NCBI GenBank assembly: GCA_001724265.1 | Contig: MEDY01000119.1 | Location: 62,001-108,592, forward strand | Direction of reading: 5' to 3' | Length of the DNA: 46,592 nt | Source of the DNA: Rhizaria sp. SCN 62-66 | Taxonomy: Eukaryota | Part shown: positions 1 through 46,592 of the stretch, piece by piece | Position numbering within the stretch: the first letter of the stretch is position 1 | How the letters are laid out: each line of letters starts with the position of its first letter | Program-made: the position numbers and the translations under genes | Notes under the pieces: generated by a model | Told to the model about the DNA's origin: nothing | Databases searched by the model: none | Seen by the model: the letters and a program-made list of their open reading frames with translations, nothing else

Positions 1-3000
1 CAGGCTGAGCGCGAGGCTGAGGCCGAGGCGGAGGACGACCTGCACACGATGGATCGTCTGCTCTCGGTGCGCGGCGTGCTGCCATTCTCGGCGCACCTGC
101 TCGCGAAGCTGGGCAAAGCCGAAGACACTGCCGCGGCAATTGCGCGCGTGACTGCAGCCTCTGCGCCGGAGCAGACGCGTGCCGTGACCACGCAGGCTAT
201 GATGGAGCAGCTTGAGGTCCAGCTCTCACCGCTGTCTGCTCTTGCTGCACCGCTCGCAATGACAGACACAGCTTTCTTCCGCGCGCTGACTGACCTTACG
301 TTCTCGCCTACGTGGCCATACCCGGCATCGAATGAAGAGGAGGCTGTGCTCGGCGTCGCCCCGGCCGACTTTGCAGTCACCCCCGAGGTGTTCCGCACTT
401 ATCATCGGTCTTTCTACTCGTCGCCGCATTTCTCACTCGACCACGTTGCGCTCTTTGCTCCACCTGAGACGCGCGCCGCCGCCACGGCAGCGGGTGTCTC
501 GGGCTCTGGCACCAATCCTGGCCCCGACGCTGTCCCTGTAGCCCAGGCTGCTTTTTCGGCGGCCTCACGCAACTCTGCAGTTGTGGCTGCGAACATTGCC
601 GTGGGCCGCGAAGAGGACTACCTCTGCCAGCTGCGCAGGCTCGCGCAGCGCGGCAAGGTGGCAGCGCTGCTGGTGACACCCGTGGAGTTGTCTTCAGCCG
701 CTCGCGAGGCCGAACTTTACGTCGGCTACAACGACTTCTACGGCACGTACGCTCGCCAGGAGGGCGAGACGCTCGCGGCCGCCGCCGCGCTTGCTGCGGG
801 CGCGCCGCTGGACACGCCACCGTCGCTGTCGGTTCCCACGGCTGAGGTCCAAGCCGCGCTCGGCTCGCTCGACGCGCCGCGCACCATGCTGTGCACGACT
901 GCTGGCTCGCTGGGTTTCGAGGCGCTCTTTTCCCCACTTGCCGCAGGCCGCCGCACGCGCGCCGCGCTCAGCCGCCTGCGCGACCAGATCGCCGCGGTGC
1001 TGCGCGGCGAGCGGCGCTGGGGCATGGCGCAGCCCGGCGCAAACGGTGGCTCCGAGGCAGATGCGGAGGCTGACTCGTTGGTTGTGGTTGTGCGCTCGAG
1101 CGACGACCGCGACCTCATCGGCAACGGTCGAAACAACGCTGGTATGCTTGAGGTTAACCCTGCGCAGCCCATGACTGCATATGCGAATGAGACCCGCCGT
1201 CCGGCGCAGTTCTCGTTCCCGCTCTCCCGCTCGCTTGAGGGCGTGCTGGGCGAGGACTCAGCGATCGTGCGCGACATCGACCACCTGCTGCTCGCTGCGG
1301 GCGGCTCTGTCGAGGAGCTCGCGATGTATCTGACAGAGATCTCGCTGCGGCTTGTGCGTGCGCGCGCTGGCGAGGTCCCTGGCGAGCGCGCCGTGCTCGA
1401 TCGCATGGTTGACGTCTCTGTCGCTTCAGCTGCTGCGGACTCTGATTCTTCTGACCCCGCTAGCGCTGCTTCTGGCTCAGGCACAGGTCGCTTTGCGACG
1501 CATGCAGGTGGCGCGCCGACGGTGGCATCGCTTTCGCGCTCTGACTCTGCACAGAACCACGTTGGAGGTAGAGGCGCAGGCACTGAGTCCTTGGGCGCGG
1601 TGATTGCGGAGGGCGACGAAGATGCTGTTTCGAACGATGGTGACGCGATCGACACCGACAACGCACAACACCCACACAAGCATTCTAAGTCACCTCGGAC
1701 GGATGCCGAAGAGGAATTACCGATGCTGCCCGCGCCGGAGCTTCTGGCTCAGCTGTCGCTGTTTGGCTTCGACTCGCTGCCTCAACTCATCGTCGCCGTG
1801 TCTGCGCAGCGCGCCGCTGCTGAGGCTGCGCGCGCGGAGGCATACACGCAGCTGCACGACCCCACATGCTCGCTGCTCTCGATCCTCACTCCGCAGACCG
1901 CGCTCCCGCTTGACTCGCACGCCCAGCCCAGTGCTGCCCAACAAGAGAGCCCGTCTGCGCGTCTTCGCCCGACACCACCGCGTCCTTCGTCGGCTCCCGG
2001 TGGCGCATTTACGCTCATCTCACCCGCGCAGCTGCGCTCGATCCAGCTGTACACGCGCGTCGGCGCTTCGCTGCCCACCTATCTCTCTGAGATGGCTGCG
2101 CGCGGGGAGCGCTACGGTTCAGCGCAGGCTCTCGCGCTGGGTATTCTTGCCCGCCGTCAACGCGCCGACCGTCGCGCCTACGACGCCTTCTTGCAGTGGA
2201 CCGCGGGCGCGGACTCGCTTGCCGCTGCTGCCGCGCTTGCTGGCGGCGCTTGTGCCACTGCCGGCGCTCTTCAGCCGAGCGCGCCACTGGAGCCTGCTCC
2301 GATGTCCGCCGAGGAGGCTGCGGCGAATGCGCGCGCCGAAGCGGAGCAACGTGCGCTGCGCGCCGTGGCGATGCGCCTTGTGGGCGTGACGCTACCCGCC
2401 GCGCAGGACGGCGGCGCGCCGCGCGCGCTGCCCGGTCTGCTGCCGCGAGACGCTGACGGCTCCGCGCTGACTGCGGCTGACCTGCTAGCCCCGCGTCCTC
2501 CCGGAGAAGGCCCCGCGGGCGCGCGCACGCTGGTCAACGTCGGTGGCGCGCGCAGGCCTGGTGGCCGCAGTGTCAGCGTCCCGCGCCGCCGCTCCACGGC
2601 CGTGCCCGGACTGAAGCTCTCGACCAGCGCTGCTATGGACGCCGTTGCAGGCCAGGCCGCGGCCTCGCCTTCACCCGTCGCCGCGTCGGCCGCTGACGTC
2701 ACCGGGACCACTGGGGGCGCAAGTCCCACCGGCACTTCGGTGCCACACTTCGCACATGGCCAGCGGCCTGCCGCGGGCCGCATGATGTCGCTCGTCGACG
2801 CGTCGGTACTCATGGGTCCCAAGACCGCCGCGACGGCCAGCGGCAACACGACGGCTGCTGAGACTGATGCCGCGCTGCTAATGTCGACGACTCCCGTGCA
2901 GCCTCTGCCGCCGCTTGCCTCACTGCTTGCGCTCGTTGACGGCAGCGCGTTTGACCTGTTGACTGTGCTGGACGCCGTTGAGGCTAGACACACGCCGTTG

Positions 3001-6000
3001 TCGAACATTACTGATGTCATCAACGCCGTGCAGGGCATCCTCGGCCGCGCCGCGCCCGCTGCGGCTGGTTCGACGACAGCGACTGCCGCTGTCTCGTCGA
3101 TGGCGCAGACTCACGACCAGACAGCTGCATTGACCGCGACTAGACCGCCGCTCAATCTGGACTCAGTGCCTTCCGTATCCCCAACTATGAATGCCCGTAG
3201 ACTCGATAGCAACGCTGATGCCGCGCCTGTTAGCCGCGGTGACGGTGAAGCGGCTCCGACGACGATCCTGCAGCTGCAGCGCTCGTTGCCTCCCGGACAG
3301 TCGCTGCGCCGCTCGACTATGGACCTGCTTGCGCGTGGCTCTTCTACCAACCGATCTGCGTCCACCACGCCCGCTAATGTGCTTCGATCTCTCACTTTTT
3401 CTGGCGCCGCGGCTCCGGCCTCCACAGCCATTGCTGTGTCACGCGATGCCGACGGGCTGATGGCTGTGCAGCGCGCGTTTGCGCGCGCCGTGCGCCGCGG
3501 CGACGGCTCCGTGCCGGGCTTTATGACAGTTGCAGACAAGAACCCCGGCAGCTCTGAGGGCGATGCAATTGCACCTTCCAATCCCAGCTCGCAGCGCCAG
3601 CTGCTTGGCCCCTTCACTCCTGCACACGGCCAGAGTGCCACGTCGCTTATCGCGCCTTCGCCTGTCTCTGCAACCACGGGCTCTTCCTCAGCCTCTGGCA
3701 CTGCGACCACGACGCAGCAGCACCGCATGTTCGCTTCAATGTCGACTGACAGCCTGCCTGGTGTGTCGGCCGAGGGCGGACTGCCTCCTGCGCTGCTGCA
3801 GGCGATGCTGGCCGCCGGCGCGGGCTCGCTGCTGGGCCCCGAGGACGACGTCTACGGCCCCACGCTGAAGCCTGCGCGCACCCACCACGCCGACGCTGCT
3901 GCTGCGGTGCTGCTGCTCGACTCCGTTGGTGTTGCGGCTGCGGCCGCGCAGCGCGCGCGCAACGTGGTCGCTGCGCAGAAGCGCAAGGCCCGTCGTGCTG
4001 CCGCCGCTGCACGTGCTGCCAATGCTGTAAGTGCTGACGCAGCTACCTCCGCGGACGCTGCGACGCTGGCACTGCCGATGAGCGAGAGTGATGCGCCCGC
4101 TTCTGACGGCGAGGCTATGTCTACAATTCCCACGAGCGCAAGCTTGGCTGGCGTTCGATCCGCCGACGTACTCAATAGCGGCGGCGAAGACGACAATAAC
4201 GACGACCCCGATGCGGGCGTGATTGACGCCGTCGTGGCCGCAGTTTTGACTGCAGCTGAGCGCGTCAAGCGCGACAAGCGCCGTGCGCTGGCGCTGCTCA
4301 ACGCGCCTGGATCTACACTGCTCGGCGATGCGGGCGCTGGTGCCCTCAGTGGCACTGTTGGGGTGCTGCACACGGGCGCGCTTTCCGCGGCCGCCGTGCG
4401 CGATGGGCTTGCCCCCGCGCTGACCGCGGCTGACGGCGCGCCGATTCTGTCGTCCTCGTCCATGCTCACGCACGCACACGTGCATGGCCACGCGACGCCG
4501 GCGGCCGTGGCGTCCGCGGCAGACGTGGAGTTCCTGTTCCATCGCGTCGTGCATGCGGCTCGCGGCGGCAGCGACGCCTCGGGCCGCGGGCTTGGGCTCG
4601 GCGGCTCGCTCGACGGACTGACGGGCGACTCGACCGACGCCGGCGGCTGGGGTGGTGTGCTCGGTCACGGGCAGCTGCTCGGCGTGCTGGCCGCGGGCGA
4701 CTCGGTGCGTGCGCGCGTACTTGCTCACGCCGACACTGACGGCGGCGCCGAGCAAGGCGACGACGATGATGACGACGCAGATACCCTGCTGCCGGTGTCG
4801 TCACTGCTGCTCAAGCTCGATAACATGCGCAAGCGTGCAATTGCCGACAACATTGACGGCAAGACCGATGGCTCCGAACTGGCGCTGCCGCTTCCGACGC
4901 TCAGCGCTGGCGTGCCCGCGCTGGCTGTCGCGGCCGCGCGTGCTGCCGAGCGCGAGAAGCTGCGCCGCTACCTTTTGTCTGGCCCCGCGGTGTGCGCGCT
5001 GATGACTGATGCGGACGCATCCGAGCGTGGGCCTGCACTTGCGGGCGCTCTGACTGATGCTGCGCTTGATGCGATCCTGCATGCCGCGTCTGCCGCCCCG
5101 CCTGCTTCCGCCGCGCTCTCGACAGAGGCGCGCGCTCAGCAGTCGCCGCTTGACGCCAGCAACAGCATTGCAAACGCGCTGTGCTACTTGCAGGCACTGG
5201 ATCGCGGCGGTTTTAAGGCGGCTACAGTTGCGGACTTGCCCGAGCTTGTTGCAGCGCAGCACGTGGCCGCTCTGTCTGCCCGCGCCGGCATTGCGCGTGC
5301 AATCGTGGATGTGGAGCGCGCGCTGACTCAGCGCCGCGTCGCCACGGGGGGCGTCGAGCCGCCCGCGATCGACGTCCAGACCGTGGCCCGGTGGGCGCGC
5401 GCTGCCTTTGTCGATGGCTGCGCGGGCGAAAGCTCCGCCGCTTTCGCTGCCGAGGCTGCTGTCGAGGCTGCCGCGAAGGATTCTAAGGGTTCGCAGCCAC
5501 AATCACAACCGCAGCAGACTGAGAAGGCCGCTGCTCTGGCTGACGCAGCGAACGCCGCAGCCACCTCGGTGCGCACAGGCGTGGCCGTCACGCTGGTGTC
5601 GGACACTGCCTCGTCTATTGCTGCTCCTACAGTCGCCCCGCTCTCCGTTCACCGCTTCGCCGAGACCCTCGGCGCTGCGCTGCGCAGCAAAGAGCTCAAC
5701 CGCCGCGCCGAGCTCGCTGCCGTCCGCTACTCCGCCCCCGTCCCTGCCCCCGCTGTTGCCACCACTGCCAGCAAATCCACAACTATTGGGCTCGTGGCGC
5801 TTGTGGCCGCCGTCAAGGCCGAGGCCGATGCCGTTGCTGTGAGCCCCTTCTCCAGTTCGTCGCCCAGCGCGAGCGGCGACGCCCCCGCGGCCACTGCTGC
5901 GGCTGCTGCTGCGGCGAAGGTGAGCAGCGCGTCCACAGACGTCGTGCATGCCGAGTTCCGCACGCCATTCCAGCGCGGCCAGCGTGTGGCGCTGCCGCGC

Positions 6001-9000
6001 GAGGCCGAGCTCACGGCCGCTGGCGCTGCGGCGCATGCCCTGCTTGAGGGCGATGCTGTTGCTGCAGCGGTTGCGATGAAGAGTGCTCAGGCGCCGTCAC
6101 AGGGACCGACTGCTGCTGCAGTAGCTGAACTCACCGCGAGCGCCAAGGCCATTGCGACCGCTCACCACACCGATGCCAAGGCTGGCAGTAGCACCGTGAC
6201 GAGCATTGTGGTCGCTGAACAGCCGCTGTTGCCGTCTCAGGTGCGCAGGATGGAGGCGCTTTTGGCGCAAGCACAGCTGCGTCCTTCGTCCGCTTCTGCT
6301 GCGCCCGTCGCTGCGTCTACCGCCGCCTCTTCTGGCTCTGTGACGGCACCGGCTGGCACTCTGGCTACTGCCGCGGCCGACGCCGACGCGCTGCAGTTCG
6401 CGGCGCTGGTGGCTGAGTCCGTGCTGCGCTCCGACGCCGAGTGCCGGCTGTTCGCGGACGCGCACGAGGAGGTTCCGTTTGACTCGAGCGACGTGCTCAA
6501 GCTCTGGGCGCACATTGCCACCACGCTTCCGGGCGCTGCCGCCTCCGCTGGACCCAACGCGCTTGTTGGCGGACTCGACCTCGAGCTGCTGCCCGCTACG
6601 ATCGCGCTGGCCACGCGCATCGGCCACGACACCGAGGCGTTGTCACTGAAGCGCGCGCCCACGAGCTGGGGCGAGTTCGCCGAGGTGGCCAAGCTGCTGT
6701 GGGACCGCGAGGCGCTGCGTCTCACGCTCGCGCGCGGCGACGTCGACACCGTGGGACGCGGACACATGTTCGATAAGCTCGTCCCGCTGGCCGACCCCCG
6801 CGAGGCCGTCGACACCGCTCGCGCGCTCGACCTCCTGGGCCGCGCTGCGGACGCGCTCGCCAGCAACGCACAGGCCGCAGACCTCTCCACTGGCACCGCC
6901 TCTGGACAGGGCACTGACGCGGCTGGGTCGCGTCTGCGCTCTCAGTCAGTGATCGGCGGGGGCGTTGTGTTGGGAGCCAACGAAGCTTCTGGCGCACTTG
7001 CAGTGCCGAGCAGCAGCAGTAGCTCCGGCAGATTCAGCCCGCTTACGCCCATGCTCACGGGCCGCGGCGGTGTCTTACTTGCTGCAGGCGCTGGATCTCG
7101 CCCTGGCACGAGCCACGGCCGCTGTTTTGACCTATCTGGCCCGGAATTGGCGTCTAACTCGTTCTCGGGGACACCAGAGGCGCCGGCGGTGCTTTTGCGT
7201 GCTTTCATTGCCCGTGCTGCGCCTGCCTCGCGTGTGCCTGCCTCAGTCGAGCTCGCCGCGCGCGCACGTGGCCTGGACAGCGTGATCTTGGCTGCGCAGG
7301 GCGACACCGCCGTGGCGTGCGCAATCGCGCGTGACCTCGGCGAGCGCGGTGTTGTGGCGGCTTCCCTCGCGGACCTGCAGCCGCGTGTTGCTGCTGCCGT
7401 CGAGCAGAAGCTGGCTGACACGCGCGCTGTGGTGACTGCGCTGCGCGCCGTTGCGGGCAGCAAGACCGCGCTGTTGCTGCCCTCCGCGGGCGCCGACGCC
7501 GCTCTGCTTGCGATCCCTGCGACCGCTAGTACTGACGCCGCTGCGACTGCTGCTCTCGTGAGCAGTGCGGCTTACGCGCACGCGTCCGCGCTGGTTACGG
7601 GCGCGGACGCCTGTTCCACTGCTGTGCTGAACGCAATTAGCGACATGAGTACTGCTAACGCTGTTGCTATCAAGGAGGGCCATCCTGCACCATTTGCTTT
7701 TGCAAGCTGGGAGGCGCTTGCTGAGGGTGTGTCTGCTCTTACGCAACGCGCTGCTCTGCGCACTTTTATCGAGACCAAGACCCCGCTCACGTGCACCGAC
7801 AGTCCTGCTGCTGCAGCGGCTAAAAAGGACGCCACGGTGACCCAGGGCTTTGTGCCGTCCGTGCGCAGCAATACCGCTAGCAGCACCGCAGCATTCCCCG
7901 ACTCCGCGATCGACGCTATTGTTGCCCTGAGCGGCGGTGATCTCGACGTCGCGCGCGCAGCAATGCGATTTGCCAAGCGCGCCGCTACCGCTGCTGCCAA
8001 CAAGGCCACCACTAACGGCAGTTCAAGCGCGGCCTCGGCTGCGGCACCAGTTGTATTCCTTGACGCGGCCCACTCCAAAACCAGCACCAAGACTGACAGC
8101 CCGGATTCCTCGAGCAGCGTCGCCAACAATGCCGGTAGCGCTTCTGCAGACACGCCGCTTGGTGCGGTGTCTGCGTTGCCCACTCTGTCCGGGACCGCAT
8201 TGTCGTCCGCCGAGCTCGTCGCCTTCGCGGCACGCTTCGCCGAACAGCATGCGCGCGCTGTCGCCATCGCCGGCGTCATGCTGCGCCACCCGCGCTGCCC
8301 GGTGCTGTCGCGCCGCCGCCTCGCGCCCGCCGCGGCTGAGGACGTGCCCCCGCCGGTCTCCGCGCCTACCGAATCATTTGGCGACAGAGATGTCGCGACT
8401 GCGGAGGCCGCGCAGCGCGGACTAGACTGGGACGTCGGCCGCGGCATCGCGTACGGCTCGCTGCCGACCGGCGCCGCGGCCACGGGCACTGCATCAGCGT
8501 CTGTGCAGCTGCTAGTCGACGCTGCTGTGGCTCCGCGCGCCGTGCGCCGGCTCTTCTTGGAGCTGGGCGAGGAGCCCCTGGTGTTCGTCGAGGCCCTTAA
8601 GGGGCTCGCACGCTTCATCGAGGCCGAATACGCCGAGGAAGCGCGCTTGCGCTCCAAGTCGCGTCTGCAGCTGGAGCGGCGCGTGCGCGTGCTCCACCCC
8701 GATCGCCGCCGCCGTCGCCGCGAAGACGACGATGACTCCGATGAGAGCAGCAGCGAAGACGAGGCCAGCGTGCTTCAGAAGGCCGTGAGCCCCACGGCGC
8801 CGGTCGACCTGGGCTTCGCGACACTGAACCCCGGCGTCGTTGTCGCTCTCCGCGGGTGGGCCGTTGCGACTCGCGACTCCACTCTCGCGGCTGCCGCTGC
8901 TGCTACAGGAGTGCAGTCGCAGCCGAATCGCGCGACGCTGCGGTCCCGCGGCTCCCGCGCCCGCAGTCTGCGTCTCACGGGCGGTCGGGAGGGCGACTTT

Positions 9001-12000
9001 TCGCTCCTGGCGCTCAACCTCAATTCTCAGGCTGCCGCTGCGTCTGCAGGGTCGGTCAAGGAGGGCGATGAGCCCGCATCTAGCCCGCTTGACGACAACG
9101 AGTTTGAGAAGCCTTCTGACGAGGCCCGCGCGCGCGCCCTCGCTGCGGCAGACCCGTCTGCGCCGAAAGTCACGTTTGGCGTCGCGCGCCGCAAGAACAA
9201 GGACGGCGATGATGACAACGACCGGCCCCCGTCGTCTCTTGAGAAGGAGGCTGCCGACACAGCTGCGGCCGCAGAGGCTGCTGAAGCTGCGACGGCGGAG
9301 GCGGTGACTGCTCTGGCGCAGGCTGAGGCTGAGGCTGAGGCTGCGGCCAAGGCCGAGGCAGAGTCAGCTGCCAACAGTGCCGCCGCCGCCGCCGCTGCCG
9401 CCGTCGCTGCGGAGATTGCAGCCAAGCGCCAGGCCGAGGAAGAGGCTGAGGCTGCTCGCCTGGCCGCTGTAGCCGCTGTGGCCGCTGCCGAGGCCGCGCG
9501 CTTGGCCGCCGAGCAGGAGGCCGCGCGTCTAGCCGCCGAGGCTGCTGAGACCGAACGCAAAGAGGCCGAGGCTGCCGCGGCGCGCACCGCAGAAGAAGAG
9601 CGCTTGCGCGCGGAGGCCGAGGCCGCCGCCGCTGCTGCCGCTGCTGCCGCCAAGGAGGCCCAGCTTGAGGCACTTCGTCAACAGAAGGCTGCTCTTGAGG
9701 CCGCCGCTGCGGCCGAGGCCGCTGCCGCCGCCGAAGCCGCCGCCGCTGCTGCTGCTGCCGAAGCTGAGCGCGCGCGCCAGGAGGAAGAGCGTCTCCGGGC
9801 TGAGCGCATCGCCGCTGAGACTGCCGCAGCGGAGGAGGCTGCCCGTATTGCCGCTGAGGCCGCCGCCGCAGTCGCCGCCGCTGCTGCCGCCGAGGCTGCT
9901 GCTGCCGCGGAGGCTGCCGAGGCAGCCGAGCGCATTCGCGCTGCTGCACTGGCAGACCTGTTGCGCGCGCTTGACGCTGCCGACGCTGAGACCGAGCGGC
10001 TTGAGGCTGAGGCCGCGGCGCGCGCCGCTGAGGAGGCCGCCCGCACCCTGGCGCGCGCCCACCGCGAGGCTGCTGAGGCCGAGGCGCGTCGCGTGGCCGA
10101 GGAGGAGCGCCTCGCCGACGTCATGCGCCAAGAGCGGCTCACCGCCCTGCTCGCCGCGGAAGAGGAACGCGAGCGACGCGAGGAGCTCGCCCGTCTCGAG
10201 GCCGCCGCCGCCGCCGCTGCCGCTGCGGCTGAGGCCGAGCGCGTGAAGCGCGCAGCTGAGGCTGAGGCTGCGCGCGCGGCTGCCGCAGAGGCCGAGCGCG
10301 AGGCGATGCGCGAGGAGCAGGAGCGCCAAGCTCAGCTTGCCGCGCTGCTGGCGGCCGAGGACGAGCGCGAGCGCGAGAAAGAGCTCGCCCGCGCGCGCGC
10401 CGCCGCCGAGACGGCCGCCGAGGAGGCCCGCCTGCGCCGTGAGGCCGAGGATGCTGCACGCAGGGCTGCCGCGGAGGCCGCACGGCTCGCAGCCTAGCAG
10501 GAGGCCGCGCGCCTAGCCGCGGAGGCCGCCGAGGCCGAGCGTGTGCGCGCTGAGGAGGAGGCCGCGCGGCTGGCGGCGGAGGCGGTCCAGCGCGCGCGCC
10601 TTGAGGCCGAGCGCGAGACCGAGCGCGAGCGCCAGCGCGCGCTGACCCAGCTGCTCGCCGCACTCGACAAGGCCGAGCGCGAGGAAGAAGAGGAACGTGC
10701 GCGCGCTGAGGCCGCCAGGCTCCTCCGCGTCGAGGCTGCGGCTGCGGCCGAGGCTGAAGTGCTGCGTCTGGCCGAGGAGGCCCGCGTGCGGCGCGAGGCC
10801 GAGGCTGCCGCGCGCGCCGCCGCCGAGGCCGAGGCGGCCGCGGAGCGCGTCCGCCAGAAGCTGTTGATGGCGCTGCTGCTGGCCGAGGAGGAGCGCGAGG
10901 TGGCCGAGGAGCTGGCGCGGCTGCGGCGCGAGAAGGAGGAAGCTGAAGCCCGCGAGCGGGCGCGCCTGGAGGCAGAGGCCGCCGAGGCCGCGCGCCGCAA
11001 GGCCGAGGAGGAGGCCCGCCTCGCGGAGCAGGCGCGGCTCGCCGAGGCCGCGCGTATCAAGGCCGAGGAGGCCAAGCGCAAGGCTGAGGAGGAGGAGCGC
11101 GCTGCTGCCGAGGCCAAGCGCAAGGCCGAAGAGGAGGCGCGCCGCGCTGAGGAGGCTCGTCTGGCCGAGGTTGCGCGCCTCAAGGCTGAGGAAGAGGCCC
11201 GTCTGAAGGCCGAGGAGGCGAAACGCAAGGCTGCCGAGAAGCAGAAGCGGCTCGAGGCCAAACGGAAGGCTGAGGAGGAGGCCCGAGTCAAGGCCGCCGC
11301 GGCGGAGGAGGCGCGCAAGGCTGAGGAGCGCAGGCTCGCGCTGCTCGAGGCGGAGCGCGTTGCGCGTGAGGCCGAGGCCGCGGCGGCTGAAGAGGCTGCT
11401 GCGGCGGCGCGGCTCGCGGAGCGACAGGACCCCCGCGCTGCCCGCGAGGCGCGCCGGCGCAAGGCCGAGGAAGAGGCCGCCGCACAGACCGCCGCGCTCA
11501 AGGCTGAGGTCGCTGACGAAGAGGCGAGCAAGAAGGCCGCCGAGGAGGCCAAGGCGAAGAAGGAGAGCGATAAGAAGGCCAAGAAGGACGCTGCGGCGGC
11601 TGCCAAGGCGGCCGAGGAGGAGGAGCAGCGGCGCGCGATGGCTGAGCTGAACCTGACCGCTGAGGAGGCCGCCAACGTGGAGCTGCGCGAGAAGAAGGGC
11701 AAGGTCAAGGCCGCGCAAAACGGCATGATTTTCGACGATAACTGGCACGACTTAGACCTCAGCGAAGCCGCCATGGACGCTGCACTGGCGCAGGACGCGG
11801 ACCTGTTCGACGAATACGTGTGCATGCATCTGCAGTCGCTTGAGCTCGAGCGCGTTGGCTTCGTTGGCTATCCCTATATCACCGTCGAGCGGCTTGACCG
11901 CACGGCGTGGGACCGCATGGGCGTGACAGAGATCAGTAACGGACAGCAGAGCTGGCTGTACCAGCCCCTCGTGCTCAACTTCAACAAGCTTACCGGCCGC

Positions 12001-13905
12001 GAGGGCACCAACCCCGTGCGACTGCAGTACTGGAACAACAACCGCGACGCCTCGCCGAGCGTGGTGGGCCAGAACACGGCGACATTTTCGACACTGACGC
12101 AACTTCGCGACGCCGGGCAGCCGCTGTACTTGTACCGGCCCGACTCGGACGCCAAGCGCGTGCCGAAGAACAGCGTGGGCAAGCTGATGGTGAAGAACCT
12201 GACCAAGTACTACAACACCACTAAAGCAGTCACAAGCTCGGACAAGCCGCGCGGCCGGTTGTTCCTGCAGGAGAATACCGACTGCCTGGTGCGGTTGCAG
12301 TTCGAAGCCAAGTCGCTTGACAAGGTCTCGCTCGTCGGCAAGGACGACACGTTTCTTCGTTTCTACCGTGCCAGTGACGCCTCTTTTATTAAGGGCAAGC
12401 GCACTGGCGGCGACGATGACTGGGAGCGCGTGCATGACACCGAGATCAAGGAGCACACGTCGTCGCCTCACTTCGACATGTTCGTGCTGCCCTCTGCGCT
12501 GCTGTGCAAGTGCGAGTATGACCGCCCGATCCTCATCCGCGCCTACGCCGCCGCGGCGCTGGGCTCGCCGACCGCGATCGGTCAGTTCCAGACCACGGTT
12601 CGCCAGCTGCTGTTTAACCCCGTGCGCAAGTACCCGATGATCAACGCGGAGAAGCAGAAGGCTTCGGCCAAGTACAAGCACTCCGGTACACTGACTTGCA
12701 ACGTTGTCCACGTCTTTTCGTCCGTGGAGACGGTCACGGCCGCTGCCCGCTACTCGCTTGCCCAGCAGTCGTCGAAGCGCAAGCTGCAGTCGCTCGAGGC
12801 CGCGTTGAAGCCCTTCCTTGCCTTCCTGAACCGCGGTGTCATTAACGCTCAACTCACTGCCGCGGACGCCGCCACGCTCCAGCAGCAGGTCGTGGCGCGG
12901 CTCGACAAGGCGCGGCAGGCCGTGAAGAAGAACGTGCGCGACCTCAAGAAGGCCGCGGACCAGGACCTGCGCGCCACTGCGTCCAAGGATCTGCTGGATG
13001 AGATCGACATCAAGACGGCGCGCGGGCAGGACAACATGCTCGCATCTGTCGCGATGCGTTCTTCCACCAGCTCCAAGCACGCTGGCGGCGGGCTCGCGTC
13101 CATGAAGGGCTCGGGCCTCGGCTCGGTCAAGGGCGGGATCGTCGCAAACGTGGACGCCGCGCTGGACCCCGACGCGTACTACAGTTGGCAGTTCCGCGCT
13201 ACGGGGCTGCCCAAGATGGACACCTTCGGCGTGACCGACCCCTTCCTGGAGGTTTCGTGCTTCCAGAACGGCAACTGGGTGCCTTTCCTGGCCTCGGACG
13301 TCGCCGAGAACGCACGCGCGCCGCGCTGGGAGCCGCTCGTGGGCAAGATCAAGTCGCTACTGAGTAACTGCGACCAGCAGCACCCGCTGCAGCTGCGCGT
13401 GTGGAACTGGAATAAGGCCGGCTCGCCCACACTCATTGGCCAGGCTGTCGTGCCCCTCGCCTCGCTGGTCACGGGCATCGCCATAACGGGCACCGTCCCC
13501 GCTGTGGCGGCGCCTTCGTCGAGCTCGACGCCGCCGACCATTGCGCCCGGGCAGCTGCTGCTGGAGCTCAAGAACCCGAACAAGAAGGACAAGGCTTCGG
13601 GCTTCCTCGTGCTCGAGGGCGCGGAGGCGCTGACGGACAAGCGTCAGCGCCGCACGCTATACATGATCGCCCAGTCGCGCGTTGAGGAGAACACGATGAG
13701 CGAGAAGGAGGCTGCGCAGCTGCTGAAGCAGATGGAGGCACGTCCCGGCACAAACCATGCCAGCTTTGGCGATAGCGCGGCCGGCACGGGAAGTGTCTGG
13801 GAGGGCATGAGCGACCGTGAACTATTGATGAGCCAGGCCGCGCGGCCCAAGACGGTATTCTCGCCCACGAACAGGAAGTCTAACCGTGGCAGCATCGGCA
13901 AGTAA
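1..13905 (+). CDS. Giant (at least 4634 aa, 5'-truncated) Ala-rich protein with a long Glu/Ala/Arg/Lys coiled coil and three C-terminal copine-type C2 domains; reads through one in-frame TAG (10495-10497)
   Basis: Frame is open from base 1 (CAG GCT GAG CGC...). ORFs 49..10497 and 10543..13905 share a frame and are separated only by TAG in the middle of the EAARLAAE repeat. Ends at TAA 13903-13905 followed by AT-rich DNA. C2-like segments lie at about 11815-12200, 12280-12720 (LQFEAKSLDK..KDDTFLRFYR..WERVHDTE..LCKCEYDRPILI..IGQFQTTV) and 13177-13620 (WQFRATGLPKMDTFGVTDPFLEV). Confidence 0.85.
9250..11700 (+). repeat. Low-complexity coding repeat (EAARLAAE / KAEEEAR type) forming a predicted coiled coil or single alpha helix
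   Basis: About 800 codons dominated by A/E/R/K with recurring units such as AEEEARLK, EAKRKAEEE and LAALLAAEDERER. Boundaries are approximate. Confidence 0.85.
10495..10497 (+). other. In-frame TAG inside coiled-coil repeat (probable sense codon)
   Basis: GCA GCC TAG CAG GAG GCC GCG CGC = RLAA*QEAARLAAEAAE. The sister repeat at about 9500 reads RLAAEQEAARLAAEAAE. Confidence 0.85.
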
Positions 13906-14506
13906 AGTCTTTGCACAATATTGAACTTTTTTCCTAACATTAATTTTTGAAGATTATCATCATAATTTTAGTTTCTTTCATTAGTTACATCAAAAACAGA
14001 CCGACTTGTTTTTGTCTATTGATTCAGTGAACTTCAAATGCTCTCGACTGCAGTGACGGCAGCCTTGCATTTTCTCACCCCACACGATACTTTAGTTTCA
14101 CATTCGTAGATTCAGTCTCGCTGTCGCGATGCCAGCTGCAGCGAGAAACAACATAATTGGTCTGTCTATATTTTCTATAATCAAGAACTTGATTAATACA
14201 CATTTCACATCCAATATCTGTGTCTCCTCGAGGTGACTGAGTGTATTTATAACTCATAGGAAGAGCGATGAAGTGCTTTCATGCATGTATGATTATTTGA
14301 GTGATACATGCATATATTTAACATTAATTGTACGTAAATGTGATACCATGCTTCCGTGATTACACTGACATGTTTATATTGTCCAGAGCAAGAGGTACGT
14401 TACCTCGCGAGAGAGTCGCATCACCGATGGAGAGAAACAAACATAAAGTATGAATTAAAAAAGAGCTATACATAACGCAATTGTAGTTTCTCCCACACTA
14501 ATCCGA

Positions 14507-17343
14507 TCACGCCATCCTCATCTTCTTGACACCAACCATAAGTGAACCTTTACTGTCGTCGTTCACCGGCGTTGCACTTGCACTCCTGCTCTGAGCATCA
14601 TTACCAGCAGTTGCAATGGCAACCAAGCTTGCATTGCCGTACGACGTGTTCCCACCCGTGCTAGGAACAGGCGTGCTGATCGAGGCACCGGCACTGCCGG
14701 TGGCGACTGCAACTGCGACGGCAGCGGCCTCGAGCTCTGCGCCCAGCGCCAGGTCGCCCGCAAGCCGGGCGACGTCGGCCGGCCGCCGGCCTTGCGCGTC
14801 GCGCGCGCGCGGGTCCGCGCCGCGCAGCAGCAGCGCGCGGCACAGCACGCCGTTGCGCCGCATAGCCGCAATGTGCAGTAGCGTGCGCGCGCCAGCGGGC
14901 GCTGGCGCCGGTGCCAGTGCAAGGGGCACGGCCACCGTCAACAAGGCAGACGCAGATGTAGGAGCGGCGCCAAGAGCACTGGCGTTCGCGGCAGCTCCGA
15001 TGTTTGCAGCAACATGGGTGGGTGCAGCAGAGACTGCGCCGTTAGCATCTGTCATCGCCATTACTCCGCCGTTCGCCTTGTTCGGGGTTAGATTGTTGCT
15101 TGTCGCAGCCTTGTCAGTAAGCTTACCACCCAAACCAGAATTAGCGTTGGTGTTCTGCAAAGTGCCCGCGCAGTCGATCAGAGCGCCCGCGTCGAGCAGC
15201 GCAATGGCAATTTCGGTGTATGACTTAAGAGCAGCAATCATAAGTGGCGTCAGGCCGTCGTGCGCGCGCGGGGACGGACGCGCACCGGACAGCGTCACCG
15301 TTGACGCACTGTTGCTGGCGTTCGTCGTGATGCGTGGACGCAGCAAGGTTGCGACGACGGAGAAGTGGCCGTTTTGGACTGCCTTGTACAGCGGGGTCAC
15401 CCCTTCAACAAGAAAGTGATACAATTCGAAAAAGATCACATATTGAGTGAAATGACGATTGAAATCAGCCTGCAAAAATCCATTGAGCTTTCAGATTTGT
15501 CGCCTGGAAACGTACCGTCCGCCCGTGCCCTGTCGGGATCGGCCCCGCCCCTAAGCAGCGCCGCAACTGAGTCCGCGTGGCCATTCTGAGCCGCCGCCAG
15601 CAGCGCCGTGGAGCCGTCCCCGGCCGCCGCGGCGTCCACGGGCGCGCCGGCCGCCAGCAGCGCCACGATGGCGCCTGCGCGGCCCGCCTGCGCGGCGAGG
15701 TGGCAGGCGGTCAGCTGGGTTCCCCCGGCACGAGTGCACGGGTCAGCGCTGAGATGAAACAAAGATATACAACAATTATTACAGGATGTCGTCCAAGCAT
15801 GAGTACAGGTGCACATTTGAGACTGCGAGCGATGATACAGTGGACGCAAAAAAACAACACCAAACAAAATCCGTTTGAGGTTAAGTTCAACATTTGTTTT
15901 CATATCAACGTACCGCATTTTGATGAGTTGAATCACACAATCGGTGTAGCCGCCCGCGGCCGCAGTATGCAGCAGCGGCCAGCGGCCCTCGTCTGTCCCC
16001 ACCGAGTTCAGCACGCAGCTCACAGGCATAGACTCGGCTTCGCTCACAGCAGCGGCAGCAGCAGCAGCCTCAGCGGCGGCAGCGGCGGCGCGGGCGGGCG
16101 CAGCGGCGGCGCTTGCAGCAGCAACAGCGGCAGCAGCGGACAACACGACGTCAATATCGCCGTCGCCGTCGACGTCGGCTCTGGTCCCTGCACCTGACAC
16201 ACTCAGCCCGCAGTTGCCCTTGGCCACCCTGGCTTGGGCTGTAGCAGCAGCGCGCGCCGCAGGCGTCGCAGCCGCGCCGCCAGAGAGCGCCGGCGGATTG
16301 ATGTGCGCGACGTCGAAGCCTTGCGCGAGCGTGGCGCGCCAGGCGGCCTCGCGCTGGCGCTCCGCAGCGGCCACGGCCGTCGGCGACGGCGGCAGCGGCA
16401 GCGGCACCACTACGCCCGACGCCGCCGAGGAGAGCGACACGGTCGAGTCCACGGAGCTGTCACGGGACACGGGGGCAGCGGGCGCAAACGCGGCCTGGGA
16501 CGCCCCTGACTGCTGTTGCTCGGTTGGCGCCATGGCGACTGCGGTTGATGTTGCTGCTGCCGCTGCTGCTGACGTTGAGAGAAGGAGTGGGGGGCGGCGT
16601 TGAGGGCGGCCACGAGCAAGGTTCGGCGCAAATTGAGTCAGAGCAGAGGTGGTAGAACCGACAGCACCACCACTAAGCGCTCTTGTCGTCGTGCCGTTGA
16701 AGCTAGAGCTTGAATCAGAGGCGAAGCTCGAGTTTGCAGAGCTTGAGTTGCTGGTGTTCATATTAATACTACCAAAGGCGCTCGCAGGAACGCGCGGACC
16801 AAACATAGGCGTAAACACAGCGTTTGTCCTGCCGTCCGCGCGCTGTGCAGCAGCAGCCGCAGCGTTGGCCGCGGCGGCAGCGGCGGCGGCAGCAGCGGCA
16901 GATGTCGCGACTCGCGGCGCGGGGGGCTGCACCGGGCAGACAAGCGCAGCGGCCAGTTCGGCGTCGTCGCAGCGGGACAGCCCGCACGCGGCGTGATAGG
17001 ACACAAGCAGATGCAACACGGCGCTGTGCCCGCGTTGTGCTGCTGAGTGCACAGCCGCGGCGAAGCTATCCGCGAATACGCCTGGGGGTAGTAGCGGCAG
17101 TAGGTGCGAGAGTTCGGCAACGCCACCGGCCCGGGCGACATCGAGGAAGCGGCGTGTAGCCTGGGGCGCATTCGAGCGTGTACCAGAAGTGTGTCTAACA
17201 GGTATAGAGAGCGGGGATGTGGATCGCGTGCCTGACTGTTGCAGTGCAAGCGGGGAGATGGAAGTGGCAGGAGCAGCATTGAGGTCCTAGCCTGCGTGCA
17301 GGTTCAGCGGGGATACCCCGATGTTTCCGGCAAACTTCGGCAT
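14507..17343 (-). CDS. Ankyrin-repeat protein, about 852 aa; exons 17343-15914, 15748-15516, 15402-14507; in-frame TAG at codon 19
   Basis: Ankyrin motifs: FLDVARAGGVAELSHLL, AVHSAAQRGHSAVLHLL, PLLHTAAAGGYTDCVIQL, TACHLAAQAGRAGAIVALL, TALLAAAQNGHADSVAALL, TPLYKAVQNGH, TPLMIAALKS, TLLHIAAMRRNG. Two phase-compatible introns restore RARADGVTPLYKA. ATG 17343 directly follows AT-rich DNA; ends TGA 14509-14507. Confidence 0.85.
15403..15515 (-). other. Spliceosomal intron (113 nt, phase 1) of the ankyrin gene
   Basis: GTACGT donor and ...TTGTTGAAG acceptor, AT-rich. Removal joins ORF 15436..17052 to ORF 14507..15475 within an ankyrin repeat. Confidence 0.85.
15749..15913 (-). other. Spliceosomal intron (165 nt, phase 2) of the ankyrin gene
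   Basis: GTACGT donor and ...TTTCATCTCAG acceptor, AT-rich. Removal gives IQLIKMRADPCTR, a normal ankyrin turn. Confidence 0.85.
17287..17289 (-). other. In-frame TAG near the N-terminus of the ankyrin gene
   Basis: Reads MPKFAGNIGVSPLNLHAG*DLNAAPATS... in frame with the ankyrin repeats. There is no other in-frame ATG before the first repeat. Confidence 0.7.
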
Positions 17344-17536
17344 CAAAAATAAATTGTTATCTTACGAAATCTTTACGAAATACTATCGAAGCTATTATAT
17401 GCACGAAGCACGAAGCTTTCAACACACAATTTCAGAGCCGAGAAAAGTCATCAGACCAAAGCAAGACGAAGAATAGCAATTGTATTAGAGGCTGGTGGTT
17501 GTCAGCGTAAGAGAGGTGTTTTCCGCGCAGTCACAC

Positions 17537-20500
17537 TCAGAGCGCAGCCTTCATTCTGAAGGCCTTCCTGCCCGCGGCGTACTCGCCGAGGCGCTCCCCC
17601 GCGGCGGCCGCGGCGGCGACGACCCGCGCGAAGCCCCAGTGCGGGATTGCCCGCGCCGCCGCTTTGAGCGCCAGCATGTCGTCGGCGTCGCGCGCACGCC
17701 CACAGAGCTGCAGCAGCTGCAGCGCAAACTCGGACAGCACTTCGCGCTGCTCTGCCGAGCCGCCCACTGCGGCGATGGCGTCGGTGGCGTGGCCGCGCAG
17801 CATCACGCCGCATTCGCTGCCGCTGCTGCTGATGCTGCTGCCGTTGTGGCCATTGCTGCCGCTGTTGCTGTGGACGCCGAGCGAGAGCGCGGAGCTGCCC
17901 GCCAGCGCAGGCAGCGACAGCACGTGCGCCGGAGCAGCGGCAGCGGCGGCAGCGTGCGCGTGGGCGTGGGCGTGGGCCGAGATGTCGACTGTGAGCGGCA
18001 TCGGCGGCACGGCCACGAGACTGAGGCCCGCGCCGTCCGCGGGCCCCGCAGCGACGGCGGCGCGCGCGACTGCCAGCGCGATGACCTCACTGTCGTCACA
18101 GCCGCCACCGCCGCCGCTGATGCCGCCGCTGTCGCCGTCGATGTCACTGTCTTCGTTGTCGTCGTCGCAGTAGCTCTCGATGAGTGCGGCCACACTGCTG
18201 CTGCCGTTGCCCCCGTCGGTCGAGCGCAGAGAGGAAGAGGAGACAGAGCCTCCGGGGGGCGCGTTCACAAGCAGCGCCAGCGACGCCGGGAGCAGCAGCG
18301 CGGGCGCCATCAAGCCGACGCTGCTGACCGCGCTGCTGATGCTCGGCGCGTGAGAGGCGCGGCCTTGCTTAGCGCTGCCGCTGTGAGAGCTCGCCGTCGC
18401 ATGGCCCGGGACCGTTGTGCTGGCAGTGAAGGTCGCTGCCGCGGCGGCGAGCGCGGCGGCTTCATCCGCAAGCACGGCGTCGCCAAACAGGGCCAGCGCC
18501 TGCGGGTCGGCCTGCTCACGGTCACCATCGAGCCCATGGTCACTGTCGTGCTCACGGTCACTTGCGTCGCTCTCGTCGTCGCTCGCGCTAGCACTGGCGC
18601 TCGCACTCGCCGTAGCGCCCGCACTCGACGTCGCGCCCGCACCCGCGCCCGCGCTCGCTGTCGCGCTCGAACCGCGGGCACGGCTCGGCGGCTTAGGACT
18701 GCCCGCCCCAGCGCTCGCGGCGCCGGCGTTGGCGGCAGCGTTGGCGGCAGGGTTGGCGCCGGGGCTGAGGCGGCGCCTGCGGGCCCCCAGCAGCGGCGAG
18801 GCGCCGGAGCCTGCCTTGGCGCTGCCGGCACCAGCGCTCGCAGCTGCAGCAGCCGCCGCCGTTGCGCCGCTACCGCTGTTGTTCGTGCTGCCCGCTGCGA
18901 CAGCGCTCGGCGGACTGGCCGGGCTGGCCGCCGGGGCGACGACTGGCGAGACGCCCGCGCTGCTCCCCGCGTTGCTGGCCGCGGCGCTCGCGTTTGCGCT
19001 GGCGGCGTTTGAGTTGCTCTGGCTGCTGCCGTTGCCGCCATTGCCGCCCCCGCTGTGCGCGCCGCGGATGGCCGCGGGCCCTAGCAGCGGCGCCAGAGTG
19101 TCGGCCGCGGCCGCCACGCCGCCGCGCGCCCAGAGCCTGACGGCGGCGAGCACAGGCAGCAACGCGCGGTCGAGGCTGCCGCGACGCGGCTCGGGGGACC
19201 GGTGCACAGCGACCGCGGCCGAGGAGGCGAAGGCGTCGAGCACGTCCTCGACGGCGGCGCGCGCGGCGGCCGAGAGGACCAGCGGGGACAGGTCGTGTGA
19301 GGCCAGCGCGGACTAGGCGGCGGAGATGCTGCTGGCGCTAGCGCTAGGGCTGCTGTTGCTGGGGTTAATACCGAGAGCAATAAACAGTGCGGAGACAGAA
19401 GCAGCAGGGTTGATCTCACTGTCAATCTGCGCATCGGCACCACCACTTTCAGCATTCACAGTCACATTCGTGTCGTTGTTAGTGCAGTCGCCGCTGCCGC
19501 TGTTGCAGTGGAGGTACGGGCTGTGCGCGATGACCGCGGCGGCGACGGCCTCGTCCTTGGCGGCCCGTTCCACGCGCGCCAGCACGTACGCGGCCATGAT
19601 GTCGTAGAACGGGTCCGCGTGCGACGGAGACCGGTGCTTCAAGTACTTAAACACGCTGCGGAAGCGCGCGTTGAGCAGCGGAACCGTGTCGCAGTACGGC
19701 ACAACGGCCGACAGCGCACGCAGATATGCCGCGTCGCTAATATACACCGAACTCGCACCTGCACTCACATTCAAGCCAGAGTCTGCGTCGGTAGAGCCCG
19801 TGCTGCTGCTGCTGCTGCCGCTGCTGCTGGTGTTGTTGTTGCTTGCGCAGGGGAAAGGCGTGGGGAACGCGGCGCGCAGAGCGAGCAGCGCGCGCGGAGG
19901 CAGCACTTGGTCCATCCACGCCAGAGAAGGCGGGAAACCAACTGCGCACGCGAGCGAACGCGACTGCGACAGCGATTGGGCCTGAGTGCGAGACTGCGAC
20001 TGCGCACCAGCTGCCGCGGCACTGGCCGCCGCCGCTGCCGCGGCTGCCGCAGCGCTGGCCGCGACGGTCGCGGCGCGCGTGTTGAGGCGCATCTCGAGCT
20101 TCCAGAGCAGCCCTGCGGCGCCGAGCTGGTCCTGGCTCGAGTTGGGGTCCTGCAAGGGGAATGGCGGCGGCAGCGACGGCAGCGCCGCGCCCGCGGGCAG
20201 CGCGTCCTGCAGCAGCGCGTGCGGCAGTGGCAGCGGGGCAGGCGCGGCGCCGGCGCTACCGGCATCGCTGCCGCTAGTGCCACTGCCGCTGCTGCTGCTG
20301 CCGCTCGGTGTGACTGAGGGGTCGTTGGCGGCGCTGGCACGATCGAACCAGAGCAGCTCGCGCATGGGGCACTCGAACGCACTGTTGGAGCTGGCACTCG
20401 ATGACTGCTGTTGTTGACTGTCGTTGCTGGCGTTGCCGTTGCCGTTGCTGCGGGCAGCGCGCTTGCGGCGGTCCTTGAGGGCCGAGAGCACCCAGAGCAG

Positions 20501-22226
20501 CGACTCGCAGTCCCAGGGGCCCAGGCGCCGCGCCGCCGAGCCGCTTGCAGCCGCAGCCGCGCTCGCAGTGCTCTTGGCGTCGCCAGCAGCGCCGGCGCCG
20601 GCGCTGCTGTGGGGGCCCGCAGCGGGCGCCTCGTGAGGCAGCGGGCTGTGCGGGGAGCGGTCAAGCTCCACTAGACCGGAGCCCTGAGACTGTGGCTGCG
20701 ACAGAGAGAGAGCCTGCGAGTTCAATGCCGCGGAGTCATGCGAGACAGGGGACGTCGTGCTGACGTCCTTGTTGTTGTCGTTGTCAGTCAGCTTCGTAGC
20801 GCCCGACTCGGACATACTCTCCGCGGCTTCTGTCAACGCCTCCGCGTCCGCGGCGGCCTCCTGCCAGGGCCAGACCGCCCGGTCCCAGACGGCAACGACG
20901 TCGCTGAACGCGTCCAGGTCGAGCTGGAAGAGCGCGATGTGGAACCAGTTGTGCGTCAGCATGAATGACATCGAGCGCCCCCACAGCGGCGCGCGCCGCA
21001 GCATAAACCGCAGCCCCGGGCGCAGGCGCGCGAGGTAGTAGAGCGCGTGCGCGGCGCCGTGATGCGCCCAGGGGTCCGCGGGGCTCAGCCGCGCGCCCGC
21101 GAGCCCGGCGGCGAGCGCGGCCGAGAGTCGGCCCGCCTGCTCCAGCGCGAAAGCCAGCATCCCGTGGTAGTACGGCCGCGCGACGACGGGGGCCGCGGGG
21201 GCCGCGCTAGAGTGACCGTGGCTGAGGTTGTTGTGGTTGCGGTTGTTGTGGGGCGCGCAGGCGGCGCTGACTGCGGGGTCGGCGACGACCGAGAGCATCA
21301 GGCGCGGGCTGCCCAGCAGGAATGCGAGCAGCTGCGCGCGCTTAGCGGCGAAGAGGTCCGCTGGGTGCGCGGCGGCGATGCGCGCGAACAGGTGGTAGGC
21401 GCGCGCGGTGTGGCCCTCGAGCCAGCTGGACATGAGGAGTTGTGAGAAACAGATTTGTGAAGCAAGCGTGAGAGTTGAAAGAAAGTGCCAGACAAGAAAA
21501 TAAAAGCACAACAGGTAGAATTCACTCAAATATGTGAATATATTGCCAATTCTTCTCTCTTTGTTTTCCCGCGTACGTTTTGAAGGCCTGTACGTAGAGC
21601 CGCTCGCGGCTGCTGAGCCGGGCGCCGCCGACCGCCTTGAGGCGCGTCGCGGCCTTGACGAGCGAGACGGCGCCGGGCACGTCCTCGCAGGCGAGCGCGT
21701 AGTCGGCGGCAAGCACGGCAATGAGCGGGGACGTGGGGTCGAGCGCGCGCGCGAGGGCGATGACGCGCCACTCGCGTCCGTACGATAGCACCTGCTCCAC
21801 GTAGGCCGACACGAGGCGGCCCAGCGCGGCCACAGCGGGCGCCGGCAGGCGCGGCGACACGCAGAAGGGCAGGCCCTGCGCGTCCACCGCCAGCCCGGGG
21901 GCCAGCGCGCCCGCGGGCAGCGCGGCCACGCTCGCGGCGGGCGCCGCGCTAGAGCTCGGGCCCGTTGCGGACGTCGCAGCCGCAGCGCTGGCGGGGGCAG
22001 CGGCGGCGGAGGCGGAGGCGGAGACGGCTCTGGCAACGGCGGCGTGTGGGGCCGCGGCCGTGGCGGCGCGGCGAGAGGGCGACGGCGGGCTGCGGGGGCG
22101 CGGGGACGCGCTGCGGAGGCCAGAGAGCGACGTCTGGTGAGGCTGCGAGCGCGGCTGCTGTTGCGACTGCTGTTGCTGCTGCGAGGCAGCGGGCGCGGGG
22201 CCGGAGTCCGGGGCGCGCTACGACAT
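17537..22226 (-). CDS. TTC38: TTC38-like tetratricopeptide-repeat protein, about 1512 aa; exons 22226-21577 and 21425-17537; in-frame TAGs at 22220-22218 and 19315-19313
   Basis: Family motifs in order: RERLYVQAF.WLEG, HPADLFAAKRAQ, YYHGMLAFALEQAG, PADPWAHHGAAH, FMLTHNWFHIALF, GLLWKLEM, HADPFYD. After the TAG come LLPVLAAV..ADTLAPL and GGSAEQREVL. Ends TGA. The start at ATG 22226 is less certain. Confidence 0.82.
19313..19315 (-). other. In-frame TAG upstream of the conserved C-terminal TTC38 motifs
   Basis: ATC TCC GCC GCC TAG TCC GCG CTG = SISAA*SALASHDL. The same frame continues to TGA 17539. Confidence 0.85.
21426..21576 (-). other. Spliceosomal intron (151 nt, phase 2) of the TTC38-like gene
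   Basis: GTACGC donor and ...CATGTCCAG acceptor, AT-rich. Splicing gives YVQAFKTWLEGH. Confidence 0.88.
22218..22220 (-). other. In-frame TAG at codon 3 of the TTC38-like gene
   Basis: ATG TCG TAG CGC GCC CCG = MS*RAPDSGPAPAASQQQQQ. The frame runs without another ATG into the TPR domain. Confidence 0.6.
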
Positions 22227-22821
22227 GCCCACTGACAGTATGTGTAGACGGTGTGGCGGTACGGGCCTATGATGTGTTGCGGTTGTGGAGAGAGACAGGG
22301 GTTCAGGTGAGGGACGCAAGGACAGTGTCGCGTGACGTCAAGACAGATCGCAGAATTGAAAGTGGACTATTTAGCGCCAGAGTCCGTCACTAAGCGCATA
22401 GTTTTAAGGGCAAAAGACAACTTAAGAATTTCAAATAATAACGATATTATATGCCCTATGCTTGTTTTCCTGATGGTGTTGCGCTATTTTAGTGACTACC
22501 CCGGGACCGACTCTTGAACGCGCTAGCGCGCCCCCCTCACGCAAGTCCGATTCCCGCACTTGTCGGGATATATCTTGTTATAAGCAATGATACTAGGGTA
22601 CTCGATTCATAGTATTAATATTTTATTTCATAACACGTGTATCATTGACATATCTCACTCACAACAACTTCTATCCCGACTTTCTCTTCTTTGCCCTCTC
22701 GCACCACCAATCCGAAATTTCGCACACACGCGTGCGCGCCACAAACAGCTTCAAAGCAGCGTATCACTTGACCACATATCACAGTTTGGAGCGCCGTATT
22801 TTGCTTTGCAGCACCCCGCCG

Positions 22822-25800
22822 ATGCTGTCCTCGCGCTTTGCATGCGCGCGCGCTCTCCTGCCGCGATCCCTAGCCGTGCACGGCTCCGTCGCCATAGCGG
22901 CCTCTGCCTCGCCGCCATACGCACAGACGACCGCCGGCTCCAGCTCTAGCGCCGGGGCTGTCGAGCACTTGCGCCCGTCACCGCACTCGGCGGTGTCACG
23001 TGCGCTTGCGACTGCGGCGGCCCCGAAGATGGCGCTCAAGCTGACGCCCGACGCCGCGGCGGCGCCGGCGACTGCGCGTGCGCCTGTGGCCGCGGCCAGC
23101 GGGAGCGCGGCTTCAGAGAAGAAGAGCAAGATTTCTGCGACGCCAGCTCAACGTGTCGCCGCCGCGAAGGCACCGCTTGCTGATGCACCCTCAGCAGCGA
23201 CTGCGGCTATGCCTGAGGCATCAGTGACCCAGACGGCCAATGGGACGACTACGAGGCCAAAGCTCCAGACTGTGCCCCCTGCAGCGGCGAAGCGGGCGAA
23301 GCCCGACACAGAGACGTTTGCGTCGCAGTTGAACTTTTTGCTGTCCCTATATCTACCCAAGACCACTCTCGACCCCATCTTTACTCCTGCTATGACAGCA
23401 GCATCCGCATCAGCATCAGCAGCCGCGTCACAGTCCCTCGCGCGGGTCCTGGAGCCGCTGGCCCCGCTGCTGCCGGCCCCGGTCGCCTCTGCGCTGCGCC
23501 CGCTGCTGTCGCCGCTGTCCGCCGCGGCCCAGCGCGCGCGCCACGCCGCGCTGTGCGCTGCTCTCGCGGCGGCCAGCGCGGCCTACTACAACTCGCCCGC
23601 GCCGCTGCTGCCTGACGCCGTGTTCGACTTGCTGCTCGCCGAGACGGAGGCGCTGGAGGCGCTGCGGCCCGCGCTACGCACCGCGCAGTCCCCGACCGCG
23701 ACCGTGGGCGCAGACGTGCGCACAGTCACCAGCGCTACCACAGGCACTGACCTTGCTGCTGGCACGAGCTTTGGCACTATTCCTGCGACAGCAAAGCGGT
23801 CCGCCGCGCTCTCGCGCCTGCAGGCCTGGGCCGCCGCGGCCAATGACAGCGACGCCAGTGCCTCCGCCTCTGCTGCGGGCGACGCGGCGGAGAGCGCCCA
23901 CATGCGGCACCGCGTGCCGATGCTGTCGCTGACCTCGACCTTCGATCCCGCCGCTGTGGTCCGCTTCGCCAAGGCCACCGCGCGCGCGCACTGGCGCCCG
24001 CTCCTTACCGCGCTTACCGTGCGCGATGGCGCGCACGCCGTCGCCGCCACCACCGTCAAGACCGCGAACTCGGTCACAACGCTGCTTGCGGTCAGTGAGC
24101 GCGGGCCTCCCGCTAGCGGTGCCAACGGCATTGAGGACGAAGAGAGCAGCAATAAGGCGGCGGCAGGGACCGGTGGCGGGGCAAGGAAGGTCAACAAGAA
24201 ATTCACCGCGAGGACGCGCGTTCCGCTGTACGTCCCTCTGCAAGAGCGTGGTGCGAGCGCTGGGGCACGCGGACAGCTGCCGATCGCCGGTGATGCGCGC
24301 ACAAAATCACCTGTCACCGGTCTCGGCGTTGCTGAGGGCGCGTCTGCGCTCGTTGTGCCCGCGCCGGCCCAGGCCCGCGCGACCGCGCTGCTGGGCCAGT
24401 GGTCGCTCGCTCACTCGCAGGCCCCGCAGGCGCGCAGCGAGATGCCGTGCGCACTGCAGGCGATGCCGCACGCTCTAGCCACTGCGAGGCTTGCGTCGCT
24501 GCTCATGGCCACGCTGCCACAGGAACCACAGTCTCTCAGCGCCGACACCGCTGGCGGTCAGAAGCTGCCGTTGTCTGCTGAAGCTATTGCGGGCGCCGGC
24601 GCCTCCCGTCTGCTGCTGAGTGCGGCGCCGCTGCTGGATCGTGCCGGCAGCCCCGCTGTGGCGCTGCTGACCGCGCACGCACACGCCGCGCTGCCGTGGG
24701 TTGCCGCGCTCGCGAGGCTGCGGTTTGCGAAAATCCATGCTGAGATGCGGCTTTCAAGCGAGCACGAACGCGTGACGATCAACGACGCACGGAACAGGGG
24801 CCGTGCTTTGCTTTTGTCTCTCAACCACAACGGTGACGCCATCGACGGCGCTACTGGCGACGCGAGCGCGGCTGCGGTGTACCCGCCACTGGCGCACACG
24901 CTGGAGCTCAAGTACGATGGCATGGCGCTGTCGCTGGCCTACAGCGGCGGCGCGCTTGCGACCGCGGCCACTCGCGGCAACGGCGCCGTCGGCACGGGCG
25001 TGCGCAGCAGGGTGCGGCGCCTGTGTCCCGCGCTGCCCACTGCGCTGCACGGGCCGAGCCACGGCGCCGACGCGGCTGCTGCTGCTGGTGGTGCTCACAA
25101 CCACAGCGAGGGCCGCGGCGGCTCGGTGCAAACCTCTTCTGGCCAGAAAAATACTACGCAGGATCGCAGCGCTGCAGGCCGCGTCAGTCACAATGACATC
25201 GCCGGTGACAAGAGCAGTCGATACCACACTGCTCTGCACAGCGAGCTTGCCGCCGCTCTGGCACCGATGCAGGCGGCGTTGGCACGCGTTTTAGTCGCGA
25301 CGACAGCACAAAGCTCGGCGACTGTTACATCAGACGCCACTGCTCACAGTAGCTTGGACTGGGCCTCGATGTCTGGCCAAGACGTCTGGGCACTGCTGCC
25401 AACCGAGGGGCAGGCAGAAGTCGCACTCGCACACACCGTATGGACGCAAAGTCAAGCCGCCTGGGGGAATATTCAAACCACCTCTTCTTCCAGTGACAGC
25501 GACGCGTGGGCAGCGTTCGTAGGCCTTGTTTCTGCGCCCATGACCCGCGACGAGTACGACGCACTCGTGCGCCCCCAGTCACTTGAGGCGCAACCACAAT
25601 CACCGGCACAGGCAGTGGCGCCGCTGTGGGCGGGCACTGTGGAGGTTCGCGGCGAGCTGCTGCTGCACGACGCGGAGTTCGCGCGCATCAACGAAGCGGC
25701 CGCCATCAGAGACACAGCCGCGGCGGTAGCAGCCGCAGCGGCAGAGGGCGAGGATGTGGAGGCTGCTGCCAGTGCTGCGGAAGCTGCAGGAATGCGCTTT

Positions 25801-28800
25801 TCAAGCCCCCGCAACCTTATTGTCGGCATTCTCGGCCGCGACGATGTTGAACCTGCTGTTGCTGCCGCGGCCGAAGCCGAGGCTGCCGCGGACGCTGCGC
25901 ACGCGCTCGCGGAGGCGCGGTCTGACGCGAAGTCAGGCCGCGTTGGCGGTTTGGCAAGCCGCGCGCTGCCTGGTGACGTGGTGAGCCGCGACCCTCTGTC
26001 GCCCAACACGCGCGCGGTGTTCGTCGCATACACGCTGATGATGTTCGAAGACTTGTCTCTGCCAACTGGCTCGCGCTACAGCACGAACCCGAACACGAAC
26101 ACCCATGCAGACAGCGCTGAGGTCCTCAGCTCAGATGCCGGCGCTGCCGCTGAAGCTGCGGCTGCCACCGCGGGTGCAGTGTCTGTGACACTGACGCTCG
26201 CCCCGCTTGCGGCGCGCGCCGTGGCGGCCACTGTCGACACAGAGGCCGCAGCCCATGGCCTCGATCCACTTGAGACTGACGCGTTGCTGATGCAACGCGT
26301 GCGCGCGCTGGCAGCGTCTTCAATCGATGACGCGGTCACCGCGATGGCTCGTGCGGCCGAGCCCGCGGCACTGGCCCGCGCTGCTGCCGCGCTACTGCCG
26401 CACCACGCGCGCCTGTCGCTGATGCGCTCGATGGGGTTCACGGTGGATCCCTACGCTACCGTGCTGACGATTCCCCCCAGTGAGCACGCAGATGTGTTGA
26501 CATCAGATAGAGATTCGCTTTTATCCGCTCTAGAGAGTGGCACAGCATTCAGTGCCAGCGTGGGCCCATCAGAGGTGCTTCTGTGGCCTGACTTAGACAG
26601 CCCGGAGGAGCTGAATTTCTACTCTGAAAGCAACATCAGGAAGAGCATTGCGAGCGACAAAGCTGCTAAGAAAGGCGTTGGTCTTGAACAGGCGGTTGGT
26701 GAGTATGTTCAGTCGCTGGCCTCCGCTTCGCTGGCGTTTGCCGGCGTCGGTTCCGTTGATTGGAGTGCGCTCACACTCAACAAAACTAGTGGTACAACGA
26801 ATTCGAATGACGAGGAGTCCGATGTATTTGACGAGATCAACCGCGGCTACAGCGCAGCAGTTGTGCGCACAGCAACTGAGCGCGCTGCGTCTCGCTCCAT
26901 CCCTCTGCCGTTCATCCCCACACAGTCGCCGTCGCAGTCACTCACGCAGTCCCGGTCGCACCCGATGACTCCTCTGTTCCGCCTCGCGTCGGCCTATCTG
27001 TTCACCGTGCGCCGCCACACCCCGCTGCGCACCGACGGGCTCGTGCTCAAGGTCTCCGACTCGGTCGCCACCATGGCGCTGGGCGCTGCGTCGCGGTCGT
27101 CGCGCGCCGCCATCGCCGTCAAGGCACCCGCCGCGCTCGCTGCCGCTGTTGCTCGGGAGCGAGGTGAAAAGACAGATACCTCAGCTTCAAGCAAGGCGAC
27201 GCCCGCTGCCACCGACGCGAGCAGCGGTGCTGGCATCGACGCCCACAACGCAGAGGTCGCGTCGCTCGTGTCGACCGCCCTCGGCGGCGCCGCGGCCGTG
27301 ACCCGGCTTCTGGGCGTGTCAGTGCAGATCGGCCGCTCCGGCCGCGCCACGCCGGTGGCCTCGCTGGCGCCCGTGCAGCTGGGCGGCGCGACGGTGGCCC
27401 GCGCGACGCTGCACCACCACGGCGCCGTGGGCGACGCGGACGGACCGCTGGCGGGGCTGAGGCGCGGGGACCTGGTCGTCGTGGAGCGGCGTGGCGACAT
27501 CATTCCCATGGTTAAGGCAAGGCTGCCAGATCATCTGCAGCAACAGCAGAAGCCGCAACAAAGAAAAAGCACGCAGTGCGATGATGAAAGTGACAAGCTG
27601 CTGCCGCGGGGCCCGTGCGGGTCATACCTTTGCCCGTGCGGACTGAAGACGAAGCTGGCGCGCAAGCCTCTTATTGCTGCAGGCACCAGCGCTGCTGGCA
27701 GTGCTGGAGGCAAGGGCCGCCGTGCTAGCAATGCACTCAGCGACGACACCGACTTTGAGCAACTCGCTTTCGAGGCTCTCGGCAACGGTAGTGCTGGTAC
27801 GAGCGCTCGCATAGCTGCTGCAGCAACGGGCACCGACGCCGACGCGTTTGATGATCCGCAGTTCTCTCCCACGGCTCAGCCCGGCTGGTCCGCGGCGCTC
27901 TTCTGCCCGTTGCCGCTGCTGTGCCCGGCTCAGTCGCTGCGCCGCCTCGCGCACTTCGTGTCCAAGGGAGCGCTCGACGTCGACGGGCTCTCGGCGCGCA
28001 CGCTGGCGCAGCTGCGCGCCGCGGGGCTGCTGCACGTTTCGCTCCCGGGGCTTGCCGCGCTCGCGCTGGACACGGAGACGCGCCGCGGACTCTGCAGGGC
28101 GCTGGGCGTGCCTCTGCTCGACGGCGACGGTGACGGGGGCGACAGAGAGTGGCTGCCACACCCGGACCTGCTGCCGCCCCGCGCGCGCGCCAGGGACCTG
28201 CTGTGGCAGTACGATCAGGCCTACGGGACCGGCGGCCGCGGCGGGAGTCCTAGCCAGAACATCAGCAAGACTGGTGTGGCCAACACTGCTGACGCTGCCG
28301 AGGGCGAGGACCAGTGGGAGTTTGCTCTGCCCCCCGCCTACCGTCTCCCGTTGGGTCCCGCCCAAGCCGCCCCCGTGGCCGGCGGCGCGTGCGGCGTCTA
28401 CGGCTGGCAGACTCGCAAGGCGCACCGCATGCTCACCGCGCTGTCGACGTCGCTGGCGGAGCAGCCGCTGCCGCGCTTGTTGACCGCGCTCGGCGTGCCT
28501 GGGCTAGGTCCCGCGGTCGCGGCGTTACTGCTGCGGCGCTTCAACGGCGACGTGCGCGCGCTCTTCGCGGCCACTCCCGCGGACCTCGCCGGGATCAAGG
28601 GCATTGGCGGGGAGAACGAGGGCGCCGCCGCGCTCGCCGCGGGGCTGCGTGAGGCGCTCAAGCGGGACGCGATGCCGCTCGCTCTGCTCGGCGTGCCTAC
28701 GTTCGCGCCGCTGTTGACATTAGCCGACGACCCGCAAGCTAATCGCAGGGGCTGCAGCGTAGCGAGCAACACCACTGATGCTGATGATAAACCTAAGAGC

Positions 28801-29571
28801 AAAAAAACGAGGTCTTCGAAGGACAGTGGTGTTGCAGTAAATAATGCTGAGGCTGGGGCTGATTTGTCCCCCATCGACTCAGCCTCTGTCTCCGCATCTC
28901 TCCACAGCCCTGTCCACGGCAACAAGTTTGCCATCACAGGCTCTCTCCGGACTCTGCGCGGGGAGGCCGCTCTAATGACCGCTGCCGCACTCGCCGCCGC
29001 AGCCGGAGACCCGCAGAAGGTCGGCGCGGTGGGGTACTTGCTGCGCGCTCTCAGGGGGTTGCGCGTGCCCGTTGATGATGGCGCGATCTCTGCAGCAGCA
29101 AAGGCTAATGACGCGCACGCGAGAGCCAAGTACGCAGAGATGGTGGCCGAGGTGGTCGCCACCGCTGTCGATCCCATTCAACACGCGCTCACGGCTGCGA
29201 CGAGTCGCACTGGAGCTGGCGCCAGCGCTGATGCAACGGGGGGCAAGGGCAAGGGCAGGGGCAAGAAGGCGGCCGCTGAGACTTCGAGCACAACGGCCAG
29301 CGACAGCTTCAAGCCGGAGCCGTGGCTGAAGCCGCTGTCCCGCGGCGACCTGAGCGCGCTGCTGGCGGCCGGCGGGGCCGAGACCGCGGGCTCAGTCGGC
29401 CGCGGCGTCACCGCGCTCGTGCTCGGCGGCGGCGACGGCGGCGTCAAGGAGAGCAGCAAGAGCGCCGCAGCCGCTAAGTCCGGGGTGCCCGTGATGGGCG
29501 AGGCGGAGGCGATCAGGCGGCTGCTCGCGCCCAAGGCCGTTGCTGTTGCTGCTGATGACAAAAGCAGGTGA
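22822..29571 (+). CDS. ligA: NAD+-dependent DNA ligase (bacterial LigA type), about 2249 aa, intronless, probable N-terminal mitochondrial presequence
   Basis: All LigA modules in order: domain Ia (YYNSPAPLLPDAVFDLL..SPTATVG, about 23584-23709), HRVPMLSL, motif I ELKYDG (Lys at 24910), ATRGNG, EVRGE, FSSPRN, TDGLVLKV, RAAIAVK, OB fold (QIGRSGRATPVASLAPVQLGGATVARATLH; GDLVVVERRGDIIP), Zn finger (CPCG..LFCP..LCPAQ), HhH (LGVPGLG, IKGIG), BRCT (GNKFAITGSL..GSVGRGVTALVLG..KSGVPVMGEAE). First in-frame ATG is 22822; ends TGA. Confidence 0.93.
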   Translation: MLSSRFACARALLPRSLAVHGSVAIAASASPPYAQTTAGSSSSAGAVEHLRPSPHSAVSRALATAAAPKMALKLTPDAAAAPATARAPVAAASGSAASEKKSKISATPAQRVAAAKAPLADAPSAATAAMPEASVTQTANGTTTRPKLQTVPPAAAKRAKPDTETFASQLNFLLSLYLPKTTLDPIFTPAMTAASASASAAASQSLARVLEPLAPLLPAPVASALRPLLSPLSAAAQRARHAALCAALAAASAAYYNSPAPLLPDAVFDLLLAETEALEALRPALRTAQSPTATVGADVRTVTSATTGTDLAAGTSFGTIPATAKRSAALSRLQAWAAAANDSDASASASAAGDAAESAHMRHRVPMLSLTSTFDPAAVVRFAKATARAHWRPLLTALTVRDGAHAVAATTVKTANSVTTLLAVSERGPPASGANGIEDEESSNKAAAGTGGGARKVNKKFTARTRVPLYVPLQERGASAGARGQLPIAGDARTKSPVTGLGVAEGASALVVPAPAQARATALLGQWSLAHSQAPQARSEMPCALQAMPHALATARLASLLMATLPQEPQSLSADTAGGQKLPLSAEAIAGAGASRLLLSAAPLLDRAGSPAVALLTAHAHAALPWVAALARLRFAKIHAEMRLSSEHERVTINDARNRGRALLLSLNHNGDAIDGATGDASAAAVYPPLAHTLELKYDGMALSLAYSGGALATAATRGNGAVGTGVRSRVRRLCPALPTALHGPSHGADAAAAAGGAHNHSEGRGGSVQTSSGQKNTTQDRSAAGRVSHNDIAGDKSSRYHTALHSELAAALAPMQAALARVLVATTAQSSATVTSDATAHSSLDWASMSGQDVWALLPTEGQAEVALAHTVWTQSQAAWGNIQTTSSSSDSDAWAAFVGLVSAPMTRDEYDALVRPQSLEAQPQSPAQAVAPLWAGTVEVRGELLLHDAEFARINEAAAIRDTAAAVAAAAAEGEDVEAAASAAEAAGMRFSSPRNLIVGILGRDDVEPAVAAAAEAEAAADAAHALAEARSDAKSGRVGGLASRALPGDVVSRDPLSPNTRAVFVAYTLMMFEDLSLPTGSRYSTNPNTNTHADSAEVLSSDAGAAAEAAAATAGAVSVTLTLAPLAARAVAATVDTEAAAHGLDPLETDALLMQRVRALAASSIDDAVTAMARAAEPAALARAAAALLPHHARLSLMRSMGFTVDPYATVLTIPPSEHADVLTSDRDSLLSALESGTAFSASVGPSEVLLWPDLDSPEELNFYSESNIRKSIASDKAAKKGVGLEQAVGEYVQSLASASLAFAGVGSVDWSALTLNKTSGTTNSNDEESDVFDEINRGYSAAVVRTATERAASRSIPLPFIPTQSPSQSLTQSRSHPMTPLFRLASAYLFTVRRHTPLRTDGLVLKVSDSVATMALGAASRSSRAAIAVKAPAALAAAVARERGEKTDTSASSKATPAATDASSGAGIDAHNAEVASLVSTALGGAAAVTRLLGVSVQIGRSGRATPVASLAPVQLGGATVARATLHHHGAVGDADGPLAGLRRGDLVVVERRGDIIPMVKARLPDHLQQQQKPQQRKSTQCDDESDKLLPRGPCGSYLCPCGLKTKLARKPLIAAGTSAAGSAGGKGRRASNALSDDTDFEQLAFEALGNGSAGTSARIAAAATGTDADAFDDPQFSPTAQPGWSAALFCPLPLLCPAQSLRRLAHFVSKGALDVDGLSARTLAQLRAAGLLHVSLPGLAALALDTETRRGLCRALGVPLLDGDGDGGDREWLPHPDLLPPRARARDLLWQYDQAYGTGGRGGSPSQNISKTGVANTADAAEGEDQWEFALPPAYRLPLGPAQAAPVAGGACGVYGWQTRKAHRMLTALSTSLAEQPLPRLLTALGVPGLGPAVAALLLRRFNGDVRALFAATPADLAGIKGIGGENEGAAALAAGLREALKRDAMPLALLGVPTFAPLLTLADDPQANRRGCSVASNTTDADDKPKSKKTRSSKDSGVAVNNAEAGADLSPIDSASVSASLHSPVHGNKFAITGSLRTLRGEAALMTAAALAAAAGDPQKVGAVGYLLRALRGLRVPVDDGAISAAAKANDAHARAKYAEMVAEVVATAVDPIQHALTAATSRTGAGASADATGGKGKGRGKKAAAETSSTTASDSFKPEPWLKPLSRGDLSALLAAGGAETAGSVGRGVTALVLGGGDGGVKESSKSAAAAKSGVPVMGEAEAIRRLLAPKAVAVAADDKSR

Positions 29572-29819
29572 TATTGTTGCAGCTGTTCTGCGATGGAACT
29601 GTTATATAGAGACTAGAAACATGTGAACATCACACATTGTTATTTATTTATTTATTCATCTGAATACACATTATGCATTTTGCAAATTTAAATACTTCAC
29701 AGATATCTTGTTTTTATTTTGTGTGTACTCGTTGGAAATCATCACAAAGATTTCCAACGAATACACACGAACTCGAAAGCACCTGCTGTCTTCTTCAGAA
29801 TATCAGCGAGGGCATCCTT

Positions 29820-31964
29820 TTAGTTCTTGTTCTCGTTGGTGTTAAGCCACGAGCGCACCATGCGCGACCGCAGCGGCTCCCAGCTGTTTTGCACCGCGCT
29901 CGCCGACCACTCGAAGTCTCGCGCCGCGGCCGTCTTCGCGGCCGCCGCGACCGTGGCCGCCGCCGCCTCTGCAGCGGCCGCGGAGACGGATACATCAGGG
30001 GCCGCGGCTCTAGTCGCGGCGGTCGCGGCGGTGACAGCGGCGCACGTCGAGCTGCGGGGCGCCACGGCACAGGCACCCGCGCCGACGCCGTTGCCGCGCG
30101 GCCCGCTGGCGCCGTGTGCGCCCGCCTGGGCGTCAGGATCGCTCGCGCGGTCGAGCCCCCAGACGTCAAGCGCCGCGGCGGCAGCGGCCGCGGTGACCGA
30201 GCCCTGCGCCGCGGCGGCTGCTGCAGCGCGGCGGGTCCTGCCGCGGCCGCGCCCCGCGCTGCCGGCGCTCAGGTCGCTAGGGCTAGCAGCGGCGACGAAC
30301 GCGATCAGCGAGTTGAACGGCCTGACGGGGACCACCGTACTGCCACCGTCACCGTCGTCTGCGCGGTGGCCGCGCGCGAGGGCCATGGCCACGGTCGTCG
30401 CCGCGGTGGCCGCGTCGCGCGCCACGTGCGTCGCGGCGCCGTCCGAGAGCAGGTCGTGCAACGCCTTGATGCCGCAGTACTCGGTGCCCGGCTCGGTCGC
30501 CGCCGCGTCGTCGCGCGCGCCGTCCTCATCGGCGTCGGCGTCGTCCTTGCCGCTGCCGGGGCGGAACAGTGGGATGAGCACGACCGACCGCGCCCGGACT
30601 GGAGCAGAGGCCGAGCCAGCGCCAGCGCCGGCGGCGGCGCTGCGCGCGTTGGCGGCCGTGAGCGTGGGCCGGGGGCAGGACAGCGCGAGCAGCACCGCGG
30701 CCCGGAACTGCGCCACGTCCGCCGCCGCGAGCACCGCGCCGGGGGCCGGACACGGTGCGGCCGCGGCGGCCAGCTGCTCCGCCTGCGTGGCCACCAGGCG
30801 GGCATCGCAGGCAACCATGGCGGCGGCGGCAGCGCTGCTGAAGCTGGAGCCGCGCGCGCCAGCGCCAGGCAGGGGCGCGAACGGGGGGATGATGGTGATC
30901 ACGGTTGCGGTGTCGACGGCGTCGCTCGCAGCGCTGTCGGTGGCGCCATCCAAGGGTAGGAAGGTGGTTAGACTCGAAGACAGCGCCGCGGCGGCGCCCA
31001 AGGGGGTGATACGGCGCGCGCGCTCCACAGACAGCGACTCGTAGCAAACATCTTTGCTGCTGCTGCCTGCACGGCTCGCTGAGGCCGGAAACGCGGCGTA
31101 CGAAACCGCGATGCTCGACGGCCCCGCGCCGCTGCCGGCCGCGATCGAGCTGGAGAAGGCTGAAGCCAGGCTGCCCGCGGCCGCCGCGGCCAGCGCCGCC
31201 AGCCCCCCCTGTCCCTGTCCCTGCTCTTCAGCGTCGTCAGTGTCGTCAGCAAAGTGGCTGTAAGCCGGGTTCGGCAGTGCCAACGCCTGCGAGGCCAGCC
31301 GGGCCAGCGCGGGGCAGCGCCGCGCCGCGTCGGTCGCAGCGCGGGCCTTGGCGCGCGCGTCACTGGGTCCCCGCTTGCTCTTGGCGGTGGTGCCGAAGTA
31401 CTCGTTGTACTGTGCGTGCCAGGGAGATTGCGGGCAGAGCGGATGCAGCGAGGCGTAGGGGCAGACCACCGCGGGGGGCGCGATCAAGGGTGCGACGAAC
31501 ACAGCCGCGACGGCGACGATCACCGCGGCGACGAGAAAGCGAAAGCTGGAACGGGAGTCCTTCTGCTTGTCAGACGGAGGATTCAGCGACTTAGACTGAG
31601 CGCCAGAGACAACCCTCAAGCCGGCAACGTGGGGAGTGCGTGTTGCACTCACGCTGTCGCGGTGGCCACGACCCCTGTCGCTGTCATTGACACGGGGCGT
31701 CAGCAGCGGCTGCGAGGAGCGGCTCCCGGTGCTCACCGAAGTGTGCTGGCGTGTCATCGTGAGGCTCGTCGGCGCGGAGACAAGCTATTCAACGCAGGGG
31801 CTAAGACGGGCCGACCCGGGGACGGTATGCGAGGTGCCAGCGCGCGTGGAAAGGCCGGCGTCGGCGTGGGAAGGAGTGGGCGCTCTCGCTGAGCCAGCCG
31901 AAGCTATGGGGCCCGGCACAGCCTCGCGGTGGCCGCGATTATCGTGGCCGCGCTTCGGAGGCAT
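29820..31964 (-). CDS. Single-pass membrane protein of unknown function, about 714 aa; in-frame TAG at 31787-31785
   Basis: ATG 31964 (MPPKRGHDNRG...) is in frame with ORF 29820..31757 across one TAG. Hydrophobic span FRFLVAAVIVAVAAVFVAPLI is followed by a Cys-containing region. Ends TAA. Confidence 0.75.
31785..31787 (-). other. In-frame TAG in the N-terminal region
   Basis: Reads SARLSPCVE*LVSAPTSLTMTRQ. GC-rich coding-like sequence continues upstream to ATG 31964. Confidence 0.6.
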
Positions 31965-32345
31965 GTGAGTCACAGAAGTATAGCAGTTTCTATATAATCT
32001 GTAAGTTTCGTTGCGAGCTGGTTTGACTAAATGCCAGGAGAGACTGGATGAGTCTGGGTCGGGGTGAACGGCAGGAAGGATCAGGAAAAAGTCTATCTTT
32101 GCCGAAGGCAGGAGCTAAAAAAACGCATAGCGTCACATACACATCGTCAATTTCAATGTAAGAAAATGATACGTGGCAATCCATAATAATTTGTGATCAA
32201 GTTATTTTTGCAGTTCGTAAATCTCACGATTTCCCCTTTTAAATCTCTTCTTCTACCTCGTTCCCACGCCGCAGCCCTCGCGTCACCCTCTTAACCTGCC
32301 ACTTCCTGTCCTCACCTATCGTGCCGCCTTCGGCCACTGTCAACG

Positions 32346-35300
32346 ATGGAACCCCCTGCCCCCGAGGGCGATGCTGCTGCTGACGGCTTCATTCCGTTCC
32401 GCGCGTATCACCTGGTGACGGACTGCGAGCAACTGGTGACGGCCCCAGGCCACCCGATGGGCTCGCTCCGCAACGCCTACCCGTCCACGCTCGCCTGGCC
32501 CCACATGCGCGTGCTGCGCGTGCTTGCCGCCCTATCAGGCGCACTCGATCTTCACGAGTTGCCGCTCACACAAGCTGAGGCCGAGATTGCCGATGCCAGC
32601 GTTGAAGACGCTGAGGCCGTTGCCCAGGTACGCTATCTTCTGACTTAGACTTTGGATTGCAAAGCAGATATCATACCTCCACCAATACGTTACCATATCA
32701 AGACAGATCATCCATATTTATCACAATTTCTTTATTTTATACTGCATTTCAATCTACCATCCTCACGATACTGTATCTTGCGTCGCTGTCCTGCTCAAAC
32801 TATTCCCAGGAGATTCTCCGCCTCGAGGTCGAGACCAAGCAGGACGACCAGGTCCTCGGCCTCTACACGGGCGCCGTCGACGCCAATGACATCTGCGCCG
32901 ACAGCAACGAATGCAACGGCGGCCGCGCCCTTCTCCCGCCCGCGCTGCGCAGCGCCATGCTCGCGCGCGCCAAGGGCGGCCCGCTCGGCGTGGGCCACGC
33001 TGGCGACGGCTCCAACGCCGCCCCTGCTGCTGCTGCGACGACAGTGCCGAGCGTGACCGTGGGCGGCTCGCTCGACGACGAGCGCATCGAGAACCTTGCC
33101 CTCGCCCTCAACATCAACGGCTCTGACGCGAGCACGAGCGCCGACGCCGGCGCCACGATCGCCAGCGCCAGCGCCACCGGCGTCGTCGGCTGCGGCTCTC
33201 TGCTCGCCTCCCCCGTCACGCCCCTCTCCCCGGAGCTCCGGGCCAGCGCCCAGGCCGCTGGCGCTGCGGCCGCGGGCGCCTCCGACGCCCGCAGCAGCAG
33301 CAGCATCAGCAGCGTGGTCTCGGTGCCCGGCGACGTGCTCTTCTCGCCCCAGTCGCCCGGCGCGGGCGCGGACGCGGGCGCGGACGCCGTCGTTGCGGTC
33401 TCCGGCGACAGCCGCAACCACCACGGCGGCGGGGGCGACAGCGACTTTGCGTTCTCGCCCCCGAACCAGCGCCAGACGGCCTTCAAGCCGCAACAGCCGC
33501 AGCCGCAGCCGCAGCCGGCGGGCAGCGCCGCCCGCAGCAAGGGCGGTAAACCCACTGCCTCTGCTTCCGCGTCTGCGTCTGCCTCTGCGGCTGCGGCTGC
33601 AGCTGCAGCTGCCGGTGCGACGAATGGCGGCGCGAGCGCCAGCGGCGTGCGGTGCGCGCCGTCGGTGATGGTGCCATGCAACACGGACGGGCTGAGCGAC
33701 GGCGACCTCGAGTCACTGCACAGCTCTGACTCGGAGGCGCTGTCCTCGTCCTCCGAGGACGACGACGACAACGGCGCCAACATTACAGGCGTCAACAACA
33801 CGAACAACAGCAACGCGCCGAAGAGCAAGAGCAAGAGCAAGAGTAAGCGGAAGGGCAAGAAGTTCCAGTCCCGCCCTGACGGCGACGACTCGGACTCTGA
33901 CACGACCGAGGACGACGAGGACGACTTTAACGCCAACGCCGGCGGCGGCAGCGGCTTCCCGTTCGGGCTCACGCTGCACACGAGCAACGCGAGCAGCGGC
34001 GCTGCCCACCGCGTGGGCCCCGGCGGCGCCAGAACGCCCGCGCTCGGCCTCGTGGGGCCCGCTGGCCTGGCCACGCCCGTCGCCATGGCCGACACCAACG
34101 CGACCTTCTACGGCGCCTCGGCCTCCGCGCCGCCCACGCCGCTGGCGCCCGCGCACGAGGCGGGCAGCGCGAGCACCTGCGATACCAGCAGCTCCGCGGC
34201 CCAGATGGGCGCGCTCATCATCACCGCGGCCAACGCCGACTCCAACGGCAGCGGCAGCAACAACAACAATAACAATCAGCAACAGCAGTGTGGCGTCGGC
34301 GGCACCGGGGACGTGGCGGTGCCGTCGCGCCCGTCCGTGTCGCTGCAGCCGCGGCCGAACTCGCGTCTGACGGCCGTCTCGGCCTCGGTCTCGCCGCACA
34401 TGCGCCGCCTCTCGCGCTCGCTCCTGCCCCCCGCGCTCGACAGCAACAACAACAGCAGCAGTAGCACAGGCGCGTACACGGTGGACGGCGACTATTTCCC
34501 GAGCACCATCACCAACAGCGCCAGCAGCAACAACCTCGCCAACAACAGTCTGGCACTGGGCCTCGGCCTCGGCCCCGGCTTCACGCCGCGCGCGCGTGAC
34601 CCCGTCTCGGCGTCGGCAGCGGCCACGCGCGCGCGCATGGCCGGCTCCGTCATGTCCGGGCTGTCGACGCGCGACGAGCTACGCCGCCTTGCGCTCCCGC
34701 CCTCGCCCTTTCCGCGCACCTTCGCCGGCTCGCTCTCGCCCGCGCCCGCGCCCGCGGCGTCCAGCGCCGGCGCCAGCGCGGCCGCAAACCGGGCGGGCGG
34801 CTCGCTGCTGTCGCCTGCGGCTTCCGCGCACAGCCACTCGGCCACGCCGCCCGACGCCCCCGCCGGCAACGCCGCCATGACCGCGGCCTCGATCGGCGCC
34901 AGCATGGCGAGCGCGCTGGGCAGCGGCGTGCTGCGGCTGGGCACGCCCGCGGCCGATGTGCGCGGCGCGGACCATTTCGGGCTCGCGCTGAGCGTGCCGC
35001 TGGCGCGCAAGGGCACGCCGATGCCCTTCAACCCGCGGCCCGTGGACTACACCCCGCTGCCGCACCGGCACGACTACCTGGGCCGCCACCTCACGCCGGC
35101 GCCCACACCCACGCCTGCGCTCTCGCCCGCGCCCGGGGCGGCGGCGCACACCGCGGCCGGCGCCCGCGCCGGCGCCAACGCCGGCGACTACTCCGCCAGC
35201 GCCAGCGCCAGTGCGAGCGCGACGCCCGTGGCGCACGTGTTCGGCGCGCTCAACAGCGCAAGCAACTACAGCGGTTACGTGGTCACGGGCACCACGCCGC

Positions 35301-38300
35301 TGCCGCTGGCACTGTCCGCCGCGGGCGGGCCGGCTGCCGGCGGGGTGGCGTCGCCGTTCGCGGGCGCGAGCCCCGCAGCGTCGGTGCGATCGCTGTCGGC
35401 CGTGCCGCGCCTGCCCGCGAACGCGCCCGGCATCTCGCCGCTGCCACCCCCCACCCCTGCGGCGGCGACTGGTGACACGCCGGGGTCCGCCACGCGCGCT
35501 CTCGCGCTCGCCACAGGCGCACCCAGCGACGACGAGAACGGGCTGCCGCCCCTGTCGGCCATTGCCACCTCCCACGCAGGCGGCAGCGCGAGTGCTAGCG
35601 AGTGGGGCGCGATGCTGCCGCCTTTCTCGCCCGAGTCGTCGGCCGCGGCCACCGTCGCTGCGCTGCCGCTGACGCAGCCGCTGCACGACGGTGCCGCTGA
35701 GGGCGCGGCCGCGCAGGACGCCGCGGGCCAGGGCAAGCCGCAGCACCACCTGCACCACCGCGGCGCGGGCGCGGGCGACCTCCGCGGCAGTCTCGGCGGC
35801 GCCGCGCTGCTGGGAAGCATTCAGGTGCGTTAATTTCGAACAAAAACAATACTTTAATCCTTCACATTTGTTAAAATGTCGTTTTATCTTATCTTTATCT
35901 TTTTTTCTGATGATCTCATTCATGCTGTACTTTTATGCTTGCTCGCTCTTTGTTTCCCTCGATAGGAAGAGGACTCTGGTATCTTCGGCGAGACATACCA
36001 AGGCTCTAACTCCAACAACGCCCATGTTGGCAACAACATGTTGACGCTGTCCACCAACTTCGTCTCGGGCTCTATGCTCACACCCGGCGGCAACGCCGGC
36101 AGCAGCGATGCCAACGATTACTCGGACGCTGCCGACGCGAAGCCCCTGACCCTGTTCGCGTTCATCCGCAAGTACTCGCGCTTCTACCTCAAGTACTTGT
36201 ACCGGCTGGCCTTCTGCCTGGCCGTGCTGGTCCACACGCTCATCGAGCTGCACATCGCGTCCTTCACACCGCACGCGCTCTTCCTCTCGCTCGCCGCCGT
36301 GCTGTCCTTTGTCGCCGCGGCGGGCGCGCTCTACGTCGGCGCCGAGGTCGCCAGCGACCGCGTCATCCCCACCGTGCTGGCCGCCACGCTCGCCAACGCC
36401 GCGGGCCCCGTCGAGCGCCAGATCATGGTCACGCGCGCGCGCGCCGGACTCGCTAAGGCGATCGTGGTGGCCATCTTGCTGGGGCTCTGGGGCATCACCT
36501 CGGACTGGTACCACGGCAACGACATGCTCGCTTCGGCCTACGCCGCCGCCGCCGCCGCCGCGGCCACGCGCAGTCGGCACAGCCACAGCCTCGCGCTGGC
36601 CCGCGCCGGCTTCGCAGGCGGCTCCGCGGGCGCGGACGGCGACGACGCCGCCTTTGCGGACGACGCGGACGTCGACAATGACGTGGTGCTGGTGATGCCG
36701 CACGATATGCGGCCCGACGCGTACGCCTCCGTGGCGCTCTCCACGGCCGCGCGCGCGGCCGCCGCGGTCGGCAAGGCCGGCTCAGCCGCGGGCGATGCGG
36801 GCGCAGTCGTCGGCCGCTCGATCGGCGCCACGACCAAGGGCGCGCAGCTCATTGGACAGAAGGTGTTCACCATGGGCGCGACCGCCGCCGATGCTGCCGA
36901 CGCGAGTGGTCCGGCTGCCCCTGTCGCGACTGCTGCCGTGGTAGGAGCTTCCGAGATCGAGGTTGAAACCGTTCTTGACAACAGTGGCGATGCGAGTGAC
37001 GTCACCGCTAAGGTTCAGAGCCTGAAGAAGGCCAAGACTGCCGCTAACGCTGACATTGCCACTGGCGATAACAACACCAACAGCAGCGTTGTGACCGTTA
37101 AACTGATGCCTGTTACCGAGCAGCTCTCCGACTCGATCGTGAGCTCTCTCGCCCACACCGACTCTCACGTCATCGGTCCCATCGTTGACGCTAACGCGAA
37201 CGCCACTAATGCCGTCGCCAATGCTCCTAGCGCGGTCGATGACGGCAATAAGGCGCTCACGTCTTCGTACGAGCTTGCCAGCGCGCTGCTCAACATCCTT
37301 CACGTCTCCGAGGCCATCACCAACGGCGACGCCGTTGCTGACAACAGCGTTACGCCCACGGAGACTGCGCCCGTGAAGCACAACGGAGATGCTGCCGGTT
37401 CGAAGCACAACAAGGGCGCCGCTGCGACCGCTGCTGCCGACTCTGGCGCTGACGACGCGGAGAACAGTGCCGGCGATGGCGAGGGCGACGCCGAAGACAG
37501 CGACGCGACCGTGGGCCGCCACGCGTACCTGCGCAAGCCGCCCGCGGTGGCCGTGGCCAACGGCAAGGCGGCGCCGTGCACACTGCCCACGGCGACACGC
37601 CCCGGCTACTGCCCCGTGCCCGCGCGCGAGCCCGTGCCTGCGCTGCGCACGGTCATGGGCAGCCTGCTGGGCCCCGACATCCACACGCCCACGACCAAGA
37701 GCGGCCGCCGCAAGGCCGCGCGCGCCGCCGCCGCTGTCGCCGCCGCGCGCCGCGCCCAGTCCCTCGTGGCGGCCGCGCGCGCATCTGCGGCCGCGGACGA
37801 CGCTGAGACCGAGATCGAGGCCGAACCCGTCGTAGTCAACCCCGCGGCGGCCGCGGCGGCCGCGGTGGCGTCCGGCGGCGTGGGCCGGCCCGAGCCGCCG
37901 CTGCCGCTGTACCACCGGTTCAACCTGGAGGACGACGGCGCGGTTGAGGCCGTGACCGAAGCCGAACTCCAGTTCTCCGGCGTTGGCGCGCACGTGTCGC
38001 CCTGGCTGATCCGGCTGTGGCAACTCACGTCGCTGCCGCTGCACCTCCTGCTCACATCTGGCGTGGCTCTCTATGTGTGCTACGTCTTCGCGCTCAAGGT
38101 TCGCATGCGCAGCGCGAACCGCGTGATCTCGGCCGAGCTGTGCGCGCCGGAGCACACTAAGGCGCGCGTCATCGACCTCGAGGTGCTTGTGTGGGACCTC
38201 ACGGCGCGGCTGAACCCGTACATGGCCGTGATCCTGCTCGCGGTCATGATGAAGTTCGTGTCGCTAACGTTCTACATCGTCGCCAGCGACCCCGAGTCGC

Positions 38301-38638
38301 GCTACGTGTCGCGCGTGTGGGAGAAGGCATACTTCCTCTTCGGCGTTGCGGTGCAGCCGCCCGTGCTGCTGCTGCTGGTCATCTTCGCGCTGGGCGGGCT
38401 CAATAGCGAGTGCGACTTCCTGCGTAAGATCATCGCGCGCGGCTTCATCCAGCAGACCGGACTGGAGAAGGGCTCCGCGCGCCAGGCCGCCGCGCTCATG
38501 GAGTTCACCAAGAAGGCGGAGATCTCACCCACGCTGCTCGGTATGCACGTCAGCTCGCTTACCGCGCTCACCACGCTCGCATCCGGCGTCGCTTTCTACC
38601 TCACCATGCTCAAGTACAAGTACCGCCAGTTCATCTAA
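32346..38638 (+). CDS. Seven-transmembrane protein, about 1989 aa, resembling gustatory-receptor-like (7TM ion channel) proteins; exons 32346-32627, 32810-35824, 35966-38638
   Basis: Two phase-0 GT-AG introns join ORFs 32346.., 32657.. and 36038.. in frame. Three hydrophobic helices at about 36190-36510 and four at about 38020-38620. C-terminus ISPTLLGMHVSSLTALTTLASGVAFYLTMLKYKYRQFI. Ends TAA. The gene model is solid; the family call is tentative. Confidence 0.75.
32628..32809 (+). other. Spliceosomal intron (182 nt, phase 0)
   Basis: CAG|GTACGC donor and ...TATTCCCAG|GAG acceptor, AT-rich. Confidence 0.85.
35825..35965 (+). other. Spliceosomal intron (141 nt, phase 0)
   Basis: CAG|GTGCGT donor, pyrimidine tract, ...CGATAG|GAA acceptor, AT-rich. 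Confidence 0.85.
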
Positions 38639-39245
38639 GCTTTACATCTGCGAAATCCGAGATTCGGTTTCTTTTTGTTCGTATTGTTAATTTAAGTGTT
38701 ATTTCTCTTCTTATAGCAACAGATTTGTTTGATTTATCTCATTATTTCTTCATGAATTAGTACGTACACCTACTTGTACAATACAACGACGATTTCAGCA
38801 CGTCAATTTCAGTGATAGAAACGATTGAATGAGTTTGTGATGCCAAATTATCGTACTTCTTTCCGTTGGCAAAGCGTGTTTGTACCATCACTTGGAAGCA
38901 GTTCCATACGAAATCAACAGCAATCATTTTGGTAGAACATTGTTAAAAATACGCGTGACAGTCCATGCTGTGGAGCGAATCAGAGACATACGAACGAAGT
39001 GATGGCTTTGGGACGATCTCTATTCTATTATGTGCATGTACTTGTACGTATTCGAACACAATGACGATTTCATAATACGGAGTGTAAGTATGCCAATGTA
39101 CGGAGCAATAAGGACAGTTTTAATATCTAATCAAATTATTTATTACGTACTTCTTTCTTGGTATGTATCTCTGCTATGTAACGAACTTTTCATTCCCAAT
39201 TATGCGACAGTTGTCGTCAGCATGTTGTGATGCATAGTTGCAAAC

Positions 39246-40818
39246 TTAAAAGCGACGCACCCCGCCACCGCGCATGACCTGCGTGAACGCGTTGCTGCCG
39301 CCATACACATCGTCGTCGTCGTCGCCGTCGTCGTAGTAGTCATTGCTGTTAACGCCAAACTCACCGCCCATGAATGTCCGAGCCTGCTGCGGTTGCTGCT
39401 GCTGCAGCTGCTGTTGTTGCTGCTGCACAAAGAGCGCACCACCAGGTCCGCCCAGCAGCCCGCCCAGATACACGCTGCGGCCGCCACCAGAGCTACTTCC
39501 GCTGTTATCATGTGCAGCCGCAGCTGCCTCTTCGTCGAAGGCTTCACTCGGTCTAGTCATCCCGCCGTCGCCGTCGTTGTCATGATCGCCCCACGCGTGG
39601 CCGCCGCCGCCCCACTGTGCGCGCGCCTCGGCCGCGCTCATCACGTGCGCCTGCTGCCCCTCGACCCCGTCCGCGCCAGCCGTCACGAAATTAAGCCGCG
39701 CGCTCCCGCGCTCGCGGCGCTGGCGCTCCTCCTCCAGGCTGCGCAGCGTCTCCGCGGCGCGCGCGCGCACGTACGCGCGCTGCTGCGCGGCGGCCGCAGC
39801 GCCGCGACGGGACGCCGCCTGCTCACGTTCAGCTGCGGTGGCCAAAGCGCCGTTAGCGGCTGCGCCAAAGTGTGCGCGGTCGCTCGGAGCCAGCTCCATC
39901 CGCCCCGCATTGCGACGAGACTGAGTCTTCTGACTGCCGTTAGCCCCCGCGCCGAGTCGCGAGCCCGCCAGCGCGGCCGTGATGCCGAGCGTGCTCCGGA
40001 GGAGCTCGTCCTGCGCCCGTGCATCGGCCTCGGCGGCGGTCGCGGCCTTGGCGGCGGCGCAGGCTTGCGCGCGCGCACGCGCCTGGGCCTTGCGCGAACT
40101 CTTGCTGCCACTCGCCTCACTGCCGTCTTCGTCATCGTCCTCGTCCTCGTCCTCGTCGTCGACGCCGTCGCGGTCCTCGTCCTCGTCGACCTCGCTGCCG
40201 TCGCCCATACCCGTCTGCTCGCTGTGGTGGCCGCGCAGCCGCGGCAGCGGGTCTGTGCGGCCGTAGCCCAGCACGGCGGGGTGCCGGCTGTCGTCGTCAC
40301 AGTCGTCGTCGTCCGTCGCGTCGCGGTAGCCCCGCACGTCGTCGTCGTCACTGTCATAGTCGTCATCGCTGTCGGCAAAGCCACTGCCGCGGCTCTTGCC
40401 CCGGCCGCTCGGACGGCCGCCATCGTCGTCGTCGTCGCCGTTGTCGCCGTCGTACTCCTCATCCGGGTAGTCGATGTCGCTGTCGTCCGTGTCAAACCCC
40501 GCCGCCAGCGCGCCGCCGCGGCGGCCCCATTCGTCCTCGTCTTCGCTCCCGCTTCCGCCGTCCCCCGCGGCACCGCCACGGCTCGCACGGCCGCGGCCGG
40601 GACCGCGGGCGTCGTCGCCGCGGCGCCGGGAGCCGCGCGCGTCGGCCGTGGAGTCGAAAACGAGCTCCTGCTCCTGCAGCAGCTCCCACACGTCGAACTC
40701 GTCGAAGTCGTCCGTCAGCAGCTCGCTCAGACTCACCGTCGCGCCGTCCAGCGCACCCAACTCGTCACCGCTCGGCGCGACGCCCCCGCCGCTGCCACGG
40801 CCGCTACTGCTACTGCTG

Positions 40819-40853
<35 letters not shown>

Positions 40854-43682
40854 GCGGCGCCTGCGCAGAGCGTCGCTGACGTGCGAGATGAACGCGGTGA
40901 GCGATGGCGTGTGCACATGGGCGAACGCGCCGTAGCCGTACGCGCTGCTGGTCAGGGCCGCTGACTCGGCGTCGGCAATGGCGGCAGCGTCGCCACCGTC
41001 TTCAGCAGCAGCAGCGGCGTTGTTGGCGTCAGCCGTCGTGTTCCTCGCGTCGTTCACGTGACTGGTGCTGGTAGTAGTAGTCCTACTGTGGTCTGTATCG
41101 TCGCGACCACGCTTGCGCCCGCGCGACGCCGCAGAAGTTAGGCCGCCAGCCGTGGAAGCTTGGCCGCCCAGCGCGTCCCTGCGGCGCAGCAGGTCGCCGA
41201 CAACTGCGGCTGCCGAGTCGCCGTGCAGCTTCATCGCGAGCGCGACCGTGAGCGGCGCCACCGTGAGCGGCGCAGCAGATCTCGCGGCAGAGGCAGACGC
41301 AGTCAGTGTGCGCCCGCCGCCGTTGCTCGCGGGCAACGCGGGCATCGGGAGACAGGTGTCGCTGTCACTGCGGTTGCCATCAGTGGTGCCCCCGATACTG
41401 AACGCAGGCCGCGGGCGCTGCGCCTGCGTCATGTGCGCGTCGCGATTGTTCTGGGCGTTCACAGAGGCAGCGTCGACTTCGACCAGCTCGTACAGGTCGT
41501 ACACGTCGTCGTCGCCGCCATCAGCCTCGCTGTCGCTGCTGCTGCTGCTGCTGCTGATGTCGTCAACAACATCACGCGCAGTCTTCGCCGAAGGCGTCGC
41601 CGCAGCGCTCGTCCTGGCGCTATCATGTGCATCCCTCCTGAGATCGACTGTAGCCACAGCGCGAATTGAGCCGTTCGCGCTCGTTGTCTCCGTCGTTGCA
41701 GCACTAGCATTCCCGTTATCGACAATCGCCGAGACCGTCGCTGCCGCAGTGTCCGTCGCCGCCGCAGTACTCGCGGTGGCGCCCGTGCTCGTGCGGGCGC
41801 GCGCGGCGGCGGCGGCAGAGCGCCCACGCGCGACGGGCTTGAAGCTGTACGTGGCGGGGTCGCGGGCCTTGCTCACTCTGCCAGCGGCGCCGCCCAGCGC
41901 GGCTAAGGCAGCCGCGGCGGCGCTTGCGGTCGCGGTCGCGGTGAGGCCCGGGCCAGCGCTGCCGCTCGCGGAGAGAGCGCTGCCGCTGACGACACTAGCG
42001 TTGTTGGCATGCGAGAGCGGAGCCAGGGGGAGGAGTGACTGGCGGTGGTTGGTGCCGAGGAAACCCGACGCAGAGACGCCGGTGCCGGCGACAGAGCCAC
42101 CGCCAGCGGCAACAGGAGCAGCAGAGGCAGAGCTAGAGGTCGCGCTCCCAGTCCGAACATCACCATCATCGTCGTCGTCGCTGCTGCTGCTGTTACTGTC
42201 TCCGCCGAGGTGACTCAGCGCCATCTCCCCCTTAGATCCACGCGCAACCTTAGACCCACCTTTAGCCTTGGCTTCGGCGGCGGCCTTCTTACTGGACTGT
42301 GCATGTGCCTGTGCCAGCGCCGCTTTGGCGGTGAGCCCCAGTGCGCCCGCGCCGGTCCTGCGGGAGGCAAAGTGCGCCAAGTATGCCGCCACGTCGGGGT
42401 CCATAGCACTGGCGGCCGCGGCGGAGGCTTCGGTGTCGGCGAGGTCGCTAGTGAGCGAGCCAGCAGCGCGGCTGGCGGCGCTACTGGTGGCTTTGTTTGC
42501 GACAGAAAGGGTTGCAGTGTGAGTGCCCGATGCAGCGCTAAAGGGACCGAAAACAGGCTTTGCGACCGCGTTGGTAGTTGCAGCCGTGGGCAGGCGCAGG
42601 ATGTGCTTGCCATTGACCATGGGGGCAACGTCGATGAATGCAGTCGCAACACCCGCACTCGCGCTTTCGGAGAATGGCGTCTCGGACATAGCAGCATTAG
42701 TACTGCTGCAGCTGCTGCTGCTGCTGCCGGAGGCTGGTTGCAAGCTGAGAGCGTGCGCGTGCTCAAAGTCGAGCCGCGCCTTGTTCGACATCAGACCAGC
42801 GCCGTTACTCCCACTCCCACTTCCGCTCGCAGTCGCGGTCGCGGTGGCAATCATACCCGCAATAGGGGTGGCGCTAGAGCTGTAGCTAGAGTTGGAGCTC
42901 GAGCCAGCATTAGAGCTGAGGTTGTTGCTGCTAGCGTGAAACGACGGGATGGTCGTAATACGGCGCCAGACCAACGCCTTTGGCCCCTGCTATCCCTGTT
43001 GCCGTTGCAGCTGCCCTGTCTCATGCTGCTGTTGTAGCTCGGTGTCGGCGTTGCCGCGACCGCTTAACTTGCTCACAAACTCAGCCGCCGCCGGCAGAGA
43101 AGAGAAGGGAGTCTCCAGTTCGGCAGGGAGCGAGGCCAAGCCGTCGGAGGGCAGCCCCGCCAGCGGCGTGTGGCTCATCGCCAGCGCGGCTGCAATGCGC
43201 GGGTCCATCTCCGAGTGAGCGATAGCGATCGCGCTCGCGCGACCGTTAGCGTTTGTGGGAGCAGGGTTAGGGTTCGAGCTTGAGCTGGCAGCGTCGGGGC
43301 CGGGTTGGGAGGACGGGGAAAGCGTGACGCGCGAGAGATGGTGCTCCAAAACAGACGCGGCCCGGGTGCCCACACTGGCAACGCCGGCGACAGCGTCAGC
43401 AGCAGCGGCAGAGATGGAGGCATTAACCGAGGCGGGGGCAGGGCGCTTGTTCGTGGGGCCGACAACAGCGCCCGCCCCAGCAGCTGCGGAAATCGAGATG
43501 TCACAGACAAGCGTCTCGTGGGCAATTTCGCGTCGGGAGCGCTTGAGACGAAGGACTTGGCGCGGGGCCGGCGCGTCTCCAGCTGCGCGGGCCGGCGCGG
43601 AGGCCGCGGAAGGACGGAACACCGGAGCGGTGTTGTCCATCGACCGGCGCTTGCTATTCAAAGGATTGCACACAGAAGACAT
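39246..43682 (-). CDS. IWR1: Iwr1/SLC7A6OS-like RNA polymerase II nuclear-import factor, about 1478 aa; in-frame TAG at 42992-42990
   Basis: N-terminal VLRLKRSRREIAHETLV (about 43556-43510), DDDVYDLYEL, and acidic GFDTDDSDIDYPDEE (40472-40455) match the Iwr1 LRxKRxR, YDxY and DYPDE pattern. ORFs 42990..43682 and 39246..42974 are one frame split only by TAG. Ends TAA. Alternative start at ATG 43640. Confidence 0.7.
40801..40851 (-). repeat. Trinucleotide (AGC/AGT)n microsatellite encoding poly-Ser
   Basis: A run of ctg/cta triplets on the + strand, read as a poly-Ser tract in the Iwr1-like gene. Confidence 0.85.
42990..42992 (-). other. In-frame TAG within a Gln-rich stretch
   Basis: Reads LQQQHETGQLQRQQG*QGPKALVWRR. 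Confidence 0.85.
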
Positions 43683-46192
43683 CGTCAGTGAGAGATTCGT
43701 GAAACTTACAGCTAATGTTCTACGGAATTTAACTGAAATGTTAATTTATATCTGGATGATGCTCGTTTATCTGGAGATATGGCCGTAATCCGTAGTCTTT
43801 TCCCTGAAGCAGCCAAAATACCAATCCACCACAAATCAGCTTTCGGTAGTCAACACGATTAAACCAACGCGATACCACTTAAAGTGCTCCATAATTAGAT
43901 ATACAAAGCGCATGCACTCATTTAAACTGATGGATATAGCTTGAACGCACATTGCTTTGTTCGATGGTGTGCGTATGTATCCCTATAACTACGTGATAGT
44001 GTATTCTTCCTGCAGTGTTTCGCCTCTCACAAACTATGGAAGCATGTATATTGTGTTGTCAATTCAGTGTTGCCAACGTCAACACATGAACTTTGATGTA
44101 AAGATACCGCAAAACATCCCATGGAGCGAACCAAAACACCGCTAGATCACTTGAAGTTGTAAGAGTCGTTGCTGATTTGGCTAGACCCGCACTCGCCACA
44201 TGTCATCATGTCAGTGATTTGCGACAATCGTTGAGTGTGACATATGAAAAATATCACCACAATATGCAGTTATTGCAACACGCGCGGCGCTCTATTTTGT
44301 TGCCGTTTACATTAGTTGTTAAGTCATGACTATCATCTCACTTTCCTATCGCCAAACGTACGTAATACAGCTCTTTCCTGCATCAAGCATCCACTCACAT
44401 TTTCTCCCAGTAGCTTGAGCTGTAGTGACTAGACATTGTGTCAGACCATTTGCTGATTATATGAGCGTTTTGCAGCTTGAGAGAAGGAGGAGTGATCCAG
44501 GCTCGCTGCGTTGGTGCACATGCTGCGGCGCATGCGCGAGATGGATAAACAAGATAAATATGTTCAGGGGGCGCGTCTGTGAGCCCAATTGCACAAGGCG
44601 TCACAATGCAAATTCAGCTTTAGGACTGGCGATTGCTATATCATTGTCACCAGAGAGTGTGGAACTTGTGATGGCTGTGAGTAGCTCGAGATGTCTGAAT
44701 AACAAGCACTTTTCAGAATAAGCATCAAAGCGCGAACCACTAATACTACACCAACGTTCAGATGGTTTTTACTGATATGACAGACTACAGATAACGTGAG
44801 GAAAACATTTTGGATGTATTCAATATTAATGACGAATAATATGTCGTTCTATTGACTTTAGTTGGTCGATCATCTTACTTTATGCAGCCAGCAGCTCCAA
44901 CCCAGTCTCAGACAAGGAAGTTGCGGTCAGCAAAGCTCAGATCATCGTCATTCTCGTGACACATGTTGACATATGTGCGAGTTCCTCGGAAGTAATTAAT
45001 GATCGATAAGTTTCCCGTTATTGATGTTGCTTAAACCTCGAATTGTACTAACTTGGGTTATATTAGCACATGTATGTTGTGATAATGTCATTTCGCACCA
45101 TTTGACTGTGGCAGTCACTGGGGCTTCACTGGCCGCGGGCTCATCATCATCGCACTTCTCAATCAAAAATGGGACACAACTGAAAACTTCAACACGTACT
45201 GTGTGCGCAACGCTAGTTTTCTGCGTTTTCTATGATACCTCCGCTCCGCTATGGGTCCTTTAGCCCGGCCGGCCGTGTTACACCCTACCCACATCAGCTC
45301 ATCCTTATAGTCAATATCTCACAATAGAGTAAAAATGTGTTTGGGGTTGTTTAATAACATGATTATGAATAATACGTGGGGTGTATTTCTTAGTACATGT
45401 ACATATATGTACAGCCATTCAGATATGGCAAGGGATGAATCCACGTCATTGAATGCTATCCACAGACTCGTGACGGCACTCAGTTTTTACAATTCGCACC
45501 TGTATTGGAATTTCATTATGAGTACTACAGTCGTATATGAAACTGAGGACTACACATGTCTCGGAAATAAGATTGTTTTATAATAATCGTCATCTATATT
45601 ATAAATCTGCTATGGACCTACACCTGGCCGATATTTTGAGAACCCATGCTCACAGTCACTTTTCCTAACAACCCCGGTGGGGCAGGTGGTGTCGACGTGT
45701 GCGCAACGACAATGTGAGATTGCTAACCATTTGCGCTTAACAATGACGTCGGTTACATGTGATAAAAGTGTTTATGAATTGAAGATGATGTATAGTGAAG
45801 ATCCCGAAAATTATTATGACTAAATGCCCAAAAACGACCCTGGCAGATCTCATTGACATTCGCAGCCCAACGGACTGGTGACGGGAGGCGACCTTCCTTC
45901 GGCTCCCAGAGGAACTTTGGGGTGAGGAAAACGGCATGCAGGCAGATGTTCTTGATATGAGAATGGTTGCTTATTGCTACGTTTGTTGTGTTCTGTTTGC
46001 TTTGTTTGGTGGCAGTGTTTGACGCTTCTTTTATGAGGCAGGAAGAGGGGTCGAGTTGATGTCGCCACCAGCGCAGCGCGGAGTTGGACCATTTTGGTTG
46101 CTCGCCCTCCTTCACACCGACCATGGAATGGCTTGCCTCTTGCTAACCGTGTACCTTTTGTTGCTGTCTGTTTGCTTTTCTTGCGCAGAGAC

Positions 46193-46565
46193 ATGGCTAC
46201 GCACGAGGAGCTCAAAGATCTGGACTCCATCCGCCGTCGCCTCGAAAAGTTCAGCGAGGACCTGGGTAAGACCGTTGACAATGAGCTCCGCGCGGCCATC
46301 GAGGCCCAGGTGACCGCACTCAATCTAGAGAAGAAACTTATTGAGGTCAACGTTCGCCTCGACAAGTCCAACTCGGAACTGGATAAGACCGTTGACACGG
46401 AGCAACGCGCGACCATCAAGGCCCAGGTGACCGCACTCAATCTGGAGAAGAAACTCATTGATGCCAAGATTGACGTCCGAAACATGGTGGCCGGGGCTCA
46501 GGAGCGGGTTACTCGCTCCCGAGAAGCCCTCGACGCCTTCAAGCGCTCCGCGGCGGCGCCTGTCG
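46193..46565 (+). CDS. Partial gene (exon running into an intron at the window end): coiled-coil segment with a 39-aa tandem repeat
   Basis: MATHEELKDLDSIRRRLEKFSEDLGKTVDNELRAAIEAQVTALNLEKKL... stays open to a G|GTACGT donor at 46566. It is preceded by GCTAAC, a pyrimidine tract and CAG (46188), like an acceptor. Absent from the ORF track because no stop is reached. Confidence 0.7.
46268..46460 (+). repeat. 117-nt period tandem duplication (about 1.6 copies)
   Basis: AAGACCGTTGAC...GGCCCAGGTGACCGCACTCAATCT.GAGAAGAAACT.ATTGA starts at 46268 and again at 46385. Confidence 0.9.
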
Positions 46566-46592
46566 GTACGTTTCTTGTACATTTCTGTTTGC

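Follow-up and report, generated by a model that had tools for sequence, protein, structure and literature searches.

The codon UAG is probably read as an amino acid, with UAA and UGA kept as terminators, in the 46.6-kb stretch of ~70% GC DNA analyzed here (hereafter the window), which is best explained as part of the nuclear genome of a eukaryote not in culture; this reading of the code is the best explanation of the points tested. Such a code had been proposed in an original prediction made from the sequence alone. The proposal is strengthened by protein homology on both sides of the TAG at 19315, by recovery of TAGs in independent sequencing runs and assemblies and by the lack of TAG at all seven gene ends; it is weakened by a GAG reading at 10495, by the option of a leader stop at 31787 and by crowding of TAGs near gene starts. 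In the simplest mechanism, a CUA-anticodon tRNA would decode UAG and the release factor would have lost efficient recognition of this codon, while UAA and UGA would still terminate translation. UAG would be a rare codon, so far occurring only in poorly constrained protein parts.

Gene Content of the Window

Sequence of the window was matched in wastewater, bioreactor and activated-sludge metagenomes, with over half of its sampled words present in the runs X1–X4. The first gene (gene 1; 1..13905, + strand), open at its 5′ end and ending in TAA, codes for an alanine-rich coiled-coil protein, more than 4,634 codons long, whose C terminus carries a C2 domain (E 6e-12). It is followed by an ankyrin-repeat gene (14507..17343, − strand; end TGA) interrupted by AT-rich introns at 15403-15515 and at 15749-15913, and by gene 3 of a TPR-like family (17537..22226, − strand; end TGA), which has one intron (21426-21576) and two TAGs inside (19315 and 22220). 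An NAD-dependent, LigA-type DNA ligase is encoded at 22822..29571 (+ strand; end TGA) without any TAG. The ligase contains long low-complexity insertions and shows in order the adenylation (PF01653, residues 765-818), OB-fold (PF03120, 1569-1647) and HhH (PF12826, 1960-2006) domains. Gene 5 (29820..31964, − strand; end TAA) matches no known family. Genes 6 and 7 (32657..38638, + strand; end TAA; start uncertain) are probably one gene joined through a 141-nt AT-rich intron (35825-35965), and gene 8 (39246..43682, − strand; end TAA) codes for a low-complexity protein. Look-alikes in the Atlas comprised C2 proteins and, as the nearest ones for the ligase gene, LigA-type clusters; none gave usable taxonomy. 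A search of six window proteins against NCBIfam gave only one match, at chance level.

The four real introns are 113–165 nt long, with a GC content of 0.32–0.39 and a codon score of at most +5.5 in any frame. Their donors, GTACGT, GTACGC or GTGCGT, fit GTRCGY in four of four cases, and one of the introns terminates in TAG (35965). The pair P0163 and P0165, set against P0167 (a relative's gene, 114 + 800 residues), was considered as a gene split by a stop codon; this was rejected, the gap being an intron. In the poly(A) run X5, one contig (15265-15579) spans the intron 15403-15515 unspliced, and intergenic DNA is covered as well, so this run is no proof of transcripts or of splicing. A 17-residue in-frame indel differs between assemblies.

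Neither a tRNA gene (ARAGORN) nor an Rfam match was found in the 46.6 kb, and the eRF1 gene is not among the genes of the window. Scanning of metagenome contigs with the C-terminal part of gene 1 and with the region around 42992 revealed no locus. Exact look-ups of the ORF pieces 39249-42974, 29823-31757, 17540-19243, 19316-22036 and 15439-17052 found none in the collection, in which the starts may have been placed differently by gene callers.

In-Frame TAG Codons and Gene Ends

All six TAGs of the original prediction (10495 on the + strand; 17289, 19315, 22220, 31787 and 42992 on the − strand) were found in place, and their rarity was borne out, the gene models holding 6 TAGs per 13,040 codons (~0.5 per 1,000) where 6 per ~13,400 had been given. 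At least one TAG is carried by five of the seven genes. In-frame TAA and TGA number 0 and 0, as had also been stated, a count that is partly circular because the models are bounded by those two codons. Frameshifts are likewise absent from the 13,040 codons.

The gene ends, defined by sequence and AT-rich flank (n = 7), are TAA (13905, 29820, 38638, and 39246) or TGA (14507, 17537, and 29571), with TAG at none of the seven. The predicted AT-rich DNA is present downstream of each, the GC content of the following 120 nt being 0.26–0.45 after the gene ends vs. 0.57–0.82 after the six TAGs. Seven ends are too few to be decisive, the probability of zero TAGs among them being ~0.13 if TAG makes up a quarter of stops.

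The caveat that GC3-rich genes favor TAG among nonsense errors was justified: with the codon usage of the window, 1705 of the 2484 near-stop codons (69%) are one change away from TAG. Since 69% of random nonsense changes would yield TAG, the exclusivity of this codon is by itself weak evidence; stronger are the conserved protein blocks past the TAG at 19315 and the fact that frameshifts, TAA and TGA are all lacking.

At least three TAGs lie inside continuous coding frames. For these deep sites (10495, 19315, and 42992), in-frame log-odds scores over 200 codons lie between +51 and +97 upstream as well as downstream, vs. values between −57 and −183 in either other frame, and the frames downstream stay open for 591, 1,135 and 1,247 codons with full codon bias. 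The claim that each TAG joins two coding stretches of the same frame is thus upheld for 10495, 19315 and 42992. It is less clear for 17289 and 31787, where the upstream score is near zero, and for 22220, which is preceded by only two codons.

Coverage from other runs or assemblies spans five TAG sites (10495, 17289, 19315, 22220, and 42992), and at four of them (17289, 19315, 22220, and, as implied by ORF ends, 42992) the TAGs are real DNA. A GAG reading had been named beforehand as evidence against reassignment. It was found in the X3 and X5 contigs at 10495, while the TAGs at 17289, 19315 and 22220 show no change in other runs. Among the 36 listed coding variants between strains, the TAG site left out, 22 fall at third codon positions.

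The TAG at 19315 and the TPR-Like Family

The strongest site is the TAG at 19313..19315 (− strand), located in gene 3 inside a 105-residue lineage-specific insertion, with same-frame scores of +97 upstream and +82 downstream (200 codons). Gene 3 belongs to a TPR-like family of ~440 residues, which we take to be TTC38-like, with 304 proteins at E ≤ 1e-3. Homologues of gene 3 have weak matches to TPR families of Pfam, and a PDB sequence search with one of them (P0030) gave no match.

Ten of the 150 best matches align collinearly on both sides of the TAG. In a family profile of 444 positions, built from 54 homologues, the pieces of gene 3 cover positions 21-439 in order: exon 1 corresponds to 21-98, the part up to the TAG to 99-336, and the part past the TAG to 312-382 and 374-439. 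The best block of gene 3 has an E-value of 1.8e-58, and the two blocks past the TAG have i-E values of 2.6e-7 and 3.8e-8. The conserved block restarts ~21 codons after the TAG, and the last ~100–130 positions of the profile are encoded in frame past it. By these alignments, the TAG at 19315 interrupts a gene of a conserved, single-domain protein family, whose blocks lie in one frame on both sides. The column of the TAG itself is occupied by gaps in all 10 aligned homologues.

The same TAG is kept in a contig of the DNA run X3 (18820-19744) with 0 differences, and the catalogued protein P0013, present on 7 contigs, terminates exactly at 19315. The strain variants of gene 3, located on both sides of this TAG, are synonymous in six of seven cases.

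Two ways of removing the TAG by splicing were considered and rejected. An in-frame GT..TAG candidate intron (19459-19313) has a GC content of 0.56 and an in-frame score of +27.7, being coding-like. The GTACGT at 19589-19584, taken as a donor, falls within the block that codes for the conserved YVLARV, and the resulting intron up to the TAG would measure 277 nt and break the frame.

TAG Codons in Low-Complexity Proteins

The TAG at 42990..42992 (− strand) is codon 231 of the low-complexity protein of 1,478 codons encoded by gene 8, with same-frame scores of +51 upstream and +83 downstream (200 codons). Two catalogued proteins, P0005 and P0006 (ENA, JGI/IMG, and Logan; 3 + 4 contigs), both terminate at this codon, which implies a stop at 42992 in other assemblies. 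The DNA upstream of the codon is purine-rich and contains no pyrimidine tract.

The TAG at 10495..10497 (+ strand) lies inside the coiled coil of the gene 1 protein, with same-frame scores of +71 upstream and +74 downstream (200 codons). P0004, found on 4 ENA contigs, begins at the first GTG past this TAG, implying that a stop is present there in those assemblies. The other runs differ from the window: in X3 the sole contig reads G, giving GAG, with a depth of 6.61 of 6.61 and 32 letters from the contig end, and in X5 the sole contig also reads G (GAG; 3.3 of 3.3), just 4 letters from the contig end. Position 10495 is therefore polymorphic, and TAG is at best one allele. The best paralogue of the region in the window, 81% identical, has GAG at the corresponding codon. 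With this level of identity it is unlikely to be the source of the G, which a copy elsewhere in the genome could have supplied. The sole return of a homologue search was the organism's own ORF P0004; other searches came back empty, their candidate lists swamped by low-complexity words, and are no evidence of absence.

TAG Codons Near Gene Starts

Three of the six TAGs are located in the first 60 codons (p ~4e-4 under an even spread), and this crowding suggests that some of them are leader stops. The TAG at 17287..17289 (− strand) lies in the ankyrin-repeat gene as codon 19 from the ATG at 17343, which is situated at an AT-to-GC boundary; the next in-frame Met follows ~190 codons downstream. 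For this gene, as for gene 3, the ATG ahead of the TAG is the only in-frame one on offer as a start, a point in favor of translated TAGs. The TAG is unchanged, with 0 differences, in contigs of X3 (16906-17704), X4 (16978-17584) and X5 (17253-17669). For an intron ending at 17289, the only GT...TAG option would be 30 nt long, vs. 113–165 nt in real introns, and was rejected. The upstream in-frame scores at this site and at 31787, near zero as they are, exceed those of the other frames by 20–45 bits.

The TAG at 22218..22220 (− strand) is codon 3 of gene 3 (ATG TCG TAG). It is preceded by ATG TCG alone, and exon 1 contains no further in-frame ATG. X3 (21091-23507) retains it, and so does X4 (22073-23006), a diverged strain with 6 differences, none of them at the TAG; a contig of X7 covering the site (22025-22250) has just 30 letters on one side of it. 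The strain variant at 22209 is synonymous in the frame of gene 3. By eye, an in-frame intron can be modeled here, with an ATG at 22399, GTGACG at 22390 serving as donor and the TAG itself as acceptor, but this donor does not fit the GTRCGY of all four real introns.

The TAG at 31785..31787 (− strand) lies in gene 5, 59 codons after the ATG at 31964, which also marks an AT-to-GC boundary, and 9 codons before the ATG at 31757. Over 50 codons upstream the in-frame score is +2.6, whereas the two other frames score −19 and −23. As an ATG follows only 9 codons past the TAG, the site is ambiguous and the TAG may be a stop in a 5′ leader.

Alternative Explanations

It is conceivable, although unlikely, that termination at UAG is ambiguous or leaky: the codon would end some genes elsewhere, and near-cognate tRNAs or some weak suppressor would read through it at the sites described here. 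Very low usage, restriction to tolerant regions and the lack of a dedicated tRNA in the window would suit such a stop, and context-dependent stop/sense codes have been described in the available texts (PMC4967479; bioRxiv 10.1101/2022.04.12.488043). CAG-G directly after two of the six TAGs would also suit it, but no downstream context is common to all six. TAG is found at none of the seven gene ends, and, were readthrough only partial, most of the gene 3 product would lack the conserved C-terminal quarter.

Under the standard code, the TAGs could instead be true premature stops, that is, nonsense alleles or decaying copies (e.g., from a single haplotype, if the organism is asexual and diploid or polyploid) picked by the assemblers. 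The preponderance of TAG among expected random nonsense substitutions (69%), the GAG allele of 10495 in two other runs and the location of all TAGs in poorly constrained, low-complexity segments, namely a coiled coil, lineage-specific insertions and N-terminal extensions, are what this explanation would predict. It is nevertheless improbable, since five of seven genes would be affected with no frameshift, TAA or TGA in 13,040 codons, in a genome where indels do happen, as evidenced by the 17-residue difference between assemblies. Moreover, TAGs are kept in runs of different studies and in a ~0.6% diverged strain, the variants of gene 3 are mostly synonymous also past the TAG, and long open frames with full codon bias extend past the three deep TAGs.

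That all TAGs are gene-model artefacts, such as 5′ leaders, the last three bases of missed introns or repeat misassemblies, is very improbable: the ATG shortly past 31787, the three TAGs at most 60 codons from a proposed start, the intron modeled by eye at 22220, the real intron ending in TAG (35965) and the location of 10495 in a repeat that differs in other runs agree with it, but it does not explain 19315, 42992 and 10495, which are flanked by coding sequence in the same frame, nor does it fit the coding-like intron candidate and the single frame of the family blocks at 19315, the purine-rich DNA instead of a pyrimidine tract before 42992, and the 30-nt option at 17289, which is too short.

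Comparison With Known Variant Codes

In the surveyed parts of the literature, reassignment of UAG alone in a nuclear code is known from only a handful of lineages (PMC5304391; PMC11687900). The available text of Panek et al. (2017; PMC5304391) reports UAG as Leu in the rhizarian exLh (Sainouroidea) and as Gln in Iotanema spirale (Fornicata), both cases resting on hundreds of UAGs at conserved alignment columns and on eRF1 sequences, with 384 UAGs in 71 genes of exLh. As described there, these non-ciliates resemble the organism studied here in that UAG alone appears as a sense codon, with none at bona fide gene ends; the mechanism proposed for them, a tRNA with a CUA anticodon, would be the same. 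The window differs in being very GC-rich and in having only 6 TAGs per 13,040 codons, a far lower usage than in known UAG-reassigned lineages, and none of the 6 is at a conserved column; the amino acid can therefore not be inferred from alignments. A hint comes from the one GAG allele and the one GAG paralogue, which Glu would fit; Gln and Leu are also possible.

Phyllopharyngean ciliates, according to the available text of McGowan et al. (2024; PMC11687900), read UAG as Leu or Gln and prefer UAA as a stop; suppressor tRNA genes were identified, and some of the cases come from metagenome-derived eukaryotic genomes. These ciliates make wide use of UAG as a sense codon (PMC11687900), whereas it is rare in the window. 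Reassignment of UAG alone is what the window would have in common with them. Ciliate macronuclear genomes are generally AT-rich, which the window, with its 70% GC and introns of 113–165 nt, does not fit.

In an oligohymenophorean ciliate, UAA and UAG differ in meaning, as stated in the available text of McGowan et al. (2023; PMC10553269). UAA is a sense codon there, whereas it ends four of the seven genes here. The two codons are said to specify Lys (UAA) and Glu (UAG) in that ciliate, leaving UGA as the stop. Such a reading of UAG as Glu would match the GAG allele and the GAG paralogue of the window.

Codes in which a codon is stop or sense depending on context (Condylostoma, Parduczia, karyorelicts, and Blastocrithidia) would share with the window the translation of a standard stop codon inside genes, as far as the available texts describe them (PMC4967479; PMC12153298). 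There, however, the codon translated inside genes acts as a terminator close to the 3′ end as well, whereas TAG ends none of the seven genes here.

In the literature surveyed, as far as its texts were available, no report was found of UAG as Glu in a UAG-only code outside ciliates. As a tentative scenario, the DNA might belong to an unrecognized GC-rich, non-ciliate eukaryote of wastewater-type communities, in which a UAG-only reassignment has been caught early, with the codon still rare and polymorphic with GAG and with Glu as its simplest meaning.

If confirmed, the reassignment of UAG would be an addition to the small known set of UAG-only nuclear codes and would bear on two open questions, namely by what route UAG is uncoupled from UAA and what early capture of a stop codon looks like; a GC-rich lineage with sparse, polymorphic UAG would, if the reading is true, represent such an early stage. 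Standard gene callers cut genes at TAG, as in P0004, P0005, P0006 and P0013, so that the proteins would stand truncated in public catalogues.

Gene content of the window

The GC content of the window is 62–73% over most of its length, with AT-rich stretches of 110–1,540 bases between. Sequence near-identical to it is present in 12 coded public runs of eight studies, labelled as bioreactor, wastewater, activated-sludge or microbial-fuel-cell metagenomes; the source may be among these runs, and the organism is an uncultured eukaryote. GC by codon position and a log-odds track of codon usage give seven gene models on both strands (eight with genes 6 and 7 counted apart), and a further gene begins at the 3' end. 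The encoded proteins are alanine-rich, of low complexity, and have few recognisable domains: a C2 domain (10498–13902, + strand), ankyrin repeats (14510–17286, − strand) and a domain match to LigA-type NAD-dependent DNA ligase (22597–29568, + strand). The ligase (22822–29571, +) comprises about 2,250 residues, with low-complexity insertions separating the adenylation, OB and HhH domains of a LigA-type enzyme in a eukaryotic setting; its N terminus (MLSSRFACARALLPRS...) resembles an organelle-targeting presequence and may direct the enzyme to an organelle.

Four introns of 113–165 nt (GC 0.32–0.39; donors GTACGT, GTACGT, GTACGC and GTGCGT) were positioned from frame changes and splice motifs. 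The open reading frames at 32615–35833 and 35966–38638 (+), genes 6 and 7, share a frame, with an AT-rich intron of 141 nt between them (35825–35965, donor GTGCGT, acceptor ...GATAG), and are therefore probably one gene. The TAA at 35831, located just past the donor of this intron, was rejected as a gene end, which is evidently how the original prediction took it too. Membrane-like hydrophobic stretches are predicted in the C-terminal part of genes 6/7. A spacer of about 2.3 kb of AT-rich DNA (43800–46100, GC ~0.43) separates gene 8 from a coiled-coil repeat gene starting near 46190 (+) and greatly exceeds the remaining intergenic spacers in length; no long frame, coding signal, tRNA or Rfam match was found in it.

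In-frame TAG codons and gene ends

The six TAGs of the original prediction, at 10495 (+) and at 17289, 19315, 22220, 31787 and 42992 (all −), are all present, and the 13,040 codons of the present models contain these six and no TAA or TGA, in agreement with the claimed absence of other internal stops. The seven gene ends said to be TAA (13905, 29820, 38638, 39246) or TGA (14507, 17537, 29571) are so, and the AT-rich DNA reported to follow them is evident from a GC content of 0.26–0.45 in the 120 nt past each; the 120 nt past the six TAGs have a GC content of 0.57–0.82. TGA, rather than TAG, is the commonest off-frame stop (12.7 per 1,000 codons, compared with 4.5 for TAG and 2.2 for TAA), and the TAGs thus do not look like the product of wrong-frame reading.

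The six sites are unequal in strength. The codon log-odds come from a training set of 10,163 codons that leaves out the surroundings of the TAG sites, stop codons being scored zero. Over 200 codons upstream and downstream, the in-frame scores were +71 and +74 at 10495, +97 and +82 at 19315, and +51 and +83 at 42992, while the other two frames gave −57 to −183. The claim that each TAG joins same-frame coding stretches is clearly supported by these scores at the three sites. TAG 31787 fits a standard-code model: it is located 59 codons past an ATG where the composition changes, and nine codons ahead of another ATG. In the ankyrin gene, TAG 17289 lies 18 codons past ATG 17343, an ATG placed exactly at the boundary from AT-rich to GC-rich DNA, and in-frame Met recurs only about 190 codons further downstream. 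TAG 22220 is codon 3 (ATG TCG TAG) of gene 3, the first exon of which has no in-frame ATG besides the one before this TAG; the family profile starts about 115 codons beyond it.

The TAG codon at 19315

The strongest case of the six is TAG 19315, in gene 3 (17537–22226, −). Exon 2 of this gene, used as the query in an exhaustive HMMER search, retrieved 304 proteins at E<=1e-3, mostly of 400–480 residues, with weak TPR matches as the only Pfam hits; among the best 150 of the 304, ten align collinearly both before and after the TAG. A family profile of 444 positions, made from 54 homologues of 400–480 residues, matches exon 1 at positions 21–98 (E 1.2e-11), the sequence preceding the TAG at 99–263, 260–297 and 286–336, and the sequence following it at 312–382 and 374–439 (i-E 2.6e-7 and 3.8e-8). 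The TAG is located inside a 105-residue insertion absent from all ten aligned homologues, and a conserved block restarts about 21 codons beyond it, in unchanged frame.

The one in-frame GT...TAG intron candidate, found by eye (19459–19313, 147 nt, GC 0.56), was rejected on its codon score, which is +27.7 in frame and −14.6 and −31.5 in the two remaining frames, whereas no frame of the four real introns exceeds +5.5. GTACGT at 19589 was rejected as a donor because it falls within YVLARV, a conserved block, and because splicing from it to the TAG would shift the frame. With both candidates failing, TAG 19315 lies within coding sequence.

TAG sites in other data sets

Contigs from four coded sequencing runs were compared over 10400–30399 at 90% likeness, a range that takes in 10495, 17289, 19315 and 22220. 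As to a sense codon in other data, a possibility raised in the original prediction, the contigs carry GAG at 10495 and keep TAG at 17289, 19315 and 22220. No differences were found around 17289 in the DNA run X3 (16906–17704), run X4 (16978–17584) and the poly(A) RNA run X5 (17253–17669), around 19315 in X3 (18820–19744), or around 22220 in X3 (21091–23507); X4 (22073–23006) has six differences, none at TAG 22220, and a contig of run X7 (22025–22250) extends just 30 letters beyond it. The X5 contigs 15265–15579 and 17253–17669 span the intron 15403–15515 and intergenic DNA (~17400–17537) without gaps, so that mature mRNA is not demonstrated by this library; the gapless cover suggests that it contains carried-over DNA, or else RNA that is unspliced and reads through.

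At 10495 the only contigs present, from X3 (depth 6.61/6.61, 32 letters from the contig end) and X5 (depth 3.3/3.3, four letters from the contig end), have G, accompanied by a synonymous T>C at 10551. A mislaid paralogous copy is an unlikely source of this G, since the closest paralogue within the window is only 81% identical; some copy located outside the window might still have supplied it. The database protein P0004 (four ENA contigs, the longest of 107 kb) begins with the first GTG past TAG 10495, and another assembly thus very probably has a stop here too. The most plausible reading of position 10495 is a polymorphism between T and G. P0004 also has 17 in-frame residues more than the window (10650–10760, +), inserted in the alanine/glutamate coiled coil, which is repeat length variation between strains, haplotypes or assemblies.

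Open reading frames ending exactly at the codon at 42992 occur in ENA, JGI/IMG and Logan (P0005 on three contigs, P0006 on four), and P0013, ending at 19315, occurs on seven contigs; such ends show a stop, not which three letters form it.

Coding segments hold 37 of the 40 variant places listed (of 57), one being the TAG/GAG site 10495. With that site set aside, 22 of the 36 listed coding variants fall at the third codon position. In gene 3, six of the seven listed variants are synonymous, including 18872 downstream and 19388 upstream of TAG 19315, and 22209, located three codons past the TAG at 22220. The genes do not resemble freely drifting pseudogenes.

Probable decoding of UAG

UAG is probably read as an amino acid throughout. 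By analogy with other UAG-only codes, as outlined in PMC5304391 and PMC11687900, a CUA-anticodon tRNA and an eRF1 without UAG recognition would enable its decoding; the 46.6-kb window gave no tRNA and no Rfam match. Glutamate would fit the GAG allele at 10495 and the GAG in the matching codon of a paralogous repeat; these show the origin of the TAG, not its amino acid. No TAG falls on a conserved column (19315 is in an insertion in the alignment of ten homologues), and the amino acid is therefore not readable from alignment.

Leaky or context-dependent UAG is an unlikely explanation. Genuine nonsense alleles or decaying copies under the standard code are improbable. With 1,705 codons one substitution away from TAG, 437 from TAA and 342 from TGA, a random nonsense change would, at present codon usage, yield TAG in 69% of cases, so the original caveat on this bias is quantitatively important, and GAG occurs elsewhere at one site (10495). 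However, premature stops would be needed in five of seven genes, without any frameshift or other kind of stop; they persist from study to study and in a strain that has diverged, and the downstream frames of 591–1,247 codons are intact, one of them still coding for the conserved C-terminal part of a family. For these reasons premature stops are much less likely than UAG translation. That gene-model artefacts explain everything is very improbable. The case for UAG translation is weakened by the crowding of three TAGs out of six into the first 60 codons of their genes (p ~4e-4 if evenly spread), which means either that some TAGs are non-coding or that genes accept TAG chiefly in N-terminal extensions free of constraint.

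Comparison with known codes

UAG-only reassignment is described for Iotanema spirale (Gln) and the rhizarian exLh (Leu) in PMC5304391, and for phyllopharyngean ciliates (Leu, Gln) in PMC11687900; UAA and UAG are also uncoupled in an oligohymenophorean ciliate according to PMC10553269. A limited literature search found no GC-rich non-ciliate lineage with such a code. Features of such codes evident in the window are UAG inside a gene whose continuity is backed by homology, gene ends free of UAG, and the absence of internal UAA and UGA. Its UAG usage (~0.5 per 1,000 codons) is far sparser than in exLh, for which PMC5304391 gives 384 UAGs in 71 genes, and this counts against the case. If confirmed, this would be a further UAG-only nuclear code, unusual for its extreme GC content and very sparse, polymorphic use of UAG.

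Contigs from other metagenomes, 176 kb and 620 kb long, encode a less GC-rich relative of gene 3 (P0163, P0165 and P0167) with an intron just ahead of the conserved VGGS.EQREV block; its spliced form, of 913 residues, occurs on a 3.3-kb contig. The organism carrying it could serve as an outgroup.

Follow-up and report, generated by a model that had tools for sequence, protein, structure and literature searches.

In-frame UAG codons in a TTC38-like gene point to genome-wide reassignment of UAG, probably to glutamate, in a nuclear genome with UAA and UGA as stops

Structure of the TTC38-like gene

Is a TAG codon lying deep inside a protein-coding frame translated and, if so, as which amino acid? 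This question is raised by a gene in a 46,592-nt stretch of DNA (hereafter the window), which belongs to a eukaryotic assembly of 34.9 Mb in 714 contigs (G000). An earlier note on this DNA had drawn attention to a TAG in frame with motifs of TTC38 proteins, and had concluded that the codon is translated. The gene occupies positions 22226-17537 of the minus strand and comprises 1,512 codons, one intron and two in-frame TAGs (codons 3 and 921). Its features, in window positions, are:

21577-22226, minus strand: exon 1, beginning at ATG 22226; a low-complexity N-terminal part is followed by the first portion of the conserved domain, which the HMM matches from aa 137 onward
22218-22220, minus strand: first in-frame TAG (codon 3), directly after ATG 22226
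21426-21576, minus strand: spliceosomal intron of 151 nt (GT..AG, GC 0.39), predicted from sequence and homology
17537-21425, minus strand: exon 2, with conserved TTC38 blocks split by long low-complexity insertions; ended by TGA 17539-17537
19313-19315, minus strand: second in-frame TAG (codon 921), in a Ser/Ala-rich insertion
19070-19282, minus strand: first conserved block past the codon-921 TAG (aa 932-1002, HMM 336-406; 14.7 bits in the full-length protein)
17561-17794, minus strand: C-terminal conserved block (aa 1428-1505, HMM 399-476; 22.2 bits), including GGSAEQREVL

The TAG at 19315-19313 is indeed in frame with the upstream TTC38 motifs, and 591 stop-free codons follow it up to the TGA. 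The three motifs that the earlier note had placed downstream were found there: LLPVLAAV (19162-19139) and ADTLAPL (19105-19085), both in the first post-TAG block, and GGSAEQREVL (17764-17735). No ATG other than that at 22226 precedes the conserved domain; the next methionine, residue 260, falls within this domain, which starts at residue 137, so the TAG at codon 3 must be passed too. Annotation with the standard code cuts such genes short, as in the case of a 706-aa database protein (P0121, on seven contigs) that terminates exactly at the codon-921 TAG.

Homology on both sides of the TAG

Homologs were drawn from the best 150 of 924 matches of a phmmer search with the N-terminal domain, and a family HMM was built from 81 homologs of 390-520 aa. 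The family name comes from ESM Atlas on the homolog P0280 (0.97) and from one named member of a matched cluster; a Pfam search of the TTC38-like protein gave no match. All blocks of the family are kept in order, three before the codon-921 TAG and two after it, and the conserved N-terminal helical core is present (HMM 45-288 corresponding to aa 137-409, 263 bits). Compared with the family, the protein is enlarged from about 450 to 1,512 aa by low-complexity insertions, which also much enlarge other proteins of this genome.

The alignment to TTC38 homologs that the earlier note had proposed was favourable to its claim. The ORF past the TAG scored 23.7 bits by itself, in two ordered blocks (HMM 336-406 and 398-476), compared with less than 0 bits for the other two frames of the strand and at most 3.8 bits for 500 shuffles, 495 of which scored. 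The C-terminal GGSxxQR-type motif ascribed to TTC38 proteins is a genuine family feature: 55 of the 81 homologs have GG-x(2,3)-QR at a distance of 19-85 aa from their C-terminus, and the TTC38-like gene has it past the TAG. Four uninterrupted homologs (P0128, P0278, P0280 and P0133) align in order on either side of codon 921, which itself sits in an unalignable low-complexity insertion. The statement that about 590 post-TAG codons are under selection goes too far: roughly 150 of the 591 can be aligned with the family, and the strain differences after this TAG are one synonymous and one non-synonymous. Over the whole CDS seven of the eight listed strain differences are synonymous, which is too few for dN/dS.

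Four RNA runs compared with positions 13000-22900 gave short contigs only, and among those listed none extends across 19313; intergenic DNA, too, is covered by the poly(A) run. In run X4, contig record 8 includes the codon-3 TAG (22220-22218) without change, its five differences all lying elsewhere. Removal of the codon-921 TAG by an intron, an outcome the earlier note had named as fatal to its claim, is unlikely. Of the three donor-like motifs that occur less than 390 nt before it (19589, 19419 and 19371), none is in phase with an acceptor at this codon, and the region is not AT-rich (GC 0.57, versus 0.39 in the real intron). Translation of the codon is very probable, since homologs span it in order, the same pattern is found genome-wide and a cognate tRNA exists. 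The locus is silent on which residue UAG inserts, and it is not the best single-locus support, as had been thought; stronger support comes from the eRF1 gene, whose conserved N domain contains a TAG.

Internal and terminal stop codons across the genome

A codon model was trained on 809 kb in 78 sequences, namely the window, 17 stretches near earlier matches and 60 stretches of 10 kb taken without selection from large contigs (contigs C1-C61 supplied 58 of them and the contig of the window two). Internal in-frame stops with coding signal on both sides numbered 27 for TAG and none for TAA or TGA over the 809 kb. In the unselected 600 kb alone the counts of TAG, TAA and TGA were 15, 0 and 0 with the strict filter and 34, 2 and 1 with the relaxed one. 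Random errors would be expected to give a TAG share of 64-67%, from which the observed counts differ with p of 0.001-0.002 (strict) and 1e-4 to 4e-4 (relaxed).

The ends of genes present the opposite picture. Gene-end-like stops at a threshold of 8 comprised 36 TAA, 17 TGA and 4 TAG, and at a looser threshold 55, 30 and 13, respectively; inspection by eye assigned nine of these 13 TAGs to the inside of genes, to introns or to a wrong frame and left four as possible true stops. The TAG at L095 lies eight codons upstream of a TGA end. Under one common filter we counted 47 TAG, 5,380 GAG and 962 GAA codons, so that UAG accounts for about 0.7% of the Glu codons sampled; scaled up, this gives roughly 2,000 UAG codons in the genome. 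Such a low frequency suggests that the codon is either young or disfavoured. UAG is missing from four dynein heavy-chain frames of 4,554-5,164 aa, and the GC3 of coding DNA in this genome is about 0.85.

Searches by protein family placed seven TAGs in exons, those of five kinases, one Rab and eRF1. A lone TAG occurred in nine of 142 kinase matches (four intron 3′ ends, five exonic) and in two of 54 Ras matches (one exonic, the Rab). Those found in the DEAD (1/43), kinesin (1/54) and dynein (2/18, both) families were intron ends, and the 20 ABC matches contained none. Five kinase matches bearing TAA or TGA were all introns; two Ras and two kinesin matches also bear TAA or TGA. Three of the loci (L071, L072 and L073) belong to a fast-evolving kinase family with several TAGs and a helical-repeat C-terminus, SEL1-like by eye. 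The L071 copy may be decaying, given its TAA and frameshift.

Two further TAGs lie in frame within other genes of the window:

10495-10497, plus strand: in-frame TAG in a separate 4,600-codon gene that encodes a C2 domain farther downstream; the corresponding codon of a repeat copy, about 1 kb upstream, is GAG (Glu)
42990-42992, minus strand: in-frame TAG with Gln-rich surroundings, within a third gene (43745-39246)

The first of these genes is a giant ORF of more than 4,600 codons (1-13905, plus strand) with a long Glu/Ala/Arg repeat region. Another TAG (31785-31787, minus strand), upstream of ORF 31784-29820, passes the coding filter with a longer window; it may be internal or precede the start codon. 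Neighbouring frames include two ankyrin-repeat ORFs side by side (14507-17286, minus strand) and a 2,324-codon ORF (22597-29571, plus strand) with domains of an NAD-dependent (bacterial-type) DNA ligase and large insertions. We are highly confident that the finding is real and points to genome-wide reassignment of UAG.

A tRNA gene with a CUA anticodon

A single tRNA gene with a CUA anticodon was identified in G000 (contig C84, about 76008-76080). It was the one such gene among the 10 matches of a pattern search for this anticodon, none of which was a Gln-type CUA tRNA. The pattern would catch an intronless Gln-type CUA tRNA; intron-bearing, long-arm or unassembled genes escape it. A separate, Glu-type pattern gave eight CUC, one UUC and one CUA gene, and no UUA gene; the reversed control gave 0, and an Rfam search scored 63 of 506 tRNA candidates, leaving the tRNA set incomplete. 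The CUA tRNA has a normal cloverleaf fold, its gene is followed by a T run, and ordinary host genes surround it on C84. Among the isotypes compared, it is closest to the tRNA-Glu(CUC) of the same genome (47 of 73 bases identical, versus 33 and 29 for tRNA-Gln). The label “Pyl” given to it by ARAGORN follows the anticodon; the tRNA body is Glu-like.

The anticodon arm contains C32-A38, G30-C40 and U31-A39. According to PMC12204705, the combination of C32-A38 and G30-C40 made an engineered human tRNA-Glu(CUA) efficient, with more than 45% read-through and about 95% Glu. The engineered tRNA-GluV13(CUA) thus has in common with the G000 tRNA a Glu body, the CUA anticodon and both of these pairs; the latter is natural and also carries U31-A39, a pair that reduced suppression in that study. 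In bacterial GluRS recognition C36 is an identity element (PMC9976931), so charging of a CUA tRNA with Glu is not guaranteed.

Changes in the release factor eRF1

Three eRF1 candidates were found in G000, one of which is a true eRF1 (L032:1117-1824, contig C63); the other two are Pelota exons. Its N domain carries an in-frame TAG at the column of human E107, which among 117 homologs is occupied by Glu in 107, Asp in nine, Val in one and Gln in none. The same TAG is present in an identical unspliced eRF1 contig from a second collection (L143). A metagenome scan with eRF1 gave 30 loci, with L143 as the one identical contig, Gln in the TAG column at L148 and no close relative among the 30. In yeast, the eRF1 substitution E107A is reported as viable (PMC4381064). 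A UAG inside the stop-recognition domain of eRF1 itself constitutes a possible feedback site.

Two changes in the protein, T32S and G57S (human numbering), occur in none of the 117 homologs, the nearest included. T58K is found in one, the closest relative P0004, and K130Q is also changed. The eRF1 of P0004 is 84% identical, with Val in the TAG column, the next best homolog being 72% identical. T58K is common to G000 and its metagenomic relative or relatives P0004 and P0284 (84% identity in eRF1, 74% in PF20), in which T32 and G57 are unchanged; these provide a natural outgroup for dating the T32/G57 change. Residue T32 is described as bonding to the G of UAG, and it is changed in Iotanema, which reassigns UAG only (PMC5304391). 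T32S and G57S probably weaken UAG recognition in the eRF1 of G000.

The residue encoded by UAG

Three kinds of evidence bear on the inserted amino acid, namely the tRNA body, codon context and conserved columns, from which Glu emerges as the most likely reading. The neighbours of 47 TAG sites contain on average 1.43 Asp+Glu, compared with 1.51 for GAG and 0.68 for CAG under the same filter. The best fit to this context was a mixture of 70% GAG-like and 30% CAG-like sites in a model whose weights are our assumptions; a purely CAG-like context was 9.9 log units worse, and a purely GAG-like one 6.6 (1.5 with a longer window). This same-filter test was used in place of a simple neighbour likelihood over 20 residues, which proved uninformative (top residues Met and Tyr). 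At least three Gln neighbours occur at six of the 47 sites, and some TAGs lie in polyQ tracts. The Gln-like share of the context may be there because CAG-to-TAG transitions are tolerated in polyQ.

Six conserved Pfam sites, one of them in a damaged paralog, gave summed scores relative to X of +6.7 bits for Glu, +5.4 for Lys, +5.2 for Gln, +1.9 for Ser, -2.6 for Tyr, -5.1 for Leu and -7.8 for Trp; Glu thus leads Gln by 1.5 bits and Lys by 1.3. Of the 47 relaxed TAG windows, 24 were compared with Pfam, which produced two weak domain matches and no usable column. Paralogs have D,D; K,K; Q,L; Q,D; and E opposite the TAGs, with BLOSUM sums of 14 for Glu, 14 for Asp and 12 for Gln. On the Pfam sums, UAG=Trp and UAG=Tyr were rejected, as was UAG=Leu, including the case of a sainouroid rhizarian with UAG=Leu.

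Identity of the organism

DNA of G000 occurs in sequencing runs from bioreactor, wastewater and activated-sludge samples. The presence of PF20 and of about a dozen dynein heavy chains in the genome marks the organism as a flagellate. Its 18S gene (L081:4459-8903, contig C706) contains four group I introns, the first of which has a 177-codon ORF whose His-Cys pattern resembles that of homing endonucleases. The C706 18S also has an extra hairpin after helix 17, resembling by eye that of Multisulcus in Fig. S1 of PMC12328842; helix 17_1 marks Tetramitia.

The PF20/SPAG16 protein (L066:392-2137, minus strand) has a best match of 74%; among the named homologs listed none exceeds 42% identity, and the protein appears to lie on a very long branch. 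In a FastTree of 69 rows, from which 25 redundant animal-type rows, two long fused rows and the 13 weakest matches were omitted, it groups with Pharyngomonas kirbyi and two long branches (SH 93), a position that may reflect long-branch attraction. The organism is likely, but on weak support, to be a heterolobosean, and the C706 rDNA could be mis-binned.

A probable UAG=Glu code and its alternatives

The DNA contains in-frame TAGs, genes ending in TAA or TGA, a CUA tRNA gene and a changed eRF1. From these we infer translation of UAG, Glu as its residue and a causal role of the eRF1 changes in the loss of UAG termination. We consider it probable that this nuclear genome uses a code variant in which UAG encodes Glu via one tRNA-Glu-derived CUA gene, with UAA and UGA still serving as stops. 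A single gene of this origin would read UAG as glutamate; eRF1 changed at T32 and G57 would have lost UAG termination while keeping that at UAA and UGA; and the TTC38-like gene would encode one intact protein of 1,512 aa through two UAG codons.

Assignment of UAG to Gln throughout the genome (NCBI table 15 type) would require that the Glu-bodied CUA tRNA be charged with Gln, or that a tRNA-Gln(CUA) be missing from the assembly. TAGs in polyQ tracts, the two paralog sites with Gln and the small Pfam margin speak for it, and stop-to-Gln is the commonest change according to PMC11687900. On the other side stand the Glu type of the only CUA tRNA found, with none of Gln type among the 10 pattern matches, an acidic TAG context that is GAG-like rather than CAG-like, and an eRF1 column with Gln in 0 of 117 homologs; CAG-to-TAG transitions would account for the polyQ sites under Glu and Gln alike. 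Assignment to Gln is therefore unlikely. Panek and co-workers are said to have described in 2025 UAG=Gln in the heterolobosean Dactylomonas venusta. Should the organism be near the Dactylomonas lineage, Gln would become more credible, and what is new would shrink to a further member of a known code.

UAG could also be ambiguous, the tRNA competing with an eRF1 that still partly reads UAG or with a near-cognate tRNA-Gln, so that UAG would be read mostly as Glu but at times as Gln or as a stop, and would still close a few genes. Such a state would fit the great rarity of UAG and its absence from long conserved ORFs such as the four dynein frames, as well as the mildness of T32S, the single copy of the CUA tRNA, the four possible UAG gene ends and the mixed context. 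We nevertheless hold it to be quite improbable: a TAG at codon 3 of the TTC38-like gene and another in the sole eRF1 argue for efficient reading, and UAG, with the L095 case so close to its TGA, shows no clear depletion near gene ends, although these numbers are very small.

That the standard code applies, with the TAGs being assembly errors, strain-specific nonsense alleles or pseudogene lesions, is already largely refuted and has very little probability left. The genome is derived from environmental data, and the TAGs of the kinase paralog L071 are accompanied by a frameshift and a TAA. Against this, the asymmetry is confined to TAG, the sole eRF1 contains one, a well-folded CUA tRNA is dedicated to it, the TAGs recur in L143 (eRF1), in the seven contigs of P0121 and in run X4 (codon 3), and strain differences in the TTC38-like CDS are nearly all synonymous.

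Removal of TAG 19313 from the RNA, by an unseen intron or by editing of UAG to CAG or UGG, is scarcely credible: TAG is a frequent 3′ splice site in G000 (nine TAG-bearing family matches were wholly or partly intron ends) and none of the listed RNA contigs covers 19313, but the donor-like motifs are out of phase in a region of higher GC than the real intron, Trp is rejected by the Pfam columns, and the codon-3 TAG, the eRF1 TAG and the CUA tRNA would be left unexplained.

Comparison with known genetic codes

Reassignments of UAG alone are known to Leu, Gln and Ser, and Glu is known only alongside UAA=Glu (peritrichs) or UAA=Lys (PL0344), according to PMC11687900. Literature searches, which left most subscription papers uncovered, yielded no account of a code that has UAG=Glu and keeps UAA and UGA for termination, and the accessible portions of PMC12574857, PMC13180982, PMC13768787 and PMC13192750 contain no code of UAG=Glu alone.

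In Oligohymenophorea sp. PL0344, as proposed for G000, UAG=Glu is read by a tRNA-Sup(CUA) nearest to tRNA-Glu, and UGA is a stop. However, in this ciliate UAA encodes Lys, and there are 10 CUA and 12 UUA tRNA genes (PMC10553269), whereas in G000, which is not a ciliate, most gene ends are UAA, and the searches found a single tRNA gene with CUA and none of Glu type with UUA. UAG=Glu is also common to peritrichs and Blastocrithidia, the latter using tRNA-Glu(CUA). In both, UAA and UAG are Glu together, a change tied to AT pressure (PMC11687900, PMC12153298), whereas in G000 UAG alone is altered and GC3 is high. UAR=Glu and the PL0344 code were both rejected for G000, in which there are 0 strict internal TAAs, TAA is the commonest end and no Glu-type UUA tRNA was found.

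UAG=Gln with UAA and UGA as stops, like those of G000, is described in Iotanema, Hartmannula, Trochilia and Protocruzia, UAG=Leu in the rhizarian exLh and phyllopharyngean MAGs, and UAG=Ser in Scotinosphaera (PMC5304391, PMC11687900). Unlike in these UAG-only codes, the residue in G000 appears to be Glu, and UAG makes up a far smaller share of its codons than the 6.5-32% of synonymous codons in UAG-only ciliates (PMC5304391, PMC11687900). Residue 32 of eRF1 is changed in Iotanema as T32G (PMC5304391) and in G000 as T32S.

A more specific scenario, which we offer tentatively and regard as doubtful, is that of an unreported UAG=Glu-alone code caught early in a GC-rich genome that has a single adapted tRNA-Glu(CUA), mild changes in eRF1 and some 2,000 UAGs, and in which the eRF1 UAG may act as feedback. 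In such a GC-rich genome AT-driven codon capture would not apply. If the feedback were true, eRF1 output would fall whenever UAG termination outcompetes the CUA tRNA.

UAA and UAG nearly always shift meaning together, and UAG=Glu alone would be an additional code, found in a non-ciliate. Here, as in few other such cases, a single genome shows tRNA, release factor and codon usage together, so discrimination between UAG and UAA by eRF1 becomes directly testable through T32S, G57S and T58K. The natural CUA tRNA, moreover, shares anticodon-arm changes with an engineered therapeutic suppressor for Glu-to-stop mutations.

Follow-up and report, generated by a model that had tools for sequence, protein, structure and literature searches.

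A single open reading frame (ORF) in contig MEDY01000119.1 of Rhizaria sp. SCN 62-66 encodes what sequence matches and predicted folds identify as a complete LigA-type NAD+ DNA ligase, with all six modules and predicted to be competent, in the nuclear DNA of a GC-rich, uncultured microbial eukaryote. We infer that the ligase is probably imported into an organelle, most plausibly the mitochondrion; any function of the inserts that it carries is likewise a proposal. The window analyzed is the whole stretch of 46,592 nucleotides, and coordinates refer to it.

Gene, domains and catalytic residues

The ORF is unbroken over about 6.7 kb. Its reading frame is stop-free from 22597, giving 2324 codons, and the ATG at 22822 is the first past the upstream stop. 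Other frames of this 69% GC DNA contain spurious frames of 40 to 300 codons, far short of the 2324 codons of the ligase frame. An acceptor-like tttgctttgcag lies at 22800-22811, just 5′ of the ATG. Neither Rfam nor tRNA scanning gave a match in the window. The features considered are as follows.

22822..29571, plus strand: entire LigA gene of 2249 codons and a stop codon, for which no intron need be assumed
22822..23028, plus strand: presequence-like N-terminus, residues 1-69, with R5, R10 and R15, first acidic residue E48 and net charge +5; putative function
23029..23520, plus strand: Ala/Pro/Lys-rich extension, residues 70-233, from ATG-70, with KKSK and KRAK patches; absent from bacterial LigA
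23530..23709, plus strand: domain Ia (NMN-binding), YYNSPAPLLPDAVFD, with Y255, Y256, D265, F268 and D269; pLDDT >90, predicted fold similar to 5tt5
23884..27132, plus strand: nucleotidyltransferase (NTase) domain, residues 355-1437, in about eight core pieces separated by inserts
24910..24912, plus strand: Lys697 codon; by alignment to E. coli LigA the residue corresponds to K115 and is the predicted site of adenylation in the active site
27289..27534, plus strand: OB-fold domain, residues 1490-1571, PF03120; pLDDT >90, predicted fold similar to 2owo
27598..27936, plus strand: zinc-finger module with a 74-residue insert; C1604, C1606, C1695 and C1701
27937..28707, plus strand: helix-hairpin-helix (HhH) domain, residues 1706-1962, carrying an insert of 102 residues; HHH_2 and fold match
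28900..29538, plus strand: BRCT domain, residues 2027-2239, with a 129-residue insert; GNKFAITGS ... VTALVLGG, match to 9vse and fold
15403..15515, minus strand: spliceosomal intron GTACGT...AG, 113 nt, in a neighboring ankyrin-repeat gene; evidence for nuclear DNA

A sequence-only reading of this DNA had claimed a full LigA architecture, and domain Ia and the NTase, OB, zinc-finger, HhH and BRCT modules were all found by sequence and predicted fold. Pfam detected the NAD-ligase adenylation domain in three stretches (E 1e-17), the OB domain PF03120 at residues 1494-1572 (E 7.6e-19, 67.8 bits vs. a cut-off of 32.9) and HHH_2 PF12826 (E 4e-6, 27.3 bits vs. a cut-off of 27), and no Pfam match to BRCT was found in the ligase protein. 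The BRCT region matched PDB 9vse in sequence (E 0.006), and its predicted fold aligned with the RFC1 BRCT over 83 residues (Z 11.6, rmsd 2.3). LigA chains from PDB aligned as six collinear blocks, the best being 8ak4 (E 4.6e-31). NCBIfam scores fell below curated cut-offs (NF005932, 235.9 vs. 369 bits; TIGR00575, 215.3 vs. 444.45), the match being split into six stretches by inserts and the cut-off being an annotation threshold rather than a biological feature.

Alignment to E. coli LigA placed the catalytic KYDG lysine at K697 within LELKYDG and both aspartates of the domain Ia D-x-x-F-D motif at D265 and D269, as the earlier reading had proposed. The residues of E. coli LigA that contact NMN, which we take to be Y22, H23, D32, Y35 and D36, correspond to the five domain Ia residues given above, with H23 replaced by Y and Y35 by F. 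The NTase core motifs are PMLSL (366-370), K697-Y-D-G, E945 (VEVRGE), FSSPRN (993-998), D1405-G-L-V-L-K1410 and K1434. Conserved with E. coli LigA are D699, G700, R718, E945, R997, R1397, D1405, G1406, K1410 and K1434, and in the OB domain R1505, R1556, I1560 and I1561; all NTase and OB residues checked are conserved except R208 and T334, the latter changed to S, and the R208 position is His in a place where the alignment is uncertain. The predicted four-Cys zinc finger has its second Cys shifted, giving C-P-C instead of C-x-x-C, and R487 and G489 of the E. coli HhH domain are not kept.

AlphaFold2 (AF2) assembled domain Ia and the NTase domain from pieces scattered across 1200 residues, with pLDDT >90 for model residues 1-60 (domain Ia), and the model matched the E. 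coli LigA–NAD+ structure 5tt5 over 305 residues from chain residue 2 (Z 31.7, rmsd 2.1 Å). The C-terminal model (OB, zinc finger and HhH) matched E. coli LigA 2owo over 319 residues and up to residue 583 (Z 20.0). The protist ligase thus agrees with E. coli LigA (5TT5, 2OWO) in its six modules and their order, in its catalytic residues and in its predicted folds, which superpose, but it is nuclear-encoded, has C-P-C in place of the C-x-x-C zinc motif and has 2249 residues rather than 671.

Nuclear context, expansion and expression

The intron in the adjoining ankyrin-repeat gene identifies the contig as eukaryotic nuclear DNA, in line with the eukaryotic surroundings described earlier. RSCU values of the ligase and of eight neighboring ORFs are correlated (r 0.78-0.94), and the Ala-rich style said to be shared across the region is seen in all nine ORFs (17-26% Ala). 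Three assembled contigs, the longest reaching 107 kb, each encode this protein. From the neighboring intron and the matching codon usage, the ligase gene belongs to the nuclear genome of the eukaryote itself, and the earlier view that it is not contamination holds.

Relative to bacterial LigA, the protein is extended by 233 residues at its N-terminus and interrupted by 16 inserts, each 21-226 residues long; together these additions make up 1550 of 2249 residues (∼69%). The pLDDT of insert sequence is mostly <50. The inserts are not microsatellite expansions, since a search for tandem repeats gave just two trivial arrays. The one ortholog found, P0003, also carries the expansion, with 61.8% identity in the core (407/659) and 37.2% in the inserts (439/1181). 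The frame, intact over 6.7 kb, and the conserved ortholog suggest that the gene is under selection. The N-termini of P0003 and of another relative, P0006, are truncated or incomplete. Metagenome scans yielded a single sequence (L001), which proved to be an ordinary bacterial LigA matched via a chance pattern in another frame, and did not recover the contig of P0003. A search of shorter proteins with the whole protein as the query scored no homolog, an outcome presumably due to Ala-rich words crowding the candidate list.

Five short contigs from a polyA RNA library lie within the ligase ORF with 0-3 mismatches, insert regions included, and weakly support expression. No credible splice joint was found among the RNA-library contigs inside the ORF, which give no cover over 22704-23004. 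Four listed RNA joints were rejected as low-complexity artefacts, with sides of 20-22 letters and ends that are not intron-like.

Relatives and comparison with other NAD+ ligases

The ligase groups with P0072 (Paulinella micropora, EukProt), P0010, P0028 and P0006, apart from the sampled bacteria, archaea and viruses, in a clade with support of 90 (FastTree), 85 and 81 (SH-aLRT) and 91/79 in a fourth tree; all of its branches are long, and P0072 is the sole member with a named eukaryotic source. The C-P-C zinc motif is present in six of six clade members, and none of the 12 sampled LigAs from viral contigs falls in this clade. P0010 as a query matched only bacterial-type LigA, at ≤40% identity. 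In the phylogeny proposed as a check on the earlier reading of an endosymbiotic or horizontal origin, the grouping with P. micropora LigA was obtained, but an alphaproteobacterial sister was neither recovered nor rejected (p-AU 0.36) in a sampling of three alphaproteobacterial and no cyanobacterial LigAs, with the AU test run on 31 of the 70 rows of the tree.

P0072 shares with the ligase its clade in four trees, C-P-C, K-Y-D-G and a basic N-terminal extension, but has 699 residues and lacks large inserts and, as recorded, a BRCT domain. The LigAs of the red algae Cyanidium caldarium (KAK4536853.1) and Porphyridium purpureum (KAA8496128.1) are also nuclear-encoded with N-terminal extensions but have an ordinary C-x-x-C and normal sizes (768 and 850 residues, respectively), and came out as a clade of their own each time the tree search was unconstrained. 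Joining them to the ligase clade gave a tree whose lnL exceeded that of the free tree by 20.7 units (p-AU 0.84).

NAD+ ligases had been called sporadic in eukaryotes, which agrees with PMC2806865, where they are placed in Ostreococcus, Dictyostelium and giant viruses; these are likened here by published description. PMC9450145 describes three nuclear LigA genes in P. micropora, predicted to have a mitochondrial, a chromatophore and no transit peptide, respectively. Published work thus already includes LigA genes in eukaryotic nuclei, some of them predicted to encode mitochondrial transit peptides (PMC2806865, PMC9450145). A literature search with subscription journals outside its coverage found no paper localizing or assaying a eukaryotic cellular LigA, including in combination with mitochondrial proteomes. 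It is conceivable, though we hold it unlikely, that LigA is an old eukaryotic gene, possibly from the mitochondrial ancestor, surviving in scattered protists and algae as an organellar replicative ligase, and that in this organism conserved inserts dock replication or repair factors while two in-frame starts serve two compartments.

Cellular location and significance

The N-terminus had been read as a mitochondrial-like presequence nearly free of acidic residues. The composition is as described: residues 1-47 are acid-free with net charge +3, the first 20 residues include three Arg, and E48 is the only acidic position up to residue 69. The presequence itself stands in part only, for the N-terminus is basic but not amphipathic, residues 1-30 having a helical hydrophobic moment of 0.10-0.18 where the protein as a whole averages 0.19, with 0.40 as its 95th percentile (a crude measure from 18-residue windows), and acid-free runs are common in the protein, five elsewhere being longer than the N-terminal one. 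Two in-frame starts differ in context, ATG-1 (ccgccgATGc) being weak and ATG-70 (aagATGg, with A at −3 and G at +4) stronger, and automatic gene calls for identical sequence use three other start sites, one of which is Met70. Organellar targeting is therefore plausible, given an N-terminus that is basic and acid-free but not amphipathic and a start codon that is unproven. The relative P0010 has a basic N-terminus with its first acidic residue at 68 and net charge +7 in 60 residues, and P0072 has a basic extension with a hydrophobic moment of 0.61; by analogy, these presequence-like N-termini and the transit peptides that PMC9450145 describes for P. micropora lend indirect support to an organelle.

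In the reading that we favor, domain Ia would position the NMN half of NAD+, as in the established LigA mechanism, and Lys697 would attack NAD+ to form ligase-AMP. The OB, zinc-finger and HhH modules would clamp nicked duplex DNA, and transfer of AMP to the 5′ phosphate would lead to sealing of the nick. Growth to 2249 residues would have occurred in this organism and one known relative, via the N-terminal extension and 16 inserts placed between core elements, and the imported ligase would act on organellar DNA, joining Okazaki fragments and closing repair nicks.

Other readings were weighed against this one. If scanning ribosomes sometimes passed over the first AUG, whose context is weak (leaky scanning), one mRNA could yield two isoforms, organellar from Met1 and nuclear or cytosolic from Met70, a possibility that we regard as unlikely but worth entertaining. 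The two start contexts, the gene call beginning at Met70 and the basic KKSK and KRAK patches after it would fit, as would the precedent of Arabidopsis LIG1, which PMC4166229 reports to be sorted between mitochondria and nucleus by start-codon choice. However, the context rules are assumed from other lineages, the patches, although resembling nuclear localization signals, are short and lie in low-complexity sequence, and the RNA contigs leave the 5′ end uncovered. LIG1 is a possible analog in that its nuclear gene has two AUGs in frame and gives rise to an organellar ligase, a parallel drawn from start contexts only, but it is ATP-dependent and belongs to an unrelated cofactor class. The weak targeting features of the N-terminus would also suit a purely nuclear or cytosolic repair ligase, acquired horizontally as a back-up to ATP-dependent ligases, with the extension and inserts as protein-interaction regions; conservation of inserts in P0003 and the P. 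micropora LigA described without a transit peptide in PMC9450145 point the same way. We consider this improbable, as P0010 and P0072 bear presequence-like leaders. We also know of no nuclear LigA function in any eukaryote, which counts against it.

More doubtful still is targeting to a plastid or another endosymbiont-derived compartment instead of the mitochondrion. Residues 1-29 can be read as a weak signal peptide (a basic n-region, SLAVHGSVAIA, then A-S-A), but its hydrophobic core is short and interrupted by His and Gly. The red-algal LigAs with N-terminal extensions and the chromatophore-targeted LigA of P. micropora, as given in PMC9450145, offer parallels; on the other side, there is no plastid-related gene within the window, and the two runs containing the sequence come from one study, one of them labeled activated sludge metagenome, which is in keeping with a heterotroph but no proof of one. 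A relic, decaying or without catalytic activity, with its frame kept open by stop-poor, GC-rich DNA, or a chimeric or contaminant assembly, is disfavored as very unlikely. Long spurious ORFs are plentiful in the window and ∼69% of the protein is insert sequence of mostly low pLDDT, but the 2324 stop-free codons compare with ≤534 for ORFs that share their DNA with a longer frame, be it on the opposite strand or in a different reading frame, the catalytic residues are intact, inserts are conserved in P0003, codon usage resembles that of the neighbors, and three independent contigs bear the gene.

To our knowledge, the organellar DNA ligase is poorly known outside animals, fungi and plants. The ligase described here is an unusually expanded addition to the known nuclear LigA genes, adding a clear, intact case to the few on record. 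Its expansion is extreme for LigA and provides a natural map of positions where LigA tolerates insertions; understanding of the ligase mechanism is unchanged by it. The gene points to a LigA lineage common to Paulinella and this eukaryote. Because animals, as far as we know, have no NAD+ ligases, an organellar LigA could be a selective drug target if it is essential in protists.

An intact frame in a nuclear setting

Features of the ligase locus and its neighborhood
10867–13905, C2-domain gene
14507–17286, minus strand, ankyrin-repeat gene of at least two exons, with ankyrin repeats in both adjoining frames
15515 to 15403, minus strand, AT-rich 113-nt intron (GTACGT...AG) joining the two ankyrin frames
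22822–29571, plus strand, LigA-type NAD+-dependent DNA ligase, one uninterrupted frame of 2249 codons

The ligase frame is stop-free from 22597, with no in-frame ATG between the preceding stop and ATG 22822. Because the surrounding DNA is ~69% G+C, chance frames of 40 to 300 codons are frequent on all strands; the 2324-codon ligase frame is of a different order. Removal of the ankyrin intron restores the repeat across the junction, codon usage of the ligase matches that of eight neighboring ORFs (r 0.78–0.94), and gene calls on three contigs (24–107 kb) gave an identical ligase protein. One study contributed near-identical contigs from two runs, one of them a polyA RNA library; five short RNA-library contigs, for which DNA carry-over is a possible source, lie within the ligase ORF and reach insert regions, and no credible splice joint was seen in them. 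From the intron, codon usage, and three contigs, we conclude that the ligase gene is native to the nuclear genome of an uncultured eukaryote and not a contaminant, as the sequence-only reading had held. The Ala-rich style that it described is indeed common to the ligase and all eight neighboring ORFs (17–26% Ala).

An Ala-rich ORF (1–10497, plus strand; at least 3498 codons) continues beyond the window start and contains no Pfam domain with E ≤0.001. A 2.5-kb stretch (43700–46190) has 44% G+C versus ~69% elsewhere, with a single frame of at least 170 codons at its far end (45850–46497, minus strand). The short coiled-coil-like exon at 46194–46592 (plus strand), with two near-repeats (KTVD..E.RA.I.AQVTALNLEKKLI), begins at an ATG past an acceptor-like cttgcgcag and has a GTACGT donor shortly before the window end; by these signals it probably belongs to another intron-containing gene.

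LigA architecture and its expansion

Pfam detected the NAD-ligase adenylation domain (three stretches), the ligase OB domain, and HHH_2; NCBIfam LigA models matched six stretches (E 9e-70) with scores under the curated cut-offs, and PDB LigA structures gave six collinear matching blocks. Within a 71-sequence alignment, the ligase was compared with E. coli LigA at positions where mutagenesis of the latter has identified essential residues. Conserved residues are K697, D699, G700, R718, E945, R997, R1397, D1405, G1406, K1410, K1434, R1505, R1556, I1560, and I1561, together with all four zinc cysteines (C1604, C1606, C1695, C1701). The predicted catalytic lysine of KYDG is K697 (in LELKYDG), and domain Ia retains Y255, Y256, D265, F268, and D269, including both Asp of its D-x-x-F-D motif. 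In contrast, E. coli T334 is replaced by Ser, R208 by His (where the alignment is poor), and two positions of the HhH domain differ.

In an AlphaFold2 model of residues 235–1434 (73-row alignment; pLDDT ≥90 at 251 residues, <50 at 687), the confident parts come together as domain Ia and the nucleotidyltransferase fold, and match E. coli LigA with NAD+ (5tt5; Z 31.7, rmsd 2.1 Å, 305 residues); the scores for ATP-dependent ligases are Z ~12. For residues 1384–2249, the model (mean pLDDT 73) matches the structure of E. coli LigA bound to nicked DNA (2owo; Z 20.0, 319 residues), and its end matches BRCT domains (Z 11.6, rmsd 2.3 Å, 83 residues), a module missed by sequence profiles. Sequence and predicted folds together indicate a complete LigA with all six modules, bearing out the full architecture proposed earlier.

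Relative to E. coli LigA, the ligase is extended at the N-terminus by 233 residues and interrupted by 16 inserts (21–226 residues each); extension and inserts together account for 1550 of 2249 residues. The inserts lie between core elements in every module and are mostly modeled with low confidence; a tandem repeat scan ruled out tandem-repeat expansion. Among 1.84 billion representatives searched, only P0003 (2045 residues, N-terminus cut off) is of similar build. Its identity to the ligase is 61.8% in the core (407/659 aligned) and 37.2% in the inserts (439/1181), and the blocks FDPAAVVRFAKATARAHWRPLL and AALARAAAALLPHH are almost invariant. These identities and blocks indicate that the inserts are inherited and constrained, more loosely than the core.

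Phylogenetic position

After P0003, the nearest relatives are P0006, P0010, P0028, and P0072, the last from Paulinella micropora. All six proteins have L-C-P-C where C-x-x-C is usual, and K-Y-D-G is present in each of the five that cover motif I (all except P0006). They cluster together in all four trees, each on long branches, with support of 90 (FastTree, 109 rows), 85 and 81 (quick trees, 70 and 31 rows), and 91/79 (careful tree, 31 rows). The 70-row set comprised 37 of 88 labeled prokaryotic LigA loci, 12 of 80 viral loci, and 21 proteins; the trees included three Alphaproteobacteria and no cyanobacterium.

Grouping with the P. micropora protein was recovered and an alphaproteobacterial sister was not, the three Alphaproteobacteria falling among other bacteria. 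Constraining the six with Alphaproteobacteria was 10.1 lnL units worse than the careful tree (p-AU 0.36) and scored higher than the quick tree. Cyanidium and Porphyridium LigAs form a separate clade in free searches; joining this clade to the six by constraint improved on the free careful tree by 20.7 units (p-AU 0.84). The deep nodes are therefore not settled by these trees: a single eukaryotic LigA group is possible, and so is a mitochondrial origin.

The red-algal proteins (P0013, P0019, and P0041, from Cyanidium caldarium and Porphyridium purpureum) carry basic N-terminal extensions of 70–130 residues. For their relative Cyanidioschyzon merolae, the review PMC4166229 gives LIG1 as the only DNA ligase gene.

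The N-terminus and probable role

Automatic gene calls place the ligase start differently, and none of the RNA-library contigs covers the 5′ end. A polypyrimidine-plus-CAG motif, tttgctttgcag, lies at 22800–22811, its end 10 nt before ATG 22822; its resemblance to a 3′ splice acceptor suggests that there may be a 5′-UTR intron or upstream exon, which would bear on the true N-terminus. A 121-codon frame (22584–22949, plus strand, ATG at 22587) overlaps the start in a different reading frame and is possibly an upstream ORF or chance.

The proposed mitochondrial-like presequence fared unevenly. Residues 1–47 contain three Arg and no acidic residue, and residues 1–69 have a net charge of +5; however, the N-terminal helical hydrophobic moment is below the protein-wide mean, and the protein has five longer stretches free of acidic residues outside the N-terminus. 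The extensions of P0010 and P0072 are clearly basic. According to PMC9450145, P. micropora has three nuclear LigA genes, the first with a predicted mitochondrial leader, another with a chromatophore leader, and the third without a leader; that source and PMC7826189 treat Paulinella nuclear LigAs as imported organellar enzymes. Our literature search found no localization or assay of any cellular eukaryotic LigA. Given the leader composition, the relatives' basic extensions, and the P. micropora leaders, organellar, probably mitochondrial, use is the likeliest role, at slightly better than even chances. The leading alternative is dual use, with translation beginning at either of two start codons, ATG-1 (22822; C at −3 and +4) and ATG-70 (23029; A at −3, G at +4).

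That NAD+ ligases are only sporadic among eukaryotes agrees with Yutin and Koonin (PMC2806865), whose tree has Ostreococcus and Dictyostelium. The ligase described here is real and well formed, of a kind already known, and unusual in its expansion.

Follow-up and report, generated by a model that had tools for sequence, protein, structure and literature searches.

A 1478-codon gene with an in-frame TAG in an uncultured GC-rich eukaryote, and the probable use of UAG as a sense codon

The gene at 39246..43682 and its in-frame TAG

The gene studied here occupies positions 39246..43682 (minus strand) of the window, by which we mean the whole 46,592-nucleotide stretch of DNA that was analysed. It runs from the ATG at 43682-43680 to the TAA at 39248-39246 and contains 1478 sense codons plus the TAA. 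Its frame is interrupted by a single stop, a TAG at 42992-42990 (codon 231), which lies between an N-terminal basic motif and the remainder of the protein; the peptide around it is QLQRQQG*QGPKAL (codons CAA CAG GGA / TAG CAG GGG). The TAA at 39246..39248 has the surroundings of a true terminator, as the sequence beyond it is 35% GC and the next in-frame stop follows after 23 codons. The frame remains open for 1247 codons after the TAG, and since its other two frames contain, over 1478 codons, 23 and 65 stops, this is beyond chance (roughly 1e-9 by simple arithmetic from those two counts). The predicted product is of low complexity (Ala 19%, Ser 13%, Gly 11% and Asp 9%). The public gene call P0002 corresponds to its residues 15-230 and ends at the TAG, and so illustrates how a gene is truncated by callers that use the standard code.

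Is the TAG present in the DNA itself? Over 42255-44500 the DNA contigs of sequencing runs X2 and X3 agree with the window at every letter, which indicates that the TAG is real DNA, although the tables of X2 and X3 are identical and could stem from a single data set that was filed two times, and X1, for its part, could itself be the source. The contigs of X4, a strain that diverges by about 2%, are collinear with the window and gapless over 42313-43096; the X4 contig that spans the TAG differs at 16 positions, and the two of these that were listed, 42807 and 42846, are both at third codon positions. Contigs of polyA RNA lie on the gene at 40471-40744, 40868-41151 and 41257-41503, and none of the RNA pieces listed crosses any of the three in-frame TAGs of the window (below). 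Hundreds of listed joints were considered as splicing events and rejected; their sides are 20-28 letters long and of low complexity, and they are present in the DNA runs too. The RNA run X5 has zero depth in the bins 38712-39195 and 44036-44500 (both spacers) and 36776-37259 (coding); missing cover is evidence neither way.

Three short motifs and the Iwr1 question

The initial annotation had described the TAG as splitting one frame, with LRLKRSR before it and YDLY and DYPDEE after it, and our mapping of the open reading frames agrees with this. The basic, NLS-like LRLKRSR (43533..43553, minus strand) forms residues 44-50 of the read-through product, YDLY (41490..41501, minus strand) forms residues 728-731 within DDDVYDLYELVE, and DYPDEE (40455..40472, minus strand) forms residues 1071-1076 within DTDDSDIDYPDEEYDGD. 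When the six-frame translation of the window (93,180 residues) was scanned with the patterns [LIVM]R[LIVM]KR[KRS]R, [YF]D[LIVM]Y and DYP[DE][DE], which were drawn up by hand with the help of the initial annotation and not derived by a tool, each pattern had one match only, and all three matches fall in the frame of this gene in the order 44, 728, 1071. The conserved regions of Iwr1, the RNA polymerase II import adaptor, are in order an N-terminal basic, a central aromatic-acidic and a C-terminal DYP-acidic region, and we take the order of the three motifs in the product to correspond to that of the Iwr1/SLC7A6OS family (PF08574). Members of the family bind Pol II once it is assembled and take it to the nucleus, and a genome usually has one copy. 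Esberg et al. (2011, PMC3112208) give Iwr1 homologues three distinct regions of high similarity, and Iwr1/SLC7A6OS has been described as having a bipartite NLS at its N-terminus and an NES in the centre (PMC4372478). The product differs from the family in its length, 1478 residues versus 326 in the zebrafish protein (PMC4372478), in the spacing of the second and third motifs, which are 340 residues apart, and in that neither an HMM nor a sequence search returned a match to it from the family.

The searches were as follows: Pfam gave no Iwr1 match at E<=10 with the full read-through product and no family of any kind with four segments of it that cover the motifs, so the profile search that the initial annotation had proposed as a check was negative with the whole and with its parts. 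An exhaustive phmmer search of residues 1-1200 against 1.84 billion representative sequences matched only P0002, the gene's own fragment; a PDB search at E<=10 gave two matches at chance level and no Iwr1 chain; residues 940-1060 gave no usable match in the ESM Atlas; a homologue search with the DYPDEE region produced 11 candidates, none at E<=10; and one with residues 1-400 found none among 8000 candidates scored. The identification as Iwr1 made in the initial annotation, which rests on three short motifs, is thus not confirmed by searches. The order and exclusiveness of those motifs nevertheless suggest that the product may well be a very divergent, insert-laden import adaptor of the Iwr1 type. 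Such an adaptor would require both halves of the protein, in which case the UAG would have to be read, and the family would then be one that can be stretched very far by low-complexity inserts while three short motifs are kept.

In-frame TAGs, gene ends and introns in the window

Two further large genes of the window carry a TAG in frame. The one at 10495..10497 (plus strand) joins the frame 1..10497 to a part with a C2 domain that ends at TAA 13905 (4634 codons in all), the GC content is 0.78 on either side of it, and an amino-acid repeat continues straight through it. The one at 19313..19315 (minus strand) joins 21433..19316 to a frame that ends at TGA 17537 (1298 codons), and the sequence downstream of it has a GC content of 0.79 and a GC3 of 0.93. 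The repeat around TAG 10495 can be compared with an internal paralogue: the block 10465-10533 has its best ungapped match (score 105, versus 74 for the next) at 9481..9549 on the same strand, the two blocks align over 23 codons without a gap, and the 22 residues that flank the site agree throughout, with synonymous differences at 11 of them, so TAG 10495 fills exactly one residue position. Opposite to it the paralogue has GAG (9511-9513).

These three TAGs are the only in-frame stops in seven large genes with 12,128 codons (no TAA and no TGA), and each is followed by a long open frame, of 1135, 591 and 1247 codons for TAGs 10495, 19315 and 42992, with GC contents of 0.78, 0.79 and 0.60, respectively, in the next 200 nt. 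The accepted gene ends are different. All eight (a small sample) are TAA (5) or TGA (3) and none is TAG; the count leaves out two TGAs, that at 15436-15438 within the second inferred intron below and that of a doubtful ORF at 45850-46485. After each of the eight a new in-frame stop appears within 1-25 codons, and the GC content drops to 0.30-0.41 in an AT-rich spacer of a kind that follows none of the TAGs. Codon usage gives the same contrast: in the six 300-nt flanks of the TAGs the log-odds score is +0.25 to +0.57 per codon in frame and below zero in both other frames, and after seven true stops it is -0.45 to +0.11. One out-of-frame segment in the training set (24 stops in 8456 codons) blurs this score, and the contrast survives it.

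The window thus shows two marks of a reassigned code, namely UAG in frame in several unrelated genes whose coding sequence continues in the same frame, and its absence from the true gene ends, of which there are eight here. The claim of the initial annotation that the two halves of the target form one gene whose TAG must be read is upheld on this basis (three in-frame TAGs, none of eight ends a TAG). This window-wide evidence is absent from the reasoning of that annotation. All three TAGs lie in low-complexity sequence and none is at a position conserved across species. The window contains no tRNA gene, and no dispersed repeat was found in its spacers.

Could the TAGs nonetheless be real stops, either in genes broken by nonsense mutation (decaying genes, or a polymorphic allele that the assembly happened to capture) or between the members of separate gene pairs? 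The public gene calls P0002 and P0003 reflect just such a division, a single G-to-T change would turn the GAG of the paralogue into TAG 10495, and under the codon usage of the window 70% of single-base nonsense changes yield TAG, so that three TAGs without a TAA or TGA are unsurprising (P(3 of 3) = 0.35) and are not significant by themselves. On such an explanation three of the seven large genes would be broken, yet not one frameshift or further stop has accumulated in the 12,128 codons, and in-frame codon usage is kept for hundreds of codons downstream. The spacer that marks every accepted gene end is lacking, the first ATG after the target TAG comes 45 codons on with no spacer before it, and identical letters are found in runs filed in other years. 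We regard real stops as quite improbable.

Removal of each TAG within a short in-frame spliceosomal intron, under the standard code, would also explain the open frames, and the organism does have introns. Two in the ankyrin gene (minus strand), both recognized from the translation, define the intron profile for the window: intron 1 at 15749..15913 (165 nt, GTACGT...CAG, GC 0.38), across which the ankyrin repeat continues in frame, and intron 2 at 15403..15515 (113 nt, GTACGT...AAG, GC 0.37), across which the frame shifts as the repeat goes on. In-frame GT..AG spans can be drawn over each of the TAGs (25, 41 and 59 candidates); for the target there is a frame-preserving 87-nt candidate at 43076-42990 (GTGAGC...ATAG), and the GC content dips slightly around its TAG (0.53-0.68 in 60-nt windows). 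The two reference introns, however, both begin with GTACGT, have GC contents of 0.37-0.38 and contain stops in several frames, whereas no candidate that spans a TAG has a GTACGT donor or a GC content below 0.56, and those over TAG 10495 are all at least 0.76. In addition, the paralogous block matches codon for codon through TAG 10495, and the codon score stays positive right up to each TAG from both sides. Splicing therefore seems a very unlikely way to dispose of the TAGs.

The remaining explanation that keeps the standard code is a UAG that is leaky, through context-dependent read-through by a near-cognate tRNA, or that is edited from U to C in the mRNA. Read-through is favoured where a stop codon is followed by a C, or UAG by a CAR codon; the bases that follow the three TAGs are C, T and C, and at two of them the sequence is TAG-CAG. 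Low-level read-through would leave the 591-1247 codons downstream mostly untranslated, yet they keep their coding features, and three dependent genes out of seven would be far above what is known from eukaryotes with the standard code. No general mechanism is known that edits stops in nuclear mRNAs. We give leakiness and editing together very little weight.

On the best explanation of these observations the organism probably reads UAG as sense and terminates with UAA and UGA, and the target TAG is then most likely translated. If so, 43682-39246 (minus strand) would be a single 1478-codon gene in which codon 231 is a UAG read as an amino acid, and UAG would be a rare sense codon of the organism while UAA and UGA are kept for termination. 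The decoding tRNA would be expected to carry a CUA anticodon or to be an efficient near-cognate one, and the release factor eRF1 would presumably have lost recognition of UAG.

The possible amino acid at UAG and comparison with known codes

Which amino acid would UAG encode? The GAG (Glu) codon opposite TAG 10495 is the only usable paralogous comparison in the window and concerns one site; TAGs 19315 and 42992 have no paralogue in the window, and no orthologue of either was found in the searches. The initial annotation had favoured UAG=Gln from the Gln-rich context of the target TAG, which is one weak hint, and the sole paralogous comparison points elsewhere. From these sequence comparisons we tentatively put forward glutamate, with somewhat less than even confidence, glutamine is a possible reading to which we give rather less credence, and some other amino acid, for example leucine, is unlikely. 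The fuller proposition, that this is a lineage without relatives in the collections searched in which UAG alone encodes Glu and both UAA and UGA terminate, is doubtful, and as far as our literature search goes we know of no description of such a code. If it were true, UAG=Glu would have arisen at a coding GC content of about 70%, where a T-initial codon that contains A is disfavoured.

Peritrich ciliates use a UAR=Glu code, in which both UAA and UAG stand for glutamate. A UAR=Glu code is also given for Blastocrithidia in PMC12153298. The block at 10495 likewise suggests that one of the two UAR stops is read as glutamate, but in both groups UAA is reassigned as well, whereas five of the eight gene ends here are TAA.

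Reassignment of UAG alone is known in very few eukaryotic lineages (PMC5304391, PMC11687900). According to Panek et al. (2017, PMC5304391), Iotanema spirale has a nuclear code with only UAG reassigned (UAG=Gln), and the rhizarian exLh has UAG=Leu, with 384 in-frame UAGs in 71 genes. The present case resembles both in that UAG is in frame in several genes and UAA and UGA terminate. It differs from exLh in frequency (3 in-frame TAGs in 12,128 codons) and from both in that the genome is strongly GC-rich and that its single comparison suggests Glu, an amino acid used by neither code. Phyllopharyngean ciliates made independent UAG-only reassignments to Leu or Gln (McGowan et al. 2024, PMC11687900). 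The present case would be like theirs in that UAG alone is reassigned and UAA remains a stop, and theirs were found by mining metagenome-derived assemblies. The present window, in contrast, has a coding GC content of about 70%, a multi-gene 46-kb contig and long low-complexity genes, which we judge to be un-ciliate-like.

The host is an uncultured GC-rich eukaryote that occurs in bioreactor and wastewater metagenomes. Relatives were found neither of the downstream ORF in metagenome and genome contig collections, nor of the C2 part in viral and metagenome contig collections, nor of the ligase part in a genome contig collection; in each case the window itself was unmatched too. A homologue search with the C2 part returned only P0003, a strain variant, and our literature search found no GC-rich wastewater eukaryote with UAG as a sense codon. 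Each new UAG-only case tests ideas on how UAG becomes uncoupled from UAA, and the carrier here would be GC-rich, intron-poor and without relatives in the collections searched. Since the organism recurs in wastewater reactors, it can be sampled for studies of its RNA and proteins. Its public protein sets should be fragmented, since callers that use the standard code cut genes at every TAG: beside P0002, P0003 (the public call for the C2 part) begins 16 codons after TAG 10495.

In-frame TAG codons and gene ends

The gene under study (the target gene) runs on the minus strand from ATG 43682 to TAA 39248-39246, 1478 codons whose sole internal stop is a TAG at 42992-42990 (codon 231, context QLQRQQG*QGPKAL). 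Re-translation of the frame and a motif search bore out the initial annotation's observation of this frame, its TAG and three motifs, with LRLKRSR (residues 44-50) upstream of the TAG and YDLY (residues 728-731) and DYPDEE (residues 1071-1076) downstream. Both strands of the window carry long open frames; GC content is about 0.65-0.73 in most 2-kb bins, and the spacers are AT-rich. When the window was re-read with TAA and TGA alone as stops, two further frame pairs were united as follows: across plus-strand TAG 10495-10497 the 5'-open frame 1..10497 continues into a C2-domain part ending at TAA 13905 (4634 codons), and across minus-strand TAG 19315-19313 the frame 21433..19316 continues into one ending at TGA 17537 (1298 codons). 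The seven large genes (12,128 codons) contain three TAG, no TAA and no TGA codons as in-frame stops.

At TAGs 10495, 19315 and 42992 the next in-frame stop comes after 1135, 591 and 1247 codons and the GC content of the next 200 nt is 0.78, 0.79 and 0.60, respectively, whereas at eight accepted gene ends (5 TAA and 3 TGA, after exclusion of TGA 15436-15438, which falls in a putative intron, and of the questionable ORF 45850-46485) the corresponding values are 1-25 codons and 0.30-0.41. Codon-usage log-odds, to which one out-of-frame segment in the training set adds extra noise, are +0.25 to +0.57 per codon in frame in all six 300-nt TAG flanks and negative in both other frames, and are -0.45 to +0.11 past seven true stops. 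A change in the code of the whole organism, under which the UAG of the target gene is translated, is thus probable, a case built on three codons; these data support the initial annotation's view that the target TAG must be read, and they go beyond the evidence it used.

The C2-domain gene (1-13905, plus strand) is 5'-open, has at least 4634 codons and is continuous only with TAG 10495 read; its Ala/Glu-rich, coiled-coil-like low-complexity sequence gives way to a globular C-terminal region that contains the C2 domain. P0003, a public gene call of 1136 aa, is a strain variant of it that starts 16 codons past TAG 10495 and, compared with the window, has 16 extra residues inserted in frame. The gene at 17537-21433 (minus strand), continuous only with TAG 19315 read, matched no Pfam family, and the stretch directly past its TAG appears less repetitive than the remainder.

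Introns, nonsense mutations and other sequencing runs

Could the TAGs be removed as introns under the standard code? The organism has introns: the repeat of an ankyrin gene (14507-16806, minus strand; Pfam ankyrin matches) is broken twice by AT-rich stretches, putative spliceosomal introns recognised from translation rather than RNA (15913-15749, 165 nt, GC 0.38, and 15515-15403, 113 nt, GC 0.37, both with a GTACGT start and an AG end). Ankyrin sequence resumes past both, with a different frame past the second. The organism seems intron-poor, since these are the only two introns recognised in 46 kb. In-frame GT..AG spans do cover the three TAGs (25, 41 and 59), but none has a GTA[CT]GT donor and their minimum GC is 0.76, 0.56 and 0.57; a candidate at the target TAG is 87 nt long (43076-42990, GTGAGC...ATAG, GC 0.60). 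TAG 10495 leaves practically no room for an intron, as the 23 codons around it match an upstream paralogue codon for codon straight through the TAG.

The TAGs might instead be nonsense mutations in decaying genes. With this codon usage, TAG is the product of 70% of single-base nonsense changes, and three TAGs out of three therefore carry no significance in themselves (P = 0.35), but decay would have to strike three of seven large genes without one frameshift or other stop, coding features persist downstream of the TAGs, no spacer follows them, and the same letters are found again in other runs.

Run contigs were compared across 30000-44500. The region 39000-44000 is present almost whole in three metagenome runs, labelled as bioreactor or wastewater and drawn from two studies (X1-X3; X1 is possibly the source data of the window itself), and parts are also in X4 and in X5, a polyA metatranscriptome of activated sludge. 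X2 and X3, which give identical tables and may be one data set, have contigs spanning 42255-44500 with no differences from the window, so the target TAG is real DNA; CAG, which the initial annotation had considered for the reads, was not seen in these near-identical DNA contigs, the sequences that this check covered. X4 is a strain about 2% divergent, whose contig spans 42313-43096 ungapped with 16 substitutions. The X5 RNA contigs listed for the target gene (40471-40744, 40868-41151 and 41257-41503, 0-3 differences each) do not span its TAG.

The amino acid and known UAG codes

TAG 10495 lies in the block 10465-10533, whose best ungapped match is 9481-9549 (score 105; runner-up 74). The two copies agree in the residue at all 22 positions flanking the TAG, with synonymous codons at 11 of them, and the upstream copy has GAG (Glu) in place of the TAG. 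GAG holds the same position in several more units of the 39-nt repeat family D13. If selection keeps the peptide, Glu would be the most economical reading; an E-to-Q replacement or Leu may also be compatible with this single site. Overall we put Glu at a little under an even chance. The other two TAG sites have no informative paralogue in the window. Gln had been favoured initially: the Gln-rich context stands, and the DNA at the target TAG reads CAA CAG GGA / TAG CAG GGG, a possible QQG/xQG duplication, but the argument is weak. Gln is only a little less likely than Glu, and any other amino acid is unlikely.

Codes that reassign UAG alone and keep UAA and UGA as stops have been described in Iotanema spirale, with Gln, and in exLh, a rhizarian, with Leu (PMC5304391), as well as in phyllopharyngean ciliates (Leu, and Gln twice; PMC11687900). 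The window's case fits this group but differs from the others in using UAG rarely (0.25 per 1000 codons), in its GC-rich genome and possibly in reading UAG as Glu rather than Gln or Leu. Among known codes, UAG means Glu solely where UAA is reassigned too, as in the peritrichs. A Glu code with UAA reassigned as well is described in PMC12153298. No relatives of the lineage were detectable in the protein, genome, metagenome or viral contig collections searched, and a literature search of limited scope found no report of such an organism.

The target protein and neighbouring features

Iwr1 (SLC7A6OS, Pfam PF08574), the RNA polymerase II import adaptor proposed initially, was not recovered by Pfam from the read-through product, which gave only a chance-level permease match; four segments matched no Pfam family, and PDB, ESM Atlas and word-based protein searches gave no Iwr1 match. 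Phmmer with residues 1-1200 against 1.84 billion representatives found solely P0002, a publicly deposited gene call identical to residues 15-230 and ending at the TAG. Three motif patterns, drawn up from the presumed consensus of Iwr1's three regions, each match once in 93,180 six-frame residues; all the matches fall within the target frame, the basic one first, then the aromatic and then the DYP-acidic one. The protein is not assigned to the family; judged from sequence, it is somewhat likelier than even to be a divergent Iwr1-type adaptor with large inserts. "Gln" and "Iwr1" are both hypotheses. Iwr1 homologues have three high-similarity regions in common (Esberg et al. 2011, PMC3112208), and Benini et al. 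(2015, PMC4372478) describe a bipartite NLS at the N-terminus and an NES in the central part, and find the fish and yeast proteins to be no more than 14% identical.

Elsewhere, 22822-29571 (plus strand) encodes an NAD-dependent DNA ligase of 2249 residues, a bacterial or viral type unusual in a eukaryote-like contig, whose adenylation, OB-fold and helix-hairpin-helix pieces (residues 690-743, 1494-1572 and 1885-1931) are set apart by very long low-complexity inserts. The "spacers" 21434-22821 and 31758-32956 have GC 0.57-0.61, in contrast to the other, AT-rich spacers, and an X5 RNA contig lies on 32159-32450 within the second; both may contain untranslated regions, extra exons or small genes.
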